A DNA stretch of 64,000 nt, from the NCBI GenBank assembly GCA_025594325.1, contig JANHCV010000010.1, positions 1,178,001-1,242,000 on the forward strand. Reading direction: 5' to 3'. Below the pieces are notes generated by a model. That model did no database searches. It had not been told where the DNA came from and saw nothing but the letters and a program-made list of their open reading frames with translations. This document shows positions 1-64,000 of this stretch, one piece after another. Source of the DNA: Blastocladiella emersonii ATCC 22665. Taxonomy: Eukaryota > Fungi > Blastocladiomycota. Both the position numbers and the translations under genes were made by a program. The number at the start of each line of letters is the position of its first letter. The stretch's first letter is position 1.

Positions 1-2518
1 GTCCGACGCGGCCGCTGCTGGCGACGCCAGTCCTTCGGCTGCCGCCGCCGCCGCCGCCAAACCCCCGCCGACGGCGGCGCCCATGACGACGCTGCAGCGC
101 GAGATCAACGCGTTCGTCAAGATCATCGCCATGATCTCTTTGACGACCGCCAGCGTGTGTCTGGCGTGGTACTTTGCGTTCCTGCACGTGCGGTTCCCGC
201 GGTTCCTCGACACCCCGACGGCGCTGTCGACCGTGGCGGGCATCCTCGTCGCGTACGTGCCCGAGGGCCTGCCGATCGCGACCACGCTCGCGCTGTCGAT
301 CGTCGCGCGCCGGCTGCTCGGCCACCGCGTGCTCGTCAAGAACCTCGCCGTCGTCGAGACCCTCGGGTGCTGCAGCGTGCTGTGCTCCGACAAGACAGGC
401 ACGCTCACGACGAATGTGATGAGCGTCAACTCGGTCGCGGTCGGTGTCGCGGACGCGGCGGTCCCGGTGGCCGAGATTACGGCGACGTCGCCGGCTGCGA
501 TCGCGCTCACGACCGCCGCCATCGTGTGCAACGGGTCGCGGTTCGACGGGCCCGCGTCGGACCCCGTCGCGACGCGCCGCATCGTCGGCGACCCGACCGA
601 CGCGGCGCTGTTCCGGTTCGGCCACATGCACACGCCCGCGGACGTCGCGGCGGGCGCCGACGCGCTGCTGCGCCTCGCGCACGTGCCGTTCAACTCCAAG
701 ACCAAGCGCATGGTGACGGTCGTCGGTGCCGGCGGCGCGGCGTCCGAGTCGGCGGCGGCGACTCTGCGTGTCCTCGCGGGCGCACCGGCCGAGCAGGTCC
801 TCCTCGTCAAGGGCGCGCCCGACTACCTCCTCCCGCTCGCGCGGCGGTACATCTCGGCCGACGACGGGACCGAGCGCCCGCTGACCGCCGCCGCCGCCGC
901 GCAGCTCGCGCGAACCCAAGCCGCGCTCTCCGCGCGCGGCGAGCGCGTGATCCTCCTCGCGCGGCAAGTCCCCCCCGCGCCGTTCCCCACCGACGACGAC
1001 ACCGTCGACCGCGACGCGTGGCTCAACACGACGCTCGCGGACCACGGGCTGACGGTGCTCGGTCTCGTCGGGCTTGTCGACCCGCCGCGGCCCGAGATCC
1101 CGGGCGTCGTGCGCGCGCTGCGCGGCGCGGACGTGCGCGTGTTCATGGTCACGGGCGATTTCCCGGCCACGGCGGCGGCGATCGCGCGCGCCACGGGGAT
1201 CGTGACGCGGGACGTCGTGCACTCGGCCGAGGAGCTGCGCGAGCGCGTGCGCCGCATGGCGCGCGAGCCGTGTGCGGCCGCGGCCGGTGGGGGTAAGCAG
1301 AAGAAGAAGGGCGATCGGTCCACGACGATACTCACCATGGCGGCGGCGGCCGCGGCTGGAGCGGCTGGGGAAGGCGACGAGGTGCCGTACGCGCTGACGC
1401 CGCTGCCCGCGTCGGCGTCGGACTCTGAGCGCGCGGGGCGTGTGTACCGCGACGCGGCGCTGGTTCTGTCGGGTGCCGATTTAACCGGGATGACGGCGGC
1501 GCAGTGGGCGGCGGCGTGCGACTACGACGAGTTGGTATTTGCGCGGACGACGCCCGAGCAGAAGCTGCGGATCGTGCAGGCGCTGCAGGCGCGCGGCGAG
1601 ACGGTGGCGGTGACGGGCGACGGGGTCAACGACGCGCCGGCGCTCAAGAACGCGGACCTCGGGATCGCCATGGGCAGCGGGGCCGATGTCGCCATGGCGG
1701 CCGCCGACATGGTGTTCCTCGACAGTAACTTCTCGGCCATGGTCATGGCGCTGCGGCTCGGGCGCGCCGTGTTCGAGAACCTCAAGAAGGTGTGCCTGTA
1801 CCTGCTGCCCGCGGGGAGTTTCTCGGAGCTCACACCCGTCCTCGCCAACCTGTTCCTGGGCGTCCCGCTCCCGCTGTCCGGGTTCCTCATGATCATCGTG
1901 TGCGTCGTCACGGACCTGTTCCCGTCGCTCGCGCTGGTGCTCGAGGACGCCGAGGCCGACCTGCTCGCGCGCGCGCCGCGCCGCCCGGGCCGCGACGCCA
2001 TGGTCAACTCGCGCCTGCTCCTGCACGCGTACGCGTTCGTCGGCGTCGTCCAGTCGGTTCTCGCGCACGGCATGTACTTTCTGTACATGTACCGCGAGTG
2101 GGGGCTCGCGCCCGGCGCGCTGTTCCTCGCGTTTGACCGGTTCACGCCCGAGACCACCAACCTCGCGCAGGCGGACCTCGACGCGGCGGTGCGCGGCGCG
2201 CAGTGCGCGTACTTTGTCGCGCTCGTGATCCTGCAGTTCGGCAACCTCCTCGCGACGCGCACGCGCCGCGCGTCGATCGTCACGCAGCCGCCGACGCGCA
2301 ACCCGGCGCTGTTCGCCGCCATGGCGGCGTCCGCGGGCGTCGCGGCGATCGTCGTTTACGCGCCGCCCGTCCAGGACCTGATCGGCACGTACCCGATCCC
2401 GGCGCTGTACTGGCTCGTACCCGCCGCGCTCGCGCCCGTGATCCCGGTCCTCGACGAGGTCCGCAAGGCCGTCGTGCGCCGGTGGCCCGCGTCGCGTGTC
2501 GCGCGGATCGCGTGGTGA
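1..2518 (+). CDS. Type IIC P-type ATPase (Na+/K+-ATPase-like, fungal ACU-type), 5' end outside the window
   Basis: Frame is open from the window edge. Motifs AYVPEGLP (TM4), CSDKTGTLT (phospho-Asp), KGAPD, MVTGD and TGDGVNDAP. TM5 reads YLLPAGSFSE, resembling fungal ACU ATPases. Confidence 0.92.
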   Translation, partial: SDAAAAGDASPSAAAAAAAKPPPTAAPMTTLQREINAFVKIIAMISLTTASVCLAWYFAFLHVRFPRFLDTPTALSTVAGILVAYVPEGLPIATTLALSIVARRLLGHRVLVKNLAVVETLGCCSVLCSDKTGTLTTNVMSVNSVAVGVADAAVPVAEITATSPAAIALTTAAIVCNGSRFDGPASDPVATRRIVGDPTDAALFRFGHMHTPADVAAGADALLRLAHVPFNSKTKRMVTVVGAGGAASESAAATLRVLAGAPAEQVLLVKGAPDYLLPLARRYISADDGTERPLTAAAAAQLARTQAALSARGERVILLARQVPPAPFPTDDDTVDRDAWLNTTLADHGLTVLGLVGLVDPPRPEIPGVVRALRGADVRVFMVTGDFPATAAAIARATGIVTRDVVHSAEELRERVRRMAREPCAAAAGGGKQKKKGDRSTTILTMAAAAAAGAAGEGDEVPYALTPLPASASDSERAGRVYRDAALVLSGADLTGMTAAQWAAACDYDELVFARTTPEQKLRIVQALQARGETVAVTGDGVNDAPALKNADLGIAMGSGADVAMAAADMVFLDSNFSAMVMALRLGRAVFENLKKVCLYLLPAGSFSELTPVLANLFLGVPLPLSGFLMIIVCVVTDLFPSLALVLEDAEADLLARAPRRPGRDAMVNSRLLLHAYAFVGVVQSVLAHGMYFLYMYREWGLAPGALFLAFDRFTPETTNLAQADLDAAVRGAQCAYFVALVILQFGNLLATRTRRASIVTQPPTRNPALFAAMAASAGVAAIVVYAPPVQDLIGTYPIPALYWLVPAALAPVIPVLDEVRKAVVRRWPASRVARIAW

Positions 2519-3237
2519 TTTGCGGTTAGGGGTTTCTGTACACTATATCACGGTTTGTTCTTGATCTCGTGCATGATGGTATTTTCAGGTCAGGGTGACG
2601 CGCGCGACGCGTCGAGTTTCATCGTGTCTCGCACCTGCCTCGGCCGCGTGAAGAGCCGCGCGAGGGACCCCCATCACGTGTGGTCCTTGGCAGGAGACAC
2701 ACGCGTCCGTCACGCCTGCGCGAGATAACGCGCGGCGCCACGCGACGCGCCGCTGTGCCGCACCACCGGCCGGCCGGGACGGACACGCTAAGTCGCTCCC
2801 GCCCGCTCTCTCCCCGCACTCTCCTCGGATGCACCCGTGGAAGCCCTCCTGCGACGACAGCGACATCAAGTTTTGAACACCCGCATCTGCTTGGACCACC
2901 GATCCCGACTCCGTGCACGCGCACTGCGCAGTACGTAGCTCTCGCCTGCTCCATCGGCCGCGGCGGGGTCGGGCGAATGCGGAGGTCAAGGTGTGGCGCG
3001 GTGGCGGAAGCTTCGATAACGCTTCTCGGCGCCTGTCGCCGTTTGCATGGCCAGCCGAGCCACAGCCACACTTGCCTGCCTCTGTCGCTCGAACGTGTGC
3101 CGCTTCTGCGGGTCTACCTGCGCGTCCTTGTTGTCCCTCCCTATAAGAACCCCGCCGCCCCGCTCGCCCTCTCTGATCCGCTCACTTACACTCACCCCGC
3201 CGTACCCGCACCCGCACTCGTCCAGCGACCCTCCACG

Positions 3238-6200
3238 ATGCCCAAGGACAAACAGAAAAAGGCGACGAGCCTCGCGCTCGACGAGCACCGGCTGACGCTC
3301 GACGAGGTGTGCGCGCGGTACAAGACGAGCGCCGACCCGGTGCACCCGGCGCAGTCGGCGGGGCTCACGCCCGACGAGGCCGCTCGCCGGCTCGCGACCG
3401 ACGGGCCCAACCTCATGGCGCCGCCCAAGACCAAGCACCCGCTGCTCCGCTACCTCGAGTGCCTCCTCGCCCTCTTCAACTTCCTCCTGCTCGTCGCCGC
3501 CGCCTTCACGTACCTGCTCTACGGCCTCGACCCCGTCAGCAACTACGCCAACATCTACACGGGCTCGATCCTCGTCGCCGTCGCCTTCCTCAACGCCTTC
3601 ATCGAGTACTACCAGGTCGCCAAGTCCGAGGCCGCTCTGCGCGCCTTCCTCGTACGTTTACCGCCGCTATGCTCCGCGGTGATCCGACCGACCACTCATT
3701 CCCCCCGATCGTGCGTGCGCGTGTGTAGAACATGATCCCGGCCAAGGCCACGGCCGTGCGCGGCGGCCAGCTCGTCGTCGTCCCCGCCTCGGACCTCGTC
3801 AAGGGCGACGTGGTCTTCGTGCGCATGGGCGACAAGGTGCCCGGTGACGTGTTCCTGTTCAAGACGGCCGACATGAAGGTCGACAACGCGTCGCTGACGG
3901 GCGAGTCGGAGCCGCAGGACCGCTCCCCCGTCAACACGCACGAGGCCGCCCTCGAGGCGACCAACCTCGCCTTCAACTCGACGCTCGTCGTGGCCGGCGA
4001 GGGATACGGTATCGTGGTGCGCACGGGCGACGACACGGTCATCGGCCAGATCGCCAACATGACCCAGACCGAGACCAAGCGCGTGTCGCCGCTCACCGAG
4101 GAGATCGAGGGCTTCGTCAAGTTCATCGGCTCGCTCGCCGTGCTCTGCGCCATCATCTTCTTCATCATCGCCCAGGTCAAGACCAAGGATATCGGCATCT
4201 CGTTCAACTTTGCCGTCGGTGTGCTCGTCGCCTGGGTCCCCGAGGGTCTCCCCGGCACCGTCACCATGCTGCTCACCATCGCCGCCAAGCGCATGGCCGG
4301 CCAGCAGGTGCTCGTCAAGGACCTGACGGGTGTCGAGACGCTCGGCGCCATCACGCTGCTCGCCACGGACAAGACCGGCACGCTCACGCGCAACCAGATG
4401 ACCGTCTCCAACGTGTGGACCCACTTTAAGACGTTTGCGCTCGTCGCGGACGTGCGGTCGCTGCAGGACGGCGAGATCGCCTTCGACTCGTCGGTCAAGG
4501 GGATCAACGACGTGATGAACATCTCGGCGCTGTGCTCGCGCGCGCGGTTCGACAACGTCAACGTGCCCATCGACCAGCGCGAGATCATTGGCGACGCGAC
4601 CGAGTCGGGCCTGTACCGCCTCGCCACGCAGAAGATCCGCGATTTCGACCAGCTCGCCGACAAGTACCCCAAGGTGCTCGAGATCCCCTTCAACTCGGAC
4701 ACCAAGTGGCACATGTCCATCCACAAGATGGCCCACGCCAAGGGGCCCTTCACCATGTACATCAAGGGCGCGCCCGAGCGCGTGCTGCGCATCTGCTCGA
4801 CGATCCTCGACGACAACGGCGACACGATCCCGCTCACGGACGAGCACAAGATCCAGTTCAACACGGCCTACGAGTACATGGCGTCCAAGGGCCACCGCGT
4901 GCTCGCCTTCGCCAAGTTCGAGCTGCCCGGCACCGAGTACCCCGAGTCGCACGTCTTCGACAAGGACGCCAAGAACTTCCCGATGAGCAACCTGACCTTC
5001 GTCGGGCTCGCCTCGCTCGAGGACCCGCCCAAGCACGGCGTGCGCGAGGCCGTCGGCAACTGCCGCCGCGCCGGCATCAAGGTCGTCATGGTCACGGGCG
5101 ACCACCCGCTCACGGCCGAGGCCATTGGCCGCAAGATCAACCTCATGATTTCGGACACCAAGGAGAAGGTCGCCAAGAAGGCCGGGATCCCCGTCGCCGA
5201 CGTGCGCGAGGAGGACGTCAAGGCCATCGTCATCCACGGCGAGAAGATCGACTCGCTCACCGAGGAGGACTGGGACATCATCTTCTCCAAGGACGAGATC
5301 ATCTTCGCCCGCACCTCGCCCAAGCACAAGCTCCAGATCGTCAAGCGCGCCCAGGCCATGGGCCACATTGTCGGTGTCACCGGCGACGGCGTGTACGTGT
5401 TTTCTCGCTTCGCGTGGACTTGACGATCACGAGAACCGATTACTCACCTGCCGTCTGCCGAATGTAGTAACGACTCGCCCGCGCTCAAGAAGGCCGACCT
5501 CGGTATCGCCATGAACGTGTCCGGGTCCGACGTGTCCAAGGAGGCGGCCGCCATGATCCTGCTCGACGACAACTTCGCGTCCATCATCAACGGCATCCGC
5601 GAGGGCCGCCTCATCTTCTTCAACCTCAAGAAGTCGCTCCGCTACGTGGTCACGCACTCGATCCCCGAGGTCCTGCCGCAGCTCCTGTACGTCGTGGTCC
5701 CGCTGCCCGTCGGCCTCAACGCCCTGCAGATCATCGCCATCGATCTCGGCTTCGAGCTGTTCGCCGCGCTGTCGTACGCGTACGAGCCGCCCGAGTCGGA
5801 GACGCTCATGAAGCTGCAGCCGCGCCGCCCGGTTGACGGCGAGTCGATCGAGCACCTGCGCGCGCGGCGCGAGTTCGACAACCGGTTCAAGAACTTTGCT
5901 GGCGGCGACACGACCGACGAGAACGAGATTGTGCGTCCGCTGACGTTCGGCGAGCGCATGAAGCGGCTCACGTCGGGCGAGTTCTGGTCCAAGTGGGCGT
6001 TCGCGTCGGCCGACGGCGACATGCTCGTGGACTGGAACACGCTGTCGTGGTCGTACCTCGAGGCGGGCGTCATCCAGTACGTCGGGGCCCAGATCGCCTT
6101 CTTCGTCGTCTTCTACATGTACCAGACCAAGGACAAGGTGCAACTCAAGATCACGCCCACGGACCTGTTCAACTGCGCGTCCAACGAGGGCTGGACCGGC

Positions 6201-6629
6201 AAGAAGAGCTGCACGCTCGGCAACGGCATGGTGTACTCGGTCGCCGACCAGAACGAGTCGCTCGCCCAGGCCCAGTCGGTCTGGTTCTTCGGCATCTTCG
6301 TCATGCAGGCGTGGAACCTCTTCGCGTGCAAGTGCCTCATGAGTTCGCCCTTTACGATGCACGTGCTCAAGAACAAACATACGTTCTCAAGTTTGGTCGG
6401 CGGCCTGGCCATTTCCGTGCTCGTGGTGTACTGTCCCGGCATCAACACGGCGTTCGGCTGCTCGTCCTGGCTCAACCCGCTCTACATCCTCATCCCGTTC
6501 GGCGTCGGCATGGTCCTGTTCCTGTACGCCGGCCTGCGCCACTGGATCAAGATGCGCTTCAACCCCATCAAGTTCAACCCCGAGCCGCTCGGCCTCCAGA
6601 TGCACCCGACCCGCTGGTCGCACGCGTAG
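3238..6629 (+). CDS. Type IIC P-type ATPase (Na+/K+-ATPase alpha-like), 3 exons
   Basis: Exons 3238-3651, 3729-5392 and 5468-6629; GTACGT..AG introns restore the frame (TGDG-V-NDSP is split by intron 2). Motifs VDNASLTGESEP, AWVPEGLP, DKTGTLT, KGAPE, MVTGDH and IDLGFELFAALSYAYE. Confidence 0.95.
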
Positions 6630-7196
6630 GGGGAGCGTCGGCGGGCCGCGGCGCGTGGTCGTGGTATGTGGCGTGGTGTGTTCTCTCGCTCGTTTGTTTT
6701 CCGCGGTGGCGACGCGCGTCGGTCGCCTCGGCCGTCGCGACCCGCTGCCCCCACCAAGCTCTTTCTCTATATACATATACAGTAGCATCATCATCGATTG
6801 ATTGCGCTCGACTTGGCGCTCGTGGCGAAGTGTCCATCGTGGTCAGGGCAGGGCCATGGTCGCGATCGCCCACAAACCAACGCGTCGCGCGACGAGCCAG
6901 CTCGGCCCTGGCCACTTCCCGCGCGTCAAACGCTCAAGGGCCCCCGCAAGCCGTGCCGTTGTGGTCAGAAATTTGTTGCTGAATGCTGCGGATGGGATGC
7001 CACCCTTACGGACGAAGAAGGGAGTCGACCCGCCCGCCAATCATGTGGCGGACGCGACCCAGGGGACGCGCTGCGCCACAATAGCAAGTCCCAGCATGGT
7101 TCCTGCTAGGTGCAACGGGACAGAACCGTTAACGAATGCCACTAAAATATATATTGAGGGAGACCGCGCAACAAAGGAACTCGGAATCGCGAGGAA

Positions 7197-8999
7197 TCAG
7201 TCCCAATCGGACCCATCCGATTCTCCATCACCACCGTCTTCTTCGTCAGAGCCGTCGTCTGAATTGGGCTCCGAGCCCGACTCGAGGCCGTCGTCCATTG
7301 ACGGAAAATGGACGCCAATGAGCGTGGTGGGTGCCGCATTGAGAATCGCTGCTTCGCCATCGTCAAGGGAGATGCAAGTCCCGTCAAGCAGAAGCTCCTC
7401 AAGGGCCGGTGGAAGGTGCTGAGCGAGGATTCGCGCGCCATCGTCCGTGATATCAATATTGCGTGACAGAATGAGCAAGCGCAGGGTCGTGGGCAGCGCA
7501 GGCGCGAGGAAGGCGACCGCTTCGTCCGTAACATCTGCATCCGCGAGTTCCAGCGACTCGAGGCGGGGCGGCATGCACTGCGCAAGTGCGCGGACCCCGC
7601 GGGTGCCCATAGGGCTCCCGCTAAGGTTCAAGTGGAGCAGCGTATGCGGCAGCCGCCGAAACATGCACGCGGCGACGTGCGGTGACAGATCCGCATCCAT
7701 GAGAATCAACTGCTCAAGCCCAGCAGGAAGGCTCCGCGAAATCGAGCTCAGTAGGGCCGGGGTGAAGCGATCGACGCCGTGCGTCAAGTCGAGAGTCCGA
7801 AGGGTCGCTGGAAGGGCAGCGAGCAAGTACTCGGCGGCGGAGTTCGGTTGAGGGTGATCCGTTATGCGAGCGGACTTGAGGTGCAGCTCCTCGAGGTGGG
7901 GCGGCATCGCGTCGGCCAAGGCGCGCGCACCGTCCGAGCAAAGGAAAGTGGAATTGAGGAAGAGCTTTTTCACCGTCGCGGGGAATGACCAGCGCACAAT
8001 AGATTTCGAGTCACGGTTACCGAGCTTGTTGCCAATCAGGGAGAGCGACTCGAGCGCGGGCGGGAAGTAAGGCCCCATCTCGGCAAGGCCCGCGGCCGTG
8101 AGCTCGTTCTCGTCGAGATTGAGTTCGGTGACTGAATGCGGGAGACTCTTGAGGATGGCAAGAACAAGATGGTCGCCGTACTTGTTGAGTTTGATTTTAA
8201 GCGACTTGAGACCACGCGGCAAACGTTCGAGGAGTCGGGTGCCAAAGTACGCGTCGTGCGAGTTGACCGAAAAGTCGAGCTGCTCAAGCTGGGGCGGCGA
8301 CTGCCAAGAGTCGATCCAGCGCCGGTCAGCGGTTTGGAGAATCCACGAGATGCGGAGGCTAAGCGAAGTCAGCGTCGAGGGGAAGCGGAAGCGAGCAAGC
8401 CGCTCGCAGTCGATCGTGCTACCATCCAGGTTAAGCGAGACGAGGGCCTGGCTGGGGCTCGCCATGGCGGCGTTGAGGGCGTCAATCCCCTTGAGAGTGA
8501 CGGGCTGGAAGCGCACTGCAAGCTCAGTCTGCGTACCGGCAGCGATCGCGCCAACGGATGATAAAATGTCCGAGTCGGCTGGGGTTTTCTCGTTATGGTC
8601 GAAAATGGATAAGCCCAGGGCATTAAGCACATGAGTGTGGACAGCGTGTATCATGAACCTAGAAACCGGAATGTCCGCATCGCGAATCCAATCGATCGTA
8701 CAAAGCGGAGAGCCATTGAGCGTATCGGGCGTGCACTCGATCGGGACACTCAGCGCACGGTATTTGCTCAAAAGCGCGACGTGGCCCGTCCGCATGGCCT
8801 TGTCGGCCGTGTGGTAGCTCGAGTGACGCAAGATGGCCTTGTGCACGCGCGGGATAAGGTTCGCGTGCGTGACGCCGGCGATCTGCTGGAATCCGTCGAG
8901 GTCGTCGCGGCTGAGCGACCACACGGCGAAGCATAAAACGCGTTCAATCAGCTCGGGTATGTTGAGCGTGACGGTCATGTCCGTTTTCATTCGTTTCAT
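7197..8999 (-). CDS. LRR-1: F-box-like/ankyrin-like/RNI-type LRR protein, subfamily A, intronless, acidic tail
   Basis: 600-aa ORF with N-terminal IPELIERVL, about 12 LPxxLxxLxLxxNxI repeats and a C-terminal D/E/S tract ending SDWD. Confidence 0.88.
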   Translation of the reverse strand: MKRMKTDMTVTLNIPELIERVLCFAVWSLSRDDLDGFQQIAGVTHANLIPRVHKAILRHSSYHTADKAMRTGHVALLSKYRALSVPIECTPDTLNGSPLCTIDWIRDADIPVSRFMIHAVHTHVLNALGLSIFDHNEKTPADSDILSSVGAIAAGTQTELAVRFQPVTLKGIDALNAAMASPSQALVSLNLDGSTIDCERLARFRFPSTLTSLSLRISWILQTADRRWIDSWQSPPQLEQLDFSVNSHDAYFGTRLLERLPRGLKSLKIKLNKYGDHLVLAILKSLPHSVTELNLDENELTAAGLAEMGPYFPPALESLSLIGNKLGNRDSKSIVRWSFPATVKKLFLNSTFLCSDGARALADAMPPHLEELHLKSARITDHPQPNSAAEYLLAALPATLRTLDLTHGVDRFTPALLSSISRSLPAGLEQLILMDADLSPHVAACMFRRLPHTLLHLNLSGSPMGTRGVRALAQCMPPRLESLELADADVTDEAVAFLAPALPTTLRLLILSRNIDITDDGARILAQHLPPALEELLLDGTCISLDDGEAAILNAAPTTLIGVHFPSMDDGLESGSEPNSDDGSDEEDGGDGESDGSDWD

Positions 9000-9125
9000 G
9001 TAGTCTGGTAGAGACTAAACCACCCACGAGTGAGGAGAGAGGAAGAGCGCCGCGCGGGCGAGCGAGAGCCGGATATGGGGTGGCGACACGGGCAGCCTCG
9101 CCTGCCACTTCTGTCAAGCCTTGCG

Positions 9126-9147
9126 ATCAGGTGAGTGGCGCGGCGCG
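9126..9147. promoter_or_regulatory. Conserved upstream motif of LRR-1 (ATCAGGTGAGTGGCGCGGCGCG)
   Basis: Near-identical copies at 11482-11503 and 20545-20566, at similar distances from the paralog ATGs, while surrounding sequence diverges. Confidence 0.6.
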
Positions 9148-9550
9148 CTGCAGCCTTTCGTCCCCGTTACTGATTTCTCTTCAGCTTCAAGGCTATTCCT
9201 CGTCACACTGTGAGGTGGTGATGTCGTCGTGGGAGTGCTGGTTGGTTCACATCGTTGCGCATCATTGTTTTCGCTGAGAGCTCGTCGCCATCACACCCTT
9301 TCTCTCTAATCCGCTGTACGAAAGCTGTTTTCATCCCGTCTCAGACTCATAGAAGAGATTAAAAGAAATTAGTTTTGTTCATTGACTGCCGTAGCACGCT
9401 CAGTCACATGCACATGTGATGCTGCCAACAATGCGGCGCCTGGCTCGCCCTTGAGCGTGAATCCAACGGGACTGTCTGTTCTCCAAGATGGGCGAGAGCG
9501 AACACGATACCTTTCAAAGAAAACTGTATAGTTTGTCAAACATTGGGCAC

Positions 9551-11352
9551 CTAGCGGCGCTTCATGCGTACCTGCAGGTCCGTGAGCGATGCGGGCGCCG
9601 CATCACGGATTGCGAGGGCGCCATCGGCTGGTGAGATGCTGGTGAAGTTCAGCAGGAGCGACTCGAGGGCTGGCGGCAAGTGTTCGGCAAGTGTATATGC
9701 GCCCTTGTCCGTAATGCCTTCGTTGTTCGTGAGATCAAGCGAGCGTAGCGTTGCAGGCAGGGCGGGCGCGAGGAGGGCAACTGCATCGTCCGTTAGCCGG
9801 GTGTACTCGAGATCCAGCGTTTCAAGATTGGGCGGCATGCACTGTGCAAGCACACGGAGCCCGTGCGCGCCGATCACGTTTCGCCTGAGTTGAAGGTAGC
9901 GCAATGTGCGCGGCAGTCGCCGAAACATGTAAGCTGCATCCTTTTCTTTCAGGCCTACGGCCGCGAGAGCGAGCCGCTCGAGATTTGGCGGAAGGTTGCG
10001 CGAGAGTAACGCCAAGCATGGAGGGCTGGTGCAGGGATGGATGCAATGTGACAAGTCGAGGTCGCGCAGCGTTGCTGGGAGGGCAGAAATCAAAATCGTG
10101 TCGCCTGGTGCCAAAGTCTTGACAGACCGCATGTGTAGCTTTTCGAGGCTGGGTGGCATTGCATCGGCCAGAGCTCGCATACCGCTGGACGCGAGGTTAA
10201 TGTCATTGAGGACAAGCTCCTTGAGAGTGGCAGGAAGCGCCCAACGAACCGCAGAAGATGAGTCATTGACCCCAAGCCAATTGCCAGTCATAGAGAGCGA
10301 TACAAGCGCGGGCGGGAGATGTAGACACATGTTGGCAAATCCCACGGACGTGATCCGGTTGCTGTCAAGCCCGAGTTCAACCACGGACGGCGGAAGGCTT
10401 TCGAGGATGAACTGGAGCAGTTGATCGCCATATTCGTTGCCGCCAATTTTGAGCGACTTGAGCCCGCGCGGAAGACGCTCAACAAGCCGAGCACCAAAGT
10501 AAGCGTCTTTTGGGTTGCTAGAAAAGTCGAGGTGCTCGAGGTGCGGCGGCCATTGCCAGCTATTGAGCCAACGCCGATCTTTGTCTGAGGAGATCCAGGT
10601 GCAGCTGAGGTTGAGCGTCGTCAACGTCGAGGGAAACCGGAAGTGCGAGAGTCGCTCGCAATCAATCGTGCTGCCGCTCAAGTCCAGCGAGACGAGGGCC
10701 TGGTTGGGGCTCGCCATGGCGGCGTACAGGGCCTCGATCCCCTTGACGGTGACGGGCTGGAAGCGCACTGCAAGCTCAGTCTGCGTGCCAGCAGCGATTG
10801 CGTCAACGGCCGCAAAGATGGCCGAGTCGGCGGAAATGTGTTCGAACGAATCCTATTTGCGGCGAACCAGAGGAGCTTAAGCCGTTACGGTCTGCTTTAG
10901 AGCTCGGGGTGTGGCTTCCGTACCTCGCAACGGCTGCGTTGATTGCCTTCCTCAACTTTGGTGAAGCCGAGAGCAGCCATTACTTTTTGACCAACGAGTT
11001 TGGCCGAGACATGATCGAGATCGATGTCCGAGTCCCGAATCCAATCGAGAGTGCGCAACGGCGAGGCAAGAAGCGTCTCGCTGGAGAACTGGATTGGGAT
11101 GTCGCAGCTGACGAACTTGTCCAGACTCGCAACATGGCCAGCAACCAAAGCTCTATGCATCCTGTAGCGACGGAAGCGGCGCAAGATGGCCTTGTGCACA
11201 CGCGGGATAAGGCGCGGGTGCGTGACGTTGGCGATCTGCCACAAGCCGTAGAAGTCATCCGAGTCGAGCGACCATACCGCGAAGCACAAGATACGCTCGA
11301 TGACCTCGGGTATGTCAAGTACGAGTTGCGTGGCGGTTTGCATTAGCTTCAT
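9551..11352 (-). CDS. LRR-2: subfamily A LRR protein, 2 exons (576 aa)
   Basis: Exon 1 is 11352-10924 (MKLMQT...SRCE), then a phase-0 intron 10923-10853 (GTACGG..ATAG), then exon 2 10852-9551 in frame. Clear paralog of LRR-1 and LRR-4. Confidence 0.88.
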
Positions 11353-11481
11353 GTACGAAGAATTCATCGCGCGGCATAGCAGAGGGGCGAGGGTTGCCGA
11401 GCGACGAGATCGAGGAGCGGTCACAGCGAAGCTCAACCAGCCACACCCGATCGACCTGTCACGCCTATCCAAGCATCTACA

Positions 11482-11503
11482 ATCACGTGAGTGGCGCAAC
11501 GCG
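11482..11503. promoter_or_regulatory. Conserved upstream motif of LRR-2 (ATCACGTGAGTGGCGCAACGCG)
   Basis: E-box CACGTG followed by TGGCGC and ACGCG, about 130 bp upstream of the ATG; matches 9126 and 20545. Confidence 0.6.
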
Positions 11504-11519
11504 TCCCCTCTACGACGGT

Positions 11520-12570
11520 ACACGTCGGGGTAGACGATCGTCTCAACCACCCATCGAGCGGTATCATGCTGTCGCGGTCCGGAACGAAATACGTGGTGTG
11601 TATCCACGACGTGACGCCCGGCAGTATTACGCTCGACAAGTCGTTTGAGACCGAGACCAAGATCAAGAAGATCAAGGACACGAAAGGGTGAGACCTGTAC
11701 CGCGTCGCGCGGCACGCGAATCCCGCGGCGCCTGGCGGGATCGACGTCACGCTGTGCGTGTCCATCAACAAGGCCGTGTGCCAGATTCTCAAGTGGGACC
11801 ACGGCGTGTTCATCAAGCTACAGGTACGCCGGCGCGGTCGCGCGCATCGAGGTGGGCAGAACTGACTCTCGCGTTGCGTCGCGTCGTGTAGGAAGTCTCC
11901 ATGGCCAGCCCGATCAAGATGCTCGACTGCATCAACATGACCAAGATCTTTGTCGCGCACGAGTTCCACTTCTCGCTCATCGACCTCGAGACCTCGACGC
12001 TCGATATCCTCAACAACCCTGTCGGCGCCGAGCGCACCGGGCCCGCCGTCCGCGCCGCCTCGTTTGGCGAGCGGCAGTACCTCTTGTGCTACCAGAGTAC
12101 GCGTTCTACCCATCGCTTCCGCCGCCCTCACTCACAAAAAACATCGCGCTCTAGACGTGGGCATCGTGCTCGAACACTCTGGCCCCGCGGCATCCGGCTC
12201 GCCCGCGTCGACACAGAGCCCGATCACGATGCGCCGGCGCCCGTTCCCGTGGCGGCAGCCCGTGCAGTTCGCGGACCGGCTCGGGCCCGACCACTTTGCC
12301 GCGTGCGGCGCCGGGCTCCTCGACGTCTACAACGTGCACACGGGCAAGATCGCGCACATCTTCGAGACGAAGCGCGACCGACTCCGCAGCCTCTCGCTCC
12401 TAACGTCGCGCGACACGGGACTGCCCGGATCAGGCGTCCTCGGCGGCAAGGTGTACCTGCTCAGCTTCGAGGAGAAGGAGGGCGGCGGTGGCGGCGAGCC
12501 CGGTGCGGGAGGGAGCGTCGCGGGGTCGTACTCGGTCCTGTGTATCTCGAACGAGGTGGTGCCTGCGTGA
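11520..12570 (+). pseudogene. 5'-truncated CNH (citron homology) domain gene fragment with an in-frame TGA
   Basis: The spliced reading IMLSRSGTKYVVCIHD...KIKDTKG*DLYRV...ILKWDHGVFIKLQ / EVSMASPIKML... / ...PFPWRQPVQ...LDVYNVHTGKIAHIF resembles a CNH domain. TGA at 11689-11691 sits where CNH domains typically have KGC. Two GTACGC..AG introns; no upstream exons are visible. Confidence 0.6.
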
Positions 12571-12751
12571 TGGGCGGCGCGCAAGGGAGGAGGGAGAGAG
12601 GGTGGAGGATACATGCAACTATTTTTCTTGAATCAGATGGCGTGCGCTTAAGTCCTCTGCTGTCATGGGGAGATGACCAAAGTCGGTTTCGAGGAAACAC
12701 TGGGAATGTACGAGATACAGTTACCAAATCCAGTTGATGTCAGGGAGTGTA

Positions 12752-14146
12752 CTAGTTGGCGCGGCAGTAGCCGAGCCCCGAGCCGTCGCTGTCGCTGCTG
12801 TCACCGGCATCCGAATTGTCACTGTCATCGCTGCCAGAGTCACTCGAATCGTCGCAGACTTGTTTCTCGCTAACGGGCAGACCCGTGCGAGCCCACCAGT
12901 TCAGACGCGCGTTGACCTTGGCCGGATCGTCGCCGGGTGCCACGCAGTCCCAAGCTGCTGGGCGAACAAAGTCGCCCTCGGGCAGCAACTCGCGGAACAG
13001 GGCGAGGGCGAGAACGTTGTTGGAAGCACTCGTGCGCTGGATCGCCCGTTCCCAGAACGTGAAGTTGACCTTGGGAATATCAACGGAGAATTCCATGTCG
13101 TTGTTTGATACATTTTGGCAGAACCAGGCTAGAACCTCCTTGTTGCTGGAAGCGGCCGCGTAATCGAGGACGTTGGACCAGAACGCGCGCATGATCTTGA
13201 TCATGGTGTCGTTGTCGTGGCCAATGAAATCGTCGCCCTCGCTGCAGCCGGGGCAGCACGGAGAGCAGTCCATGTACACGTCTTTCGTGATGGCCGTTTC
13301 GGGAAACGAGAGCGATCGACAGACGTCGTAAAAGTTCGGAGTCGAGTAGATCCAGTCGAGCACCTGGATGCGCTTGTTGTTGACCACGTCCTCCAGAATC
13401 AGACCCCAATCGTCAACGAATCTCGCCCAACTCTCGCGCAGGTAAATGTCGTAGTTATCGAGAAGCTCCATGTTCTCGGCCAGCATGGCGAGTGCGGGGA
13501 TGGTGTTGCGGACATCGTCCCATTGCTCGTCAACCTTATCGCAAAACCATTCGACAACCTTGCAATGATTGTGCTCAACGGCATCCTTCATGCAACGCCA
13601 AGTAAACTTGATTTCGAGGTCCGACTCGTCCGACCACCACTCGAGCACCTGGATGTGCCCGCGCGAGCAGGCCTCCTCCACGGTGTCTTCCGTGTACCGG
13701 CCGACGCGAGCGTGCGCCTTGAGCCACTTGAGAACGTCCGCCTGCCCGCACGCAGACGCAATATCGGTCGGGTACGGCTCGGGAAACTTGGCCCAGTCAA
13801 ATCCAACACACTTGTCCAGCAAGTCGAGACGCCCGGCGGAGCTGATCAGGCAAACGTAGAATCCAAGCTGAGCGGGGTCTGAGCAGGGGCGGCGGTGCTC
13901 GATCAAAGTGTCGCGGAGCGCTTTGTGCGACGGGTCGAGAGCACGTTGAACTCGAGGATGCAGAGAGTAGCGGAAAGTAGCGTGGCGGAGCCGACTGAGA
14001 CCAGGAAGGACGCGCAGGAGCGGGAGCGGGTCGGCGCCGCGCGGGTCGAGCTTGACCACACGAATGAGAGTTTCTTCGATGGCATCATAGGGCAAGAAGA
14101 CTCTCCGCCGCATTTGCATGGAGTCGCTGCATGGTATCTGCTTCAT
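12752..14146 (-). CDS. Ankyrin-like repeat protein with an acidic C-terminal tail and no LRRs
   Basis: Repeats such as DIASACGQADVLKWL, EEACSRGHIQVLEWW and KDAVEHNHCKVVEWF. N-terminal LPYDAIEETL..PLPLLRVLP segment and a DSD-rich tail. The start is assigned to MKQIP; the ORF is open to 14311. Confidence 0.75.
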   Translation of the reverse strand: MKQIPCSDSMQMRRRVFLPYDAIEETLIRVVKLDPRGADPLPLLRVLPGLSRLRHATFRYSLHPRVQRALDPSHKALRDTLIEHRRPCSDPAQLGFYVCLISSAGRLDLLDKCVGFDWAKFPEPYPTDIASACGQADVLKWLKAHARVGRYTEDTVEEACSRGHIQVLEWWSDESDLEIKFTWRCMKDAVEHNHCKVVEWFCDKVDEQWDDVRNTIPALAMLAENMELLDNYDIYLRESWARFVDDWGLILEDVVNNKRIQVLDWIYSTPNFYDVCRSLSFPETAITKDVYMDCSPCCPGCSEGDDFIGHDNDTMIKIMRAFWSNVLDYAAASSNKEVLAWFCQNVSNNDMEFSVDIPKVNFTFWERAIQRTSASNNVLALALFRELLPEGDFVRPAAWDCVAPGDDPAKVNARLNWWARTGLPVSEKQVCDDSSDSGSDDSDNSDAGDSSDSDGSGLGYCRAN

Positions 14147-14509
14147 GGTCGGGTGTGCGAGCGGTGGCGGGAGCGAGATCAAGGGGCGGGGAGCGCCGAG
14201 CGAAAAGGTCCGCTCGCGATAAACAGCTTCCGGCCGATCACATGATTGTTCGGCGCGTCTCGCAGCACCAACGTTGCGTTGATTTGCCGTCACACAGCCT
14301 TCGGCTGGCACCGGCGCAGGGCTTTGCCCGTTCGCCCTTGCCCAGCCTCGCGCCGCGCACGCTCTCGCACTCCCAGCCTAAATCGTACAACGCGCCCACC
14401 TCCCGACATGCAAGCGAACGCTTACTGACCCTGCTCTTAGCGCCAACGAGCACGCTGAAGCTCAGGTTGCGCGTGATGGCGAGGTTGATGAAGTGTTGCT
14501 GTTGGCAGC

Positions 14510-15495
14510 CAGCGTTGCCTTGTTGGATTGATCATCCGCGTCGCTGTGTTGAGTTGGTGACCAGCGTTGCATTGTTGAGTTTGTGATCAGCGTCGCCTAG
14601 TTGCGTTGATGGCCAGCGTCGCCTTGTCGAGTTGATGAACAGCGTCGCCTTGTCGCCTCAACGACCAGCGTCGCCTCGTTGCGTGCGATGACCAGCGTCG
14701 TCTTGTTACGTTGATTCAGCGCCTCCTTATTGAATCGAAGATCAGCGTCGCCTCGTTGCGTTGATCAACAGTGTTGCCTTGTTGCGTTGATTATCAGCGT
14801 CGACTTGTCGAATTGATGCCAGCGTCGCCTTGTCGAGTTGATGGCCAGTGTCGCCTTGTCGAGTTGATGGCCAGCGTCGCCTTGTCGAGTTGGTGATCAG
14901 CGTTGCCTTGTTGTGCTGGCGACCAGCGTCGCCTTGTTGTGCTGGCGACCAGCGTCGCCTTGTTGGGTCGTGAACAGCGTCGCCTCGTTAAGTTGATGTT
15001 CAGCGTCGCCTCGTTGCGTTGATGACCAGCGTCGCATTGTTGCGCTAACAATCAGCGTCGCCCTGTTGCGTTGATAATTAGCGTGGCCTTGTTGAGTTGA
15101 TGTTCAGCGTCGTCTTGTTAAGTTAACGATCAGAGCCGCCTTGTCGAGTTGGTCACCACAGCCGCCTTGTTGGGTCGGGAACAGCGTCGCCTCATGAAGT
15201 TGATGTTCAGCGTCGCCTCATTGCGCTAGCAATCAGCGTCACCCTGTTGCGTTGATGATCAGCGTGGCCTTATTGAGTTGATGATCAGCGTGGCCTTATT
15301 GAGTTGATGTTCAGCGTCGTCGTGTTAAGTTGACGATCAGAGCCGCCTTGTCGAGTTGGTCACCAGAGCCGCCTTGTCAAGTTGGTCACCAGCGTCGCCT
15401 CGTTGTGTTGATGACCAGCGTCGCCTCGTTGTTTTGATGACCAGCGTTGTTCCGTTGTGCCGAAGATCAGCGTCGCCTTGTTGAGCTCATGATCA
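14510..15495. repeat. Minisatellite of about 26-bp units (CAGCGTCGCCTTGTTG(C/A)GTTGATGA(T/C)), roughly 38 copies, with higher-order structure
   Basis: Core CAGCGTCGCC recurs every 24-27 bp. A block of about 8 variant monomers starting at 14965 recurs at 15172 (about 207-bp period). Confidence 0.9.
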
Positions 15496-16313
15496 TGGAC
15501 TAGGACGACACGCCAGGAGGAACGTAATGAACGTCGTTCACGTTTGCCGCGTGGTTAGTCTGCGTCAGCCAAGTAAGGCAACTGCTGTAGGTAGCAGGAA
15601 CGTCATGGCGGATCCGTTTTGTCCACTCTCACATCATAGCAGCAACGTTTCTGCCGCGCTACTACCAGATACAATATGTCGTGCTACTCAGCAGCTCCGT
15701 GATCGAGTGGAAGATCATATGTCGCGACCCATCTTCGCCGCGCGACGCCATCGTTCTCCAGGCGATTGTTGCTACGTATCATGTCGTGCAGCACGACAAT
15801 AAAGTAATCAAGAATGATTTATATTTCACAGTAACAGCAGCTCCATTTTGCTTCTCATTTGCAGACAGGAACGCGCAAGCCATGGTGCGGTCGCAGACGC
15901 GATGTGGGGGCGACTGAAGCCGGACGGCAGTCAGTGAATGAAATGACACTTGCATAACGTGTAGTAGCAACAGAAAGCATATTTGTGGTGGGTTCACCTT
16001 CCGCACAGAACCGCAAGAGAGGAAGTGTTAGCGCGACCACGCGTTCAGCCACTCACGTAACGTGACAGAAGTGACGAGTCTCCATATGTCACGTGACACA
16101 GACCGAGACTTTCGAAGGGCCACCCAATATTTCAGGGCAAAGCCCTGCACTCCGCCTCGTTGAGTGCTCGAGCACTCACGACCCAACACACGAAACTGGA
16201 TGTGGCATGAGGAATCCGCTGGGCTCCTCCGACACGTCCAAGCGATCAAAACAGCCTGTAATCATACAAAGAAATGAACAAAACGCGAACTCGCAACCAT
16301 TTCGTCAAGTGCC

Positions 16314-18080
16314 TCAGAGTCGATACGTTGTCAGACTCGGCGGAGCAGCGGCTTCGAACGCGGCCTTGCCACTTTCGCTGAGCTTGTTGTCAAAAAGTGT
16401 CAGGAACTCGAGGCGAGGCGGGATGTGCGCAGCAAGCAGCTTTGCGCCAATATCGGTGATGCCGTTCATGTCGAGCTGCAGGGTGAGGAGCGTCGCAGGG
16501 AGAGCAGGCACAAGCTTGGTGAGAGCAGCATCATCGAGGTGCGCCATGCGAAGGTGGAGAGCCTCGAGCTGCGGAGGCATGTGCTTCGCAAGTAGCGCCG
16601 ATCCGGCTAGACCAAGCTCGGCTCCGGAAAGGTTGAGCTGGCGCAGCGTGTGGGGCAGCCGCGGTATGAGTTCCGTGCTACTCGAGGCAGACAAGTTGCT
16701 CAAGTAGAGATCGAGCGTGCTCAGCTGAGCGGGAAGCGCATCGATGAGCGCATGGGCGACTATGTCGTCAAGCTCGACGCGGCAGAGCTCCAGCTCGGTG
16801 ATGGATGGAGGCAGCGACGCAAGAAGGCGCGGCAGCTGGGCAAGGTCGATATGGCTGTGGCCGAGGCCGAGCACTTTGAGGTTTGGTGGGAATGAATCCG
16901 CGAGTGCACGAGCTTCCTCGGCGCCAAACGTGTTGTACTCGGCACTGATTTCGGTCAGTGACACCGGGAAGCTCCAACAAAGCGGCTTGTCTGATTCGTT
17001 GAGCCCGGTATTGCTCAGGTTCAGCGTGAGGAGCGAGGCAGGAAGCATGGGACCGAGAACCGCAAGCCCGATCCCCGAAAAATCATTGTAGCGGAGGTCG
17101 AGCGACGTGAGGCAAGGGGGGAAAAGGAGCGCGAGTGATTCGGCAGCGTCGTCGTCAATTCCGCAGCCCGTGAGCGACAGCGAGGTGAGACTGGGCGGAA
17201 GGCGGGCGAGCACAAGTTCCAGAGCCTCCGAGAAGTCGCTCGAGCTCAGCGTGAGCGACTCGAGTCGCGAGGGCCACGGCATGGGCACAAGTTCGCGAGC
17301 CAAACTGTTGCTCCCGAGCCAGTGTCCATCGAAAGTGGCGGACACGACCGACTCGGGCAGTCGCAGTGCAAGGAGGCGGGGCAGATCGAGCGTACAGCCA
17401 GTGAAGGACACTGAGCGCAAATTTTGGGAGGACGAGGCCATGGCGGCGTTGAGCGTTGCGATACCAGCGGGCGAGATGGCTTCGTTGGTCAGCTCGAGCT
17501 CGGTCAAGTGTCCTTCGGCAACATCAGCTCGCACTGACTCGATGCCTACATCCACAACGGGCGGGGTCGAGTGGCCCTGTGTTCGCGCGCATTCGCAAGT
17601 CGGTTAAGTTCGCCGAGCTTCGTAATACTGAGATGACGAAACACGTACAATCAAGTCGTCGCCGTCGTAAATACTCTCGCCAAGACCGAGCGCGAGGCGG
17701 GCATCGGCCTCAATCTCGTAATCATCGGCCCAGGTCCCGACTTCGTGCAGGGCGAGGGCCCCGGAGTCACGCCACCACTCGAGAGACAACAAGTGACCAC
17801 CGTCAATGGCCTCGTTCAAGGCATCCGTCGAGCACTGAAGCGGCAGGCCAAGCTCGGTCCACTTGTCGAGCACACGGACGTTTCCATTCGCAGTGGCCTC
17901 GTCAAGCGAGAGGACAGGGGAGCGAGAGAGGATCGCTCGCGTTACGCCCGGGGCAAGCTCGTGTCGCGCGACGCGGGCGTACTGCAACAGCCCCGCAACG
18001 TCGTCCGGGTCGGGGTGCAAGTTGATTGCGTGGACAAGGATCCGGTCAAGAATTCGAGGAGCATAAAGCGCAGAGAACAT
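16314..18080 (-). CDS. LRR-3: subfamily B LRR protein, 2 exons (564 aa)
   Basis: Exon 1 is 18080-17649 (MFSALYAPRILDRIL...SLDEATANGNVRVLDKW...LEWWRDSG), then phase-0 intron 17648-17577, then exon 2 17576-16314 with about 12 LRRs. Confidence 0.87.
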
Positions 18081-18613
18081 GTTGCATCAAGTTTCCATCG
18101 GGATTGCATAAACTGCACCGTGCACGGGGAGAGATGAGCCGAACGACGGCGGCGGGTCGACTCAGAGGGGCAAAAAGCTGGTCGATCAGCCACACGTGAT
18201 ATCGCGTCGTGTCCTTCCTCGCTCGTGTCGCTCCCGGGCCAAGGCGACGCCAGTAAAGCAGCGTATAACATGACGTCCTCGATGAGGATGACGTAAACGC
18301 GTCTAGGACAGAACGTTGGCGCCCAATGCGAACACATCTCGCCTTCCAATGTAGCTCGTTGCCACGCGAGCAGACGCCTCGCGGATCATCCTGACGCTCA
18401 TGGTTAGTGAGGGAACAAATAATCCAATACACTTCAGCGTAACAAAGCGGTCGTGCGACCTGCACATGCGAGGGATCATTCCCAGTCTGGCGAGCTCGAC
18501 TGGTCGGAAACGGCATCCTCCTCGTCGTCATCGTCATCGTCATCCTCGATCCCGCCGTGTTCGTAATCAATGAAACCATCGTCAAAATCAGCGTCAGAAT
18601 CGGACGAGTCGTC

Positions 18614-20404
18614 CTACGTCACCGGGAACTGCAATTCGGTGAGCGTGGCGGGGGCCGCGTCGCGGAGTGCAGCCTCACCACTCCCGTTCGTGATGCGGGT
18701 ATCGATGAGCAGCAGCTTCTCGAGAGCCGGCGGCAAGTGCTGGGCAAGCACACGCGCGCCGTCGTCCGTGATCTCAAAGGTGCCCGAAAGATCGAGCGAG
18801 CGAAGTGTCGACGGGAGCACGGGTGCAAGAAGGGCGACCGCGTCGTCCGAGGCATTGGTGCGCTCGAGGTCCAGCTTCTCTAGGCTGGGCGGCATGCACT
18901 GCGCAAGGACACGGAAGCCGTGCGCGCCAAGGTCGTTGCCGCGGATGATGAGGTCACGAAGCGTGCGCGGGAGGCGCCGAAACATGTAGGCGGCAATCTT
19001 GGGAGTGAGCCCAGCACTCATAAGTTCCAGCCGCTCGAGCCCAGCGGGAAGGCTGCGCGCGAGCAAGTACAGGATTGATGCCGACCGAGAATCAAGGTTC
19101 GATGACAGATCGAGGCTCCGTAGCGTGGCTGGGAGCGCGGTGAGCAGGTGTTTGGCGCCCGGCTCCGAAATGTTGGCGGACTTGACGTGTAGCGTCTCGA
19201 GATTGGGCGGCATCGCGTCAGCCAAAGCGCGTGCGCCGATCGTGTAAAGGTCAGTGCCGCTGAAAATGAGAGTCTTGACGGTCGCGGGGAACGACCAGCG
19301 GACGGTGGAGGTGGCATTCTCGTTACAGAGCTTATTGCTGCACATAGAGATCGACTCGAGTGCAACTGGGAGATGCGGGCACATGTCTGCGAAACCCGTG
19401 GCCGTAATATCGTTCCCGGTGAAATCAAGGTCGATCACGCATGGCGGAAGGCGCTTGAGAATGGCCAGGACGAGGTGGTCGCCGTAGCGGTTATCCATGA
19501 GCTTGAGTGCCTTGAGCCCGCACGGGAGGCGCTCGAGGAGACGAGTAGCAAAGTACGCATCGTGCCGGTTGTACGAAAAATCAAGGCGCTCGAGCTGCGA
19601 CGGCCACTGCCACGAGTCGATCCAGCGCCGGTCTGCGGTTTCGAGAATCCACGAATGGCTGAGGTTGAGCGAGGTAAGCGTCGAGGGGAAGCGGAAGTGG
19701 GAGAGGCGCTCGCAGTCGATGGTGCTGCCCTTTAGATTGAGCGAGGTAAGGGCCTGGTCGGGACTCGTCACGGCGACATTGAGAGCGTTGATCCCATTGA
19801 TAGTGATGGGCTGGAAGCAGAGTTTGAGCTCGGTCTGCGTGCCAGCCGCGATCGCATCGACAGCTGCAAAGATGACCGAGTCGGTGGGAATCCGCTCAAA
19901 GGAATCCTATTCAGAGCGAGCCGCCAACGCGTGAGACAGTCCACCCGGGAGGGGTTAGTACAGAGGGACACGTACCTCCCAGCGGTCGCGCAGGTGATTG
20001 TACTTGGACTTGGGGAAGCCAAGCGTCCCGCGCACGCGGTGGAGAAAATCATCCGTCCTGACCTTGGGAAGCGCAAGGCCCGAGTTACGAAGCCAGTCAA
20101 GGGTGCGCAGAGGCGAGGCACGGAGAGTATCGCTCAAGAAGTTGAGGGAAATGCCCAGCGCAAGGTACTTGTCCAGGAGCGCGGCGTGGCCGTTTCGCAT
20201 GGCCTTGTCGGCCGTGTGGTAGCTCGAGTGACGCAAGATGGCCTTGTGCACGCGCGGGATAAGGTTCGCGTGCGTGACGCCGGCAATCTGCTGGAAGCCG
20301 TCGAGATCGTCGCGGCTGAGCGACCACACGGCGAAACATAAAACGCGTTCAATCAGCTCGGGTATGTTGAGCGTGACGGTCATGTCCGTTTGCATCAGCT
20401 TCAT
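18614..20404 (-). CDS. LRR-4: subfamily A LRR protein, 2 exons (573 aa); the stop precedes an in-frame acidic tail
   Basis: Exon 1 is 20404-19976, intron 19975-19907 (GTACGT..ACTAAC..ATAG), exon 2 19906-18614. Confidence 0.87.
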
Positions 20405-20544
20405 AAAGTGTACAAGCGATCGAATCGCCACGAGGGAGAGAAGGGAGAAGGCAGCGGGCAAGCGACCGAGCGAGCGGCGCAGGAACCGCCCTGAGCGGGG
20501 ACTCACACCGCCGCCATCCTGTCACGCCTGTCAAGCCACTTCAG

Positions 20545-20566
20545 ATCAGGTGAATGGCGCAACGCG
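20545..20566. promoter_or_regulatory. Conserved upstream motif of LRR-4 (ATCAGGTGAATGGCGCAACGCG)
   Basis: Matches 9126 and 11482; about 140 bp upstream of the ATG. Confidence 0.6.
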
Positions 20567-21622
20567 CCCTCTGCTCCGTTTCCAAGTCCTCTTGCGTGGG
20601 GCACCGCCCATCAAGAATAAGTGTTAGACGTTTATTAACGGTACGAGCGTGGTGGATCAAAGTCCGAGTGATACAGTCGAGTCGCGAGAAGCGCAACACC
20701 CCAGCAAGCGCCCACATTTCCGCTCGCGCGCAACTGCACCCAGGTTCTCAACCAAGTGATGCGTTAAGTTTTTGGACAGAAAATATTTCCCAAATGCACT
20801 CGAGTGCAGTCTAACGACCAATTTCGAACGCCTGCATCCGCTCCTCCCCTTTGGGCGAGATATCCGTGCCAACGAGATCAACTTGGACAAGCGTGGCAGT
20901 GCCCGAGCTTCGAGAAAGTCAATGACGTCGTCGTCTACGCGATTGTCGGAGATGCACAGGGACTCGAGCGAGTCGGGCAGGACATCGACCACTTGTGCAA
21001 AGCTGGCGTTGACGAGCCAGGTGCGTTCCAGATCAAGCTCGATCAGCGACGAAGCGTCGCCGAGCCAGGCGAGAAGCGCCTCGAAGTCGTCGTCGAGCAC
21101 CGAGCTTTTCGGGAGCTTGAGATGGGTCATGGTCGGAGCGGAAAGACGTGCGAGCAGCCGCGAAATTGTCCCGGTTTCAGTCAGGCAAGAGTTGAGTGAA
21201 AACGACACTAGACTCGTTGGAATAAACTCGACGAACTGATCCATATTCGAGGTGGTTGTGGACTCGCTACATACGAAACGAAAGCAACGAAGCCGGGTTG
21301 TACGAGCAAACAGCTCACGCAGCACGGCGGGAGCTTGACCAAGTTTGCCTAAGGGCCCGTTTGGTTCCGGGGTGAATCAGGTGGATCAATCGATTTTACA
21401 CGGTCCGGTGTTCACCCAGCTGAAACGTGGCATTTTCACCCCGTCGTGTTCATCGCGGCGTTTGGTTCAACCCCCGGGTGAGCTGAATGGAACCCTCGTC
21501 GCTGAATCGCCCGTCTGCTCGCCCCCGAAACCTTCAGGCTGTGCTCCCCGGCCTATGTAAACGCCGTTTTCCTCCAAAGTAACTCGCTCTCTCTCCCCCG
21601 TCCTCCCTCAAAGCCGAAAAGA

Positions 21623-22751
21623 ATGGCTCCCCCGTCAAGCAAAAAGCGCGCTGGCCGTACGGCCATGTCCATCGAGGAGATCGTCAAGAACGTGCCCGAA
21701 ATCCCGCCGCCGCCCGCCGATAGCGACGAGGATGCAGATGACGACGCTGCTGGGAGCGACGGCAACGCTGCTGTCACGCCGACCAACCCGCTGCCGCCCG
21801 TGACCATCGCCAAGCCAAGCAAGCGCAAGGCCAGTGGCAGCAAGGCCAGCAGCGGCAAGGCCAGCGGCGGCAAGGCCACCTTCTGCTCCGCGTCGACCAA
21901 CTTCCTCCTCGACCACTTCTGCAACCTCGCTGACGACGGCGTGCTCGGCGACAGCAACACGCTCAAGGCCCAGCACCGTGTGTCGATTGCCCAGGCCCTG
22001 TCGGACGAGTTCAACATGCAGTTTACGGCGGAGCAGGTCAAGAACCGCGTGACATACGTACGCTTTGTCTTGCGGACACGCGTCAACCGTAGCGCTAACA
22101 ACGTCAGCGTTCGGCTCCAGCTTCGCACTTGTTTTCGCGCCGTAAAACGGCTTCTGTCGTACTCGGGCAACGGCTGCACCTGGAATGAGGGTGAGTGCAC
22201 GGTCGACGTGCCAGAGGAGTTCTGGAACGATCTCTCGGTACGTTTGTTCAATATCGTTACGCGTCAACTCGCGGCGAGCTAACAGCGCCTGGCCTGCTTC
22301 AATTGTAGGCAGAGCTCAAGGAGGAGCTGACTGCGGGCTGCAAGCCCTTCCCGTACTACAAGAAGGCCAACATGCTGTGGGGCAGCTCGACCGCCACCGG
22401 CAAGTACTCGCACCTCGAGCAGGACGCAAGGAGTCTGGTGACGTGGAAGGTGTTGATGGTCAAGACGACGCGGCCCCCGCCAGCAAGCGCAGCCGCACTT
22501 CGGACAGCAGCTCGCGTCGCCTCTCGGACTCGGAATTCCTCATGGGCATCAAGGAGGTGTTCCAGAGCGTCTCAACCGCCGACTCCAAGCCCGTTCTGAC
22601 CGCCGCACTTGAATGGGTCCAGGACGCGTACAATGACAATGAAGAGTACCAGATCGACGTCGCCACCCGCCTGACCGAGGATCAAACGCTTCGCGTCATG
22701 GCCGTGTCCGAATCGAAGCGCAAGCGCGTCCTCGAGTTTTTCATTCAGTAG
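21623..22751 (+). CDS. Harbinger Myb/SANT-like DNA-binding protein with an apparent frameshift in exon 3
   Basis: Exons 21623-22057, 22121-22237 and 22309 onward. Motifs FTAEQVKNRVTYLR, SGNGCTWNE..TVDVPEEFW and KPFPYYKKANMLWGSSTATG. The plausible C-terminus (…FLMGIKEVF…RVLEFFIQ) is in another frame after about 22420. Confidence 0.78.
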
Positions 22752-23064
22752 CTCTCTCGCACATGTCCCCCTCCCCTCGCGTTGCTTCCTGGCCTTGTTC
22801 TCGCCCATTTGTGTCCAATACATCTGGCTTTGTGTCCATCGTATCTTCAATCGTTACCCTTCGCTCGAAAATGACGCGACTCGTTGAGAAACGCGTGGTT
22901 CTCAAAGTGTCTCGCACGTCACGTGATTGATCGACGCGTCTCCACCGATGCGTTCTGACCTCAGCGACGCGTCAAATCATCTGGAATCGCTTATCTAACG
23001 TTATAGTACTTGACAAATCAGTATATTACAGCATGCATGCGGGTACAACAATTATTTCGCGCCT

Positions 23065-24382
23065 TCAAAGACGGGTCCCACGAGCGGCCATGACGCGCCT
23101 GTACTCGGTCCAAAGAACATTTGCGACGCGGTTCCGAAGCGAGATACCGCGCTGACGAGCTCCGTCCAGCGAGGCCTCGAGGACAGCGGCCTCGTCGTCC
23201 TCCTCGTTCTCGTCGTCCAGGGGCTCGCGCCCACGTACTGGCGCCTCACGCGCCGCGTCCCGCGCGCGCCGGAGCTCCGTCTCGGCGTCGCGAAAGAAGG
23301 CGTCGCCGCCTTGGTTCCACTTGTTGATCATGTTGTGCAGCGTGCAGAGCGCGTACACAAGCTTGACTTGAGTCTTGATTGGGTAGGCCGAGCCAATCGA
23401 GAGGACGCGGAACCGCTTCTTGAGCACGCCAAAGATATGCTCAATGGAGTTGCGGAGCGACGCGTGACGCAGATTGAAAAGCTCTTCGCGGTTCTTAACT
23501 CTACGTACGTTGGTGAAGCAGATGAGATGGCGCCAACGTGATGGTCATGGCAGTGAGAACGTACCCATCCTTGCCGCGGGCAAACTCGCGAAGATGATAG
23601 CGGGTACCGCTGAAGGGCACGATGATGGACGTGCGGTTTGCGTAGCCGCCGTCGGCGAGGTAGAAGCGGCCGGCGGGGATCTTGAACCCACGGGCGAAGG
23701 CGTCCGAGAGCACGCGCGAGTCGTGCGCCTTGCCCTCCCACCCTGCGAGAACGTAGGTGAAGTTCAAGTCAAAGTCGCAGGCAGCGAGGACATTTGAGGA
23801 GATGGTCCCCTTGCGGTTTCGGAACGAGTCGTGAAGCTTGGCGGGCACAACAAACGGGATGTGCGTTCCGTCAAGCGCGCCGACCGCGTTCTGGAACGGA
23901 GCGTATTTCGGGTCGTGGGCGATGCGCTCATGCACGGGCGTAGAATCGGACGGCTGGACAATGAACTCGGGCATCAGGCGGTACAGAGCGTCGAGCACCT
24001 GCTTCAGAACCCTGGACGCGGTCTCGCCAGAGATTTGGAACCGCTCCCTGAGGTTGCGGTTGGTGCTGCCCTCGCCGGCCATGACAAGAAAAACCATGAA
24101 GCGCGCCTCGACGGACAGCTCGCGGCCGTCGGTGAGAAGGCCACGGTCGCGGAACAGGCGGCAGATGGCCTTGAAGGTCTCGCGGGGCATACGGGCGATT
24201 CCCGAAAAACGCGTTTTGCTGTTGCACGTCAGCAGCTCTTGAACCCACGACTCGCCAGAAAGCGTGGACGTGCGGATAGGCTCCCACGAGCGGCGCTCGT
24301 TGCGCGCAGCGAGACGTCGCAGGAGAGCGAGGGCGGCCGTGAGCATGAGGCCGCGCAGCTTGCGGTTGTATCCCTTGCCCAT
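23065..24382 (-). CDS. Harbinger/HARBI1-type DDE transposase (417 aa, 2 exons)
   Basis: Exons 24382-23565 and 23500-23065, with intron GTACGT..TAG. Catalytic motifs GALDGTH, YLADGGY and RNSIEHIFGVLKKRF are intact. Confidence 0.95.
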
Positions 24383-26637
24383 GTTGTTTGAGGGCTCGAG
24401 AACACGATGCGTGAGGTTAGGTGTTGATTCGTTGCAATAAGTGCGGCTGCAAAGAGGTGGGAAAGATTTTATTGCGGGGGGGGGGGGGAGGGGCGTTCAT
24501 CCAGCGGGGCGTTTGGTTCGCACGGCCGCTGAGATGAACGGGGGTGAGGTGAAACGTGGCAACTTTTTCAGCTGATCCACCTGATCTGAACCAAACGGAC
24601 CCTAATTTGTCGTCACCCACTGTGACCGAGAGCTCGGCGAGCGAGGAAGGAAGTGCCGAAAGTAGCCGAACCACCTGGTTTGCCGGCACGCCGGAGATGC
24701 GGAGCACATCGAGTTGTGGTAGTGTTCGGGCTGATACCGCACCAATGACCATGCCCGTAATCTCGTTGTTTGTCAGATCAAGCAGGGTGATCGAGTCAGG
24801 AAGAGCTGAAACGATGGCGACCAATAGCGGATGCCCTAGGTGGCACGAGCTGATGTCAAGGTGGGTAAGGCGGGGATCGAGAGCGCACACGCGGCTTCAT
24901 CATCAAGCCGGTTCATTGAGAGATCAAGAGAAGCGAGCGTCGCGGGGAGACGGTCAGTGACAGGCCGAAGCGACAGGTGCTTATCCTTTGGTATGTTGAC
25001 GCCGATGCAGCAAGGAAGAACAAGCGTCTGTAGCGTGCGCGGAAGGGGTAGCGAGGCGAGGAGGCGCGGTAGATATGGTTATGCTTGCTGAATCGGAGGT
25101 CGAGCACCTCGAGTGCCAGCGGAAGCGAGTCTGCAAGCGCACGAGTTTCCTCGGCGCCAAACACGGTGTACGCAACTCGCATTAAAGGGGTCGATTCGAC
25201 GTGCAAATGTTGGTGTTGCTGACATCCAGGGGCAAAAGGAAATTCGGGAGTGTGGGTCCAATGGCCGCGAGACCAGCACCAGAAATAGTGTTGTATCGGA
25301 GATCAAGTCGCTGGAGGACTGGAATAGCTGAAGTCACGACCTGGGCCCAGTCCCCGGCAGCGGCTTCATCAATGCCGCAGCCCGTAAGCGATAGTGATGT
25401 GAGGCTGAGAGGAAGTAGAGACAGCAGAAGCTCAAGGGCACCAGGAAGATCGCTCGAGCTCAGGCTGAGCGACTCGAGTTGTGAAGGCCAAGGAATGGGT
25501 GTAAGGGATCGAGGAGTTCCGGTTTTCCCGTGCCACCGTCCATCAAATGTTGCGAGGGCAACCGTTTCAGGAAGCTTCAGTGCGAGTAGCCGAGCGAGAT
25601 CGAGGGTACAGTCGCGAAAGGCGGCCGAGTGCAGCGCTTGATTTGGCGAGCTCATGGTGGCATAGAGGGTCTCGATTCCAACTAGCGAGGTTGCCTCGTT
25701 GATCAGCTCGAGCTCAGTAATCCGACCGTCTTCAATGTCTGCTTGGACCGATTCTATAGCAGCATCCACGACGGGAGGCTCCCCGAGTCCCTGAGGTGAG
25801 CTCGAGGGAATGAGTGTATGAACCCGCGGGGATGTAGGTTGACAGCGAATAGCATACCAAGTAGTCGCCATCCTCGTCATAGAGTCTGCGGCGGGCGCCA
25901 AGTGCGACACAGGCGGCCAGCTCGAGGTCAGCTTGCTCAATCCAAGCTTCCGCCTCGCTTTGGCACAGCGTCCCCGAGTCGCGCCACCATTTGAGGGACG
26001 ATAAGTGTACGTTGGAGCTTGCATCGACCAATGCGTCCATTGGACAGACTAAAGAGAAGCCGAGTTTGGCCCACTTGGGTCAAGCACGCGTAGCTTACCG
26101 CTCGCGGTAGCTTCACCAAGAGAGAAACTCGGGCAGCAAGTCAAGATGGCCCGTTGCACGCCCGGGATAAGCCCGTGCGGCGCGACGCGGGCATACTGCA
26201 TCAGTCCAGCGACGTCGTCCGGGGCCGGGTGCAGGTCGACCGCTTGGACGAGGATGCGGTCGACGATTCGAGGAGCATAAACCGCATAGAACATGTTGCA
26301 TCAAGTTAACATGAGTTTGAATGCATGTACGTTGCGAAGGGGAGGGGACTGAAGTGGGTCGAGCGAAGCTGGCCGCCGCCGCCTTGGGCGCTGCCTCTCG
26401 CCGTCGCGCCGCTCATAGCGTGGCGCTTCGCGATGCATGTGATAACGCGACGCGTCCCGTCCCACCCAGTCATCGCGGATGCCGCGTCGACGGAGACGTT
26501 CGGTGCGAGACAATCTCGCACGCACATGACCGCGTCGCGACGCGTCGCGTCTCCGTTCCATGCGTGCCAAGCGGCCTGCTAGGCTTCCGCTCCAAACCGT
26601 ACCAAATGTAAGCCTAGGTAACGCCCCACTTGATACA

Positions 26638-29600
26638 ATGAAAATCTATGTCGGCGGCCCACCGAAATCCGGCAAGTCGGCCGTGGCCGCCAAGCTCGCG
26701 GCCGCGCTCAACCACCAGCTCGTCGAGCCGAGCGCCGTCGTCCAGCACATCTTCGACACGCCATCTCACCCGCGACACAATGAAGTACGCACTTGACGTC
26801 CGAGTGGATGAATCGGTCTTGACCTGACCCCCCGCCTTACTAGCTGCGCACCCTGCTCAGGTCGGGCGCCGGGATCCCGTCGGCCACCGTCCTCGAACTC
26901 GTGCGCGACGCGAGCGCGGGGACCAACGAGTCAGCTGCGTTCCGTGGCATCGTGGTCGAGCTCCCATCCTCGCCTAGCGATGCGGCAGCGCTGCACGACC
27001 ACCTCGTCGCCACCGCCTCGTCGGCGCTCAGCGAGTCCATGCTCGTCAACCTGTGCATCGCCGACGAGGACCTCGCCGCGCGCACGTCCGAGCTCATGCT
27101 CGATCCCATCACGGGCGCCACGTACGACCGTTACACAATCGAGCGCGCCCGAGCAGCGGCTGCAGCCGCGGACGAGGCTGCTGCGCGCGGCAACGGCGAG
27201 GACGGCGAGGGAGAAGGAGATGACGGCGGCGGCCGTGGAGACGACGGACAAGGTGGGGGTGACGGAGAGGACGGCGAGGGCGAGGAGGGAAAAGACGCCC
27301 TCGAAGAGCACGAGGAGCCGCTCGTCGCGCAGGTCGCCAACATCGTCGTCGACTACCCCGCGCCGCCGCTGGCCAAGATCGTACTCGATCGGTACTTCAG
27401 CCAGGGCTTCCGCATCGCCAATTAGCTAACCCACCAATCTCGTCTAGGCTCGTTCCGTACAAGTGGGAGCAGATCGACTGGTCCTCGGCCACCGTAGACG
27501 CTCTGGGCCAGCTCCTCCCCGCGTGTCACCAGCTGCACCTCGACGCGACGCTCGCGCCCGACACGCTCCTCGCGCAGATCAAGTCGTACATGACGTACCA
27601 GCGCAAATGGTGGCCGACGGTGCTCCCCGAGGCCATCGTCGGAGACACGCTCGAGGCGCTGTGCGCGGCCAACCTCGGCGAGGACCTGCCGCGCCGCTCG
27701 CTCAGCGAGTGGCAGAGCAACTGTCCCGTCACGCGCAAGGAGGCCGGGACGCTGGTCGAAGGCTCGGTCAAGTTTGCCGTCGCGTACAAGGTACCGAATC
27801 TCGTTGTGCCGCTCACATGCTGATGCTGACACGATACTGTCATGTAGGACCACGTCTACCTTACTGCCTCGGCGGAAGCGCAACAGAAGCTGCTCGACTG
27901 CCCGACCAAGTTCATCGGCTCGCGGCCGACGCTCAAGGAGATGCGCGTCGCCGTTCTCGGTGCGCCCGGGTGCGGCAAGACGGAGCTCGTCAAGCGCCTC
28001 GCCGAGTACTACGGGTACCCGGTCGTGGACATGGCGGACGCGCTGCAGTCGATGCTCGCTCCGCCATCCGCGACTACCGAGCACCCTGACGCGCTCGTCC
28101 GGCTTGCGAGCAAGAAGATGCGGTCCGGCAAGGCGCTGCCCGGCGACTTGCTTGCTGAGCTGCTCAAGAACCAGATCGCGGCGCTTGCACCGGCACCCGA
28201 CGCTCCGCCGCCCGCAGCGTGGATCCTCGACGCGTTCCCGCTGACGCGCGAGGCCGCGGCCAAGATGGTCGAGCTCAAGGTCCTCCCGACGCACGTCGTC
28301 GTGCTCAAGGCCAGTGCCTCGGCTCCAGTTGCGTCGTCCTCGAACCTGACCGAGTCCGAAGCGACCCCGGTCGGCGCCGGCGTGCTGGACCCGGCCCTCA
28401 TTGCGACGCAGTTCTCCGAGGAGCTCGCCGAGGTGACGCTCACGTTCCAGGAGGCCGACGTCAAGGTGACGACGCTCGAGCAGCAGGCGACGCCGAACCT
28501 CACGTTCGCGGCGCTGCGCCAAGCCATCGACCCGTTCGCGCCCAAGGCCGAGCGGCTGTCGGGCAATCTGTTCGAGTTTGGCCGGTGCTACGACTACTGC
28601 CCCGTCACGCTCGTGTCGCGCAAGATGCTGCGCAAGGGCGACGCGCAGTTTGCCGCGCAGTACCTGGTACGACTCGAGTGGTGCTGGCCTAGAAGACGAG
28701 CTGACTGTGGCGACTGCGAGTGTAGGGTAAGATGTACTACTTTGTCAGCGAGGAGTGCCGCACCTCGTTCCTGCAGGACCCGACTTCGTTCCTCGACAAC
28801 TACCAGCTCCCGCCGCCGCGGCTCTTTTTCCTCGGGCCGCAGGGAACCGGCAAGGTACAGCTTGACTCGAAATTGACCCACGAACCGACTTACGCTCACC
28901 CTGATCCCACGCCTGTAGTCGACCATCGCCGCCGCCCTCGCTAGCGCGCACGGCCCGATCCCAATCGTGTTCAGCGAGTACCTGCGCGACCTGCGCGTGC
29001 GAGACCGCGAGCTCGAGGACTTGCCCGACGCGTCCGTCGCCACGCTGTCGGGCGCAATTCTGGACAAGGTGCTCGGTCCGCTGTTCCGCGACGAGCCGTA
29101 CGCGTCGCGCGGGTTCGTGCTCGAGGGCTTCCCGCGGACGCAGGCCGAGGCCGAGGCCGTCATGGCGTCGGGCTGGTTCCCGGACGCGTTCGTCATGTTC
29201 CAGATGGCCGTGGAGCCGCTGGTCGAGCGCCTAATCCCGATCGTGCTCAAGGACAACCCGCACCTCGAGTCGCTGCAACGCGAGCACGCCGAGAACGACG
29301 AGGATAACCCGATCGAGACGCTCAAGCAGGACCTGACGGCGGCGTACGTTTACCGCGCATGTGCATCCTGACGACGACGAAACTGACGGCGGGGCTCGGC
29401 GAGTGTAGGGCAGAGAAAGAGTACGCGGAAATGGAGCTCATCAGCGAATGGCTCGAGAGCTCGACCATGCCGCACGTCAAGGTCAACTCGGCCAAGAGCG
29501 TGCGCGTCATGACGGCGCAGGTCTTCTCCAAGCTCGCGTTCGCGCTCGGGCAGCGGCGCGACATTCTCGACCGCGGCCGCGCGCTGACGCCAGCGCAGGC

Positions 29601-31562
29601 CGAGGAGATGGTCAAGCTCGGGCTCAAGTCGCCGAGCTTGTTTGGGTACGATCTTCGCGCGCTAGTACACCATCTCGAGCCGCCGACTCACAGCCGCGCG
29701 CGTGCGCGCGAGTGTAGCCGGTTCTGCCCAGTCACGCTGGCCGAGACCAGGTTCATGGGCGCGCACTGCGAGGGCTCACTGCCGTACATGCTGCACGACC
29801 ACATTTACTGGCTCAAGACGAAGCGCAAGCTGCAGGTCCGGTCACCATCCACAACGCTCTCGGCGACCGCCACTCACACCTTGTACGGATCATGTAGAAG
29901 TTCAAGACGACGCCGAGCGAGTACACGACAAGCCCGCACCTCGGCGCGTACACGCCGCTGCGCATTCTAGTCACGGGCGGCCCGCTCTCGGGCAAGTCAA
30001 CCCTGGCGAGCGAGCTGTCGGCGGCGCTCGGCCTACCTATCGTCCAGTTCGGCACCCTGCTCGAACAGCTCTTGGCCACGTACGGCGACGCGAGCGCACC
30101 AGGCACCCCGCCGCTTGCGCTCGTGCAGTCGATCCGGGCGCGGCTGCACCATGGTGGCGCTATGGGCGGGGCCGAGACCTCGACGCTGCTGCGCGACGTG
30201 ATCCAGCGGCGCCTCGTCCTCGGGTGCATTCTCGACGACGTGCCACCCGCGGCCATGCCGCCGGACCTGGTCCTGGCGTGCGAGCTCAACCTGCCGCGGA
30301 CGCTGGCGCGCGTTAAGGCCGCGCCGCTGCCGTTCCCGGACATTGTGCGGGCGGGCCACGAGCACTTTGCCGCGCACGTCGACGCCGCGGTCCTCGCGCC
30401 GTGGACGCGCGAGGTCGACTGCGTCGACCGGCTGCCGGCAGAGCAGTCCAAGTGGTACGTCAAGTCGGTCGCGCTGGCGGCAGTCCACGCGGCGGCGATG
30501 CGCGCCAGCGCGCTCGTCGTCGGCCGTGTCGCGGGCGTGCCCGTCCCGGTGTACCGCGCGGGGCTCAACAAGCTGACGACGCCGCTCGGCCCTGCGCGCG
30601 AGTACTGCCCCGTGTCGCTCGCGTCGCCGACGCGCCAGTTCGACGTGTGCCCCGCGACGTGGGAGCACGCAGTGTGGTACCGCGGCAAGGTGTACCAGAC
30701 ATGCAGCGCGGGGCACGCGCGGGCGTTTGTTGCGGACCCCAACCGGTTCGCGAGCGTCGCGTACCCGGATGACGCGCCCGTGCACATTGCGCCCGAGCTC
30801 GTGCGGCAGGCATTCCCGAAAAAGTTTGAGTTCCTCGGGTACTGCCCCGTGCGCCTGCTGCGCGACCGCGGGCACGTCGACGGCGTCATGGAGTGTGCGG
30901 TCCAGTACGGCGGGAAGCTGTACGCCATGGCGGACGAGGCGGCGATGCACGAGTTCATGCGGTACGTCGTCGAGTTCGCGCCGATGCTGGTCCAGTACTG
31001 ACACGTCGATTGCATAGGACCCCGGACCCGTTCGTGCACCAGAAGCTGCTCAAGAAGCTCCCGCCACGCGTGGCGCCGGTCCCGCTGGCGTCGCTGCCGG
31101 CCAACGTGTTCCTCGAGAAGACCATGCAGAAGACCATCACGGCCGCACTCGACCGCGTCGGCACAGTCCGGCCCAAGTTCCCGTTTATGTCCATGACTGC
31201 GTCGGCGCTGCTCTACATTGCGCTCACGCTCAAGGGTACGTTTAACGACGGTAGATCACGGAAGCGCAGCCTAACCATGGTTTCCGTACGTAGCCCAAAA
31301 TCCGAGCTTCCGCGACCACGTCCGCCGCAAGTGGCAGCAGCAGCTCGACCAGGCGTCGCAAAAGGCCGAGCTGGTCCAGTTCCTGGCCAAGGAGATGCAG
31401 CCGACAGCGGCTCCAGCGACAAGCGGCACCAGCAAGGTCATGACCAAGCGCGACAGCGGCAGCTACCTGGAGCCGCGCAAGCGGCACCCGGAACTTGACA
31501 ACAAGCTGGCCACCTTTTTCGAGCATCAGCGGGGGGTTGGGATTGGGCGGACGGCAGTTTGA
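26638..31562 (+). CDS. AK9: Adenylate kinase 9-like multidomain protein (multi-exon, flagellar-type)
   Basis: Four P-loops (GPPKSGKS, GAPGCGKT, GPQGTGK, GGPLSGKS) and several YHS-like [YF]CPV units. AK9-type C-terminus RPKFPFMSMTASALLYIALTLKA. Many short introns; stop TGA at 31560-31562. Individual exon boundaries are only partly resolved. Confidence 0.85.
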
Positions 31563-34129
31563 CGAGGAACTGAAACACATTGTATTTGTCACCTTGCCCA
31601 TGACGCGCCTGGATTGCTTCGTGGCGCAACGCGTCATTGGCGAGCTGAGCTAAGAAGAACGGAGCAAGGTACGGTACACACGAGAAATGATAGAGCGTTG
31701 CATCGACATTGCAAGCAATCGTCAGGATCAAATAACCTCAAAGACTTCGAAATGTCCCTTCGTGCAGCGCCGATGAAGCTCGACTAACGCGCTGCCAAGT
31801 TCATCAGCCCTGAACCTGAACTTCAGCAATCCCTCGCGCGGAAGCCCAAGGTTGAGAAGGAGCATGAAACCAACGTTGCTAAAGTCGTTGCGGTCGAGAG
31901 AGACCGTGTAGATTGTTCGTGGCAGACGAGAAAAGAAAAGCCCGGCCGTCTTGTCCGTCAGTGAACAGTCAGAGAACTGGATCGCGGTGAGCGAAGCCGG
32001 AGCAACCTCGAGCAGAGTCTTGACACAATCGTCATCGACGCAAGTTGCCGAAATATCAATGCGCTCGATCGACGGGCCGACCAACATGGGAAGAAGCCGT
32101 TGAACATTCGAGCTCGAGTCGAACGGAAATGCGTTCAAATCCAACTCTTTGAGGGCCGGAAAGGCATGTGGTACCGGACGTTCCGCAGCGACTTCCAACA
32201 TGGACAAGTCAATGGCAGGGGCATTGAAAAAGCGATTCGCTCCGCCGAATCGAAGCCGCTTGAGCGACGGACGCACGCGATTGGCCAGGGCAATCAAGGC
32301 GAGCTCGTTTACATCCAAGAATTCGAGATCAAGTTCCTCCACCGAGTCAGGGAGGCATTGACAAAGTACTTGGATGCCATGGACGCCGATGTCGGAATTA
32401 TTGCTGAGGTGCAAGGTCACCAAGCCTTGGGGCAGTCGTTCGCCTAGCGCCATTGCTCCGTCCGAAGCAATCGAGTTCTCTTTCAAATCAAGGTACGTGA
32501 GACTTAGCGGTAGGGCACGCGAAAGTTCAAAAACAGCACGATCATCCAAGTCGCAACTGGAGAGTGTCAACCATGTGAGGGCGGGAGGAAGGCCGCGGGC
32601 AAGGTGCGTGACGCACTCAGCATTGAGTGCGCAATGGTCGAGGTACAGCATGGTCAAACTGCACGGCAGATGGCCAAGGTTGGGAGCAAAGTGTGGCAAA
32701 GTCAAGTCCTCGTTGAATAGGCCAAGCGCGTTGAGCTGCGCAGGCAGCCTGAGTGCTGCGTCTGGCGGGCAGTTGTAGGCAATACGGTTGCCCTGCAGAT
32801 GAAGTGAACCGAGCGATGACGGGAGCTTGAGCGCACTGAGCCGGGTGAAGTTGAGATCGACTTTGAGGAAATTGATAGAACGGACACTCGAGGAAGCAGG
32901 ATCGTTGTTAAACTCGGTGATGGCCTTGGAGGAGATACGTCGGTTTGCGATCCAAATAGGTTTCCCTGAGCGCTTGAGAATATTCAAAAGCTTTGCGTCG
33001 CCAGCCGCGACCTTGGCGCCTGTTACTGCCCCAGCGCGAGCATACTCGCGAAACTGGCGGGCCTCGTCCAAGTTGCCGTCACGCTCTGCGTCATTGGCTG
33101 CTACTTCCCAGTCGTCTTGAATGGTTTGCGGGACGCCCAGTAGCACAGCAGCCCACATTGGAAGCTCGCTGTATGTAAGCGGCAATCCAGAGTCACGCCA
33201 AAACTCCAAGACTTCGTAGCAACGATGTTGAACAGCGAGATCCAGAGCAGCCTCAGTGCACTCGATGGCAAGACCGTGAGCTACTCGGTAGCGAAGGAGA
33301 TCCGATTTCCTGTTTGCGCTGGCATTGTGAACTGAGAAGGCCAAAACTCGCTGCCGCACAGCGCTGTGGACGCTGGGGAGGTGAGCGCGGGGAGCGACCC
33401 GCAAGTATGGCAAAACTGAGGCGAGATCGAAGCCCGCCTCGTCGCGGTTGTGAAGCTGGATGGCCGCAACGAGAATCTGGTCAAGAAGCTCCGGTGGCAG
33501 CATAGGTTTGTGTTGATGATCCACAGAGTTGCGAGGGTGTCCAACAATATCAATGCAATAAGCTATTCATTCGCCAACATCGAGTGGCAGGGCGTAGAGG
33601 GAAGCAGAGGGAGAAAAGCGGCTCAACGCGCTTGTCGCCCGAGCCAGCCGAGGCTGTTCGTCCGATCCTGTGACGGCACAGAAACACGTGTATCCTGGAC
33701 GTTTCGTAGGTCTACACTCACTAGCCGCCACACCAGCTGACCCTGTATTTACGACCTGCCGTGTGTTTCCTGGACGCTGGCTTGCGGCGCTGCCTGTCAC
33801 GCAAATCAACAGCTGCTCCGCCAGCCTTTCACCCCTTCGCCGCGCGCACGGCGGTCCTTGGCGACCACGACGACCACGGCGGCGCTGCTGCGAAGGAACG
33901 CTAGCACTCACACCCGTGGAAAATAAATACTCGCTACTCGATGCATCGTCCGCTGCTGCAGTCCCTCGTCCCGCCCGCTGAGCGTTGAGCGCCCAGACGG
34001 CCGAACGCCCCCGCCGCAACGCTCGCTGCCCGCTGACCGTGCCCCTCGCACGCTGGCTGGCTCGTCCAACGTCGCGCTTGGCGCGTTGAGGTCGACGCCC
34101 GTCGTGTGCCGCCGCCGACGCCGCCCGTC
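30514..34129. repeat. Left arm of a 3616-bp inverted duplication (AK9 3' end, LRR-6 and upstream region)
   Basis: Reverse complement of 38492-47403 once the 5291-bp LTR element and 5-bp TSD are removed (8912-5296=3616). ORF translations of the two arms are identical where compared. Confidence 0.95.
31728..33524 (-). CDS. LRR-6: subfamily C LRR protein, intronless (598 aa)
   Basis: MLPPELLDQIL N-terminus, ankyrin-like RYRVAHGL..VLEFWRDSGLPL segment and about 11 LRRs. Confidence 0.88.
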   Translation of the reverse strand: MDHQHKPMLPPELLDQILVAAIQLHNRDEAGFDLASVLPYLRVAPRAHLPSVHSAVRQRVLAFSVHNASANRKSDLLRYRVAHGLAIECTEAALDLAVQHRCYEVLEFWRDSGLPLTYSELPMWAAVLLGVPQTIQDDWEVAANDAERDGNLDEARQFREYARAGAVTGAKVAAGDAKLLNILKRSGKPIWIANRRISSKAITEFNNDPASSSVRSINFLKVDLNFTRLSALKLPSSLGSLHLQGNRIAYNCPPDAALRLPAQLNALGLFNEDLTLPHFAPNLGHLPCSLTMLYLDHCALNAECVTHLARGLPPALTWLTLSSCDLDDRAVFELSRALPLSLTYLDLKENSIASDGAMALGERLPQGLVTLHLSNNSDIGVHGIQVLCQCLPDSVEELDLEFLDVNELALIALANRVRPSLKRLRFGGANRFFNAPAIDLSMLEVAAERPVPHAFPALKELDLNAFPFDSSSNVQRLLPMLVGPSIERIDISATCVDDDCVKTLLEVAPASLTAIQFSDCSLTDKTAGLFFSRLPRTIYTVSLDRNDFSNVGFMLLLNLGLPREGLLKFRFRADELGSALVELHRRCTKGHFEVFEVI

Positions 34130-37100
34130 CGTCCGTCTCGATCCGCTAGCACGCCTGGCGTTCTCTCGCGCCGCCGCGAGCTGCACAACCTAGCTCGGCG
34201 CACGACGTCGGCGTTTCTCGCGCTTGTGACCCGATCCGCTCGGAAGGGTGATGCTCCCTCGCCGCGCCGCGAAAGCTTTTAGCGGGGCCGCTCTCTAACG
34301 AACGAATACTTGTAGACTTTGCTACCCTGTCTGGTCACGACAGCTCTCGTATCTCCCCCTGCCCGCTCCACGCCACCGACCGCGCTAATCCCTTCTACCT
34401 GCGCCGCAGATTCGCACGTTCCTTTGCCGCCGCGGCCCTTGATGGTCGGCTCATACTTCCTGCTTGTCTACGGCCTCGCTCACCTCTCCGCCCTTCCAAG
34501 CGATGCCTCGCCCGCGACGCTGCCGTCGGCTTCCTCTTCACCGCGGCATGTTCGAGCTGCACAAGGTCATCCATTTGTGCGGTAGTCCCGTTTCTGCCGT
34601 TCGATCGGGTCGCGGCACTTGAGCGCGTCGCCAACATTGCGGTCGAGGTCACTCGTCGACCGCGACACCATCTATATGCCGCTCTTCGCGCTCCGCGTAC
34701 TTGTTCCTCGCAGCGGCAGCGACTCTCGCGTCGAAACCACCTCGTCGACGACCAGTCAGCTCGTCCTCGTTTCCCCGCTGTCGCTCGCCGCCGTCGCCGT
34801 CGACGTGAACTACGACGTGGACGCAGTGTGCGTTCGATGGGCTTCGACGCTGCCTGGTTCAACCGGCACGTTCCTCGCACGGCGAATTCTTTTCTTCGCG
34901 CTCGTGACGGCGTCCGTCGTGCTCTCGCGTGGCAGCTTCCACCGCGTCCTTGCGCGGCAGCGTGCAGGAGGTTCGGTAGCGGCAGCACTCGTCTTGTTAG
35001 CGCACGGCGGCGTCCATCGCATGCTTCCGCAGCGTCTTCGCGCGGCTTTGAGTGAGTTTGGGCGCGGCAGCACCCATCTTGTCGCTGCTCGGTCCTGCAG
35101 TTCCGGCGCGAATGAGGACCGTGAGGACAGGTCGACGGTCTTTAGAGGCTACAGTGTTCAATATAGCTGCTCTGCGCGCGAAACAAGCGTGAAATGATAG
35201 TGATGTCGTGAACGAGTCCCGGGACTTGGGCGCGAGCGGCCCGCGAAACACTGATGAGCCGACCACCTTCTCGCTACTCACGACTCGACGGTGAGGGCTA
35301 CGACTCTGAAAACTTGCATGAGCATTGTGTGTCTATGGTTCTGCATTATCGTTGAGTCAGACTACGGAAAACATCCGTGGGGCGGCGGCACGGGCCGCTC
35401 GAGTGAGGTCGAGACGCGAGTCGCTGAACGCCGCCATCGATTTCTCGCTCGTCCCCGAGTCTCTAGCCCTCAACTCGGTGTTCAGTGAGAGCCACTGATG
35501 CTATATAACTGTATAGATGGTCGGCGGTGGTGCTCCGCCCTTGATGAGCTGAGAGCACGTTTGAGAAGCTACTCGCCCAGAGTTCTTGTCTGACAAGTTG
35601 TGCGCTTGCTCTGCCGCACGGCTACGTGTTTCTGATGGTCAAATGACACTTTGGGTGCGGCGCCAGTGCTCTGTGACCTCTCGCGCATCGTGCGCGGTCG
35701 ACTTGGGCTGCGAGCCGCCACCCGCGATTGCTCAGCGAGTTGACGTGATTCGTTGTACTTCTCGGGCATAAATAGAAGACTGAAGGTTGTAGGAACTCGT
35801 GAAAGAGGTTGGCGCGGGCGCCCAGAGTACGGTGCACCTCAGGTACGCACGCGAGCGGAGGCGAGTGTAAGTTCACGCGTAGCTCACTGGGAGGCTCGAG
35901 CCCTGGTCTCTCCGCTCCGTAACAAGGTTTCTATGACCATATCACACTTTGGGTGCAGCGGCAGCGCTCCGACGCGTCTTGCGCGTCGGCAGCAGCGAGG
36001 CGAGCCAGCGACGTGTACCTTGCACCACCTCCAGTACCCGCAGATTTCCTCACACGGAGCTCTTCTCTCGCATATAAGCTATTCAAACCTATAGTAGACG
36101 CTGTATGGGAAGCAGGAGGGCGTCTGGTGGGGGGTGTTGTCGTGGGTCAGACACGGTCCAGGAGCGAATACTTGGGCTGCGCTGACCAGCTCGTCCGACC
36201 ACCGACCCCACCCCGGCCCCGTTCCCCTTGGTCGATTGCTCCCAAACTTGGCACAGCGGCTATTGTGACCTATGGAAGCAACGTAATGCCGTCGATGAGG
36301 GTCCCCGACCTCATAAATGTTCGTGGCCGTGTCGGTGCACCTCGGTCAGCACTTGCTAGACGCTCAAGTGTCCGCCGACCACCATGGACTCATCTTTCCA
36401 AATCTCGGTCTGCTCTCTTGGAAATCTACGTTTGAGACCTGCCTGAACACAATGCCGCGCACAGTTTCCGGCCAAAGCCGCCACCGTGCTCGGATCATGG
36501 TGAAGTCAGGTCGAACGGACGTAACACGTCCCGGACCCTTCCTGCCGCTCCCGCATCCAGTTCTCCACCGATTTTGTCGACTCCGCCGCGCACAGTGGTG
36601 TAAGCGACCTGTCTGAATCGAATGGCGGTGGTCCCATGTCCATCGCTTGTCTGTAGCGGGCGGTAGGGGTGGAAAACCGACTTTCCCGTGTTAACGTCGC
36701 GTCCAGTTCTCGTCAGATCCTCATCGAGGATCACTCGGGCTTTCGAAAACGCTCGGCCGCGCTTCAAGCGGACATCTGTAGCACCCGCCAGAGCACGATA
36801 AGTGTAGCCGATTCGTTCGAGTTGACTCGTGCGCACGCTCTAGGCCACCTGGTAGCCATCCCTCGCGTATACAGCTTCTAAAAACCAATTTAACTCATTA
36901 CATCACGCGGAGAGATTATTCAGAGCCACGACGGGGTACTTCGCGATGTTGTCCCTTGAGCCCGCTGACGCGTCCAGAGCGCAAGAGCCACAGTTACACA
37001 ACCAACAGCTTACTAATGGTCTTCTGTACACATTTAAATTACGAACACTAACTGTCGGTACATTTGCATCGCGTCTGTTCATTTCGCACAGGTGCAAGAG

Positions 37101-39849
37101 GGTGTGGCGCTCAGCCACTTCGAACCAACCAAGCACGAAGCGCCACGGCCCACCTCGCTCGACTCGCGCTCCCTTGATGCTCAACCGCCGGCTTGCCATG
37201 TATTACGACGAGTCGATGAAACTATTCAGTGTCGGGCCCAGGCTATCGATCCCGACGGCGCTTTGTGCGCTCAGTGTCCCTGCGGTCCCGGCAACGCTGG
37301 CGCTGTGTGGGCGGCACGACCATCGCCCGACCCCGCTCGGATCGTGGCGTGCGATCCCATCTCAACGGGGCCGTCCGACCCGATGGACAGCTCGAGCGTA
37401 GACACGATGTGTCCACGTTGCTATTTTATGGCGTCCCCGGCGGTTCACGGATCAAGCTCGGCCACTGGCGTAAAGGCGCGCGTCGTGCATACCCTTGACC
37501 TCGAGCAGTTCGCCAAGACCGTCGAGACGGTCCGCTCCAAGCGGGGCTGCTTGTCGTCCGAGACCAACGGCTCGGCCAACGCTTCCAGTGAGGTCAGCAT
37601 CGTGTCGGTGAGGTGGTCGTCGGCCATCAACGCGCAGGCGCAGACTTGGCGCAGGATCACAAGACCCGCTTCCCGACATGGTGGCGGCACGCTCCGAGGC
37701 AAGTATCGGCGTGGTCAACTTTGACGAGGGACGAGGGCACGAGCCCGTTGTTGAGGTCCTCCGCGGGTGCGGGTACTCGACGACCAAAACTGCGTCGGTC
37801 ACGAGCAGAAGCACTTCACCGCACCACGTCCAGCAGTTGTTGAGGCGTTGCTACTTTATTCAATGGTGTCGCTCCGCTCGTTCACGGAGAGAACAGCGAT
37901 CATAGACGAGCTCAATACAAAGGTTCTCGACTCGTGATCGTCCTCAAAGTTGCGTTGAAGTCGGTTCAGCGACTTGAAGCGGAAGAGTTACCCGCGGAAC
38001 ACACGACTTGTCGTCGGCCTTCGCGCCGAAGGACGGAAGCTGTGTTCATCGTCTAGCCCACGACGAGCAGGACTTGCTACCTCGCAGCGAACAGCTATAC
38101 TCTCTGCCTCCCACAAACGGTTTATGAGTCGGCCGTGGGCGGCATGGACGGCGGAGATTGCGAGCGCGCTCCAAGTCCTGGTCGCGATCATGGCCATGGT
38201 CGTTTCCAGCCCAGCCAACCTCACGGGCGGGTTCGCACCACGACGGACACGAACAAGAGGTGCTGTGCAAGCAACCAGCGCGCGAGCTCCGGCGGCGAGC
38301 GGCAAGTACAGCCCTCAGACACGCTGCGGAAGTCAAAGCTCGCTGTCGCACAACGAAGAGATCGAAAGAGCAGCCGTGCGACATACTGACCCCCGTCGGC
38401 CAAGTTTGTAGCCAGCCGGCTATTCAGCGGGCGATGTGAGCGAGCACCCGCCGTTGTCACGGCGCAGCGGGCGGCGGCCGAGCGGTGGCGAGACGGGCGG
38501 CGTCGGCGGCGGCACACGACGGGCGTCGACCTCAACGCGCCAAGCGCGACGTTGGACGAGCCAGCCAGCGTGCGAGGGGCACGGTCAGCGGGCAGCGAGC
38601 GTTGCGGCGGGGGCGTTCGGCCGTCTGGGCGCTCAACGCTCAGCGGGCGGGACGAGGGACTGCAGCAGCGGACGATGCATCGAGTAGCGAGTATTTATTT
38701 TCCACGGGTGTGAGTGCTAGCGTTCCTTCGCAGCAGCGCCGCCGTGGTCGTCGTGGTCGCCAAGGACCGCCGTGCGCGCGGCGAAGGGGTGAAAGGCTGG
38801 CGGAGCAGCTGTTGATTTGCGTGACAGGCAGCGCCGCAAGCCAGCGTCCAGGAAACACACGGCAGGTCGTAAATACAGGGTCAGCTGGTGTGGCGGCTAG
38901 TGAGTGTAGACCTACGAAACGTCCAGGATACACGTGTTTCTGTGCCGTCACAGGATCGGACGAACAGCCTCGGCTGGCTCGGGCGACAAGCGCGTTGAGC
39001 CGCTTTTCTCCCTCTGCTTCCCTCTACGCCCTGCCACTCGATGTTGGCGAATGAATAGCTTATTGCATTGATATTGTTGGACACCCTCGCAACTCTGTGG
39101 ATCATCAACACAAACCTATGCTGCCACCGGAGCTTCTTGACCAGATTCTCGTTGCGGCCATCCAGCTTCACAACCGCGACGAGGCGGGCTTCGATCTCGC
39201 CTCAGTTTTGCCATACTTGCGGGTCGCTCCCCGCGCTCACCTCCCCAGCGTCCACAGCGCTGTGCGGCAGCGAGTTTTGGCCTTCTCAGTTCACAATGCC
39301 AGCGCAAACAGGAAATCGGATCTCCTTCGCTACCGAGTAGCTCACGGTCTTGCCATCGAGTGCACTGAGGCTGCTCTGGATCTCGCTGTTCAACATCGTT
39401 GCTACGAAGTCTTGGAGTTTTGGCGTGACTCTGGATTGCCGCTTACATACAGCGAGCTTCCAATGTGGGCTGCTGTGCTACTGGGCGTCCCGCAAACCAT
39501 TCAAGACGACTGGGAAGTAGCAGCCAATGACGCAGAGCGTGACGGCAACTTGGACGAGGCCCGCCAGTTTCGCGAGTATGCTCGCGCTGGGGCAGTAACA
39601 GGCGCCAAGGTCGCGGCTGGCGACGCAAAGCTTTTGAATATTCTCAAGCGCTCAGGGAAACCTATTTGGATCGCAAACCGACGTATCTCCTCCAAGGCCA
39701 TCACCGAGTTTAACAACGATCCTGCTTCCTCGAGTGTCCGTTCTATCAATTTCCTCAAAGTCGATCTCAACTTCACCCGGCTCAGTGCGCTCAAGCTCCC
39801 GTCATCGCTCGGTTCACTTCATCTGCAGGGCAACCGTATTGCCTACAAC

Positions 39850-40023
39850 TGTCACGGTTCAGTGATCCGACGGCTCGGGCTGGTGGCGCGGGCTGGTGGC
39901 GCAGTCCCTCATAAGCCGAGCGTTGCCCTCGCTCTCCCTCTCTCTTGTCATTCGTGATACAATCCTTCATTATCCGGCTAGTCATTCCTCGTGGCACAAG
40001 ACCCTCCCCCTCGGCACCTTACA
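39850..40023 (+). repeat. 5' LTR (174 bp)
   Basis: TGTCACGG...CCTTACA, identical to 44967-45140. Confidence 0.97.
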
Positions 40024-40025
40024 CT

Positions 40026-40034
40026 TTGTATCAC
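40026..40034 (+). promoter_or_regulatory. Self-priming-type primer binding site (TTGTATCAC)
   Basis: Starts 2 nt after the 5' LTR and is the exact reverse complement of GTGATACAA inside the LTR (39954-39962). It is not the canonical tRNA-iMet PBS (TGGTATCAGAGC). Confidence 0.7.
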
Positions 40035-40077
40035 CGTAAAACCCCCTCCGAGCGGTGATTTCTTCCACGACGGCAAA

Positions 40078-41154
40078 ATGATAACGCCGGCACAGTTCCT
40101 CGAAAAGCTGGCGACGTTTGACGTTGCGGCCATTGTCCCCGAGTACCAGCTCGCGCCGTGGCGCGACCTGGTCATGCCGTACGAGGACAAAGCCAAGCTC
40201 GTCTTCCTCGCGCTCAACGTCGCCAGCGACTACTGGCAACTGGGCGTGTCGACCGAGGCCCGCGCGGTCGCGGCCGAGCGGCGCGCCGAGACGGCGGAGC
40301 GCCGCGCGTATGCGCTCGAGGTCGAGCTGCGGCAGACGCAGCAGAGCCAGCCGCTCAACGGTATCCTGCAGGGCGAGCTCGACAGCATCCAGGTCAGCAG
40401 CGCGCGCGGGCCGGGCGTGGGCGTTGATGGCTTCACGCCGGCCGCGATGCACGCGCTGATGCGCATGAATTCGGTTGACGGCGTCAACTTCAAGGTCAAG
40501 AGCGCCATCACGCAGTACGAGAGCATCCTCCAGCTCACGTTCAACGTCCCGGAGAAGTTCAAGATTGCGCACTTCCACGGCAAGCTGACAGGCAAGGTGC
40601 TCGAGGCCGTGGAGCTGGCGATGGCCGGGTCCAAGTTTGAGGACTACGGCTCGTTCAACGCCTACATCTCCCTCGTCAAGTCAACGCAGCCGGCCGAGAA
40701 GTCGGAGACCGAGTACGCGCACGAGCTCAAGAACCTCAAGTACGTGCGCGGCGCCATGCCGGCGCGCGATTTCGTCTCCAAGTTCCGCCAGACCGCGTCC
40801 GGTGCAGGCTACCGCGCGCTCAGCGAGCTGGCGATGCAGTTCTACCTGGTGGTCACGGCCGGCAACTCGCCGCTGGCCGCGGACGTGGCCTTCGCCTCGC
40901 TGCGCAAGGGCTACCGTTTCGACAAGATGGTCGAGCACTTCCTGGTGCACGAGGGCGGGGCGACGGGCGTCGCGGCCGAGCTCGTCCCGGACCCGGACGC
41001 CATGGACGTTGGCGCGATTCGGCAGCGGGCGGCGGCGCACCAGGGCCGCGCCCTCACCGACATCAAGTGCTACAACTGCAAGGGCTACGGCCACAAGGCG
41101 GCTGATTGCCCGTCGCCCCCGCGCTCGTCGTCGGGAAACGCCAGTCGGGCGTAG
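40078..41154 (+). CDS. gag: Gag with zinc knuckle
   Basis: CYNCKGYGHKAADC (CX2CX4HX4C) and PDAMDVG motifs. First ATG at 40078; the frame is open from 39991. Confidence 0.92.
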   Translation: MITPAQFLEKLATFDVAAIVPEYQLAPWRDLVMPYEDKAKLVFLALNVASDYWQLGVSTEARAVAAERRAETAERRAYALEVELRQTQQSQPLNGILQGELDSIQVSSARGPGVGVDGFTPAAMHALMRMNSVDGVNFKVKSAITQYESILQLTFNVPEKFKIAHFHGKLTGKVLEAVELAMAGSKFEDYGSFNAYISLVKSTQPAEKSETEYAHELKNLKYVRGAMPARDFVSKFRQTASGAGYRALSELAMQFYLVVTAGNSPLAADVAFASLRKGYRFDKMVEHFLVHEGGATGVAAELVPDPDAMDVGAIRQRAAAHQGRALTDIKCYNCKGYGHKAADCPSPPRSSSGNASRA

Positions 41155-44100
41155 CGGAGCAGGCCGCGACGTCCTCGAAGCCAAAACCTGCGGATTTGGG
41201 TGGTACAACGGCGATGGCCACGGCGGCCGCCGCCGCGGATAAGATGTCGGTGCCCGCCGACAAGAAGAAAAAAATGAACAAAAAGAAGAAACAAAACATG
41301 AATGATAAGAAGACTAATGGAAAATCTGTTGCTGCGTACTTTGGTGCACTTGTGCGTCTAGAGATGGCGCAGGACCACCTGCACCTCGGCGGGCTCCTCG
41401 CGCATCCAGGGCTCCGCACGGCGCCGATCCCGACGTTCATGATGCTCGACACGGGCGCGCCGGTTAACCTGATCAGCCGCAGGGTGGCCGAGCAGGCCGG
41501 GCTCGTGCCGAAGCGCCTAGCGCGTCGCATCGACCTCCGCGGTGTCGTCGGTTCCGCGCCGGGCCAGCGCCAGTACATCTCGCATTACGTGCACGCGGCC
41601 GTGTCCGTCACGTCGCCCGAGTTCCTGCACGCGGCGGTCGCGGGATCCCAAACCGTGTTCGCGGACGGCGTCGTGCCTCCCGGCGACGCGTCCAAGCAGA
41701 AGCGCGTGGTGGGAGACGCGGGTCGCGCCATCGACATTCCGTGCCTTCATTGCTCGGTCGCGCGCTTCCTCGTCGTCGACTCTCCCGCGTTTCCGGTGAT
41801 CATGGGACTCGAATGGATGGTCGCGAACGGCGCGAAGCCGGATCCGCGCTCGGCCACGGTCGCGATTGACGGCGCGTGCACTGGTCGCTGCGGGTGCCCG
41901 CCCGCCCAGCGCGTCACGGTGGCCACGGTCGCACCGCGCGTCGACCTCGACCCGCTCGCGTGGGACGAGGCACACGGCCCGCCCGAGGCGCCAGATGACG
42001 CGGCGCCGAAGCGCGTGCTGCCCGCCAAGTACCTCAAGTGGGCGCACGTCTTCGATGCCGCCGCGGCGTCCGCGCTCCCGCCGCACCGACCGTACGACTG
42101 CGAGATCGAGCTCGTCGAGGGCGCCAAGGTGCCGTTCCTGCCCGTCTACGCCCTGTCGCAGCCCGAACTCGAGGAGCTGCGCAAGACCATCGACGAGAAC
42201 CTCGCGCGCGGCTTCATCCGCCCATCGCGGTCGCCAGCCGGCGCGCCGATCATGTTCGTGCCCAAGAAGGACGGGTCGCGCCGCATGTGTGTGGACTACC
42301 GCCGCCTCAACGCGCTGACGGTCAAGAACCGCTACGCGCTGCCGCTCATCGCGGAGCTCATGAACCAAGTGCAGGGCGCGCGCATCTTCACCAAGTTCGA
42401 CCTGCGCGGCGCGTACAACCTGGTCCGCATCCGCGAGGGCGACGAGTGGAAGACGGCGTTCCGCACGCGCTACGGACATTATGAATGGATGGTGATGCCG
42501 TTCGGGCTGACCAACGCGCCGGCCGCGTTCCAGGCGTTTGTCAACGACGTGTTCCGCGACCTGCTCGACCGCCGCGGCGTTCTCGTGTACCTGGACGACA
42601 TCCTCATCTTCAGCGAGGACCCCGAAGAGCACACGGCGCTCGTCAAGGAGGTGCTGCAGCGGCTCGCCGACAACAAGCTGTACGTCAAGCTCGAGAAGTG
42701 CGAATTCGACGTGACGCGCGTCGAGTACCTCGGCCACATCCTGACCACCGAGGGCGTCGAGATGGACCCGGCCAAGGTCCGCGCCGTGACCGAGTGGCCC
42801 GCGCCACGGACGGTCAAGGAGGTGCAGGCGTTCCTGGGCCTCGCCAACTACTACCGCCGCTTCATCCCCGAGTTCTCGGAACTGACCATCCCGCTCACCC
42901 GTCTTACGCAGAAGGACACGCCGTGGCGGTGGGGCGACACCGAGGCGGCGGCCTTTGCGGCCATCAAGACGCGGTTCGCGTCCGACCAGTTCCTCGCGCA
43001 CCCCGACCCCTCAAAACAGTTCATTGTCGAGGCCGACGCGTCCAACTTCGCCATTGGGTGCGTCCTGTCGCAGGTCGACAACGAGGGCACGCTGCGGCCG
43101 GTCGCGTTCCACTCGCGCGCGCTCAAGGCGGCGGAGCTGAATTATCCCATCTTGGATAAGGAGCTGCTCGCCATCAAGGTCGCGTTCGAGATCTGGCGCC
43201 ACCACCTCGAGGGCGCGCAGCACCCGGTCGAGGTGTACACGGACCACAAGAACCTCGAGCACTTTCGCACCATGACGGTCGAGTCGCAGCGGCACGCGCG
43301 GTGGGCACTGTTCCTCGAGCGGTTTTCGTTCCGGTTCACGTACCGGCCCGGCGCAATCAACGGGCGCGCCGACGCGCTGTCGCGCCGCGCCGACTACGAG
43401 CTGTTTGACAACCCGATGCTCGGCCGCGCTGTCGTTCCCGCGTCGGCGCTCACGGTGGCCGCCACGGCCGCGGCCAGCGCGCCGCTCGTCGCGGGCACGC
43501 AGGGCGACGACGTGCTCGCCGCGATTCGGGACGGCCTGGCGGAGGACGAGCTCGCGCAGTCGATGCAGCGGAACCCGGGCAAGCACCCGTCGCTCACCAT
43601 GGACCTCGACGGCTTCGTTTGGCGAGACGACCGGCTGTACGTACCGTCAGGCGTCGCGCGCACCCGGGTGATCGAGGAGGCGCACGCGACGCGTGTAGCC
43701 GGTCATTTCGGCGTCCAGCGCACCATCGAGAAGGTGTCGCGCTCGTACTGGTGGCCCGGGATGCGCAAGGTGATCGAGCGGTTCGTCAAGTCGTGCCTCA
43801 CCTGCGCGCGGGCCAAGGTGCCGCGCCACCGGCCTGACGGCGAGCTGCAGCCGCTGCCCACGCCGCCGCGGCCATGGTCGTCGATCTCCATGGACTTCAT
43901 CACGGACCTGCCGCGCAGCAAGGGTCACACCTGCATCATGGTCGTCGTCGATCGGTTCTCCAAGATGACGCACTTCATCCCGCTCGCCGCGCTCCCGACG
44001 GCCGCCACAACCGCCGACGCCTTCATCGAGCACGTGGTGCGGCCGCACGGGCTGCCCGACGACATCGTCTCGGACCGCGGGTCGCAGTTCACGTCGCGGT

Positions 44101-44966
44101 TCTGGTCGGCCATGTGCGAGTCGCTTGAGATCAAGGCCAAGCTCTCGACGGCGTACCACCCGCAGACCGACGGGCAGACCGAGCGCATGAACCAGACCCT
44201 CGAGGTGTACCTGCGCATGTTCGCCAACGAGGACCAGTCGAACTGGGCCGAGCTGCTGCGGTACGCCGAGATGGCCATCAACAACACGGTCAACGAGTCA
44301 ACGGGCATGTCGCCGTTCAAGGCCAACTACGCGTTTGACCCGCGGCTCTCGGCCGCGCCAGTTCGGTCGGATCGGGTCCCGTCAGCCGCCGCGCTGGCCG
44401 AGCGCATTGCCGACGTCCAGGGCAAGCTGCGCGAGAAGGTCGAGCGCGCCAAGGAGCTGTACAAGAAGCACGCTGACCGCCGCCGCCGCGAGGGCCCCGA
44501 CTACAAGGTCGGCGACATGGTGCTGCTGAGCACCAAGAACCTGCGCGTCAACGTGCCCAAGGCCAAGCTCGGGCCCAAGTACACGGAGCCGCTCAAGATC
44601 GTGCGCCTCATCCGGAAATCGGCCGTCGAGCTCGAGCTGCCGCCAACCATGGCGCGCGTCCATCCCGTGTTCCACGTCTCGCTCATCAAGCCGATCGACG
44701 AGCACGACGAGGAGGCGTTCCCGGGCCGCGCGCTGCCGCCGCCAACGCCGTACGCCGTCAACGGGCACGAGGAGTGGACGGTCGAGGCGATCCGCGACGC
44801 GCGCAAGGTCGGCCGCAGCGTCGAGTACCTGCTCAAGTGGCACGGCTGCCCCGAGGACGACAACACCTGGGAGCCGTACGCGAACCTCAAGCACCTCGAG
44901 CTGCTCGCCGAGTTCCACGCGCAGAACCCGTCAAAACCCGACCCGCGGAGGGGGAAGGGGAGATAG
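41106..44966 (+). CDS. pol: Pol polyprotein (protease, RT, RNase H, integrase, chromodomain), -1 frame relative to gag
   Basis: LDTGA; YLDDILIFS; EADASNFAIG..ELLAI..YTDHKNL; HX6H..CX2C and SMDFITDLP..SDRG..QTERMN; EWTVEAIRDAR..EYLLKWHG..DNTWEP. No stops in 1286 codons. Confidence 0.97.
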   Translation: MPVAPALVVGKRQSGVAEQAATSSKPKPADLGGTTAMATAAAAADKMSVPADKKKKMNKKKKQNMNDKKTNGKSVAAYFGALVRLEMAQDHLHLGGLLAHPGLRTAPIPTFMMLDTGAPVNLISRRVAEQAGLVPKRLARRIDLRGVVGSAPGQRQYISHYVHAAVSVTSPEFLHAAVAGSQTVFADGVVPPGDASKQKRVVGDAGRAIDIPCLHCSVARFLVVDSPAFPVIMGLEWMVANGAKPDPRSATVAIDGACTGRCGCPPAQRVTVATVAPRVDLDPLAWDEAHGPPEAPDDAAPKRVLPAKYLKWAHVFDAAAASALPPHRPYDCEIELVEGAKVPFLPVYALSQPELEELRKTIDENLARGFIRPSRSPAGAPIMFVPKKDGSRRMCVDYRRLNALTVKNRYALPLIAELMNQVQGARIFTKFDLRGAYNLVRIREGDEWKTAFRTRYGHYEWMVMPFGLTNAPAAFQAFVNDVFRDLLDRRGVLVYLDDILIFSEDPEEHTALVKEVLQRLADNKLYVKLEKCEFDVTRVEYLGHILTTEGVEMDPAKVRAVTEWPAPRTVKEVQAFLGLANYYRRFIPEFSELTIPLTRLTQKDTPWRWGDTEAAAFAAIKTRFASDQFLAHPDPSKQFIVEADASNFAIGCVLSQVDNEGTLRPVAFHSRALKAAELNYPILDKELLAIKVAFEIWRHHLEGAQHPVEVYTDHKNLEHFRTMTVESQRHARWALFLERFSFRFTYRPGAINGRADALSRRADYELFDNPMLGRAVVPASALTVAATAAASAPLVAGTQGDDVLAAIRDGLAEDELAQSMQRNPGKHPSLTMDLDGFVWRDDRLYVPSGVARTRVIEEAHATRVAGHFGVQRTIEKVSRSYWWPGMRKVIERFVKSCLTCARAKVPRHRPDGELQPLPTPPRPWSSISMDFITDLPRSKGHTCIMVVVDRFSKMTHFIPLAALPTAATTADAFIEHVVRPHGLPDDIVSDRGSQFTSRFWSAMCESLEIKAKLSTAYHPQTDGQTERMNQTLEVYLRMFANEDQSNWAELLRYAEMAINNTVNESTGMSPFKANYAFDPRLSAAPVRSDRVPSAAALAERIADVQGKLREKVERAKELYKKHADRRRREGPDYKVGDMVLLSTKNLRVNVPKAKLGPKYTEPLKIVRLIRKSAVELELPPTMARVHPVFHVSLIKPIDEHDEEAFPGRALPPPTPYAVNGHEEWTVEAIRDARKVGRSVEYLLKWHGCPEDDNTWEPYANLKHLELLAEFHAQNPSKPDPRRGKGR
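41133..41139 (+). promoter_or_regulatory. -1 ribosomal frameshift slippery heptamer G GGA AAC
   Basis: X XXY YYZ pattern in the gag frame, inside the gag/pol overlap (41106-41154). A possible stem CGTAGCGG/CCGCGACG follows about 10 nt downstream. Confidence 0.75.
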
Positions 44967-45140
44967 TGTCACGGTTCAGTGATCCGACGGCTCGGGCTGG
45001 TGGCGCGGGCTGGTGGCGCAGTCCCTCATAAGCCGAGCGTTGCCCTCGCTCTCCCTCTCTCTTGTCATTCGTGATACAATCCTTCATTATCCGGCTAGTC
45101 ATTCCTCGTGGCACAAGACCCTCCCCCTCGGCACCTTACA
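44967..45140 (+). repeat. 3' LTR (174 bp)
   Basis: Identical to the 5' LTR; preceded by PPT GGAGGGGGAAGGGGAGATAG. Confidence 0.97.
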
Positions 45141-46354
45141 ACAACTGCCCGCCAGACGCAGCACTCAGGCTGCCTGCGCAGCTCAACGCGCTTGGCCTAT
45201 TCAACGAGGACTTGACTTTGCCACACTTTGCTCCCAACCTTGGCCATCTGCCGTGCAGTTTGACCATGCTGTACCTCGACCATTGCGCACTCAATGCTGA
45301 GTGCGTCACGCACCTTGCCCGCGGCCTTCCTCCCGCCCTCACATGGTTGACACTCTCCAGTTGCGACTTGGATGATCGTGCTGTTTTTGAACTTTCGCGT
45401 GCCCTACCGCTAAGTCTCACGTACCTTGATTTGAAAGAGAACTCGATTGCTTCGGACGGAGCAATGGCGCTAGGCGAACGACTGCCCCAAGGCTTGGTGA
45501 CCTTGCACCTCAGCAATAATTCCGACATCGGCGTCCATGGCATCCAAGTACTTTGTCAATGCCTCCCTGACTCGGTGGAGGAACTTGATCTCGAATTCTT
45601 GGATGTAAACGAGCTCGCCTTGATTGCCCTGGCCAATCGCGTGCGTCCGTCGCTCAAGCGGCTTCGATTCGGCGGAGCGAATCGCTTTTTCAATGCCCCT
45701 GCCATTGACTTGTCCATGTTGGAAGTCGCTGCGGAACGTCCGGTACCACATGCCTTTCCGGCCCTCAAAGAGTTGGATTTGAACGCATTTCCGTTCGACT
45801 CGAGCTCGAATGTTCAACGGCTTCTTCCCATGTTGGTCGGCCCGTCGATCGAGCGCATTGATATTTCGGCAACTTGCGTCGATGACGATTGTGTCAAGAC
45901 TCTGCTCGAGGTTGCTCCGGCTTCGCTCACCGCGATCCAGTTCTCTGACTGTTCACTGACGGACAAGACGGCCGGGCTTTTCTTTTCTCGTCTGCCACGA
46001 ACAATCTACACGGTCTCTCTCGACCGCAACGACTTTAGCAACGTTGGTTTCATGCTCCTTCTCAACCTTGGGCTTCCGCGCGAGGGATTGCTGAAGTTCA
46101 GGTTCAGGGCTGATGAACTTGGCAGCGCGTTAGTCGAGCTTCATCGGCGCTGCACGAAGGGACATTTCGAAGTCTTTGAGGTTATTTGATCCTGACGATT
46201 GCTTGCAATGTCGATGCAACGCTCTATCATTTCTCGTGTGTACCGTACCTTGCTCCGTTCTTCTTAGCTCAGCTCGCCAATGACGCGTTGCGCCACGAAG
46301 CAATCCAGGCGCGTCATGGGCAAGGTGACAAATACAATGTGTTTCAGTTCCTCG

Positions 46355-47403
46355 TCAAACTGCCGTCCGCCCAATCCCAACCCCCCGCTGATGCTCGAAA
46401 AAGGTGGCCAGCTTGTTGTCAAGTTCCGGGTGCCGCTTGCGCGGCTCCAGGTAGCTGCCGCTGTCGCGCTTGGTCATGACCTTGCTGGTGCCGCTTGTCG
46501 CTGGAGCCGCTGTCGGCTGCATCTCCTTGGCCAGGAACTGGACCAGCTCGGCCTTTTGCGACGCCTGGTCGAGCTGCTGCTGCCACTTGCGGCGGACGTG
46601 GTCGCGGAAGCTCGGATTTTGGGCTACGTACGGAAACCATGGTTAGGCTGCGCTTCCGTGATCTACCGTCGTTAAACGTACCCTTGAGCGTGAGCGCAAT
46701 GTAGAGCAGCGCCGACGCAGTCATGGACATAAACGGGAACTTGGGCCGGACTGTGCCGACGCGGTCGAGTGCGGCCGTGATGGTCTTCTGCATGGTCTTC
46801 TCGAGGAACACGTTGGCCGGCAGCGACGCCAGCGGGACCGGCGCCACGCGTGGCGGGAGCTTCTTGAGCAGCTTCTGGTGCACGAACGGGTCCGGGGTCC
46901 TATGCAATCGACGTGTCAGTACTGGACCAGCATCGGCGCGAACTCGACGACGTACCGCATGAACTCGTGCATCGCCGCCTCGTCCGCCATGGCGTACAGC
47001 TTCCCGCCGTACTGGACCGCACACTCCATGACGCCGTCGACGTGCCCGCGGTCGCGCAGCAGGCGCACGGGGCAGTACCCGAGGAACTCAAACTTTTTCG
47101 GGAATGCCTGCCGCACGAGCTCGGGCGCAATGTGCACGGGCGCGTCATCCGGGTACGCGACGCTCGCGAACCGGTTGGGGTCCGCAACAAACGCCCGCGC
47201 GTGCCCCGCGCTGCATGTCTGGTACACCTTGCCGCGGTACCACACTGCGTGCTCCCACGTCGCGGGGCACACGTCGAACTGGCGCGTCGGCGACGCGAGC
47301 GACACGGGGCAGTACTCGCGCGCAGGGCCGAGCGGCGTCGTCAGCTTGTTGAGCCCCGCGCGGTACACCGGGACGGGCACGCCCGCGACACGGCCGACGA
47401 CGA
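46355..47403 (-). pseudogene. Promoterless duplicate of the AK9-like 3' end (last exons)
   Basis: Reverse complement of 30514-31562. Confidence 0.92.
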
Positions 47404-47404
47404 C

Positions 47405-47473
47405 GTGGTGGCTAGTGAGTGTAGACCTACGAAACGTCCAGGATACACGTGTTTCTGTGCCGTCACAGGATCG
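47405..47473. repeat. Third copy of a 69-bp segment at the duplication junction
   Basis: Direct repeat of 38890-38958 (1 mismatch) and inverted repeat of 33663-33731. Confidence 0.9.
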
Positions 47474-47515
47474 TTAGTCCGCCTGCTGGCTCGCTTGCGC
47501 CACAGTTGTCTCACG

Positions 47516-47541
47516 TCACATGATATCTGAACGCGTCTCAA
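47516..47541. promoter_or_regulatory. Orphan copy of the TCACATGATATC-N4-CGCGTCTCAA motif
   Basis: The same motif lies upstream of LRR-8 (50467-50492) and LRR-9 (52553-52578). Confidence 0.5.
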
Positions 47542-48549
47542 CCTCTCGCGGCCGCGACGCGTTAGTATTCGAAAAATCCGCGCAACTCATTTGCGAATGA
47601 AATCTTAAATAAATTACAACTTTCTTGAAACTCGGGGGACATAGGTCGACCGCTTGCGGAGGGAAAGGGAGCGTTCGATAATTTTACAGCGAGGAACGGT
47701 CGCAGACGGCTGGAACTGGAGCGTGAGCCGGCACTTGACATCAGGTATCGCAGGGGGCTAGAAGCTGCGGTATCCGGGAGCTATACCTTGTTTGATAATC
47801 CGTTGCTGGTCGTCCCTTGTAGGCGTCAATGCAACACTGCAAGACTACGGATGGCCCACCAGCGTGTCATGGATTCGCTTGAGGTCGCTTTTCCACAGAA
47901 ATATACTCGAAAGCGCGGCAAGACGTTTGAAGCTCCTCAATTTCGTTGCGGAGCGAAACGTATTGGGAATACGGCAAAGAATAGCGCCGGATAGCCCCGT
48001 CAGAGGTCAGGTCGGGCTCGCTGTCGCAAATATGAGCAAACTCGATTGAAATTGCATCGAGCTGGCCAGTTTTCTCGTTCGTTCGCGAATATGCAGCGGC
48101 AGTCTCAATGAGGATGAGCCGAAGTTTGGGGACCGAGAACCCCCAAGACGTTTGGGCACTGCGCGCAGTTCACAAGTGTACTGCGACGGCGGCGTGACGC
48201 GTGAACAAGCCAGCGAGCGACTTGCGCCCCGAGGTTCAAGCGAGACTCAAACGAAATTTGAATTCCGCCACGGGTCCAATGCTGTGCAAGTCCTCGCACT
48301 CAAGGCGCTTCAGAGGACTTCATGGGATGCTAAAAAATAACAGCGAGGTGAAACATTCAGGCAGTTCGCCGACCAGCTTTGTCATGTCGTCCAGGATAGC
48401 TCAGTTTCAAGGCAGACGGAACGCTTTCGTGCTGGCAGGCGAGTGATAGTTATTATTTTTTTCTCAATTTGGTGGGGAGAACGTTTGTTCGAAGCGAAGA
48501 AATAACAAAGCCTAAAAATTGTTTTATAGATTAACTAATTGAATGACTA

Positions 48550-50361
48550 CTAAGCGAGGCGAATCGAGTTAGGGTGCTGCTCCATGAACTCGTCATAAGA
48601 ATCCATCATTTCGTCACTTATGTCCTGTTGCGAGAGCTGGATCACCAGACTACCTTTGCGCGCGACAGCCAGGTTCAAGAGATGCTTGTCGCCGACACTT
48701 GAAAAGAAATTGCGAAGGAGACTCAACCCTTTTACAGAGCCAGGTAAGCGTGTCGCGAACATTTCCGCCGACGCATCGCCAAGGTCGCACTGGTCCATGT
48801 AGATGACTCGAAGGCCGGGCAAGGGGATGGCCAGCAACACCTCGACGCACGCGTCGTTGGCGCAGCATTGATTGAGGTTGAGCACGCGGAGGCACGGGCC
48901 AACAACAAGCGGTATCAGTTTCTGAAGAAGTTCGCTGGATCCGGGTCCTCCAAGGAACCCTTCCAGATCGAGCTCCTCAAGCGACGGAAAAGTGTGGATT
49001 GGCGGAGCTGCTCTTTGGCCACTCGCAACGTTGGAATGCGTGCGTGTACCGTCTCCTCGGAACTTGATAACCTTGAGCGCTGGATGCATGCAGGTTGCAA
49101 AATCAAGAAGAGTCAAAGAGTTTGTCTTCAAGTGTCCTATCTCGATTCGTTCCAGTGATGTAGGAAGCTTTTGCAAGAGCGTTTGGTTGCCGCTCATCGT
49201 GATGATCCCGTTCATTTTAAGAACCAGGGCTTTCAAACCAGCGGGAAGTCGTGCGGCGAGTTCCTCGACCCCCAATGTTGTAAGCATGTTGAAGGTCAGG
49301 TCGAGATCCGTGAGGCTTGGGGGTAACCAAGGGGCAAGTTCTGCAACACCAAGGTCGCCAAGATTGCAACTATGTAGACTGAGCGATTCGAGTGAAGTGG
49401 GAAGCTGTCGCGCAAGGTGCGCAGCGCACGCTAAGTCAAGGGGACACCCACTGAGCGAAATGCTGGTCAAGGCGCGGGGAAGGCAGCGGAAAATGACTGA
49501 AGAATGCGGCAACTCCAAATTGCCGAATGAAATGTACAAGGATGAGAGACCCTCCGGCAATGCTAGAGCTGCATTGGGCGGGCAACGAAACGCGATCCGG
49601 TTCGCATTGAGGGTAAGCGTGGAAAGCGAAGGCGGGAATTCGATCGCTTGAAGCCGAGGGAAGTCAAGATCGACCATGTCCAGGGTCAAGGCGGTGACCG
49701 GTCGATTTGGGACGGATAAGGCACGGTTGAGCTGGCGAATGCCAGCCGCAGCGATACGACCGTTTTTAATCTTGATTTCGGATTCGCCATTCAGGACACT
49801 ATCCACAGCTTCCTGGCACTTGATGTCTCCAGCCGCAAGCTTGCCGCCCGTGACACCGTAAAGGGCAAAGTTGCGGTACGCGCGGGCCTCGTTGAGCCGA
49901 CCATCCAGTTCTGCCAGCTCGGCTGCCTCGTCCCAGTTGTCGGAATAACGCGGGGGAACATCAAGGGGAATGGCGACGTTGAGCGGCAAGTAATCGTACT
50001 TGAGTGGCAGGCCAGAGTCGCGCCAGAAATCGAGAACTCTGTACTGGTCGAAGCTTCCATTAACGTTCAAGGCTGCCTCGGTGTACTCCAAGGGAAGGCC
50101 GTGGGCAACCCGGTAACGCAAAAGCTCGACCTGGCCAGCAACACTTGCATCGTCAACCGAAATAGCTAGGACGCGTTCATTTATAGCTTGGAGTACAAGT
50201 GGAGTGAGAGCCCGCGGAGCGACCCGCAGATAAGGTGTAAGCAAGCGGAGATTGAAGCCCGCCTTGTTGCAATCGTGCAGGCGCACGGCCTCGGCGAGGA
50301 TCTGGTCGATGAGCTCCGGTATAGCAAGTTTTGGTTGATGCATAGAGTTGGAACGTTGCAT
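48550..50361 (-). CDS. LRR-8: subfamily C LRR protein, intronless (about 600 aa)
   Basis: MQRSNSMHQPKLAIPELIDQIL..., ankyrin-like ELLRYRVAHGLPLEYTE..VLDFWRDSGLPLKY segment and about 11 LRRs. ORF is intact. Confidence 0.87.
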   Translation of the reverse strand: MQRSNSMHQPKLAIPELIDQILAEAVRLHDCNKAGFNLRLLTPYLRVAPRALTPLVLQAINERVLAISVDDASVAGQVELLRYRVAHGLPLEYTEAALNVNGSFDQYRVLDFWRDSGLPLKYDYLPLNVAIPLDVPPRYSDNWDEAAELAELDGRLNEARAYRNFALYGVTGGKLAAGDIKCQEAVDSVLNGESEIKIKNGRIAAAGIRQLNRALSVPNRPVTALTLDMVDLDFPRLQAIEFPPSLSTLTLNANRIAFRCPPNAALALPEGLSSLYISFGNLELPHSSVIFRCLPRALTSISLSGCPLDLACAAHLARQLPTSLESLSLHSCNLGDLGVAELAPWLPPSLTDLDLTFNMLTTLGVEELAARLPAGLKALVLKMNGIITMSGNQTLLQKLPTSLERIEIGHLKTNSLTLLDFATCMHPALKVIKFRGDGTRTHSNVASGQRAAPPIHTFPSLEELDLEGFLGGPGSSELLQKLIPLVVGPCLRVLNLNQCCANDACVEVLLAIPLPGLRVIYMDQCDLGDASAEMFATRLPGSVKGLSLLRNFFSSVGDKHLLNLAVARKGSLVIQLSQQDISDEMMDSYDEFMEQHPNSIRLA

Positions 50362-50466
50362 GGTGCCATGAAGGCGAGATACATCGACAGCTCGCGTTCG
50401 GCCCGGGCCGAGCTCAACATCCGCGTGAGGCGGTTCGAGGTTAGCCTTCAAGCCATTCACGCTGCA

Positions 50467-50492
50467 TCACATGATATCCAGTCGCGTCTCAA
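50467..50492. promoter_or_regulatory. Upstream motif of LRR-8 (TCACATGATATCCAGTCGCGTCTCAA)
   Basis: About 106 bp upstream of the ATG; conserved at 52553 and 47516. Confidence 0.6.
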
Positions 50493-50614
50493 AAGCCTAC
50501 GGAGACGCAAGGGTCTAATGCAGGCAAAATTAATGTAAAACACCCTATTAAATATATGCACATGAGAAAATCGACAAGCTCGCGTGAGGCAGACGGCTCA
50601 GTGGACGTTGTCCA

Positions 50615-52442
50615 TCACGCAATGTCAAACGCGTCCGGGTACGGGCACTCCTCAAAGAGCTCCACCAGCTCTTCATCTAGATCTTGGTCCTCGACTCTAA
50701 TCGTCAGCGCTCCCTCGCGTGCAACTCCGAGTTCGAGGAGCAGCTTGAACCCGTCCTCGCTAAACTCGATGCCACCGAGGTCGAGATGAGTGACCGTTTC
50801 CGGGAGCCGCGCTAAGAAAAGCTCCGCTGCTTCGTCCGTAAGGTCGCAGTTCAGCAAATTGATGGTCTTGAGCGTCGGCGGGGCAACGTCGAGGAGGGCG
50901 GCGACACAGGCGTCGTCAACACAAGTGTCGCGAAGCTCGAGAGTAGCGAGCCGCGGGCCAACAAGCAAAGGCAGGAGGATTCGAGCGCTGGCGCTGAAAT
51001 CGAACGGATACACGTTCAAATACAGCTCCTCGAGAGCAGGAAACGCGTGTTGTTCTGGCTGCACAGTGACTTCCGTCAGAGAAGACAGATCAACGCGAGG
51101 AGTAACGTATGAACCTCGGCGTTCGCCGCTGAATTGGAGGTACTTGAGCGACGGCCATGGGCGCTTCGCCAACACGAGAAATGCAAGCGCGTTCACGTCC
51201 AAGTCCTCGAGTTCAAGTCGCTCCAACGAGTCGGGGAGGTGCTGGAAGAGGGCTTCGAGACCGCTCGAGTCAAGCTCCTTGTTGTTGCTGAGAACCAGCG
51301 TGGTGAGGCCTCGAGGCAGTCCCTTGCCCAGCTTCGTCATTTCAGCCGAAGTAATCCAGTTTCCTGGCAGCGAGAGCGTCTTGAGGCTCGGTGGAAAGTG
51401 CTGCGAAAGCGTCGCGATATCGTCGTCGTCCACTTGGCACTCTTTCAGGGTAAGCGACTCGAGTCCTGGCGGAAGCCCGCGGGCGAGATGCGCGATTTCG
51501 TCCGTGTGAAGCTCACACGAGTCGAAGGTAAGATACGTCAAGGCGCGAGGAAGTCGCTCCAAGTTGGGCGCAAAGTTGGGCAGTGTCAAATCCTCCTTGA
51601 CGATGCGAAGCGAGGAAAGCGTGTCGGACAGCGCAAGCGTCATGTCGGGCGAGCATCGATCGTCAATACGGTTGTTGACCAGGGTGAGCGACGAGAGTGA
51701 AGGCGCAAGTTTGAGAGCGCAGAGGCAACGAAAGTCGAGATCGACCGTGTCGAGCGTGAGCGTGAGCGAGTCGATAACAAGCCCAGGCTGAGCAAAGACC
51801 TTGTTGAGCTGCTGGATGCCGGCCAATGAGATGCGCTGCTTGGAGATTGCAATCTTGGTCTCGCCGTCCATGAGTTTGGAAAGAACTTGCGCGCAGCGGC
51901 ATCGCCAGCCGCAACCTTGGCCCCTGTCACAACCCCAGCACGAGCATACTCGCGAAACTGACGAGCCTCGTCCAGCTTGCCGTCGTGCTCCGCTTGGTCC
52001 GCCGCTGCACCCCAGTCGTCACGGAAGCTTCCGCTGGGCACGCCGAGCAGGACAGCGGCATACTCTTTTAAGAAACCGTACTTGAGCGGGAGTCCCGAGT
52101 CGCGCCAGAACTCGAGAGCCGCGTAGTGGCGGCGATCATGCGCGCGTTTGAGCGCGGCCTCGGTGTACTTCATGGGCAGGCCGAAGGCGACACGGAGGCG
52201 GAGCAGCTCGACTCGGTTGGCGCCGCTCGCGTCGTCCACGGACACGGCAAGGACGTGTCGCTCAACGACATCGTATGTGCGAGGGATGAGAGCGCGTGGC
52301 GCGACCTGGAGATAAGGAGCAAGAAGTCGGAAGTCGAAGCTCGCGTCGTCGAGATCGTGGAGTGCACGACCTCGACGAGGATCCGGTCGATCAGGGCCGG
52401 TACGGCGAGATTGGGTTGATGCATGGAGTCTAGACGTTGCAT
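50615..52442 (-). pseudogene. LRR-9: subfamily C LRR gene with two 1-nt deletions
   Basis: Comparison with LRR-8 requires frameshifts at about 52364 (VV-LHD) and about 51898 (GD-RCAQ). The LRR region 51871-50615 is still open. Confidence 0.8.
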
Positions 52443-52552
52443 GGTGCCGCGCGGGCTAATACATTGACCAAGTTGTGGAGAGAGAGAGCGCTCAGGGACG
52501 AGCAGGAGGATCTGGTGGCCGAGGGCGTCGTCGGGTGGATTTCCGGCGACCC

Positions 52553-52578
52553 TCACATGATATCTCGTCGCGTCTCAA
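52553..52578. promoter_or_regulatory. Upstream motif of LRR-9 (TCACATGATATCTCGTCGCGTCTCAA)
   Basis: About 111 bp upstream of the ATG; 22/26 identical to 50467-50492. Confidence 0.6.
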
Positions 52579-52701
52579 GAGCGTGGCAAGGGCCAGCCGT
52601 CCCCGTCACCTTCACGGGCAAGCACCAGCGCGGAAAAGCAGCTCAGGAAGGTGCGCGAAAATGGGATCCGATTCATGTACACGTCTACTCCTCCTGCCAA
52701 A

Positions 52702-54506
52702 CTACGCCGACTCGAACTTCTTACCCGCAATCTCTGCCGTGATCTGCGCGCGGTACTCACGTCGCAGCAGCTTCCCCGTCGCGCTCTTGAGGATCGACGG
52801 CACGAACCGGACGCCGCCGCGGAGCTTCTTGAACGGGGCGACATGCTGCGCGACGTACGCCTTGAGCTCGGCCTCAAGCTCCTCGCCGACCTGCACCTCG
52901 GGCTTGACGACGACGAACGCGAGCGGGAGCTCGCCGGCCTCGTCGTCGGGCATACCGATGACGGCGGCGTCGGCGACCTTGGGGTGGGCGAGGAGGAGCG
53001 CCTCGAGCTCGGCGGGCGGGACCTGGAACCCCTTGAACTTGATGAGCTCCTTGATGCGGTCGACGAGCACGAGGTGGCCGTCGTCGTCGACCATGGCCAC
53101 GTCGCCGGTGCGCAGCCAGACGCGGCCGCCCGAGTCGTCGCGCACGACGAGCGTCTCGGCGTTGGCCTCGGGGTGGTCCAGGTACCCGAGCATCACGTTG
53201 GGCCCGTGGATCAGCAGCTCGCCCGTGTGGCGCGGGGACGTCACGGGCTGCTGGGTCTCGGTGTCGAGGAGGAGAGCGTACACGCTCGGCAGGAGCGTGC
53301 CGACGGTGCCGTACTTGGCGGTCGCCGGGTCGGCGACGATCGCGTGCGTCGTGAAGTGCGTCACGGGCGATGCCTCGGACATGCCGAAACCCTGCTTGAT
53401 CGTGGCTATGTAGAGGTCCGGCGAGTGTCAGTCGGCTGCCAAGTGAGGTACATGGGCGGAGGCAGAAAAACCGCACTGTTGATGCGCTTCGCGACCGACG
53501 CCTGGAGCTCCGCGCCGAGCGGCGCCGCGCCGGACGTGATCCAGCGGAGCGACGAGAGGTCGAACTTGTCGACGACGGGGTGCTTGGCGACCGCGACGAG
53601 GATGGGCGGCGCGACGTGCGAGATGGTGACCATGTGGGTCTGGATCATGGTGAGCCATTGGACAAAGTCGAACCGCGGGAGCATGACGACGGCGTTGTGC
53701 AGGTACACGCCGGTGAGCATGAGGACGGTGAGGCCGTAGATGTGGAAGAAGGGGAGGACGGCGTCCATGACGTCGCCGTCGCGGTGCTGCGGTCCGTAGT
53801 CGTGCTGGACGAGCTGCAGCACGTTGATGGCGATGTTGCGGTGCGACAGCTGCACGGCCTTGGACTTGCCCGTGGTGCCCGACGAGAAGCAGATGAAGGC
53901 CACGTCGTGGGGGTCCGTTGCGACGACAGGCGCGCGGCCGCCCGCGACGTAGAGCGCGGCCAGCGGCACGACGCTCTCGTCGTCGTCCTCGTCACCGCCG
54001 TCGAGCGCCACCACGACCGCGCCCGCGATCCCGGCGTGCGCGAGCGCCTGCTTGACGGTCGGGATAAGCGCGCGGACCGTGAAGACGGCCTTAACCTTGG
54101 TGGCCTCGAGGAGCGGCGCCATCTCCTCCTCGGTGTAGAGCGGGTTGACGAGCGCGGCGACGACGCCGAGCGCGGCGGTCGCGAGGGCGACCACGGGGAA
54201 CGCCGTGTTGTTGGGTGCGACGACGGCGACGCGGTCGCCCTTGCGGACGTGCACGCGCGAGTGCGGCGACGCGAGGCCCGCGGCGAGGGCGTGGATGCGG
54301 TCGGCGAGGTCGGCGTAGGTGACGCGGTCCGTGTCGGCGGCGAGGGCGTCGACGAAGGCGGCGGCGGTCGCGGGGCTCGGGTGCGCGGCGATGCGCGCGA
54401 GAAGGAAGCGCGCCAGGTTCGGGTCGGCGGCGAGCTCGCGGTCGTCGACCTGTAGCGCCGGCTTGAGGATGCCCGGGGTCGAGTCGAGGTCGGTGGAAGA
54501 AGTCAT
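52702..54506 (-). CDS. 4-coumarate-CoA ligase/luciferase-like acyl-CoA synthetase (2 exons)
   Basis: FSSGTTGKSK AMP-binding motif, plus QGFGMSE, WLRTGD, DRIKELIKFKG and KSATGKLLRR. Intron 53476-53406. Confidence 0.93.
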
Positions 54507-54714
54507 TGCAAGTACGCGACGGGTGGTGGGCAGCGGTCTGGCCGTGGCGGGGGGCACCCGCCCATCTTATAGGAACGAGGGTACGGTGAGTGATCGGCGT
54601 CGTCCGCGCGAGATGCGGGGTGCGGTGCAGGAGGTGAGCGGCGCGCGCGGTTCCCTGCGCCACGGCGTATGAGGCGGCGGGGCAGGTGACCTCGGCCCCA
54701 CACTGCTCTCCATC

Positions 54715-55677
54715 ATGAATGCATCGGGCACGGCGGCGGCGCGGCTCACGCGGGACTGCTTGCAACGTGCAGCGCGCGCAGCGCCACATGGGGCCAGCGC
54801 GATGGTCGCCGGCTACGCGGGTCGCCGGGTGCGGATGCTGACGACGACGAGCGGGAGCGGGACCGGCTCCGCCTTGGCCTTCGAGTACCCGCTGCTCGCG
54901 CACCCGACGATCCCCGCGCGGTACCACCGCCAAGTCGGCCTCGTGCGCGACGTGATCACGGCCGAGGAGGAGCAGTTCCTGGCGGGCCTGTGCCAGCGCA
55001 AGCAGAAGCGGGCGGCGTTCCAGTCGGCGCACTTTGACAAGGTGATCTCCGGGTACCGCGAGATGAGCGCGAGCCACTGGCGCGTCGGGATCCCGGCCGC
55101 CGTTGCCGAGGCCAACGAGCAGCGCGCGCGGGGGATCCTGGCCCGGTGCTACGCGCTGCTGGACGCGGAGCGCGAGCGCGCGTTTCGGGAAGAGGGGCAG
55201 CCGAAGCCCGCGCCGTGGCTCGCTGAGCATATTCTCGAGCTCGACGCGAACGGCACGATTGGCGCGCACGTCGACCATCTCACGGTACGTACGCCCTCTC
55301 TTGACTGCTGAGGCGGGGCGACTGACGCGATCGAGTAGGCATCGGGCACCATGGTCGCGGCGCTCAGCCTGCTGTCGGCGACGCCCGTCGTGTTCCAGCA
55401 CACGAGCGAGCCAGAGTGGACCTTCTCGGTCGTGGCCGAGCCGCGCTCGCTGTACTTCCAGCGGTACCCGTCGTCCCCTTACACCTCTCACTCTCTCCGG
55501 CAACTCATCCCCTCCCCGTGTAGCGACGAGCTCCGGTACGACTTTACGCACGCGGTGCCCAAGCCGGCGGGCGCGCACCGCATCTCCATCATGTTCCGCG
55601 ACCGGTACACGGTGCCGCACCCGGCCGTCGCGGGGCGCGCGGACGGGGTGTCCAAGGTCAAGGCCATGATCGGATGA
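54715..55677 (+). CDS. ALKBH7: AlkB-family 2OG-Fe(II) dioxygenase, ALKBH7-like (3 exons)
   Basis: HFDKVISGYRE, HILEL..IGAHVD (HxD), RSLYFQRDELRYDFTHAV and RISIMFR. Introns 55285-55338 and 55464-55523. Arg-rich N-terminus, possibly a mitochondrial targeting sequence. Confidence 0.8.
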
Positions 55678-55919
55678 TATATACGCTTGAGTGGAGCTCG
55701 CATTGCAGAGTTGGGAGGGGTGATGTCACGCGAGCGCGCGTCGATCATCTCCTCAGAGATTTCACGCGGATCACGCGTCGCGCTGCTCACGCGGTCCGCC
55801 CGCGGGTTTCTCGGCTTCGTTCTTCGCGGCGAGGCACTCAAAACCGACTGGCAGCAACGAGGCGCCGTTCCGCTCTCCCGCACTCTCCTGCATCCTGCAC
55901 AGGGACCCACTTTGTAACC

Positions 55920-57818
55920 ATGTCATCGACCCCGACCAAGCCCGCGCCCGTCGCGACGTTTGCGAACCAGGACAAGCTGCCGCGTCTGCCGATCCCTTCG
56001 CTCGAGGCGACGCTGGCCAAGTACCGTCGGACGCTGGAGCCGCTGTACGGCGCCGCCGAGCTGGCGCGGACCGACGCAGCGATCAAGCAGGCGCTCGAGT
56101 CGGGCCAGCTGGCCGAGCTGCAGCGTCGTCTCGAGGCGTACGACCGGACGCAGCCCAACTCGTGGCTCGAGTCGTGGTGGTACAACCTCGCGTACCTGTC
56201 GTGGCGCGTGCCGCTCATGATCAACTCCAACTGGTGGATGTTTGTGCGCGACGACCACCTGCCGTACGTGGGCGCGATCAAGCGCGTCGCCAAGGGCACG
56301 TTCACGGACGTGCAGGTCCGCCGCGCCGCCGGGCTCGTGTCGAACCTCGTCAACTACAAGGAGCTGATCGACGCCGAGAAGATCCCCGCCGAGTCGACCA
56401 AGGCCGGCCCGCTGTGCATGGACCAGTACCGCCACATGTTCGGCGTGACGCGCGTGCCCAAGGAGGGCATGGACGTGCTGGTGCGCGAGTTCCCGGCGCG
56501 CGCCCGCCACATTGTCGTCCTGGCCCGCGACCAGTGCTACCGCGTCGACGTGTACACGCGCGACGGGTCGCGCCGCCTCGCGCTAGCCGACCTCGAGCGC
56601 CAGCTGCACGCCGTGATCGCAGACGTGACGTCCGCCGACTTCACCCCCGACTTCCCCGTGCCCGTGCTGACGGCCGAGCACCGCGACACGTGGGCGCGCG
56701 CGTACGCGCGGCTGGGCGAGCTGGACGCGGCGAACCGCGCGTCTCTGGCGGCCATCGAGTCGGCGCTGTTCACGGTGTCGCTCGACGACTACGCGCCGAG
56801 CGCGGACCTTGACGAGGGCCACCGCGTCATCGCGCACGGGCTCAACGGGCACAACCGGTGGTTCGACAAGGCGCTCAACGTGATCGTGACCGCCAACGGG
56901 CGCGGCGGGTGCAACGGCGAGCACTCGCCCCAGGACGCACTCACGCCCGCCGTCATGTTCGAGCACGTTGTCCAGCACGAGCCCGCCGTCGACGCGCCCG
57001 GGTGCGCGCCCGCGGGCACCGCCGACGTCGCGCCCGCGCAGCGTCTGCGGTTCCACACGCACGGCGACGCGGCCATGGCCAAGTTCCTGGCCGACGCCGA
57101 GGTCAACAACCGCAAGGCGATCGCCGACTCGGACATCGGGATCGCGGTGTTCGACGGGTACGGGTCCGACTTCATGAAGAAGCACGCCAAGGTGTCGCCC
57201 GACGCGTACATGCAGCTGGCGATGCAGCTCGCGCACTTCCGGCTGCATGGCCACCTGGTGCCGACCTACGAGACGGCCAGCACGCGCGCCTTCAAGCACG
57301 GCCGCACCGAGACGTCGCGCACGCTGCTCACCGAGTGCAAGGCGTGGGTCGAGGCCATGGCGCGGCCCGGGGTGGGGGCGGCCGACCGCCTCGCGCTCCT
57401 GCGCGCCGCGGCCGCGGCTCACGGCAAGTACATCAGCGAGGCGTCGCGCGGCATGGGCGTCGACCGGCACCTGCTGGGTCTGCGCCTCGTGATGCAGCCC
57501 GGCGAGAAGTGCCCCGTGTTCGAGGACCCCGCGTACGCCGACTCGTGCACCTGGCGCATGTCGACGTCCGGCCTCAGCAACAACTCGTACAAGGTGCTCC
57601 ACGGCACTGGGTTCGGGTGCGTCGCGCCCAACGGGTACGGGTGCAACTACTACGCTGGGCCCAACGTCATCCATTTCGGGATCGAGTCGAAGCGGTCGTG
57701 CCCCGAGACGTCGACCGACATGTTCCGCATCCACCTCCTCGGCGCGCTCAACGAGGTCAAGGAGATGGTTGTCCAGGGCAACGCGGCCGCGGGTACCGCG
57801 GGGAAGAGCAAGCTGTAA
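55920..57818 (+). CDS. Carnitine O-acetyltransferase family protein with PTS1 (SKL)
   Basis: LPRLPIPSLEATL, NRWFDK, EHSPQDA (catalytic His), YETASTRAFKHGRTE, HGKY..G.GVDRHL and MSTS. Ends GKSKL*. Confidence 0.93.
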   Translation: MSSTPTKPAPVATFANQDKLPRLPIPSLEATLAKYRRTLEPLYGAAELARTDAAIKQALESGQLAELQRRLEAYDRTQPNSWLESWWYNLAYLSWRVPLMINSNWWMFVRDDHLPYVGAIKRVAKGTFTDVQVRRAAGLVSNLVNYKELIDAEKIPAESTKAGPLCMDQYRHMFGVTRVPKEGMDVLVREFPARARHIVVLARDQCYRVDVYTRDGSRRLALADLERQLHAVIADVTSADFTPDFPVPVLTAEHRDTWARAYARLGELDAANRASLAAIESALFTVSLDDYAPSADLDEGHRVIAHGLNGHNRWFDKALNVIVTANGRGGCNGEHSPQDALTPAVMFEHVVQHEPAVDAPGCAPAGTADVAPAQRLRFHTHGDAAMAKFLADAEVNNRKAIADSDIGIAVFDGYGSDFMKKHAKVSPDAYMQLAMQLAHFRLHGHLVPTYETASTRAFKHGRTETSRTLLTECKAWVEAMARPGVGAADRLALLRAAAAAHGKYISEASRGMGVDRHLLGLRLVMQPGEKCPVFEDPAYADSCTWRMSTSGLSNNSYKVLHGTGFGCVAPNGYGCNYYAGPNVIHFGIESKRSCPETSTDMFRIHLLGALNEVKEMVVQGNAAAGTAGKSKL

Positions 57819-58111
57819 GGACTTGCTCGCAGCAGAGTTTGATTGGTTTGTGGCATGGAAACACGTTGTTACCGGGTGTTTCCCGTTCGTTTTTCGTCAT
57901 CAATCGTCTTCGGCTGAGTGGAGAGGAGAGGGGAGGAGTCGCGCAAGCAGCGGCCCGCGACGCGCCACGGCCACGCGACCGGCTTCGCGTCACGCGTTCT
58001 CGCGGCGAGCCGCCCTCCCTCCCTTTCTTCGCCTCGCCTCGCCCGCTCCTCTCCCCACGCTCTCTCTCCCCCACACACATTCATGTAACTAAACCACCCC
58101 CAGAACCCGCA

Positions 58112-59600
58112 ATGGAATCCTTCCGCTTCGTCGTCAACCAGGACAACGACTGCGTGTGCGTGTCGCGCGGGTCGCGGCTCGCCGTCTTCTCGACACCCGC
58201 GCACGCGGCGCCGCGGCTCAAGTCGCACATTGCGGTGGGCCCCGCCGGCCCCGCCGCGCCCGGCAACGAGGTGCACGCGCCCGCCATGCTGCACAAGTCC
58301 AATATCCTCGCGTTCGTCGTCGGCGCCAAGCGCAAGAAGGTACGCTCCCGCGGAGGATGAGCGTGGGACGGAGACTAACGCCCCGAAACAGCTCAGGGTC
58401 TACGACGACCTGAAATCCCGCACCGTGTGCGAGCTGGACTTCGAGTACCCGATCGCGCGCACCGTGCTACGGCGCGACGCCATTGTGACGCTGACGACGC
58501 ACGCCCTGTGCGTGTACTCGCTCGCGCCCGCGCCCTCGAAACTCTTCGAGCTCCCGCTCGCCGCCTCGACGCTCCTCGCCGTTTCCTCGTCGCGCGCCGC
58601 GCGGTTCGTCGTCGCAACCGAGACCCAGCAGCGCGGGCACCTGCAAATCCTGGACCTGACGCCGACGCTCGTCGGGCGCGCGGTCCCCTCGCAGGGGATC
58701 CTGATCGTCAAGGCGCACGACTCGACGGTCCGCGCGATTGCGGTTTCGCCCGACGGATCGCTCGTGGCCTCGGCGAGCGACCGCGGGACTCTGATCCGGA
58801 TCTGGGACGCGGCGACGGGCGCGCAGTGGCGCGAGCTGCGCCGCGGCGTGGATACGGCCGCGATCCACGCCATCACGTTCTCGGCGGACGGGACCCGGCT
58901 CGTCGTCGTCTCGGATAAGGCCACCGTGCACGTGTTCCACGTCGGGGCCGCGGGGATGCCGGCGAGCCCCACGACCAGCGGCGGCGGCGGCGCCGGGTGG
59001 ACTGGGTTGTCGCCGACCAGCCCGTCGGTATCTGCTGCCGCGGGCGGTGCGGCGAGGGCGGGAGGCGGGCGGCCGTCGCTCGACCGGTCATCCTCGTCGT
59101 CCTCGGGCTCGTCGTCGGTCGCGACAACGGTCGCCGCGGCGGCGGCGCAGCGGCCCGTCTCACCGTCATCCTCATCCACGTCGTCGTCGTACGTGACGTC
59201 GCCCGCCGTCGGCGTCGGCGCGGGCCCTCCGCGCTCCACCACCTCCAACCCTGCAGGTCTCAGCACCACGCTCGCCCCCGGTCCCGGCGCGGGCACGAAC
59301 ACGCGCTCGCACCTCGCGTTCCTGACCCCTCTCCTGCCCGCGTACTTTGGGTCCGAGTGGTCGTTCTCGTCGTGCAAGATCCCGCTGACCGACGACCCGT
59401 CGCGGCCTCCGCCGACGGTCCCGCCGCTCCTGGCGTGGCAGGTCGCGGACTCGGACAAGGTCATGGTGACGTGCGCCGACGGGCGCGTGTGGCGGTTCGC
59501 GTTCGACCGGCGGCGCGGCGGCGATGGGATCCTTGACGGGGTGTGGCGGCTCGCGTGGGGTGACGGTGAGGGGGAGGTGCCTGTCATGGAGGATTTGTGA
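58112..59600 (+). CDS. PROPPIN WD40 protein (Hsv2/WIPI3-4/Atg18 family), 2 exons
   Basis: FVVNQDNDC, IVKAHDSTVRAIAVS..LVASASDRGTLIRIW, ELRRG lipid-binding motif, SDKATVHVF and YFGSEWSF. Intron 58340-58391. Confidence 0.92.
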
Positions 59601-61334
59601 GGCGACGTGATGTCAAGCAGAGTGTATATATGTAAGCTTTTGTGGTCGTCGTCGCGGTGTGGTCAGTCGGCAGAGGAACTGTCCCTCAGCGAGCTTGGCG
59701 GCCAGGGCCAGGAATGGACGCGGAGCGCTTGGCGCCGCGGGAGTCAGGGACGCACGGAAGGAAGTCGCTTGTGCTCGGCGACCAGAGCCATCGATCGTGT
59801 CCGCGCACGCACGCCGTCAGCGTAAAAGGAAGGTCGGCCGCCAAGAGCGCCAAGGCGGCCACGACGTATTCCTGGCCACGGCGGCCGCGGCCATCGCGGC
59901 GATCCAGGGTTCCTCCCGCTCGGCGAGTCAGCAGCAACGGGCGAACGGCCGCAGTCTCGATGACACACACGGCCCCGGAAGAATCGCGAAGGCGGAGTGC
60001 GCGACGAGCGCGACAGGCGGGGCGCGCTGCCTGCGTCCGACCGAATCTCGGCCGCGGCCGCGGGCCCCCCGTCGGCGCACTCGCGCACAGGCGCACAGGC
60101 AGGCGGGCCGTTTTCGCACGGTCCGCGACGATGGCGGCGGCGGGGGCCAAGAAAGGTGAAAAGGTTGAGCTTGCCGCTGCCGTCGCGGCGAGCGGGCTTC
60201 CCACACGATCCCCTCGCTCTTCTGAGGGACAGCGTCGATCAACCAACCCTAGCTCGCGGCGATCATCCTCATCGTCGCCGTCACCGCAGCCGCGTAGCCA
60301 GCAACGCGCCCCGAGAACGGAGCGCCCGACCAAATTGGACCTGCGTGCCCCGCATTGGGACCCGCCCGGGAGCGCTGCATTGGCGCCCATCTCACCCCGT
60401 CGTCGTCGTCACCAGGACGCCGGCACCCCAGGATCCCACGGTGCCGCCGTCAGCGTTGCACCGAGTGCGGAGCGGCGGCGTGCGTCCAGAGCGGCGAAGC
60501 GTCGCGAGCGGTGGCCGTGAACCGACAGCGGTGCTGCGCCGTCGGCGCCCGCAGCGCCGGCAGCGCCTAATCCGTCACGTCGCCTGGGCCGCTCAACTCA
60601 TCACCGACGCTCCCGCTCCCTCTCTCCTCCCGCCTCCATCGGCGCTCCCCTCGTCCTCCGCTTCGGCTCCTTCGACGCCGGCCCAGAACGCACCAGAAGC
60701 CGCGCGACCGAGCAGTAGCTGCACTAGTCGCCGCAGCGCTCTTCAACACCGACACGACGACCCTGACGCTGCTGCGACCACCACCACCACCATGTCGACT
60801 GCCGCCGCTGCCCGCCCGCCGCCGCGCCCGCTGCCCGCCGTCACCGACTCGCCAGGTACGCACGCACGCGCGCTCGCGCTTAACTCATCCTCCTGTGGCG
60901 CGCGCGAGGAGGGGAAGGAGAAGCGGGTGGAAGGAGGAATAGTGTCTCGCGGCCGCCGGCCGCCGATGCATACGTGTCTCTCTGTCCGCCCCGGTCCGGC
61001 CCGATGCGCCGGTCGGTCGCCGAGTGCTTCGCCACTCCGTCCGCCGCCGGCCGGCGATGACGATGCGGGTGCCCGACGGGGCATCGAAATGGACGTAGAA
61101 CACGGTGCCGCCGCGCTGGCCGCTGCTGCCCGCTGGTCGTTCCCTTCTGAGACATCTGCCCGCTTCTTCCCTGGTCGCCTCGCCTCGCCTCGCCGCCCGC
61201 TTCTTCACCTTGGCGCCCTCGCCGCCCTGAAGAGGGCGCGCTCTCCCTCTCCTCCTCTCGCCGACCACGACCCGACCAGAGACTAATACACGCAACGCAC
61301 GCAACCCTACGACTCGCTCATACCCCTCCCCACC

Positions 61335-63381
61335 ATGCACACGACGACCATGCCGACCTCCATGAACCGCCACCACCTCGCGCACGCGCACCACCACGAC
61401 GCGCCACCCGCACCCGCAGCCGCGCCCGCCGCCGGCAAGATGGACCTGCTGACGTTCCCCGTCAAGGAGACGGTCGGGATGATGGCGTCGCTGCTGGAGC
61501 ACATCACGCGGGCCAACGACCAGCTGCCGCTGCCCGGCGGCGTCGTGTCGCGGTTCCACGCGCGGTCGGTGCCGCCCATCTCGATCCACAGCTACGTGAA
61601 CCGCATCCTCAAGTACGCGCCGTGCGCCAACCTCGTCTTCATCTCGGTCCTCGTCTACCTCGACCGCATGGCCCGCGCCAAGGTCCCCTTTGTCGTGTGC
61701 TCGGCCAACATCCACCGCCTGCTCATCGCCGCCGTCATGGTCGCCACCAAGTTCTACTCGGACGTCTTCTACACCAACTCGCACTACGCCAAGGTCGGCG
61801 GGCTCGCCGTCATGGAACTCAACCAGCTCGAGCTCGAGTTTCTCTTCATGAACGAATTGTGCGTCTTCTCTCCTCCTCCTTCGTCTTCGTCGCTGCTGCG
61901 GAGCATCGTGCTGCGGGGTGCCCGATTTGGGCCCGCCGACCGGACCGTCCCTACCGTTCGCGGACCCGACCTTCGATCCCGTCGTTCGTCGAAGCAATAA
62001 TTAGCCTCGGGCGCACACTGACTCTGACACCGCCACTGACACACGACGCGCGTCCGCTCATAGCAACCTCATGATCTCGCCGCAAGAGTTCCAGCACTAC
62101 GCCGACCGGCTTCTCGAACACGCCATGGCCGAAAAGGCCCGCGCGCGCCTTGCCGCCGCCGCCGCCGCCACCGCCGCGGGCAACCTGTACCCGAGCCCAA
62201 ACACGTCCGAGAACGAGACGCAGCAGGCGTCGCACCTCGCCGCGTCGCCCAACGCCTCGGGCGTCGCGCCTGCCGCTGAGGGCGGGTCCGCCGCGCTCGG
62301 CGTCTCCACCGCGCCCACCGTCACGGCACCCATGCCGCACCCGCACCCGATGCTGCAGCAGACCACGTCGCCGACCGCCATGGCGCCGACCTCCGCCAAC
62401 GCGCACCCGCCGTCGTTTGCGCCCTACCAGTCGCCGCCGCAGCACCACGCCGACGGCGGGCCAACGCGCCGCGCGCTCCCCGCGTTCACTGGGAGTGCCG
62501 CCAACTCGCCCGTCATCTCTACCCCGCCACGGCAGCCTGGGCTCGGCGGCCAGCCGGGGCATTTCCCGCCGCCGCGCTCGGCGACCGCGCCCGTCGTTTC
62601 TGGTGCTGGTAGCGGTGCCGGCGCACCGGGCGTCTACCCGCCACCACCATCCGCCAACCAGCACGCGCCCGTGCGGTTGCCGTACTACCCGGCCGCCTCT
62701 TCTTCCTCGTCTTCTTCTCCCGCGGCACCCGGCGAGTTCCCGCCGCGGTTCCACCCGGGCCCACCACGCGCAACCGGCTCGCCTGCCCAGTCCCACGCCC
62801 TGTCCATGCGCCTGCCGATCCCGACCATCTCCGCGCCCGGTTCCGGCAACGGCTCGATGCTCGTCCCACCGACGCCCGCCCCCGGCCTGCGCGGCCCGAT
62901 GCCCGTGCAGCCGCAGCGCAACCCGTCGTCGCTGTACATCTCGTCGCGCACGCCGTCGCCCAACTCGGCCGCGGGGCTCGCCGCCGCCGCCGCCGGCGCA
63001 CCGATCCTCCCCGCGCTCCCGCGCATCCCGCACCTCGTCGTCCCCGGCGCCGGCGCGTTGGGGGGATCCGACCGGCTCTCGCCCAACGCCAACCCGCACC
63101 CGCTGTCCAACGTCACGACCAGCCCGGGCCACATGGTGTCGAGCCCCGGCGACATGGACGTCGCGCAGTCGCCCATGCCCGCGCACCACCGCGCCGCGTC
63201 GCCCATGGACGTCGCGATGCACGGGCATGGGCCTGCAGTGGGTGGGGGTGGCGGGGTGCCGAGTCTTCCGCGGTTCCGGTTCCAAGGGCCCGCGGCCGCG
63301 TCGCCGCTCGCGCCCGCGGGACCGGGGTATTACGGCAGCGGCCACCCGCCGGTGCAGCAGGCGTCGCCGATGCAGCAGTGA
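61335..63381 (+). CDS. Pho80/Pcl-family cyclin with a long Pro/Ser-rich C-terminus (2 exons)
   Basis: SRFHARSVPPISIHSYVNRILKY..YLDRM..NIHRLLIAAVMVATKFYSDVFYTNSHYAKVGG..ELNQLELEFL. Intron 61859-62063 joins EF|NLMISPQEFQHY. Confidence 0.92.
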
Positions 63382-63524
63382 ACGTGTTGTGTGATGTTGG
63401 GCGTGAATGCATTGCTGCGGCAGCGTTGTGTGTCCTCCCTATCCCTCTCGAGCCTTCATATTTCTACCCCACCCTCCATGATAGACCTTTCGTTACTCGC
63501 GAACAACCACATCATGTATGAACC

Positions 63525-63979
63525 CTACTGCTTCCGCGCAGCGCCCGACTGCACCACCTCCGCCAGCACGCGCGCCGGCTCGCCCAGGACGCCCGCGACC
63601 GCCGCGTCCGCGTGCACAAACAACTTCTTTCCACCCTTCTTCCCGCTCACCTCACTACCCGTCTTCGCGCTCAGCACCGCGTCCGCGTGCCACGTGCCGA
63701 AAATGACGTGGTTGGGCCGCACCGCGCCGAGCGCGACCGGCGTGTACACGCGGTGCCCGCGCAGACCTACCGTCTCGACGATCACCGGGTGCGCGGCGGC
63801 GTCAGAGGAAGGGAGCGAGGCCGCGTAGTCGGCGGCGTCGACTGCGGGGTCGCGGATTTCGTCGGCGGAGGTGGGCGCGGGCAGAGCCGAGGCGGGGGCG
63901 AGGGGCGCGTGGATCCGCGTCACGTACGACGACAGGCACCAGTGGATCAGCGACGTTGAGACGGCGGAGAAGCCGATGG
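63525..63979 (-). CDS. Last exon of a gene extending beyond the window; possibly TMEM70-family mitochondrial membrane protein
   Basis: Acceptor TTTAG, then AIGFSAVSTSLIHWCLSSYVTRIH (TM-like) ...VETVGLRG..HVIFGTW..KLFVH. The family assignment is by recollected similarity only. Confidence 0.45.
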
Positions 63980-64000
63980 CTAAACAACATGCGGTGTGTG

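Follow-up and report, generated by a model that had tools for sequence, protein, structure and literature searches.

A tandem array of nine ankyrin–LRR paralogues with a common N-terminal module in Blastocladiella emersonii

Introduction

The FBXL receptors of SCF ubiquitin ligases (Skp2, FBXL2/17, yeast Grr1 and plant TIR1/COI1) are soluble proteins in which an N-terminal helical module precedes a leucine-rich repeat (LRR) solenoid, the unit of which, approximately 26 residues, belongs by length to the cysteine-containing (CC) class. The CC/GALA class of LRR is typical of F-box/LRR proteins. The LRRs of ribonuclease inhibitor and of NLRs (NLRC3, NLRP), with units of 28 and 29 residues in alternation, form an α/β horseshoe with a helical convex side and match Pfam LRR_6. 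The GALA/RipG type III effectors of Ralstonia combine an F-box with GALA-LRRs (PMC13243912); these secreted bacterial proteins form a multigene family with 24-residue units and an F-box detectable by Pfam. Large lineage-specific expansions of cullin adaptors are represented by the F-box/BTB + LRR proteins of Parachlamydiaceae, Legionella AnkB and the poxvirus ANK/PRANC proteins (PMC4209131, PMC9414399). In these families, a cullin-adaptor motif is joined to LRR or ankyrin (ANK) bodies (the poxvirus PRANC box being C-terminal), profiles recognize the F-box, and binding to a ubiquitin ligase is established. The array described here, found in a 64,000-nucleotide window of the genome of the water mould-like fungus Blastocladiella emersonii ATCC 22665, follows the same modular logic, with a head that is at most a putative F-box and a link to a ubiquitin ligase that is hypothetical.

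Organization of the array

By tblastn with the intact copies, we identified nine LRR paralogues in tandem between 7.2 and 52.5 kb of the window, and the family in the whole window was otherwise limited to one ankyrin-only relative. The nine tandem copies within about 45 kb and the three subfamilies proposed in the sequence-only reading were both borne out, with identities of 57–63% in subfamily A (LRR-1/2/4), 49% in B (LRR-3/5) and 42–100% in C (LRR-6/7/8/9). Its picture of a lineage-specific tandem family with pseudogenes and two different transposable element (TE) insertions also held. As to copy status, three copies are indeed broken (by two different TEs and by frameshifts), but six rather than five are intact: LRR-1, LRR-6 and LRR-8 as single ORFs, and LRR-2, LRR-3 and LRR-4 only when a phase-0 intron of 69–72 nt at the head/ANK–LRR boundary is removed. 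The local clades of array paralogues were monophyletic, and the array encodes a genuine, previously undescribed, lineage-specific family of soluble proteins. The features are as follows.

7197–8999, minus strand: LRR-1, subfamily A; intact, one exon, 600 aa, C-terminal acidic tail (ORF and translation)
9551–11367, minus strand: LRR-2, subfamily A; intact, two exons, 581 aa (exon 1, 11367–10924; intron, 10923–10853, 71 nt, GTACGG..ATAG; exon 2, 10852–9551)
12752–14146, minus strand: LRR-less ankyrin relative; family head, then about eight 'VLEWW'-type ankyrin repeats and an acidic tail
16314–18080, minus strand: LRR-3, subfamily B; intact, two exons, 564 aa (exon 1, 18080–17649; intron, 17648–17577, 72 nt; exon 2, 17576–16314)
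18614–20383, minus strand: LRR-4 (H9P43_007862), subfamily A; intact, two exons, 566 aa (intron, 19975–19907, 69 nt, with TACTAAC)
20657–26294, minus strand: LRR-5 pseudogene, subfamily B; N-terminal and central part 24624–26294, C-terminal LRR remnant 20657–21325
21352–24603: PIF/Harbinger DNA transposon inside LRR-5, 16-nt terminal inverted repeats (DDE_Tnp_4 transposase ORF, 23501–24382, minus strand; Myb_DNA-bind_3 ORF, 21623–22751, plus strand)
30514–47403: inverted duplication; arms 30514–34129 versus 38492–39851 plus 45141–47403, 100% complementary, 4.4-kb spacer
31728–33503, minus strand: LRR-6, subfamily C; intact, one exon, 591 aa
39097–46186, plus strand: LRR-7, subfamily C; coding pieces 39097–39849 and 45141–46186
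39850–45140, plus strand: Ty3/gypsy chromovirus in LRR-7; 174-nt LTRs, 100% identical
48550–50361, minus strand: LRR-8, subfamily C; intact, one exon, 603 aa
50615–52455, minus strand: LRR-9 pseudogene, subfamily C; frameshifts near 52360 (head) and near 51900–51920 (linker)

The introns of LRR-2, LRR-3 and LRR-4 (71, 72 and 69 nt, respectively) all run from GT to AG, and splice sites, branch point and phase are kept in the three genes; LRR-1 has no such intron. LRR-3 is covered by unspliced genomic contigs at a depth approximately twice that of its neighbours. In LRR-4, 45 further in-frame codons for an acidic tail, which reach 18479 (closing TAG, 18476–18478), are cut off by the TAG at 18614–18616. 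The NCBI model H9P43_007862 (P0001) matches LRR-4 at 100% across the exons; the same annotation gives only a 204-aa fragment model for LRR-1 (P0060), a 362-aa Ank_4 gene for the LRR-less relative and no gene for LRR-2 or LRR-3.

Among the broken copies, LRR-5 (49% identity to LRR-3) showed frame changes in tblastn with LRR-3, in addition to the interruption by PIF/Harbinger, and no intron signals were found at the two frameshift points of LRR-9. LRR-7 is an inverted copy of LRR-6, with 100% identical DNA, split after about codon 250 by the chromovirus, which encodes a gag with zf-CCHC and a pol of 1286 aa (PR-RT-RNaseH-INT-chromo). This inverted duplication could be an assembly fold-back of two haplotypes.

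Domain architecture and comparison with known LRR proteins

AlphaFold2 (AF2) models of the array proteins (pLDDT 84–87) consist of a three-helix head, two ankyrin repeats and 11–15 LRRs, a wider range than the 11–12 LRRs previously estimated. The full-length LRR-1 model (pLDDT 86.6, pTM 0.81) contains 15 β-strands, while the model of the N-terminal 144 aa of LRR-3 (pLDDT >94 for residues 5–110) has helices at 4–20, 28–37 and 44–53, followed by the two ankyrin repeats. Residues 58–136 of the N-terminal model superposed on ankyrin domains with an rmsd of 2–3 Å; together with profile searches, this indicates that the units first described as 'ankyrin-like' are present and are true ankyrin repeats. 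The head, with the motif L-x-x-P-E-[LI]-I-E-R-[IV]-L ... Y-A-R-V ... P-x-V-x-x-A-I-L, is the most conserved part and is common to the ANK-only proteins of the window and genome; the N-terminus of the LRR-less relative (Pfam Ank_4 at 5e-5) aligned with the heads of the LRR copies. The proposal of one shared N-terminal module thus extends even to ankyrin-only proteins. The head/ANK part is joined to the LRR horseshoe by a variable linker, and in subfamilies A and B it is this linker that holds the phase-0 intron. Pfam detected LRR_6 above threshold in all copies (1.7e-12 for LRR-1) and found neither NACHT nor NB-ARC, nor an F-box, NTPase, signalling or death domain, in any of them. The Pfam results and the AF2 model agree with the earlier description of the proteins as soluble, repeat-containing and NOD-less.

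The LRR unit (LPPsLexLxLxxNxLxDxGAaxLA) is 26 residues long, and this period was observed in 41 of 69 intervals. Because of this period, the LRRs are CC/GALA-like and not of the classical 28/29-residue ribonuclease inhibitor type, as had been supposed. In Foldseek searches, the LRR fold was closest to ribonuclease inhibitor (RNH1) and NLR LRR domains (top E-values 4e-15 to 1e-13), and RipG4, COI1, FBXL17, FBXL2 and FBXL13 were among the best structural matches.

Compared with the FBXL receptors, the array proteins have a head without an F-box detectable by profile or fold, interpose two ankyrin repeats and a linker between head and LRRs, and have an invariant LP where the CC unit has Cys. Like GALA/RipG, they form a multigene family, carry GAxxLA in the helix of the LRR and follow the idea of a variable LRR body behind an F-box-like head; among the structural matches, that to the RipG4 LRR domain had the best coverage (TM by target 0.75, 22% identity). 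The array genes are, however, eukaryotic, with spliceosomal introns, 26-residue units and an ankyrin insert, and nothing indicates horizontal transfer between the two. They differ from ribonuclease inhibitor and NLRs in unit length, in the absence of NACHT or NB-ARC, and in the lack of a ligand-driven diversification signal in the entropy test described below.

The N-terminal head and its relatives

A profile of the N-terminal module recovered about 1200 representative clusters (570 at E ≤1e-10), and those whose taxonomy was looked up belonged to Chytridiomycota and Blastocladiomycota. The closest relatives of the head+ANK module were long pure ankyrin proteins. The uncharacterized head + 'VLEWW' ankyrin proteins of zoosporic fungi (Zopfochytrium KAI9348936, Rhizophlyctis KAJ3042838 and Catenaria ORZ31981) are true homologues (profile E 1e-23 to 1e-50), with 4–9 more ankyrin pairs where the array proteins have LRRs, and the ankyrin-only gene of the window is a member of this group. 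In the searches made, the LRR fusion was confined to Blastocladiella, apart from distant copies in Allomyces.

The head had been described as resembling an F-box start, and its N-terminal position and its first helix (LPxE#xxIL) are hints in that direction. Pfam F-box and F-box-like profiles gave no match, even at E 10, to any of the Blastocladiella heads or family consensus sequences, and PDB-sequence profile searches with the head returned no F-box protein. Although the AF2 model of the N-terminus is confident, Foldseek against PDB, VIA-align wide, AFDB clusters and Atlas retrieved ankyrin or unrelated helical proteins only, and no F-box fold. The Trp conserved in F-box helix 3 is missing from the head sequence. 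Among 143 chytrid relatives, sub-threshold matches were obtained for F-box-like in five and for F-box in four (best E 7e-5), spanning only profile positions 1–27, that is, helix 1. The Allomyces homologues P0006 and P0007 are labelled 'F-box domain-containing' in UniRef, as are AFDB neighbours in Catenaria and Allomyces. The 26-residue CC/GALA-like LRR unit with its GAxxLA motif and the structural matches to RipG4, COI1, FBXL17 and FBXL2 are further hints of an F-box.

Taken together, our tentative reading, to which we assign a probability of roughly 40%, is that these proteins are modular protein–protein-interaction adaptors. We infer that the invariant head+ANK module would dock every paralogue to a single shared cellular partner, and that the divergent LRR solenoid would recruit differing target proteins. 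The most probable candidate for this partner would be Skp1 of the SCF ubiquitin ligase, in which case the head would be a very divergent F-box.

A serious, though doubtful, alternative is that the head comprises a helix capping the N-terminus and one degenerate ankyrin repeat, so that a three-repeat ankyrin stack is fused to the LRR solenoid. The proteins would then act as two-surface scaffolds or regulators with no relation to ubiquitin ligases, and behind the expansion would lie a diversification of binding partners, neutral or ecological in origin. Consistent with this, the fold searches with the N-terminal model all returned ankyrin proteins, many alignments began at residues 13–30, and several took helices 2–3 as an additional ankyrin repeat; the silence of the Pfam and PDB profiles on an F-box and the pure ankyrin nature of the nearest relatives point the same way. 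However, helices 2 and 3 are connected by a six-residue loop and no β-hairpin loop follows helix 3, unlike in the two canonical repeats behind it. Across phyla, helix 1 is also conserved more strongly than the ankyrin repeats, which is unusual for a mere cap, and a few relatives approach the F-box-like threshold (22.9 bits, with the cut-off at 24.3).

Selection, age and turnover

Most paralogue pairs are old (dS 0.55 to >2), and the only young events are the duplication that links LRR-6 and LRR-7 and the insertion of the two TEs; the rapid turnover proposed earlier therefore applies to these events and not to most paralogues. Conversion tracts among paralogues showed 97–99% nucleotide identity. 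GC3 of the array genes was 0.61–0.77, compared with 0.91–0.96 in flanking genes, forming low-GC3 islands amid housekeeping genes and suggesting weak expression. The family grows through tandem duplication on the spot, through gene conversion and through head/ANK exons that are exchanged between LRR and ankyrin bodies, and it loses copies through TE insertion and frameshifts.

The overall dN/dS was 0.2–0.8, with 0.20–0.43 outside the strand face, indicating purifying selection. A value above 1 was obtained solely at exposed positions of the cross-subfamily pair LRR-1/LRR-3 (1.06), which carries no weight because this pair is saturated (dS approximately 1.8). The claim of a diversifying receptor accordingly found no support in positive selection, nor was the strand face more variable than other non-scaffold positions (mean entropy 1.32 versus 1.20 bits; Mann–Whitney p=0.12).

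These data bear on the idea that the proteins are NOD-less cytosolic surveillance receptors resembling those of innate immunity, whether coupled to SCF or not, with LRR faces that diversify under pressure from parasites or viruses. An immune or antiviral function is speculation, and we consider this reading improbable. Tandem arrays, pseudogenes, TEs and gene conversion in low-GC3 islands would suit it, as would the proximity of the LRR fold to RNH1 and NLR domains and a dN/dS at xxLxLxx positions 1.5–3.5 times that of the remainder of the LRR. Against it, this face excess vanishes once scaffold residues are set aside, dN/dS stays below 1 in unsaturated within-subfamily pairs (0.34–0.78), the paralogues are mostly old, and signalling or death domains and an NTPase are absent; the P-loop gene embedded in the array proved to be adenylate-kinase-like, not STAND.

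The least probable reading, that the array is mostly poorly expressed, decaying debris that duplication and conversion maintain within a TE-rich island, with the inverted duplication as an assembly artefact, draws on the three dead copies of nine, the proper NCBI call for LRR-4 only, the low GC3 and 3.6-kb inverted arms identical except for one TE, but is opposed by six ORFs of 564–603 codons still open at dS ≥0.55, a dN/dS of 0.2–0.4 reflecting long-term purifying selection, the preserved intron signals and models that fold with high confidence.

Nine LRR loci in an island between housekeeping genes

The array of nine paralogous loci (LRR-1 to LRR-9) and its architecture are real and had been correctly described by the sequence-only reading, which saw a birth-and-death family with F-box-like, ankyrin-like and LRR parts. 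The intact proteins, used as tblastn queries, recovered all nine loci, and 153 family proteins used as queries detected no further copies, the spacers included. Six copies are intact and three are dead, the latter as proposed. LRR-1, LRR-6 and LRR-8 each form one open reading frame. LRR-2, LRR-3 and LRR-4 had looked interrupted; in each, a phase-0 intron of the form GTACG...AG (71, 72 and 69 nt, respectively) occupies an identical site, which is the boundary between the N-terminal module (a conserved three-helix head plus two ankyrin repeats) and the LRR part; removal of this intron gave open frames of 581, 564 and 566 codons. The NCBI model of LRR-4 (protein handle P0001, H9P43_007862, on the 1.74-Mb contig) matched positions 20383-18617 with 100% identity over its exons, and uses a donor identical to that of the predicted intron, with its acceptor placed 12 nt downstream. 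Over positions 8614-30383 (21.8 kb), the NCBI annotation called LRR-4, gave LRR-1 only as a 204-aa fragment and left LRR-2 and LRR-3 uncalled.

As for the dead copies, LRR-5, with 49% identity to LRR-3, has two frame changes and carries a 3.25-kb PIF/Harbinger element that interrupts it. LRR-9 has two frameshifts at which splice signals are absent. LRR-7 is a 100% DNA copy of LRR-6 within a 3.6-kb inverted duplication, and is split by a 5.3-kb chromovirus. In the phylogenetic tree, LRR-1, LRR-2 and LRR-4 were grouped (99/99), as were LRR-6 and LRR-8 (100/100), each clade being sister to genes on other contigs. The birth-and-death proposal was thus borne out by tandem paralogy, the disabling of three of nine copies, one 100% duplicate, two transposon insertions and monophyletic local clades.

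Housekeeping genes are located on both sides of the array, and one unrelated gene lies inside it:

83-5423 (0.1-5.4 kb), + strand: two P-type cation ATPase ORFs in tandem, left flank
26638-30383 and beyond, + strand: multi-exon GC-rich gene inside the array, 1438 aa as annotated, with an adenylate-kinase-like P-loop (AAA_17/ADK)
55.7-57.8 kb: carnitine acyltransferase gene, right flank

The GC content was 0.54-0.62 in the array versus 0.68-0.73 in the flanks, and GC3 was 0.61-0.77 in the LRR genes versus 0.91-0.96 in the flanking genes. The embedded adenylate-kinase-like gene lies on the strand opposite to the LRR genes, is unrelated to them and divides subfamilies A (LRR-1/2/4) and B (LRR-3/5) from subfamily C (LRR-6/7/8/9). 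Its identity as a STAND NTPase was rejected because of the type of its P-loop; a Pfam YHS match in the same gene was weak and sub-threshold. The tandem P-type ATPase ORFs could be either a tandem pair or a single gene with an intron.

Transposable elements, inverted duplication and read depth

Two rearranged segments contain the interrupted LRR-5 and LRR-7:

21352-24603: PIF/Harbinger element inside LRR-5, bounded by 16-nt inverted ends and containing ORFs for a DDE_Tnp_4 transposase and a Myb/SANT-like protein
30514-34129 versus 38492-39851 plus 45141-47403: inverted duplication, 3.6-kb arms perfectly identical

The terminal inverted repeat of the PIF/Harbinger element is AGGGCCCGTTTGGTTC, and the element may still be active, since both of its ORFs are open. 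The sole difference between the inverted arms is the chromovirus, which has identical 174-nt LTRs and a target duplication of approximately 5 bp. Either the duplication arose extremely recently, or the assembly folded back two haplotypes, one of which carries the insertion.

No RNA run was found; four runs of one sample covered the locus and are genomic, because their contigs span both introns unspliced. In three genomic runs, the LRR-3 contig (16286-17834) showed approximately twice the word depth of its neighbours (84 versus 46, and 306 versus 155). Several contigs part ways in this region, at 16408, 16581 and 17388, and a 130-nt skip (16431-16562) was present at half depth. These observations suggest a near-identical second copy or allele of LRR-3 elsewhere. 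The apparent 'allelic' differences at 20285-20336 were rejected as allelic; they fit the LRR-1 head (97-99% identical) mapping onto LRR-4.

LRR solenoid without an NTPase domain

All copies tested were recognized by Pfam LRR_6, with scores of 25-81 bits (cut-off 23.4), and the model of full-length LRR-1 (pLDDT 86.6, pTM 0.81) contained 15 strand-helix units. The repeats had been described as RNI-type. The LRR_6 matches and the alpha/beta horseshoe place them among RI/CC-type repeats. Of 69 intervals, 41 measured 26 residues, the consensus unit being LPPsLexLxLxxNxLxDxGAaxLAxx; this length is CC-like, compared with 28/29 residues for the RI type. The structural neighbours of the LRR part were ribonuclease inhibitor (RNH1, E 4e-15), the LRR domains of NLRP/NLRC proteins, the GALA effector RipG4, COI1 and FBXL17/2; these matches indicate the class of LRR rather than function. 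A homologue search with LRR-6 gave no matches, and LRR words probably swamped the candidates.

The absence of a NOD from the family also stood, as Pfam detected no NACHT, NB-ARC or P-loop NTPase domain, and indeed no domain other than LRR_6, in any copy. The two structural models likewise show a helical module and an LRR solenoid only. The family thus differs from NLR/STAND receptors, which have a central NACHT/NB-ARC NTPase, whereas the sole P-loop gene of the array is the separate adenylate-kinase-like gene on the other strand. It also differs from the GALA/RipG effectors, which are secreted bacterial proteins with a 24-residue GALA-LRR and a detectable F-box; the array proteins are eukaryotic, have 26-residue units and intron-containing genes, and gave no detectable F-box, so the likeness is confined to structure and the GAxxLA motif.

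Ankyrin repeats in the N-terminal module

The N-terminal module was modelled by AlphaFold2 from the first exon of LRR-3 and 36 aligned relatives. The model reached a pLDDT above 94 over residues 5-110, with three helices (4-20, 28-37 and 44-53) preceding two helix-turn-helix units. Many ankyrin domains could be superposed on model residues 58-136 (Z 5.0-5.5, rmsd 2-3.3 A). A profile of the module detected 1200 representative proteins at E <= 0.001, most of which matched positions 58-115 five to nine times and are therefore long ankyrin proteins. Homologues of the module were matched by Pfam Ank_4 at 1e-17 to 1e-26, and the ankyrin-only gene in the window (12752-14146), which shares the head and ankyrin module with the LRR genes, was matched at 5e-5; in the LRR genes themselves, Pfam ankyrin matches were below significance. 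Based on the fold superposition and the Ank_4 matches of homologues, the units previously called ankyrin-like are real ankyrin repeats. They belong to a 'VLEWW' subtype with a wide distribution among zoosporic fungi; the homologues looked up came from Zopfochytrium, Rhizophlyctis, Nowakowskiella, Geranomyces, Cladochytrium, Catenaria, B. britannica and B. emersonii.

Annotation of early-diverging fungi is poor, and all family members looked up were named 'hypothetical proteins'. On other B. emersonii contigs, the NCBI models P0076 (KAI9156014) and P0143 (KAI9168245) join family members to unrelated genes, and the fused models included a fatty-acid-synthase fragment with head-ANK-LRR and NPR3 with head-ANK-LRR. 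These models are probably merged neighbouring genes, indicating that the family is poorly annotated.

Nature of the N-terminal head

The N-terminal helix of the family had been compared to the start of an F-box, and this claim was not confirmed by domain searches. For 12 N-termini, neither Pfam F-box (PF00646) nor F-box-like (PF12937) gave a match with E up to 10; no Pfam F-box was detected in three majority consensus heads, nor in whole proteins at 0.1-1. When the N-terminal 90 residues of 143 wider relatives were searched, five F-box-like and four F-box matches were obtained. Those inspected were below the gathering score (best 22.9 bits versus 24.3) and covered profile positions 1-27 only, corresponding to the LPxE#xxIL helix (helix 1). 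Sequence-profile searches of the PDB with the whole module and with the head alone found no F-box protein. A homologue search with the head of P0035, a chytrid relative, recovered only the query itself and yielded no bona fide set of relatives with F-box and ankyrin repeats.

The rival reading takes the head as an ankyrin N-cap followed by a degenerate ankyrin repeat. Four fold searches of the N-terminal model returned ankyrin or unrelated helical proteins, and several of the alignments start at residue 13-30, taking helices 2-3 as an additional ankyrin repeat. F-box chains were absent from the results of PDB Foldseek, VIA-align wide, AFDB clusters and the Atlas, for which a domain of 40-50 residues is at the limit. 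Swiss-Prot alignments to FBXL13, FBL3 and COI1 extended through the N-terminus, but with an rmsd above 25 A, and the language-model neighbours of the head all scored 0.82 or less, serving as leads only. Four points were counted for an F-box: no element is better conserved across two phyla than helix 1; the loops around helices 2-3 differ from those of the true repeats after them; Allomyces homologues, as well as several AFDB neighbours, carry the name 'F-box domain-containing' (the former in UniRef); and the 26-residue GAxxLA LRR is a class usually found behind F-boxes.

We consider it possible, with the balance somewhat against it, that the head is a true Skp1-binding F-box. The broader reading, to which we give a probability of roughly 0.3, is that the head represents a cryptic, highly divergent F-box class beyond current profiles, which would mark more than 1000 ANK/LRR proteins across Chytridiomycota and Blastocladiomycota, and that exon shuffling joined the head/ANK exon to LRR bodies in Blastocladiella. 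The family would most likely work as a modular adaptor, with one end constant for docking and the other variable for binding, and its putative SCF coupling is plausible; the immune-receptor reading is not supported beyond the genomic style of the array.

The combination of the head, two ankyrin repeats and CC/GALA-like LRRs is new, and the family is lineage-specific. It is mentioned neither in the genome paper (PMC9730499) nor in the papers found by full-text searches. A conserved docking head on interchangeable ANK/LRR bodies, in approximately 1200 clusters of zoosporic fungi, would amount to a major system of protein interactions specific to this lineage; should the head bind Skp1, it would define a large class of E3 substrate receptors that has stayed hidden. 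If the cryptic F-box reading is true, zoosporic fungi own a very large unrecognized repertoire of SCF substrate receptors, which might survey foreign proteins, and the head-ANK-LRR architecture, undescribed elsewhere, was created in Blastocladiella.

Sequence divergence and gene conversion

The dS values of 0.55-1.4 within subfamily A and their saturation between LRR-6 and LRR-8 indicate that most of the duplications are old. Pairwise dN/dS was 0.34-0.78 within subfamilies at the xxLxLxx positions, 0.20-0.23 in the LRR outside the strand face and 0.32-0.43 in the N-terminal part. Hypervariability of the beta-strand face was seen in a crude partition and became insignificant once scaffold residues were removed: among six subfamily-A proteins, the face entropy was 1.32 bits versus 1.20 at other non-scaffold positions (p=0.12). 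Since the excess of the face vanishes without the invariant scaffold residues, the data gave no indication that diversifying selection acts specifically on the binding face.

One tract of high identity was located in the heads of two subfamily-A genes:

LRR-1 8799-8978 versus LRR-4 20204-20383: gene-conversion tract, approximately 65 codons, 97-99% nucleotide identity (53-83% elsewhere)

In addition, LRR-1 and LRR-2 showed 90% identity over codons 151-180. These identity patterns point clearly to gene conversion in the array, and LRR-1 is a mosaic, as it combines an LRR-4-like head with LRR-2-like codons 151-180. Exon shuffling and intron loss in LRR-1 fit the presence of the module in the ankyrin-only gene and the position of the subfamily A and B intron exactly at the module boundary. 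The array, in an organism under development as a cell-biology model, is thus a clean case of domain-boundary introns, intron loss, gene conversion and transposon-driven gene death.

The LRR-4 frame stops at a TAG (18614-18616), beyond which 45 acidic codons continue in frame; the last of them encode ...SPDWE, and another stop follows at 18476-18478 (- strand). The acidic tail of LRR-1 (...SDGSDWD) is the homologous counterpart of this stretch, and the TAG resembles either a nonsense mutation of recent origin or a site of read-through. An acidic Ser/Asp tail likewise forms the C-terminus of the ankyrin-only gene.

Follow-up and report, generated by a model that had tools for sequence, protein, structure and literature searches.

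Three intact tandem paralogs, LRR-1, LRR-2 and LRR-4, lie within a 64,000-nucleotide stretch of the genome of Blastocladiella emersonii ATCC 22665 (the window), and their protein products (57–63% identical) differ from one another most around the exposed positions of the LRR strand. This concentration of variability is real and above chance, but it is moderate rather than “hyper”, and its maximum falls on the strand's C-terminal end and the ascending loop rather than over the whole strand. A preliminary description of the locus had attributed the pattern to diversifying selection of the kind known from plant R proteins and lamprey VLRs. Such a pattern is what LRR paralogs of diverged specificity ordinarily show, and the codon tests do not demonstrate diversifying selection. 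The explanation we favor, with moderate confidence, is that these are old paralogs whose predicted binding face is weakly constrained and has diverged.

All of the genes considered here are on the minus strand. LRR-1 (7197..8999) is a single-exon gene encoding 600 aa, supported by its open reading frame, a Pfam LRR_6 match and an AlphaFold2 model; its start is present in the GenBank annotation, which has a gene call at the end of the locus. LRR-2 (9551..11352; 576 aa) is intact, with exons at 10924..11352 and 9551..10852 separated by a 71-nt GT..AG intron (10853..10923). LRR-4 (18614..20404), which corresponds to GenBank H9P43_007862 (P0001), has exons at 19976..20404 and 18614..19906 flanking a 69-nt intron (19907..19975). 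A divergent paralog, LRR-3 (16314..18080; 564 aa), is also intact, shares ~34% identity with P0001 and has a putative 72-nt intron (17577..17648). The LRR-2 and LRR-3 loci are without a GenBank gene call, such that the recovery of two intact members absent from the annotation is a useful result in itself. High GC content combined with LRRs had suggested a bacterial effector similar to Ralstonia GALA proteins; this reading is ruled out by the spliceosomal introns in the window, by the Ty3/gypsy chromovirus, Harbinger transposase and carnitine acyltransferase encoded there, and by the match of the sequence to B. emersonii.

Each protein has a small helical module at its N-terminus, which is followed by two ankyrin-like repeats and by 15 LRRs of the ribonuclease-inhibitor (RNI) type. 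Pfam LRR_6 matches LRR-1 (E=1.7e-12), LRR-2 (E=1.4e-23) and LRR-4 (E=1.9e-18), and Pfam searches of all copies returned LRR families only, with no NB-ARC or NACHT domain. The LRR domain of LRR-1 (7287..8453, residues 183–571), in which register-specific variability was measured, was delineated as 15 repeats of ~26 aa from a repeat table, AlphaFold2 strands and Foldseek, in line with the tandem 26–29-aa repeats of RNI-like LRR proteins. The AlphaFold2 model of LRR-1 (pLDDT 83.8) is a ribonuclease-inhibitor-like horseshoe with a concave parallel beta-sheet and convex helices, in which three-residue strands recur every ~26 residues (E188..E564) and alternate with helices of 8–11 residues; the N-terminal 170 aa are modeled as the helical module plus the ankyrin pair. 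Foldseek searches with this model matched ribonuclease inhibitor 1a4y with E=3.2e-15 and 4per with a TM score by target of 0.67, the best matches being ribonuclease inhibitor, the RipG4 LRR domain, COI1 and FBXL2/17.

The preliminary description quoted a conserved framework interspersed with variable triplets, and that alignment is accurate. All of the framework strings (RFPSTLT, RLxERLPxGLK, VRWxxPAT, RALADAMPPxLE and xMFRRLP) were found at homologous places, as were all six triplets, in repeats 2–7. To locate the variability, each 26-aa repeat was placed in the register P1 x x L4 x x L7 x L9 x x N12 x L14, followed by the helix, such that the x residues of xxLxLxx, defined a priori, are register 5, 6, 8, 10 and 11. 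Across 14 repeats of the trio, mean pairwise identity was lowest at register 11 (0.14), 13 (0.19), 6 (0.21) and 10 (0.36), intermediate at register 8 (0.57) and high at register 5 (0.83). As a class, the x residues are less conserved (0.41) than other non-core positions (0.57; Mann-Whitney p=0.003) or helix-side non-core positions (0.59; p=0.001), a difference that bears out the claimed concentration while falling short of hypervariability. Columns that differ in all three copies are likewise more frequent in the concave class (25/70 versus 37/187; Fisher p=0.013). At the amino-acid level in 15 family members, concave positions are the least conserved (0.16 versus 0.22; p=0.005). A younger tandem pair on another contig, P0002/L001a (dS 0.5), has no concave excess (0.33 versus 0.33). 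In the AlphaFold2 model of LRR-1, the strands are at register 6–8, such that positions 6, 8 and 10 line the concave sheet and positions 11 and 13 fall in the adjoining ascending loop; the structural part of the preliminary description is thereby upheld.

Codon-level analyses were performed on the trio and on a set of five genes; LRR-3 and P0004 (~30% identity) were compared only at the amino-acid level because their synonymous sites are saturated. The only recent duplicate within the window (30504..34129 versus 38492..39851 plus 45141..47412, 99.9–100% identical) was considered as an unsaturated comparison and dropped as uninformative. Whole-gene omega is low (0.27–0.32 by NG86; 0.22 and 0.18 by maximum likelihood (ML) for the trio and the five genes, respectively), and core positions are lower still (0.01–0.19). 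For the a priori concave class, ML omega is 0.43 in the trio and 0.35 in the five genes, significantly below 1 in both cases (p=1e-9 and 5e-23), with NG86 values of 0.30–0.70; no branch has a class omega above 1, and the M1a/M2a comparison is not significant. Diversifying selection acting on the concave positions as a class is therefore not supported. Nonetheless, concave omega in the trio exceeds that of the rest of the LRR domain (0.43 versus 0.18; 2dlnL 36.6), and it is 2–4 times the helix-side value on every terminal branch. Exposed strand positions thus evolve faster than other surface positions in the trio, while staying below 1; the same excess is absent from P0002/L001a (omega 0.41 concave versus 0.39). 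Per-register omega peaks at 10, 11 and 13 (0.59–1.04 in the trio, 0.50–0.59 in the five genes), is 0.51 and 0.31, respectively, at register 6, and ranges from 0.05 to 0.45 at helix-side positions. For the four most variable positions (6, 10, 11 and 13), which were chosen post hoc, ML omega is 0.74 (trio) and 0.47 (five genes), and NG86 omega is 0.87–1.17; hence, even these positions are at most neutral. Synonymous sites are nearly saturated (NG86 dS 0.85–1.28; ML branches of 1.5–3 neutral substitutions per codon), such that omega estimates are model-dependent and would not reveal a burst of positive selection in the distant past.

Under the explanation we favor, LRR-1, LRR-2 and LRR-4 are old tandem duplicates (dS about 0.9–1.3), each encoding an intracellular protein of ~560–600 aa with a three-helix module, two ankyrin-like repeats and a 15-repeat horseshoe. 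All three genes are under purifying selection (overall omega 0.2–0.3). Constraint is tightest on the hydrophobic core and on the helix and loop framework that builds the horseshoe, and loosest (omega ~0.3 to roughly neutral) at register 6, 8, 10, 11 and 13, where side chains project from the concave sheet and the adjoining ascending loop; hence, these positions have diverged most between copies. The horseshoe may bind a protein partner via this face, and the partners may have come to differ between paralogs, whether by drift or by adaptation. The N-terminal module may link the bound partner to machinery shared by all copies, for which an SCF-type ubiquitin ligase is the likeliest candidate.

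An alternative, which we consider unlikely but by no means negligible, is a true arms race, of the kind known from plant R proteins and lamprey VLRs, at the concave face and in the ascending loop. It would be episodic or confined to a few sites in each repeat, and the long branches and saturated synonymous sites would mask it. The elevated concave omega on every terminal branch of the trio is consistent with this alternative, as are the values of 0.95–1.04 reached at register 11 and 13, the NG86 values around 1 at the post hoc positions, and the occurrence of the family as a large set of genes in one species, among transposons. Site models give a marginal signal in the same direction: M7/M8 and M8a/M8 comparisons yield 2dlnL of 7.1 and 3.0 for the trio and 9.3 and 6.7 for the five genes, with M8 placing ~4% of sites at omega ~8 in the latter set. 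However, no site has a posterior above 0.95, and only two of the 12 best M8 sites are in xxLxLxx, the rest being in loops and the N-terminal domain, so the expected enrichment on the strand is absent. M8 is known to yield false positives when sequences have undergone gene conversion or are saturated, and gene conversion has probably occurred here. Moreover, simulations on the fitted tree recovered true omega values of 1–3 without bias, and hence sustained omega of 1 or more in the concave class would have been seen; nor does the less diverged tandem pair have a concave excess. Taken together, the codon tests weaken the idea of diversifying selection, yet do not refute it: concave omega is 1 or less, but it exceeds that of other surface residues, whereas the preliminary description would have counted the idea as refuted only if neither were elevated. 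A more specific version, which seems distinctly improbable to us, is a Blastocladiella-specific, transposon-associated expansion of SCF-type adaptors built from a degenerate F-box, an ankyrin pair and an LRR horseshoe. Changing targets, such as viral, parasite or mobile-element proteins, would impose episodic diversifying selection on the recognition surface of these adaptors, chiefly at the ascending-loop positions 10, 11 and 13. If this were true, an early-diverging zoosporic fungus would possess a recognition repertoire resembling innate immunity.

Two further explanations were considered. Repeated gene conversion among the tandem copies could keep the framework alike, with the variable positions escaping conversion or re-diversifying. 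A self-BLAST alignment revealed a 240-bp 5' tract of LRR-1 (8751..8990, minus strand) that is 93.75% identical to LRR-4 20156..20395, as compared to ~75% identity elsewhere; the first ~70 residues are identical, and paralog-derived G>A calls occur in the LRR-1 tract at 8880 and 8931. This is probably a gene-conversion tract, but one located outside the LRR domain. Within that domain, synonymous divergence is uniformly high (pS 0.57–0.61), and codons of the conserved core are just as diverged (pS 0.50–0.60), which argues that no recent conversion homogenized the framework. The combination of low core omega and undiminished core pS indicates that the framework has been kept by selection rather than by recent gene conversion, and we consider the conversion explanation highly improbable. 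The genes could instead be redundant, decaying copies that have become dispensable, with the variable positions reflecting neutral drift. Consistent with decay, the most variable positions evolve at a roughly neutral rate, LRR-2 and LRR-3 are missing from the GenBank annotation, P0002’s tandem partner has a frameshift, and a Ty3/gypsy element interrupts one copy of another, more distant LRR gene in the window. In addition, the public sequencing runs that contain the stretch comprise only DNA of the source sample, with no RNA and no second isolate among them. On the other hand, LRR-1, LRR-2, LRR-4 and LRR-3 have kept full-length open frames and canonical introns despite dS of ~1, and neutral decay cannot yield the low overall omega or the core values of 0.01–0.19 seen on every branch. 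We therefore regard decay as very unlikely.

The N-terminal module is possibly a degenerate F-box. The AlphaFold2 model has three helices at residues 14–28, 34–41 and 50–59, followed by a segment (residues 64–135) that matches ankyrin pairs (VIA Z 5–6.5; nearly all of the top 50 rows). By language-model features, the nearest neighbors of residues 8–64 are all F-box clusters (0.87), which we treat as a lead only; a second family member has no F-box neighbors by the same features. The corresponding segment of an Allomyces relative resembles an F-box both by features (0.90) and by structure (TM 0.64–0.74), and hhalign of the family module against this segment is not significant (E=0.2). An F-box assignment by sequence is not supported: Pfam F-box profiles (PF00646/PF12937) had no match in any of 20 N-terminal domains (E up to 10) or in the full-length proteins, those of the Allomyces relatives among them (E up to 1), and two PDB profile searches returned nothing. 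None of ten non-family LRR matches had an F-box that could seed a profile. Foldseek searches of the N-terminal model against the PDB found nothing at E <=0.001 (Legionella AnkB-Skp1 at E=2.1 is not significant), and a shape search of the Atlas found generic helical repeats only. A nearby gene (12752..14146, minus strand) matches the N-terminal family profile (hhalign probability 95%, E=3.8e-8) and carries the module of the LRR family with ankyrin-like repeats (Pfam Ank_4) replacing the LRRs, which is the behavior expected of an adaptor module.

The LRR family comprises at least 24 sequence clusters, all from B. emersonii; the source was checked for 19 family-type profile matches and four further members, all of which are from B. 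emersonii ATCC 22665. Judged from these sequences, the family appears restricted, so far, to this species. The B. emersonii genome paper does not mention it, and we consider it an undescribed family whose common N-terminal module may be a cryptic F-box.

In fold, these proteins resemble RNI-like LRR proteins, sharing repeats of 26–29 aa, a LxxLxLxxN strand followed by a helix, and the horseshoe itself (Foldseek to ribonuclease inhibitors E=3e-15, TM by target 0.55–0.67). Sequence identity is only 17–22%, the Blastocladiella proteins have an extra N-terminal helical and ankyrin-like module as well as, in LRR-1, an acidic tail, and the likeness does not imply a ribonuclease partner. An architectural parallel is with F-box/LRR receptors; the Foldseek matches of LRR-1 include COI1, FBXL2, FBXL17 and RipG4. 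FBXL2, FBXL17, Skp2, COI1/TIR1 and GALA/RipG4, the last of which are bacterial mimics of F-box/LRR SCF substrate receptors, have, like the Blastocladiella proteins, a small helical module at the N-terminus and then an LRR horseshoe of the RNI/CC type. F-boxes also occur with differing repeat types, as the family module does in 12752..14146. The Blastocladiella proteins differ in having two ankyrin-like repeats between the module and the LRRs, and in having no F-box detectable by Pfam or PDB profiles.

Diversifying selection on xxLxLxx is well known for plant R-protein LRRs and lamprey VLRs. As in those proteins, conservation in the Blastocladiella family is lowest at the exposed x residues, both on the strand and in the ascending loop, and omega there is several times that of the rest of the domain. 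In contrast, omega in Blastocladiella does not exceed 1 for the class or on any branch; the proteins have no NB-ARC/NACHT domain and no signal peptide-type architecture, and the family has no sign of somatic assembly. No counterpart of plant R genes or VLRs is known in zoosporic fungi, and if the selection reading were true, the family would be a candidate recognition repertoire in such a fungus. The family also serves as a worked example that variable x positions in LxxLxLxx are not, on their own, evidence of positive selection. Lineage-specific expansion of ubiquitin-ligase adaptor families was reportedly described by Thomas in 2006. Plants and nematodes have such expansions (PMC3030570, PMC12951971), for which many closely related copies served to show positive selection on the substrate-binding domain or “genomic drift”. 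The Blastocladiella copies are too few and too diverged to show either, and their F-box class is putative. There are also parallels: both are large families of one species, with tandem and dispersed copies, pseudogenes and transposons nearby, and both combine a conserved adaptor end with a variable substrate-binding end.

The three tandem leucine-rich repeat (LRR) paralogs on the minus strand of the window share 57-63% protein identity. LRR-1 (7197..8999) is a single open frame of 600 aa. LRR-2 (9551..11352; 576 aa) is intact, with one GT..AG intron of 71 nt, at a position identical to that of the single 69-nt GT..AG intron of LRR-4 (18614..20404). A more distant copy, LRR-3 (16314..18080; 564 aa), is also intact and has a putative canonical intron of 72 nt. 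GenBank gene calls on the contig include LRR-4 and the start of LRR-1; LRR-2 and LRR-3 have no call, and a CNH-fragment gene model overlaps the start of LRR-2. The GenBank protein H9P43_007862 from B. emersonii ATCC 22665 corresponds to window positions 20383..18617, save one intron.

The AlphaFold2 model of LRR-1 (pLDDT 83.8, pTM 0.78) contains 15 short strands ~26 residues apart with helices in between. In Foldseek, ribonuclease inhibitors ranked first (E=3e-15), ahead of the RipG4 LRR, COI1, FBXL2/17 and NLRP LRR domains. The repeats were numbered in the register P1 x x L4 x x L7 x L9 x x N12 x L14, then helix, with positions 5, 6, 8, 10 and 11 defined a priori as the concave xxLxLxx class. 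Register 6-8 forms the strands of the model; therefore, positions 6, 8 and 10 face the concave side, with 11 and 13 in the ascending loop. The preliminary description correctly placed the variable positions on the fold, as mapped on this model, and every string it quoted was found at homologous places.

Mean pairwise identity among the three paralogs was lowest at register 11 (0.14), followed by 13 (0.19), 6 (0.21), 10 (0.36), 8 (0.57) and 5 (0.83), with 0.40-0.86 on the helix side. For the a priori class, identity was 0.41 versus 0.57-0.59 at other non-core positions (Mann-Whitney p=0.001-0.003), and three different residues occurred in 25 of its 70 columns versus 37 of 187 others (p=0.013). 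Conservation across 15 family members points in the same direction, more weakly (0.16 versus 0.22, p=0.005). Thus, the proposed concentration of variability at xxLxLxx is real, but it is moderate and does not amount to hypervariability.

Codon-based tests do not support the further proposal that the concave face is under diversifying selection. Nei-Gojobori omega was 0.27-0.32 for the whole gene (dS 0.85-1.17), 0.30-0.70 for the a priori concave class, 0.11-0.19 for the core and 0.18-0.23 for the helix side; it reached 0.87-1.17 for register 6, 10, 11 and 13, a class chosen post hoc as the most variable. Maximum likelihood estimates came from our own Goldman-Yang F3x4 likelihood with one synonymous scale common to all partitions. 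For the three paralogs, concave omega was well below 1 but higher than in the rest of the LRR domain (0.43 versus 0.18); one omega for all partitions fitted worse than the partitioned model (2dlnL 36.6), and for the concave class omega=1 was rejected (2dlnL 37.3, p=1e-9). Adding two further family members, P0002 (H9P43_009421) and P0003, with exons of both recovered, gave a concave omega of 0.35 (omega=1 rejected, p=5e-23). The post hoc class gave 0.74 for three genes (p=0.047 versus 1) and 0.47 for five; by register, omega peaked at 11 and 13 (0.95 and 1.04 for three genes, 0.59 and 0.50 for five). With kappa and branch lengths fixed at their fitted values, simulation along the fitted tree recovered true omegas of 1, 1.5, 2 and 3 without bias at these class sizes. 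In a free-ratio fit, omega for the concave class exceeded 1 on no branch. No test possible with the available sequences supports diversifying selection, though ancient episodes of it may have occurred.

Gene conversion bears on both the site models and the conserved framework. The 5' 240 bp of LRR-1 (8751-8990) and LRR-4 (20156-20395) are 93.75% identical, compared with ~75% elsewhere, and the first ~70 residues are identical; at 8880 and 8931, source-read contigs carry the bases of the paralog. This segment is likely a gene-conversion tract. Conversion is nevertheless an unlikely cause of the framework shared among the copies, since the unusual likeness of LRR-1 and LRR-4 is confined to these 240 bp and synonymous divergence is high within the LRR domain (pS 0.57-0.61), core codons included. 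Site models, among them the M7/M8 comparison proposed in the preliminary description, gave divided results. M2a did not improve on M1a (2dlnL 0.6 for three genes, 0.4 for five; not significant), whereas M8 was favored over M7 (2dlnL 7.1, p=0.03, and 9.3, p=0.009), with M8a/M8 values of 3.0 and 6.7. No site in these models had a posterior above 0.95. With five genes, 12 sites exceeded 0.5: two xxLxLxx positions, three at register 13, five in the pre-helix loop or helix and two in the N-terminal domain. Because of synonymous saturation and the conversion tract, we read the M8 signal as weak and non-specific. A younger, independent pair, P0002 and its tandem neighbor (L001:7869-9687; 75% identical, dS 0.5), showed no concave excess relative to the helix side (replacements 0.33 versus 0.33, omega 0.41 versus 0.39). 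This control is weakened because the neighbor is possibly a pseudogene: its frame changes near L001:9010-9016 and ~seven codons of one repeat's helix are absent, so that the locus is a pseudogene or else misassembled; the GenBank model is still 546 aa.

The N-terminal 170 residues have a confident predicted fold (pLDDT 87.7). Almost every one of the top 50 rows in VIA aligns residues 64-135 to a pair of ankyrin repeats (Z 5-6.5; rmsd 2.4-3.3 over 66-73 residues). Residues 8-64 fold into three helices and carry the family motif L-x-x-P-x-L-I-E-R-I-L; in language-model feature space, all of their nearest neighbors are F-box clusters (score 0.87), which is a lead only. In an Allomyces relative, both features (0.90) and structure (TM 0.64-0.74) identify the corresponding segment as an F-box. 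No F-box was detected in the module with Pfam, PDB profile searches or hhalign, and a second family member's module had no F-box neighbors by features. A degenerate F-box is the most likely identity, although unproven. The gene at 12752..14146 fuses the same module to ankyrin-type repeats (hhalign probability 95%, E=3.8e-8), and its occurrence on two repeat types is consistent with an adaptor module. The ankyrin-repeat gene ends in a serine/aspartate-rich acidic tail, as does LRR-1.

A profile search of the full database retrieved many full-length relatives. At 50% identity the family falls into at least 24 clusters, scattered across many contigs; all 19 family-type matches looked up, and four named GenBank proteins, are from B. 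emersonii. Outside this species, relatives of similar architecture are limited to two Allomyces proteins (E=4e-7 and 8e-5). The family goes unmentioned in the B. emersonii genome paper. Positions 40-528 of an 817-aa B. emersonii protein, P0008 (KAI9156014.1), match the family profile (E=8e-194); it is named "fatty acid synthase alpha subunit Lsd1", seemingly in error, or else its gene model is a fusion.

Gene content in the window is eukaryotic, including intron-split P-type ATPases, a Ty3/gypsy chromovirus polyprotein, a Harbinger DDE transposase and a carnitine acyltransferase; no tRNAs were found. The LRR cluster block has a GC content of 56-61%, with 68-73% in both flanks. Together, the LRR and transposon block (6000-26000 and 32000-40000) spans 56-62%, against 68-73% for the flanking ATPase and carnitine acyltransferase housekeeping genes. 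A tandem-repeat tract (14510-15495; shifted self-matches ~75-77% identical) separates the ankyrin gene from LRR-3. A more distant LRR gene lies on an inverted segmental duplication (30504-34129 versus 38492-39851 plus 45141-47412; 99.9-100% identity), and one of its two copies is interrupted by a ~5.3 kb Ty3/gypsy chromovirus (39852-45140; polyprotein ORF 41106-44966). Public sequencing runs containing the window comprise DNA from the source sample only, with none from RNA or other isolates.

LRR-1, LRR-2 and LRR-4 are most likely old, functional paralogs whose predicted binding face, their least constrained part, has diverged. Such divergence is usual for LRR paralogs.
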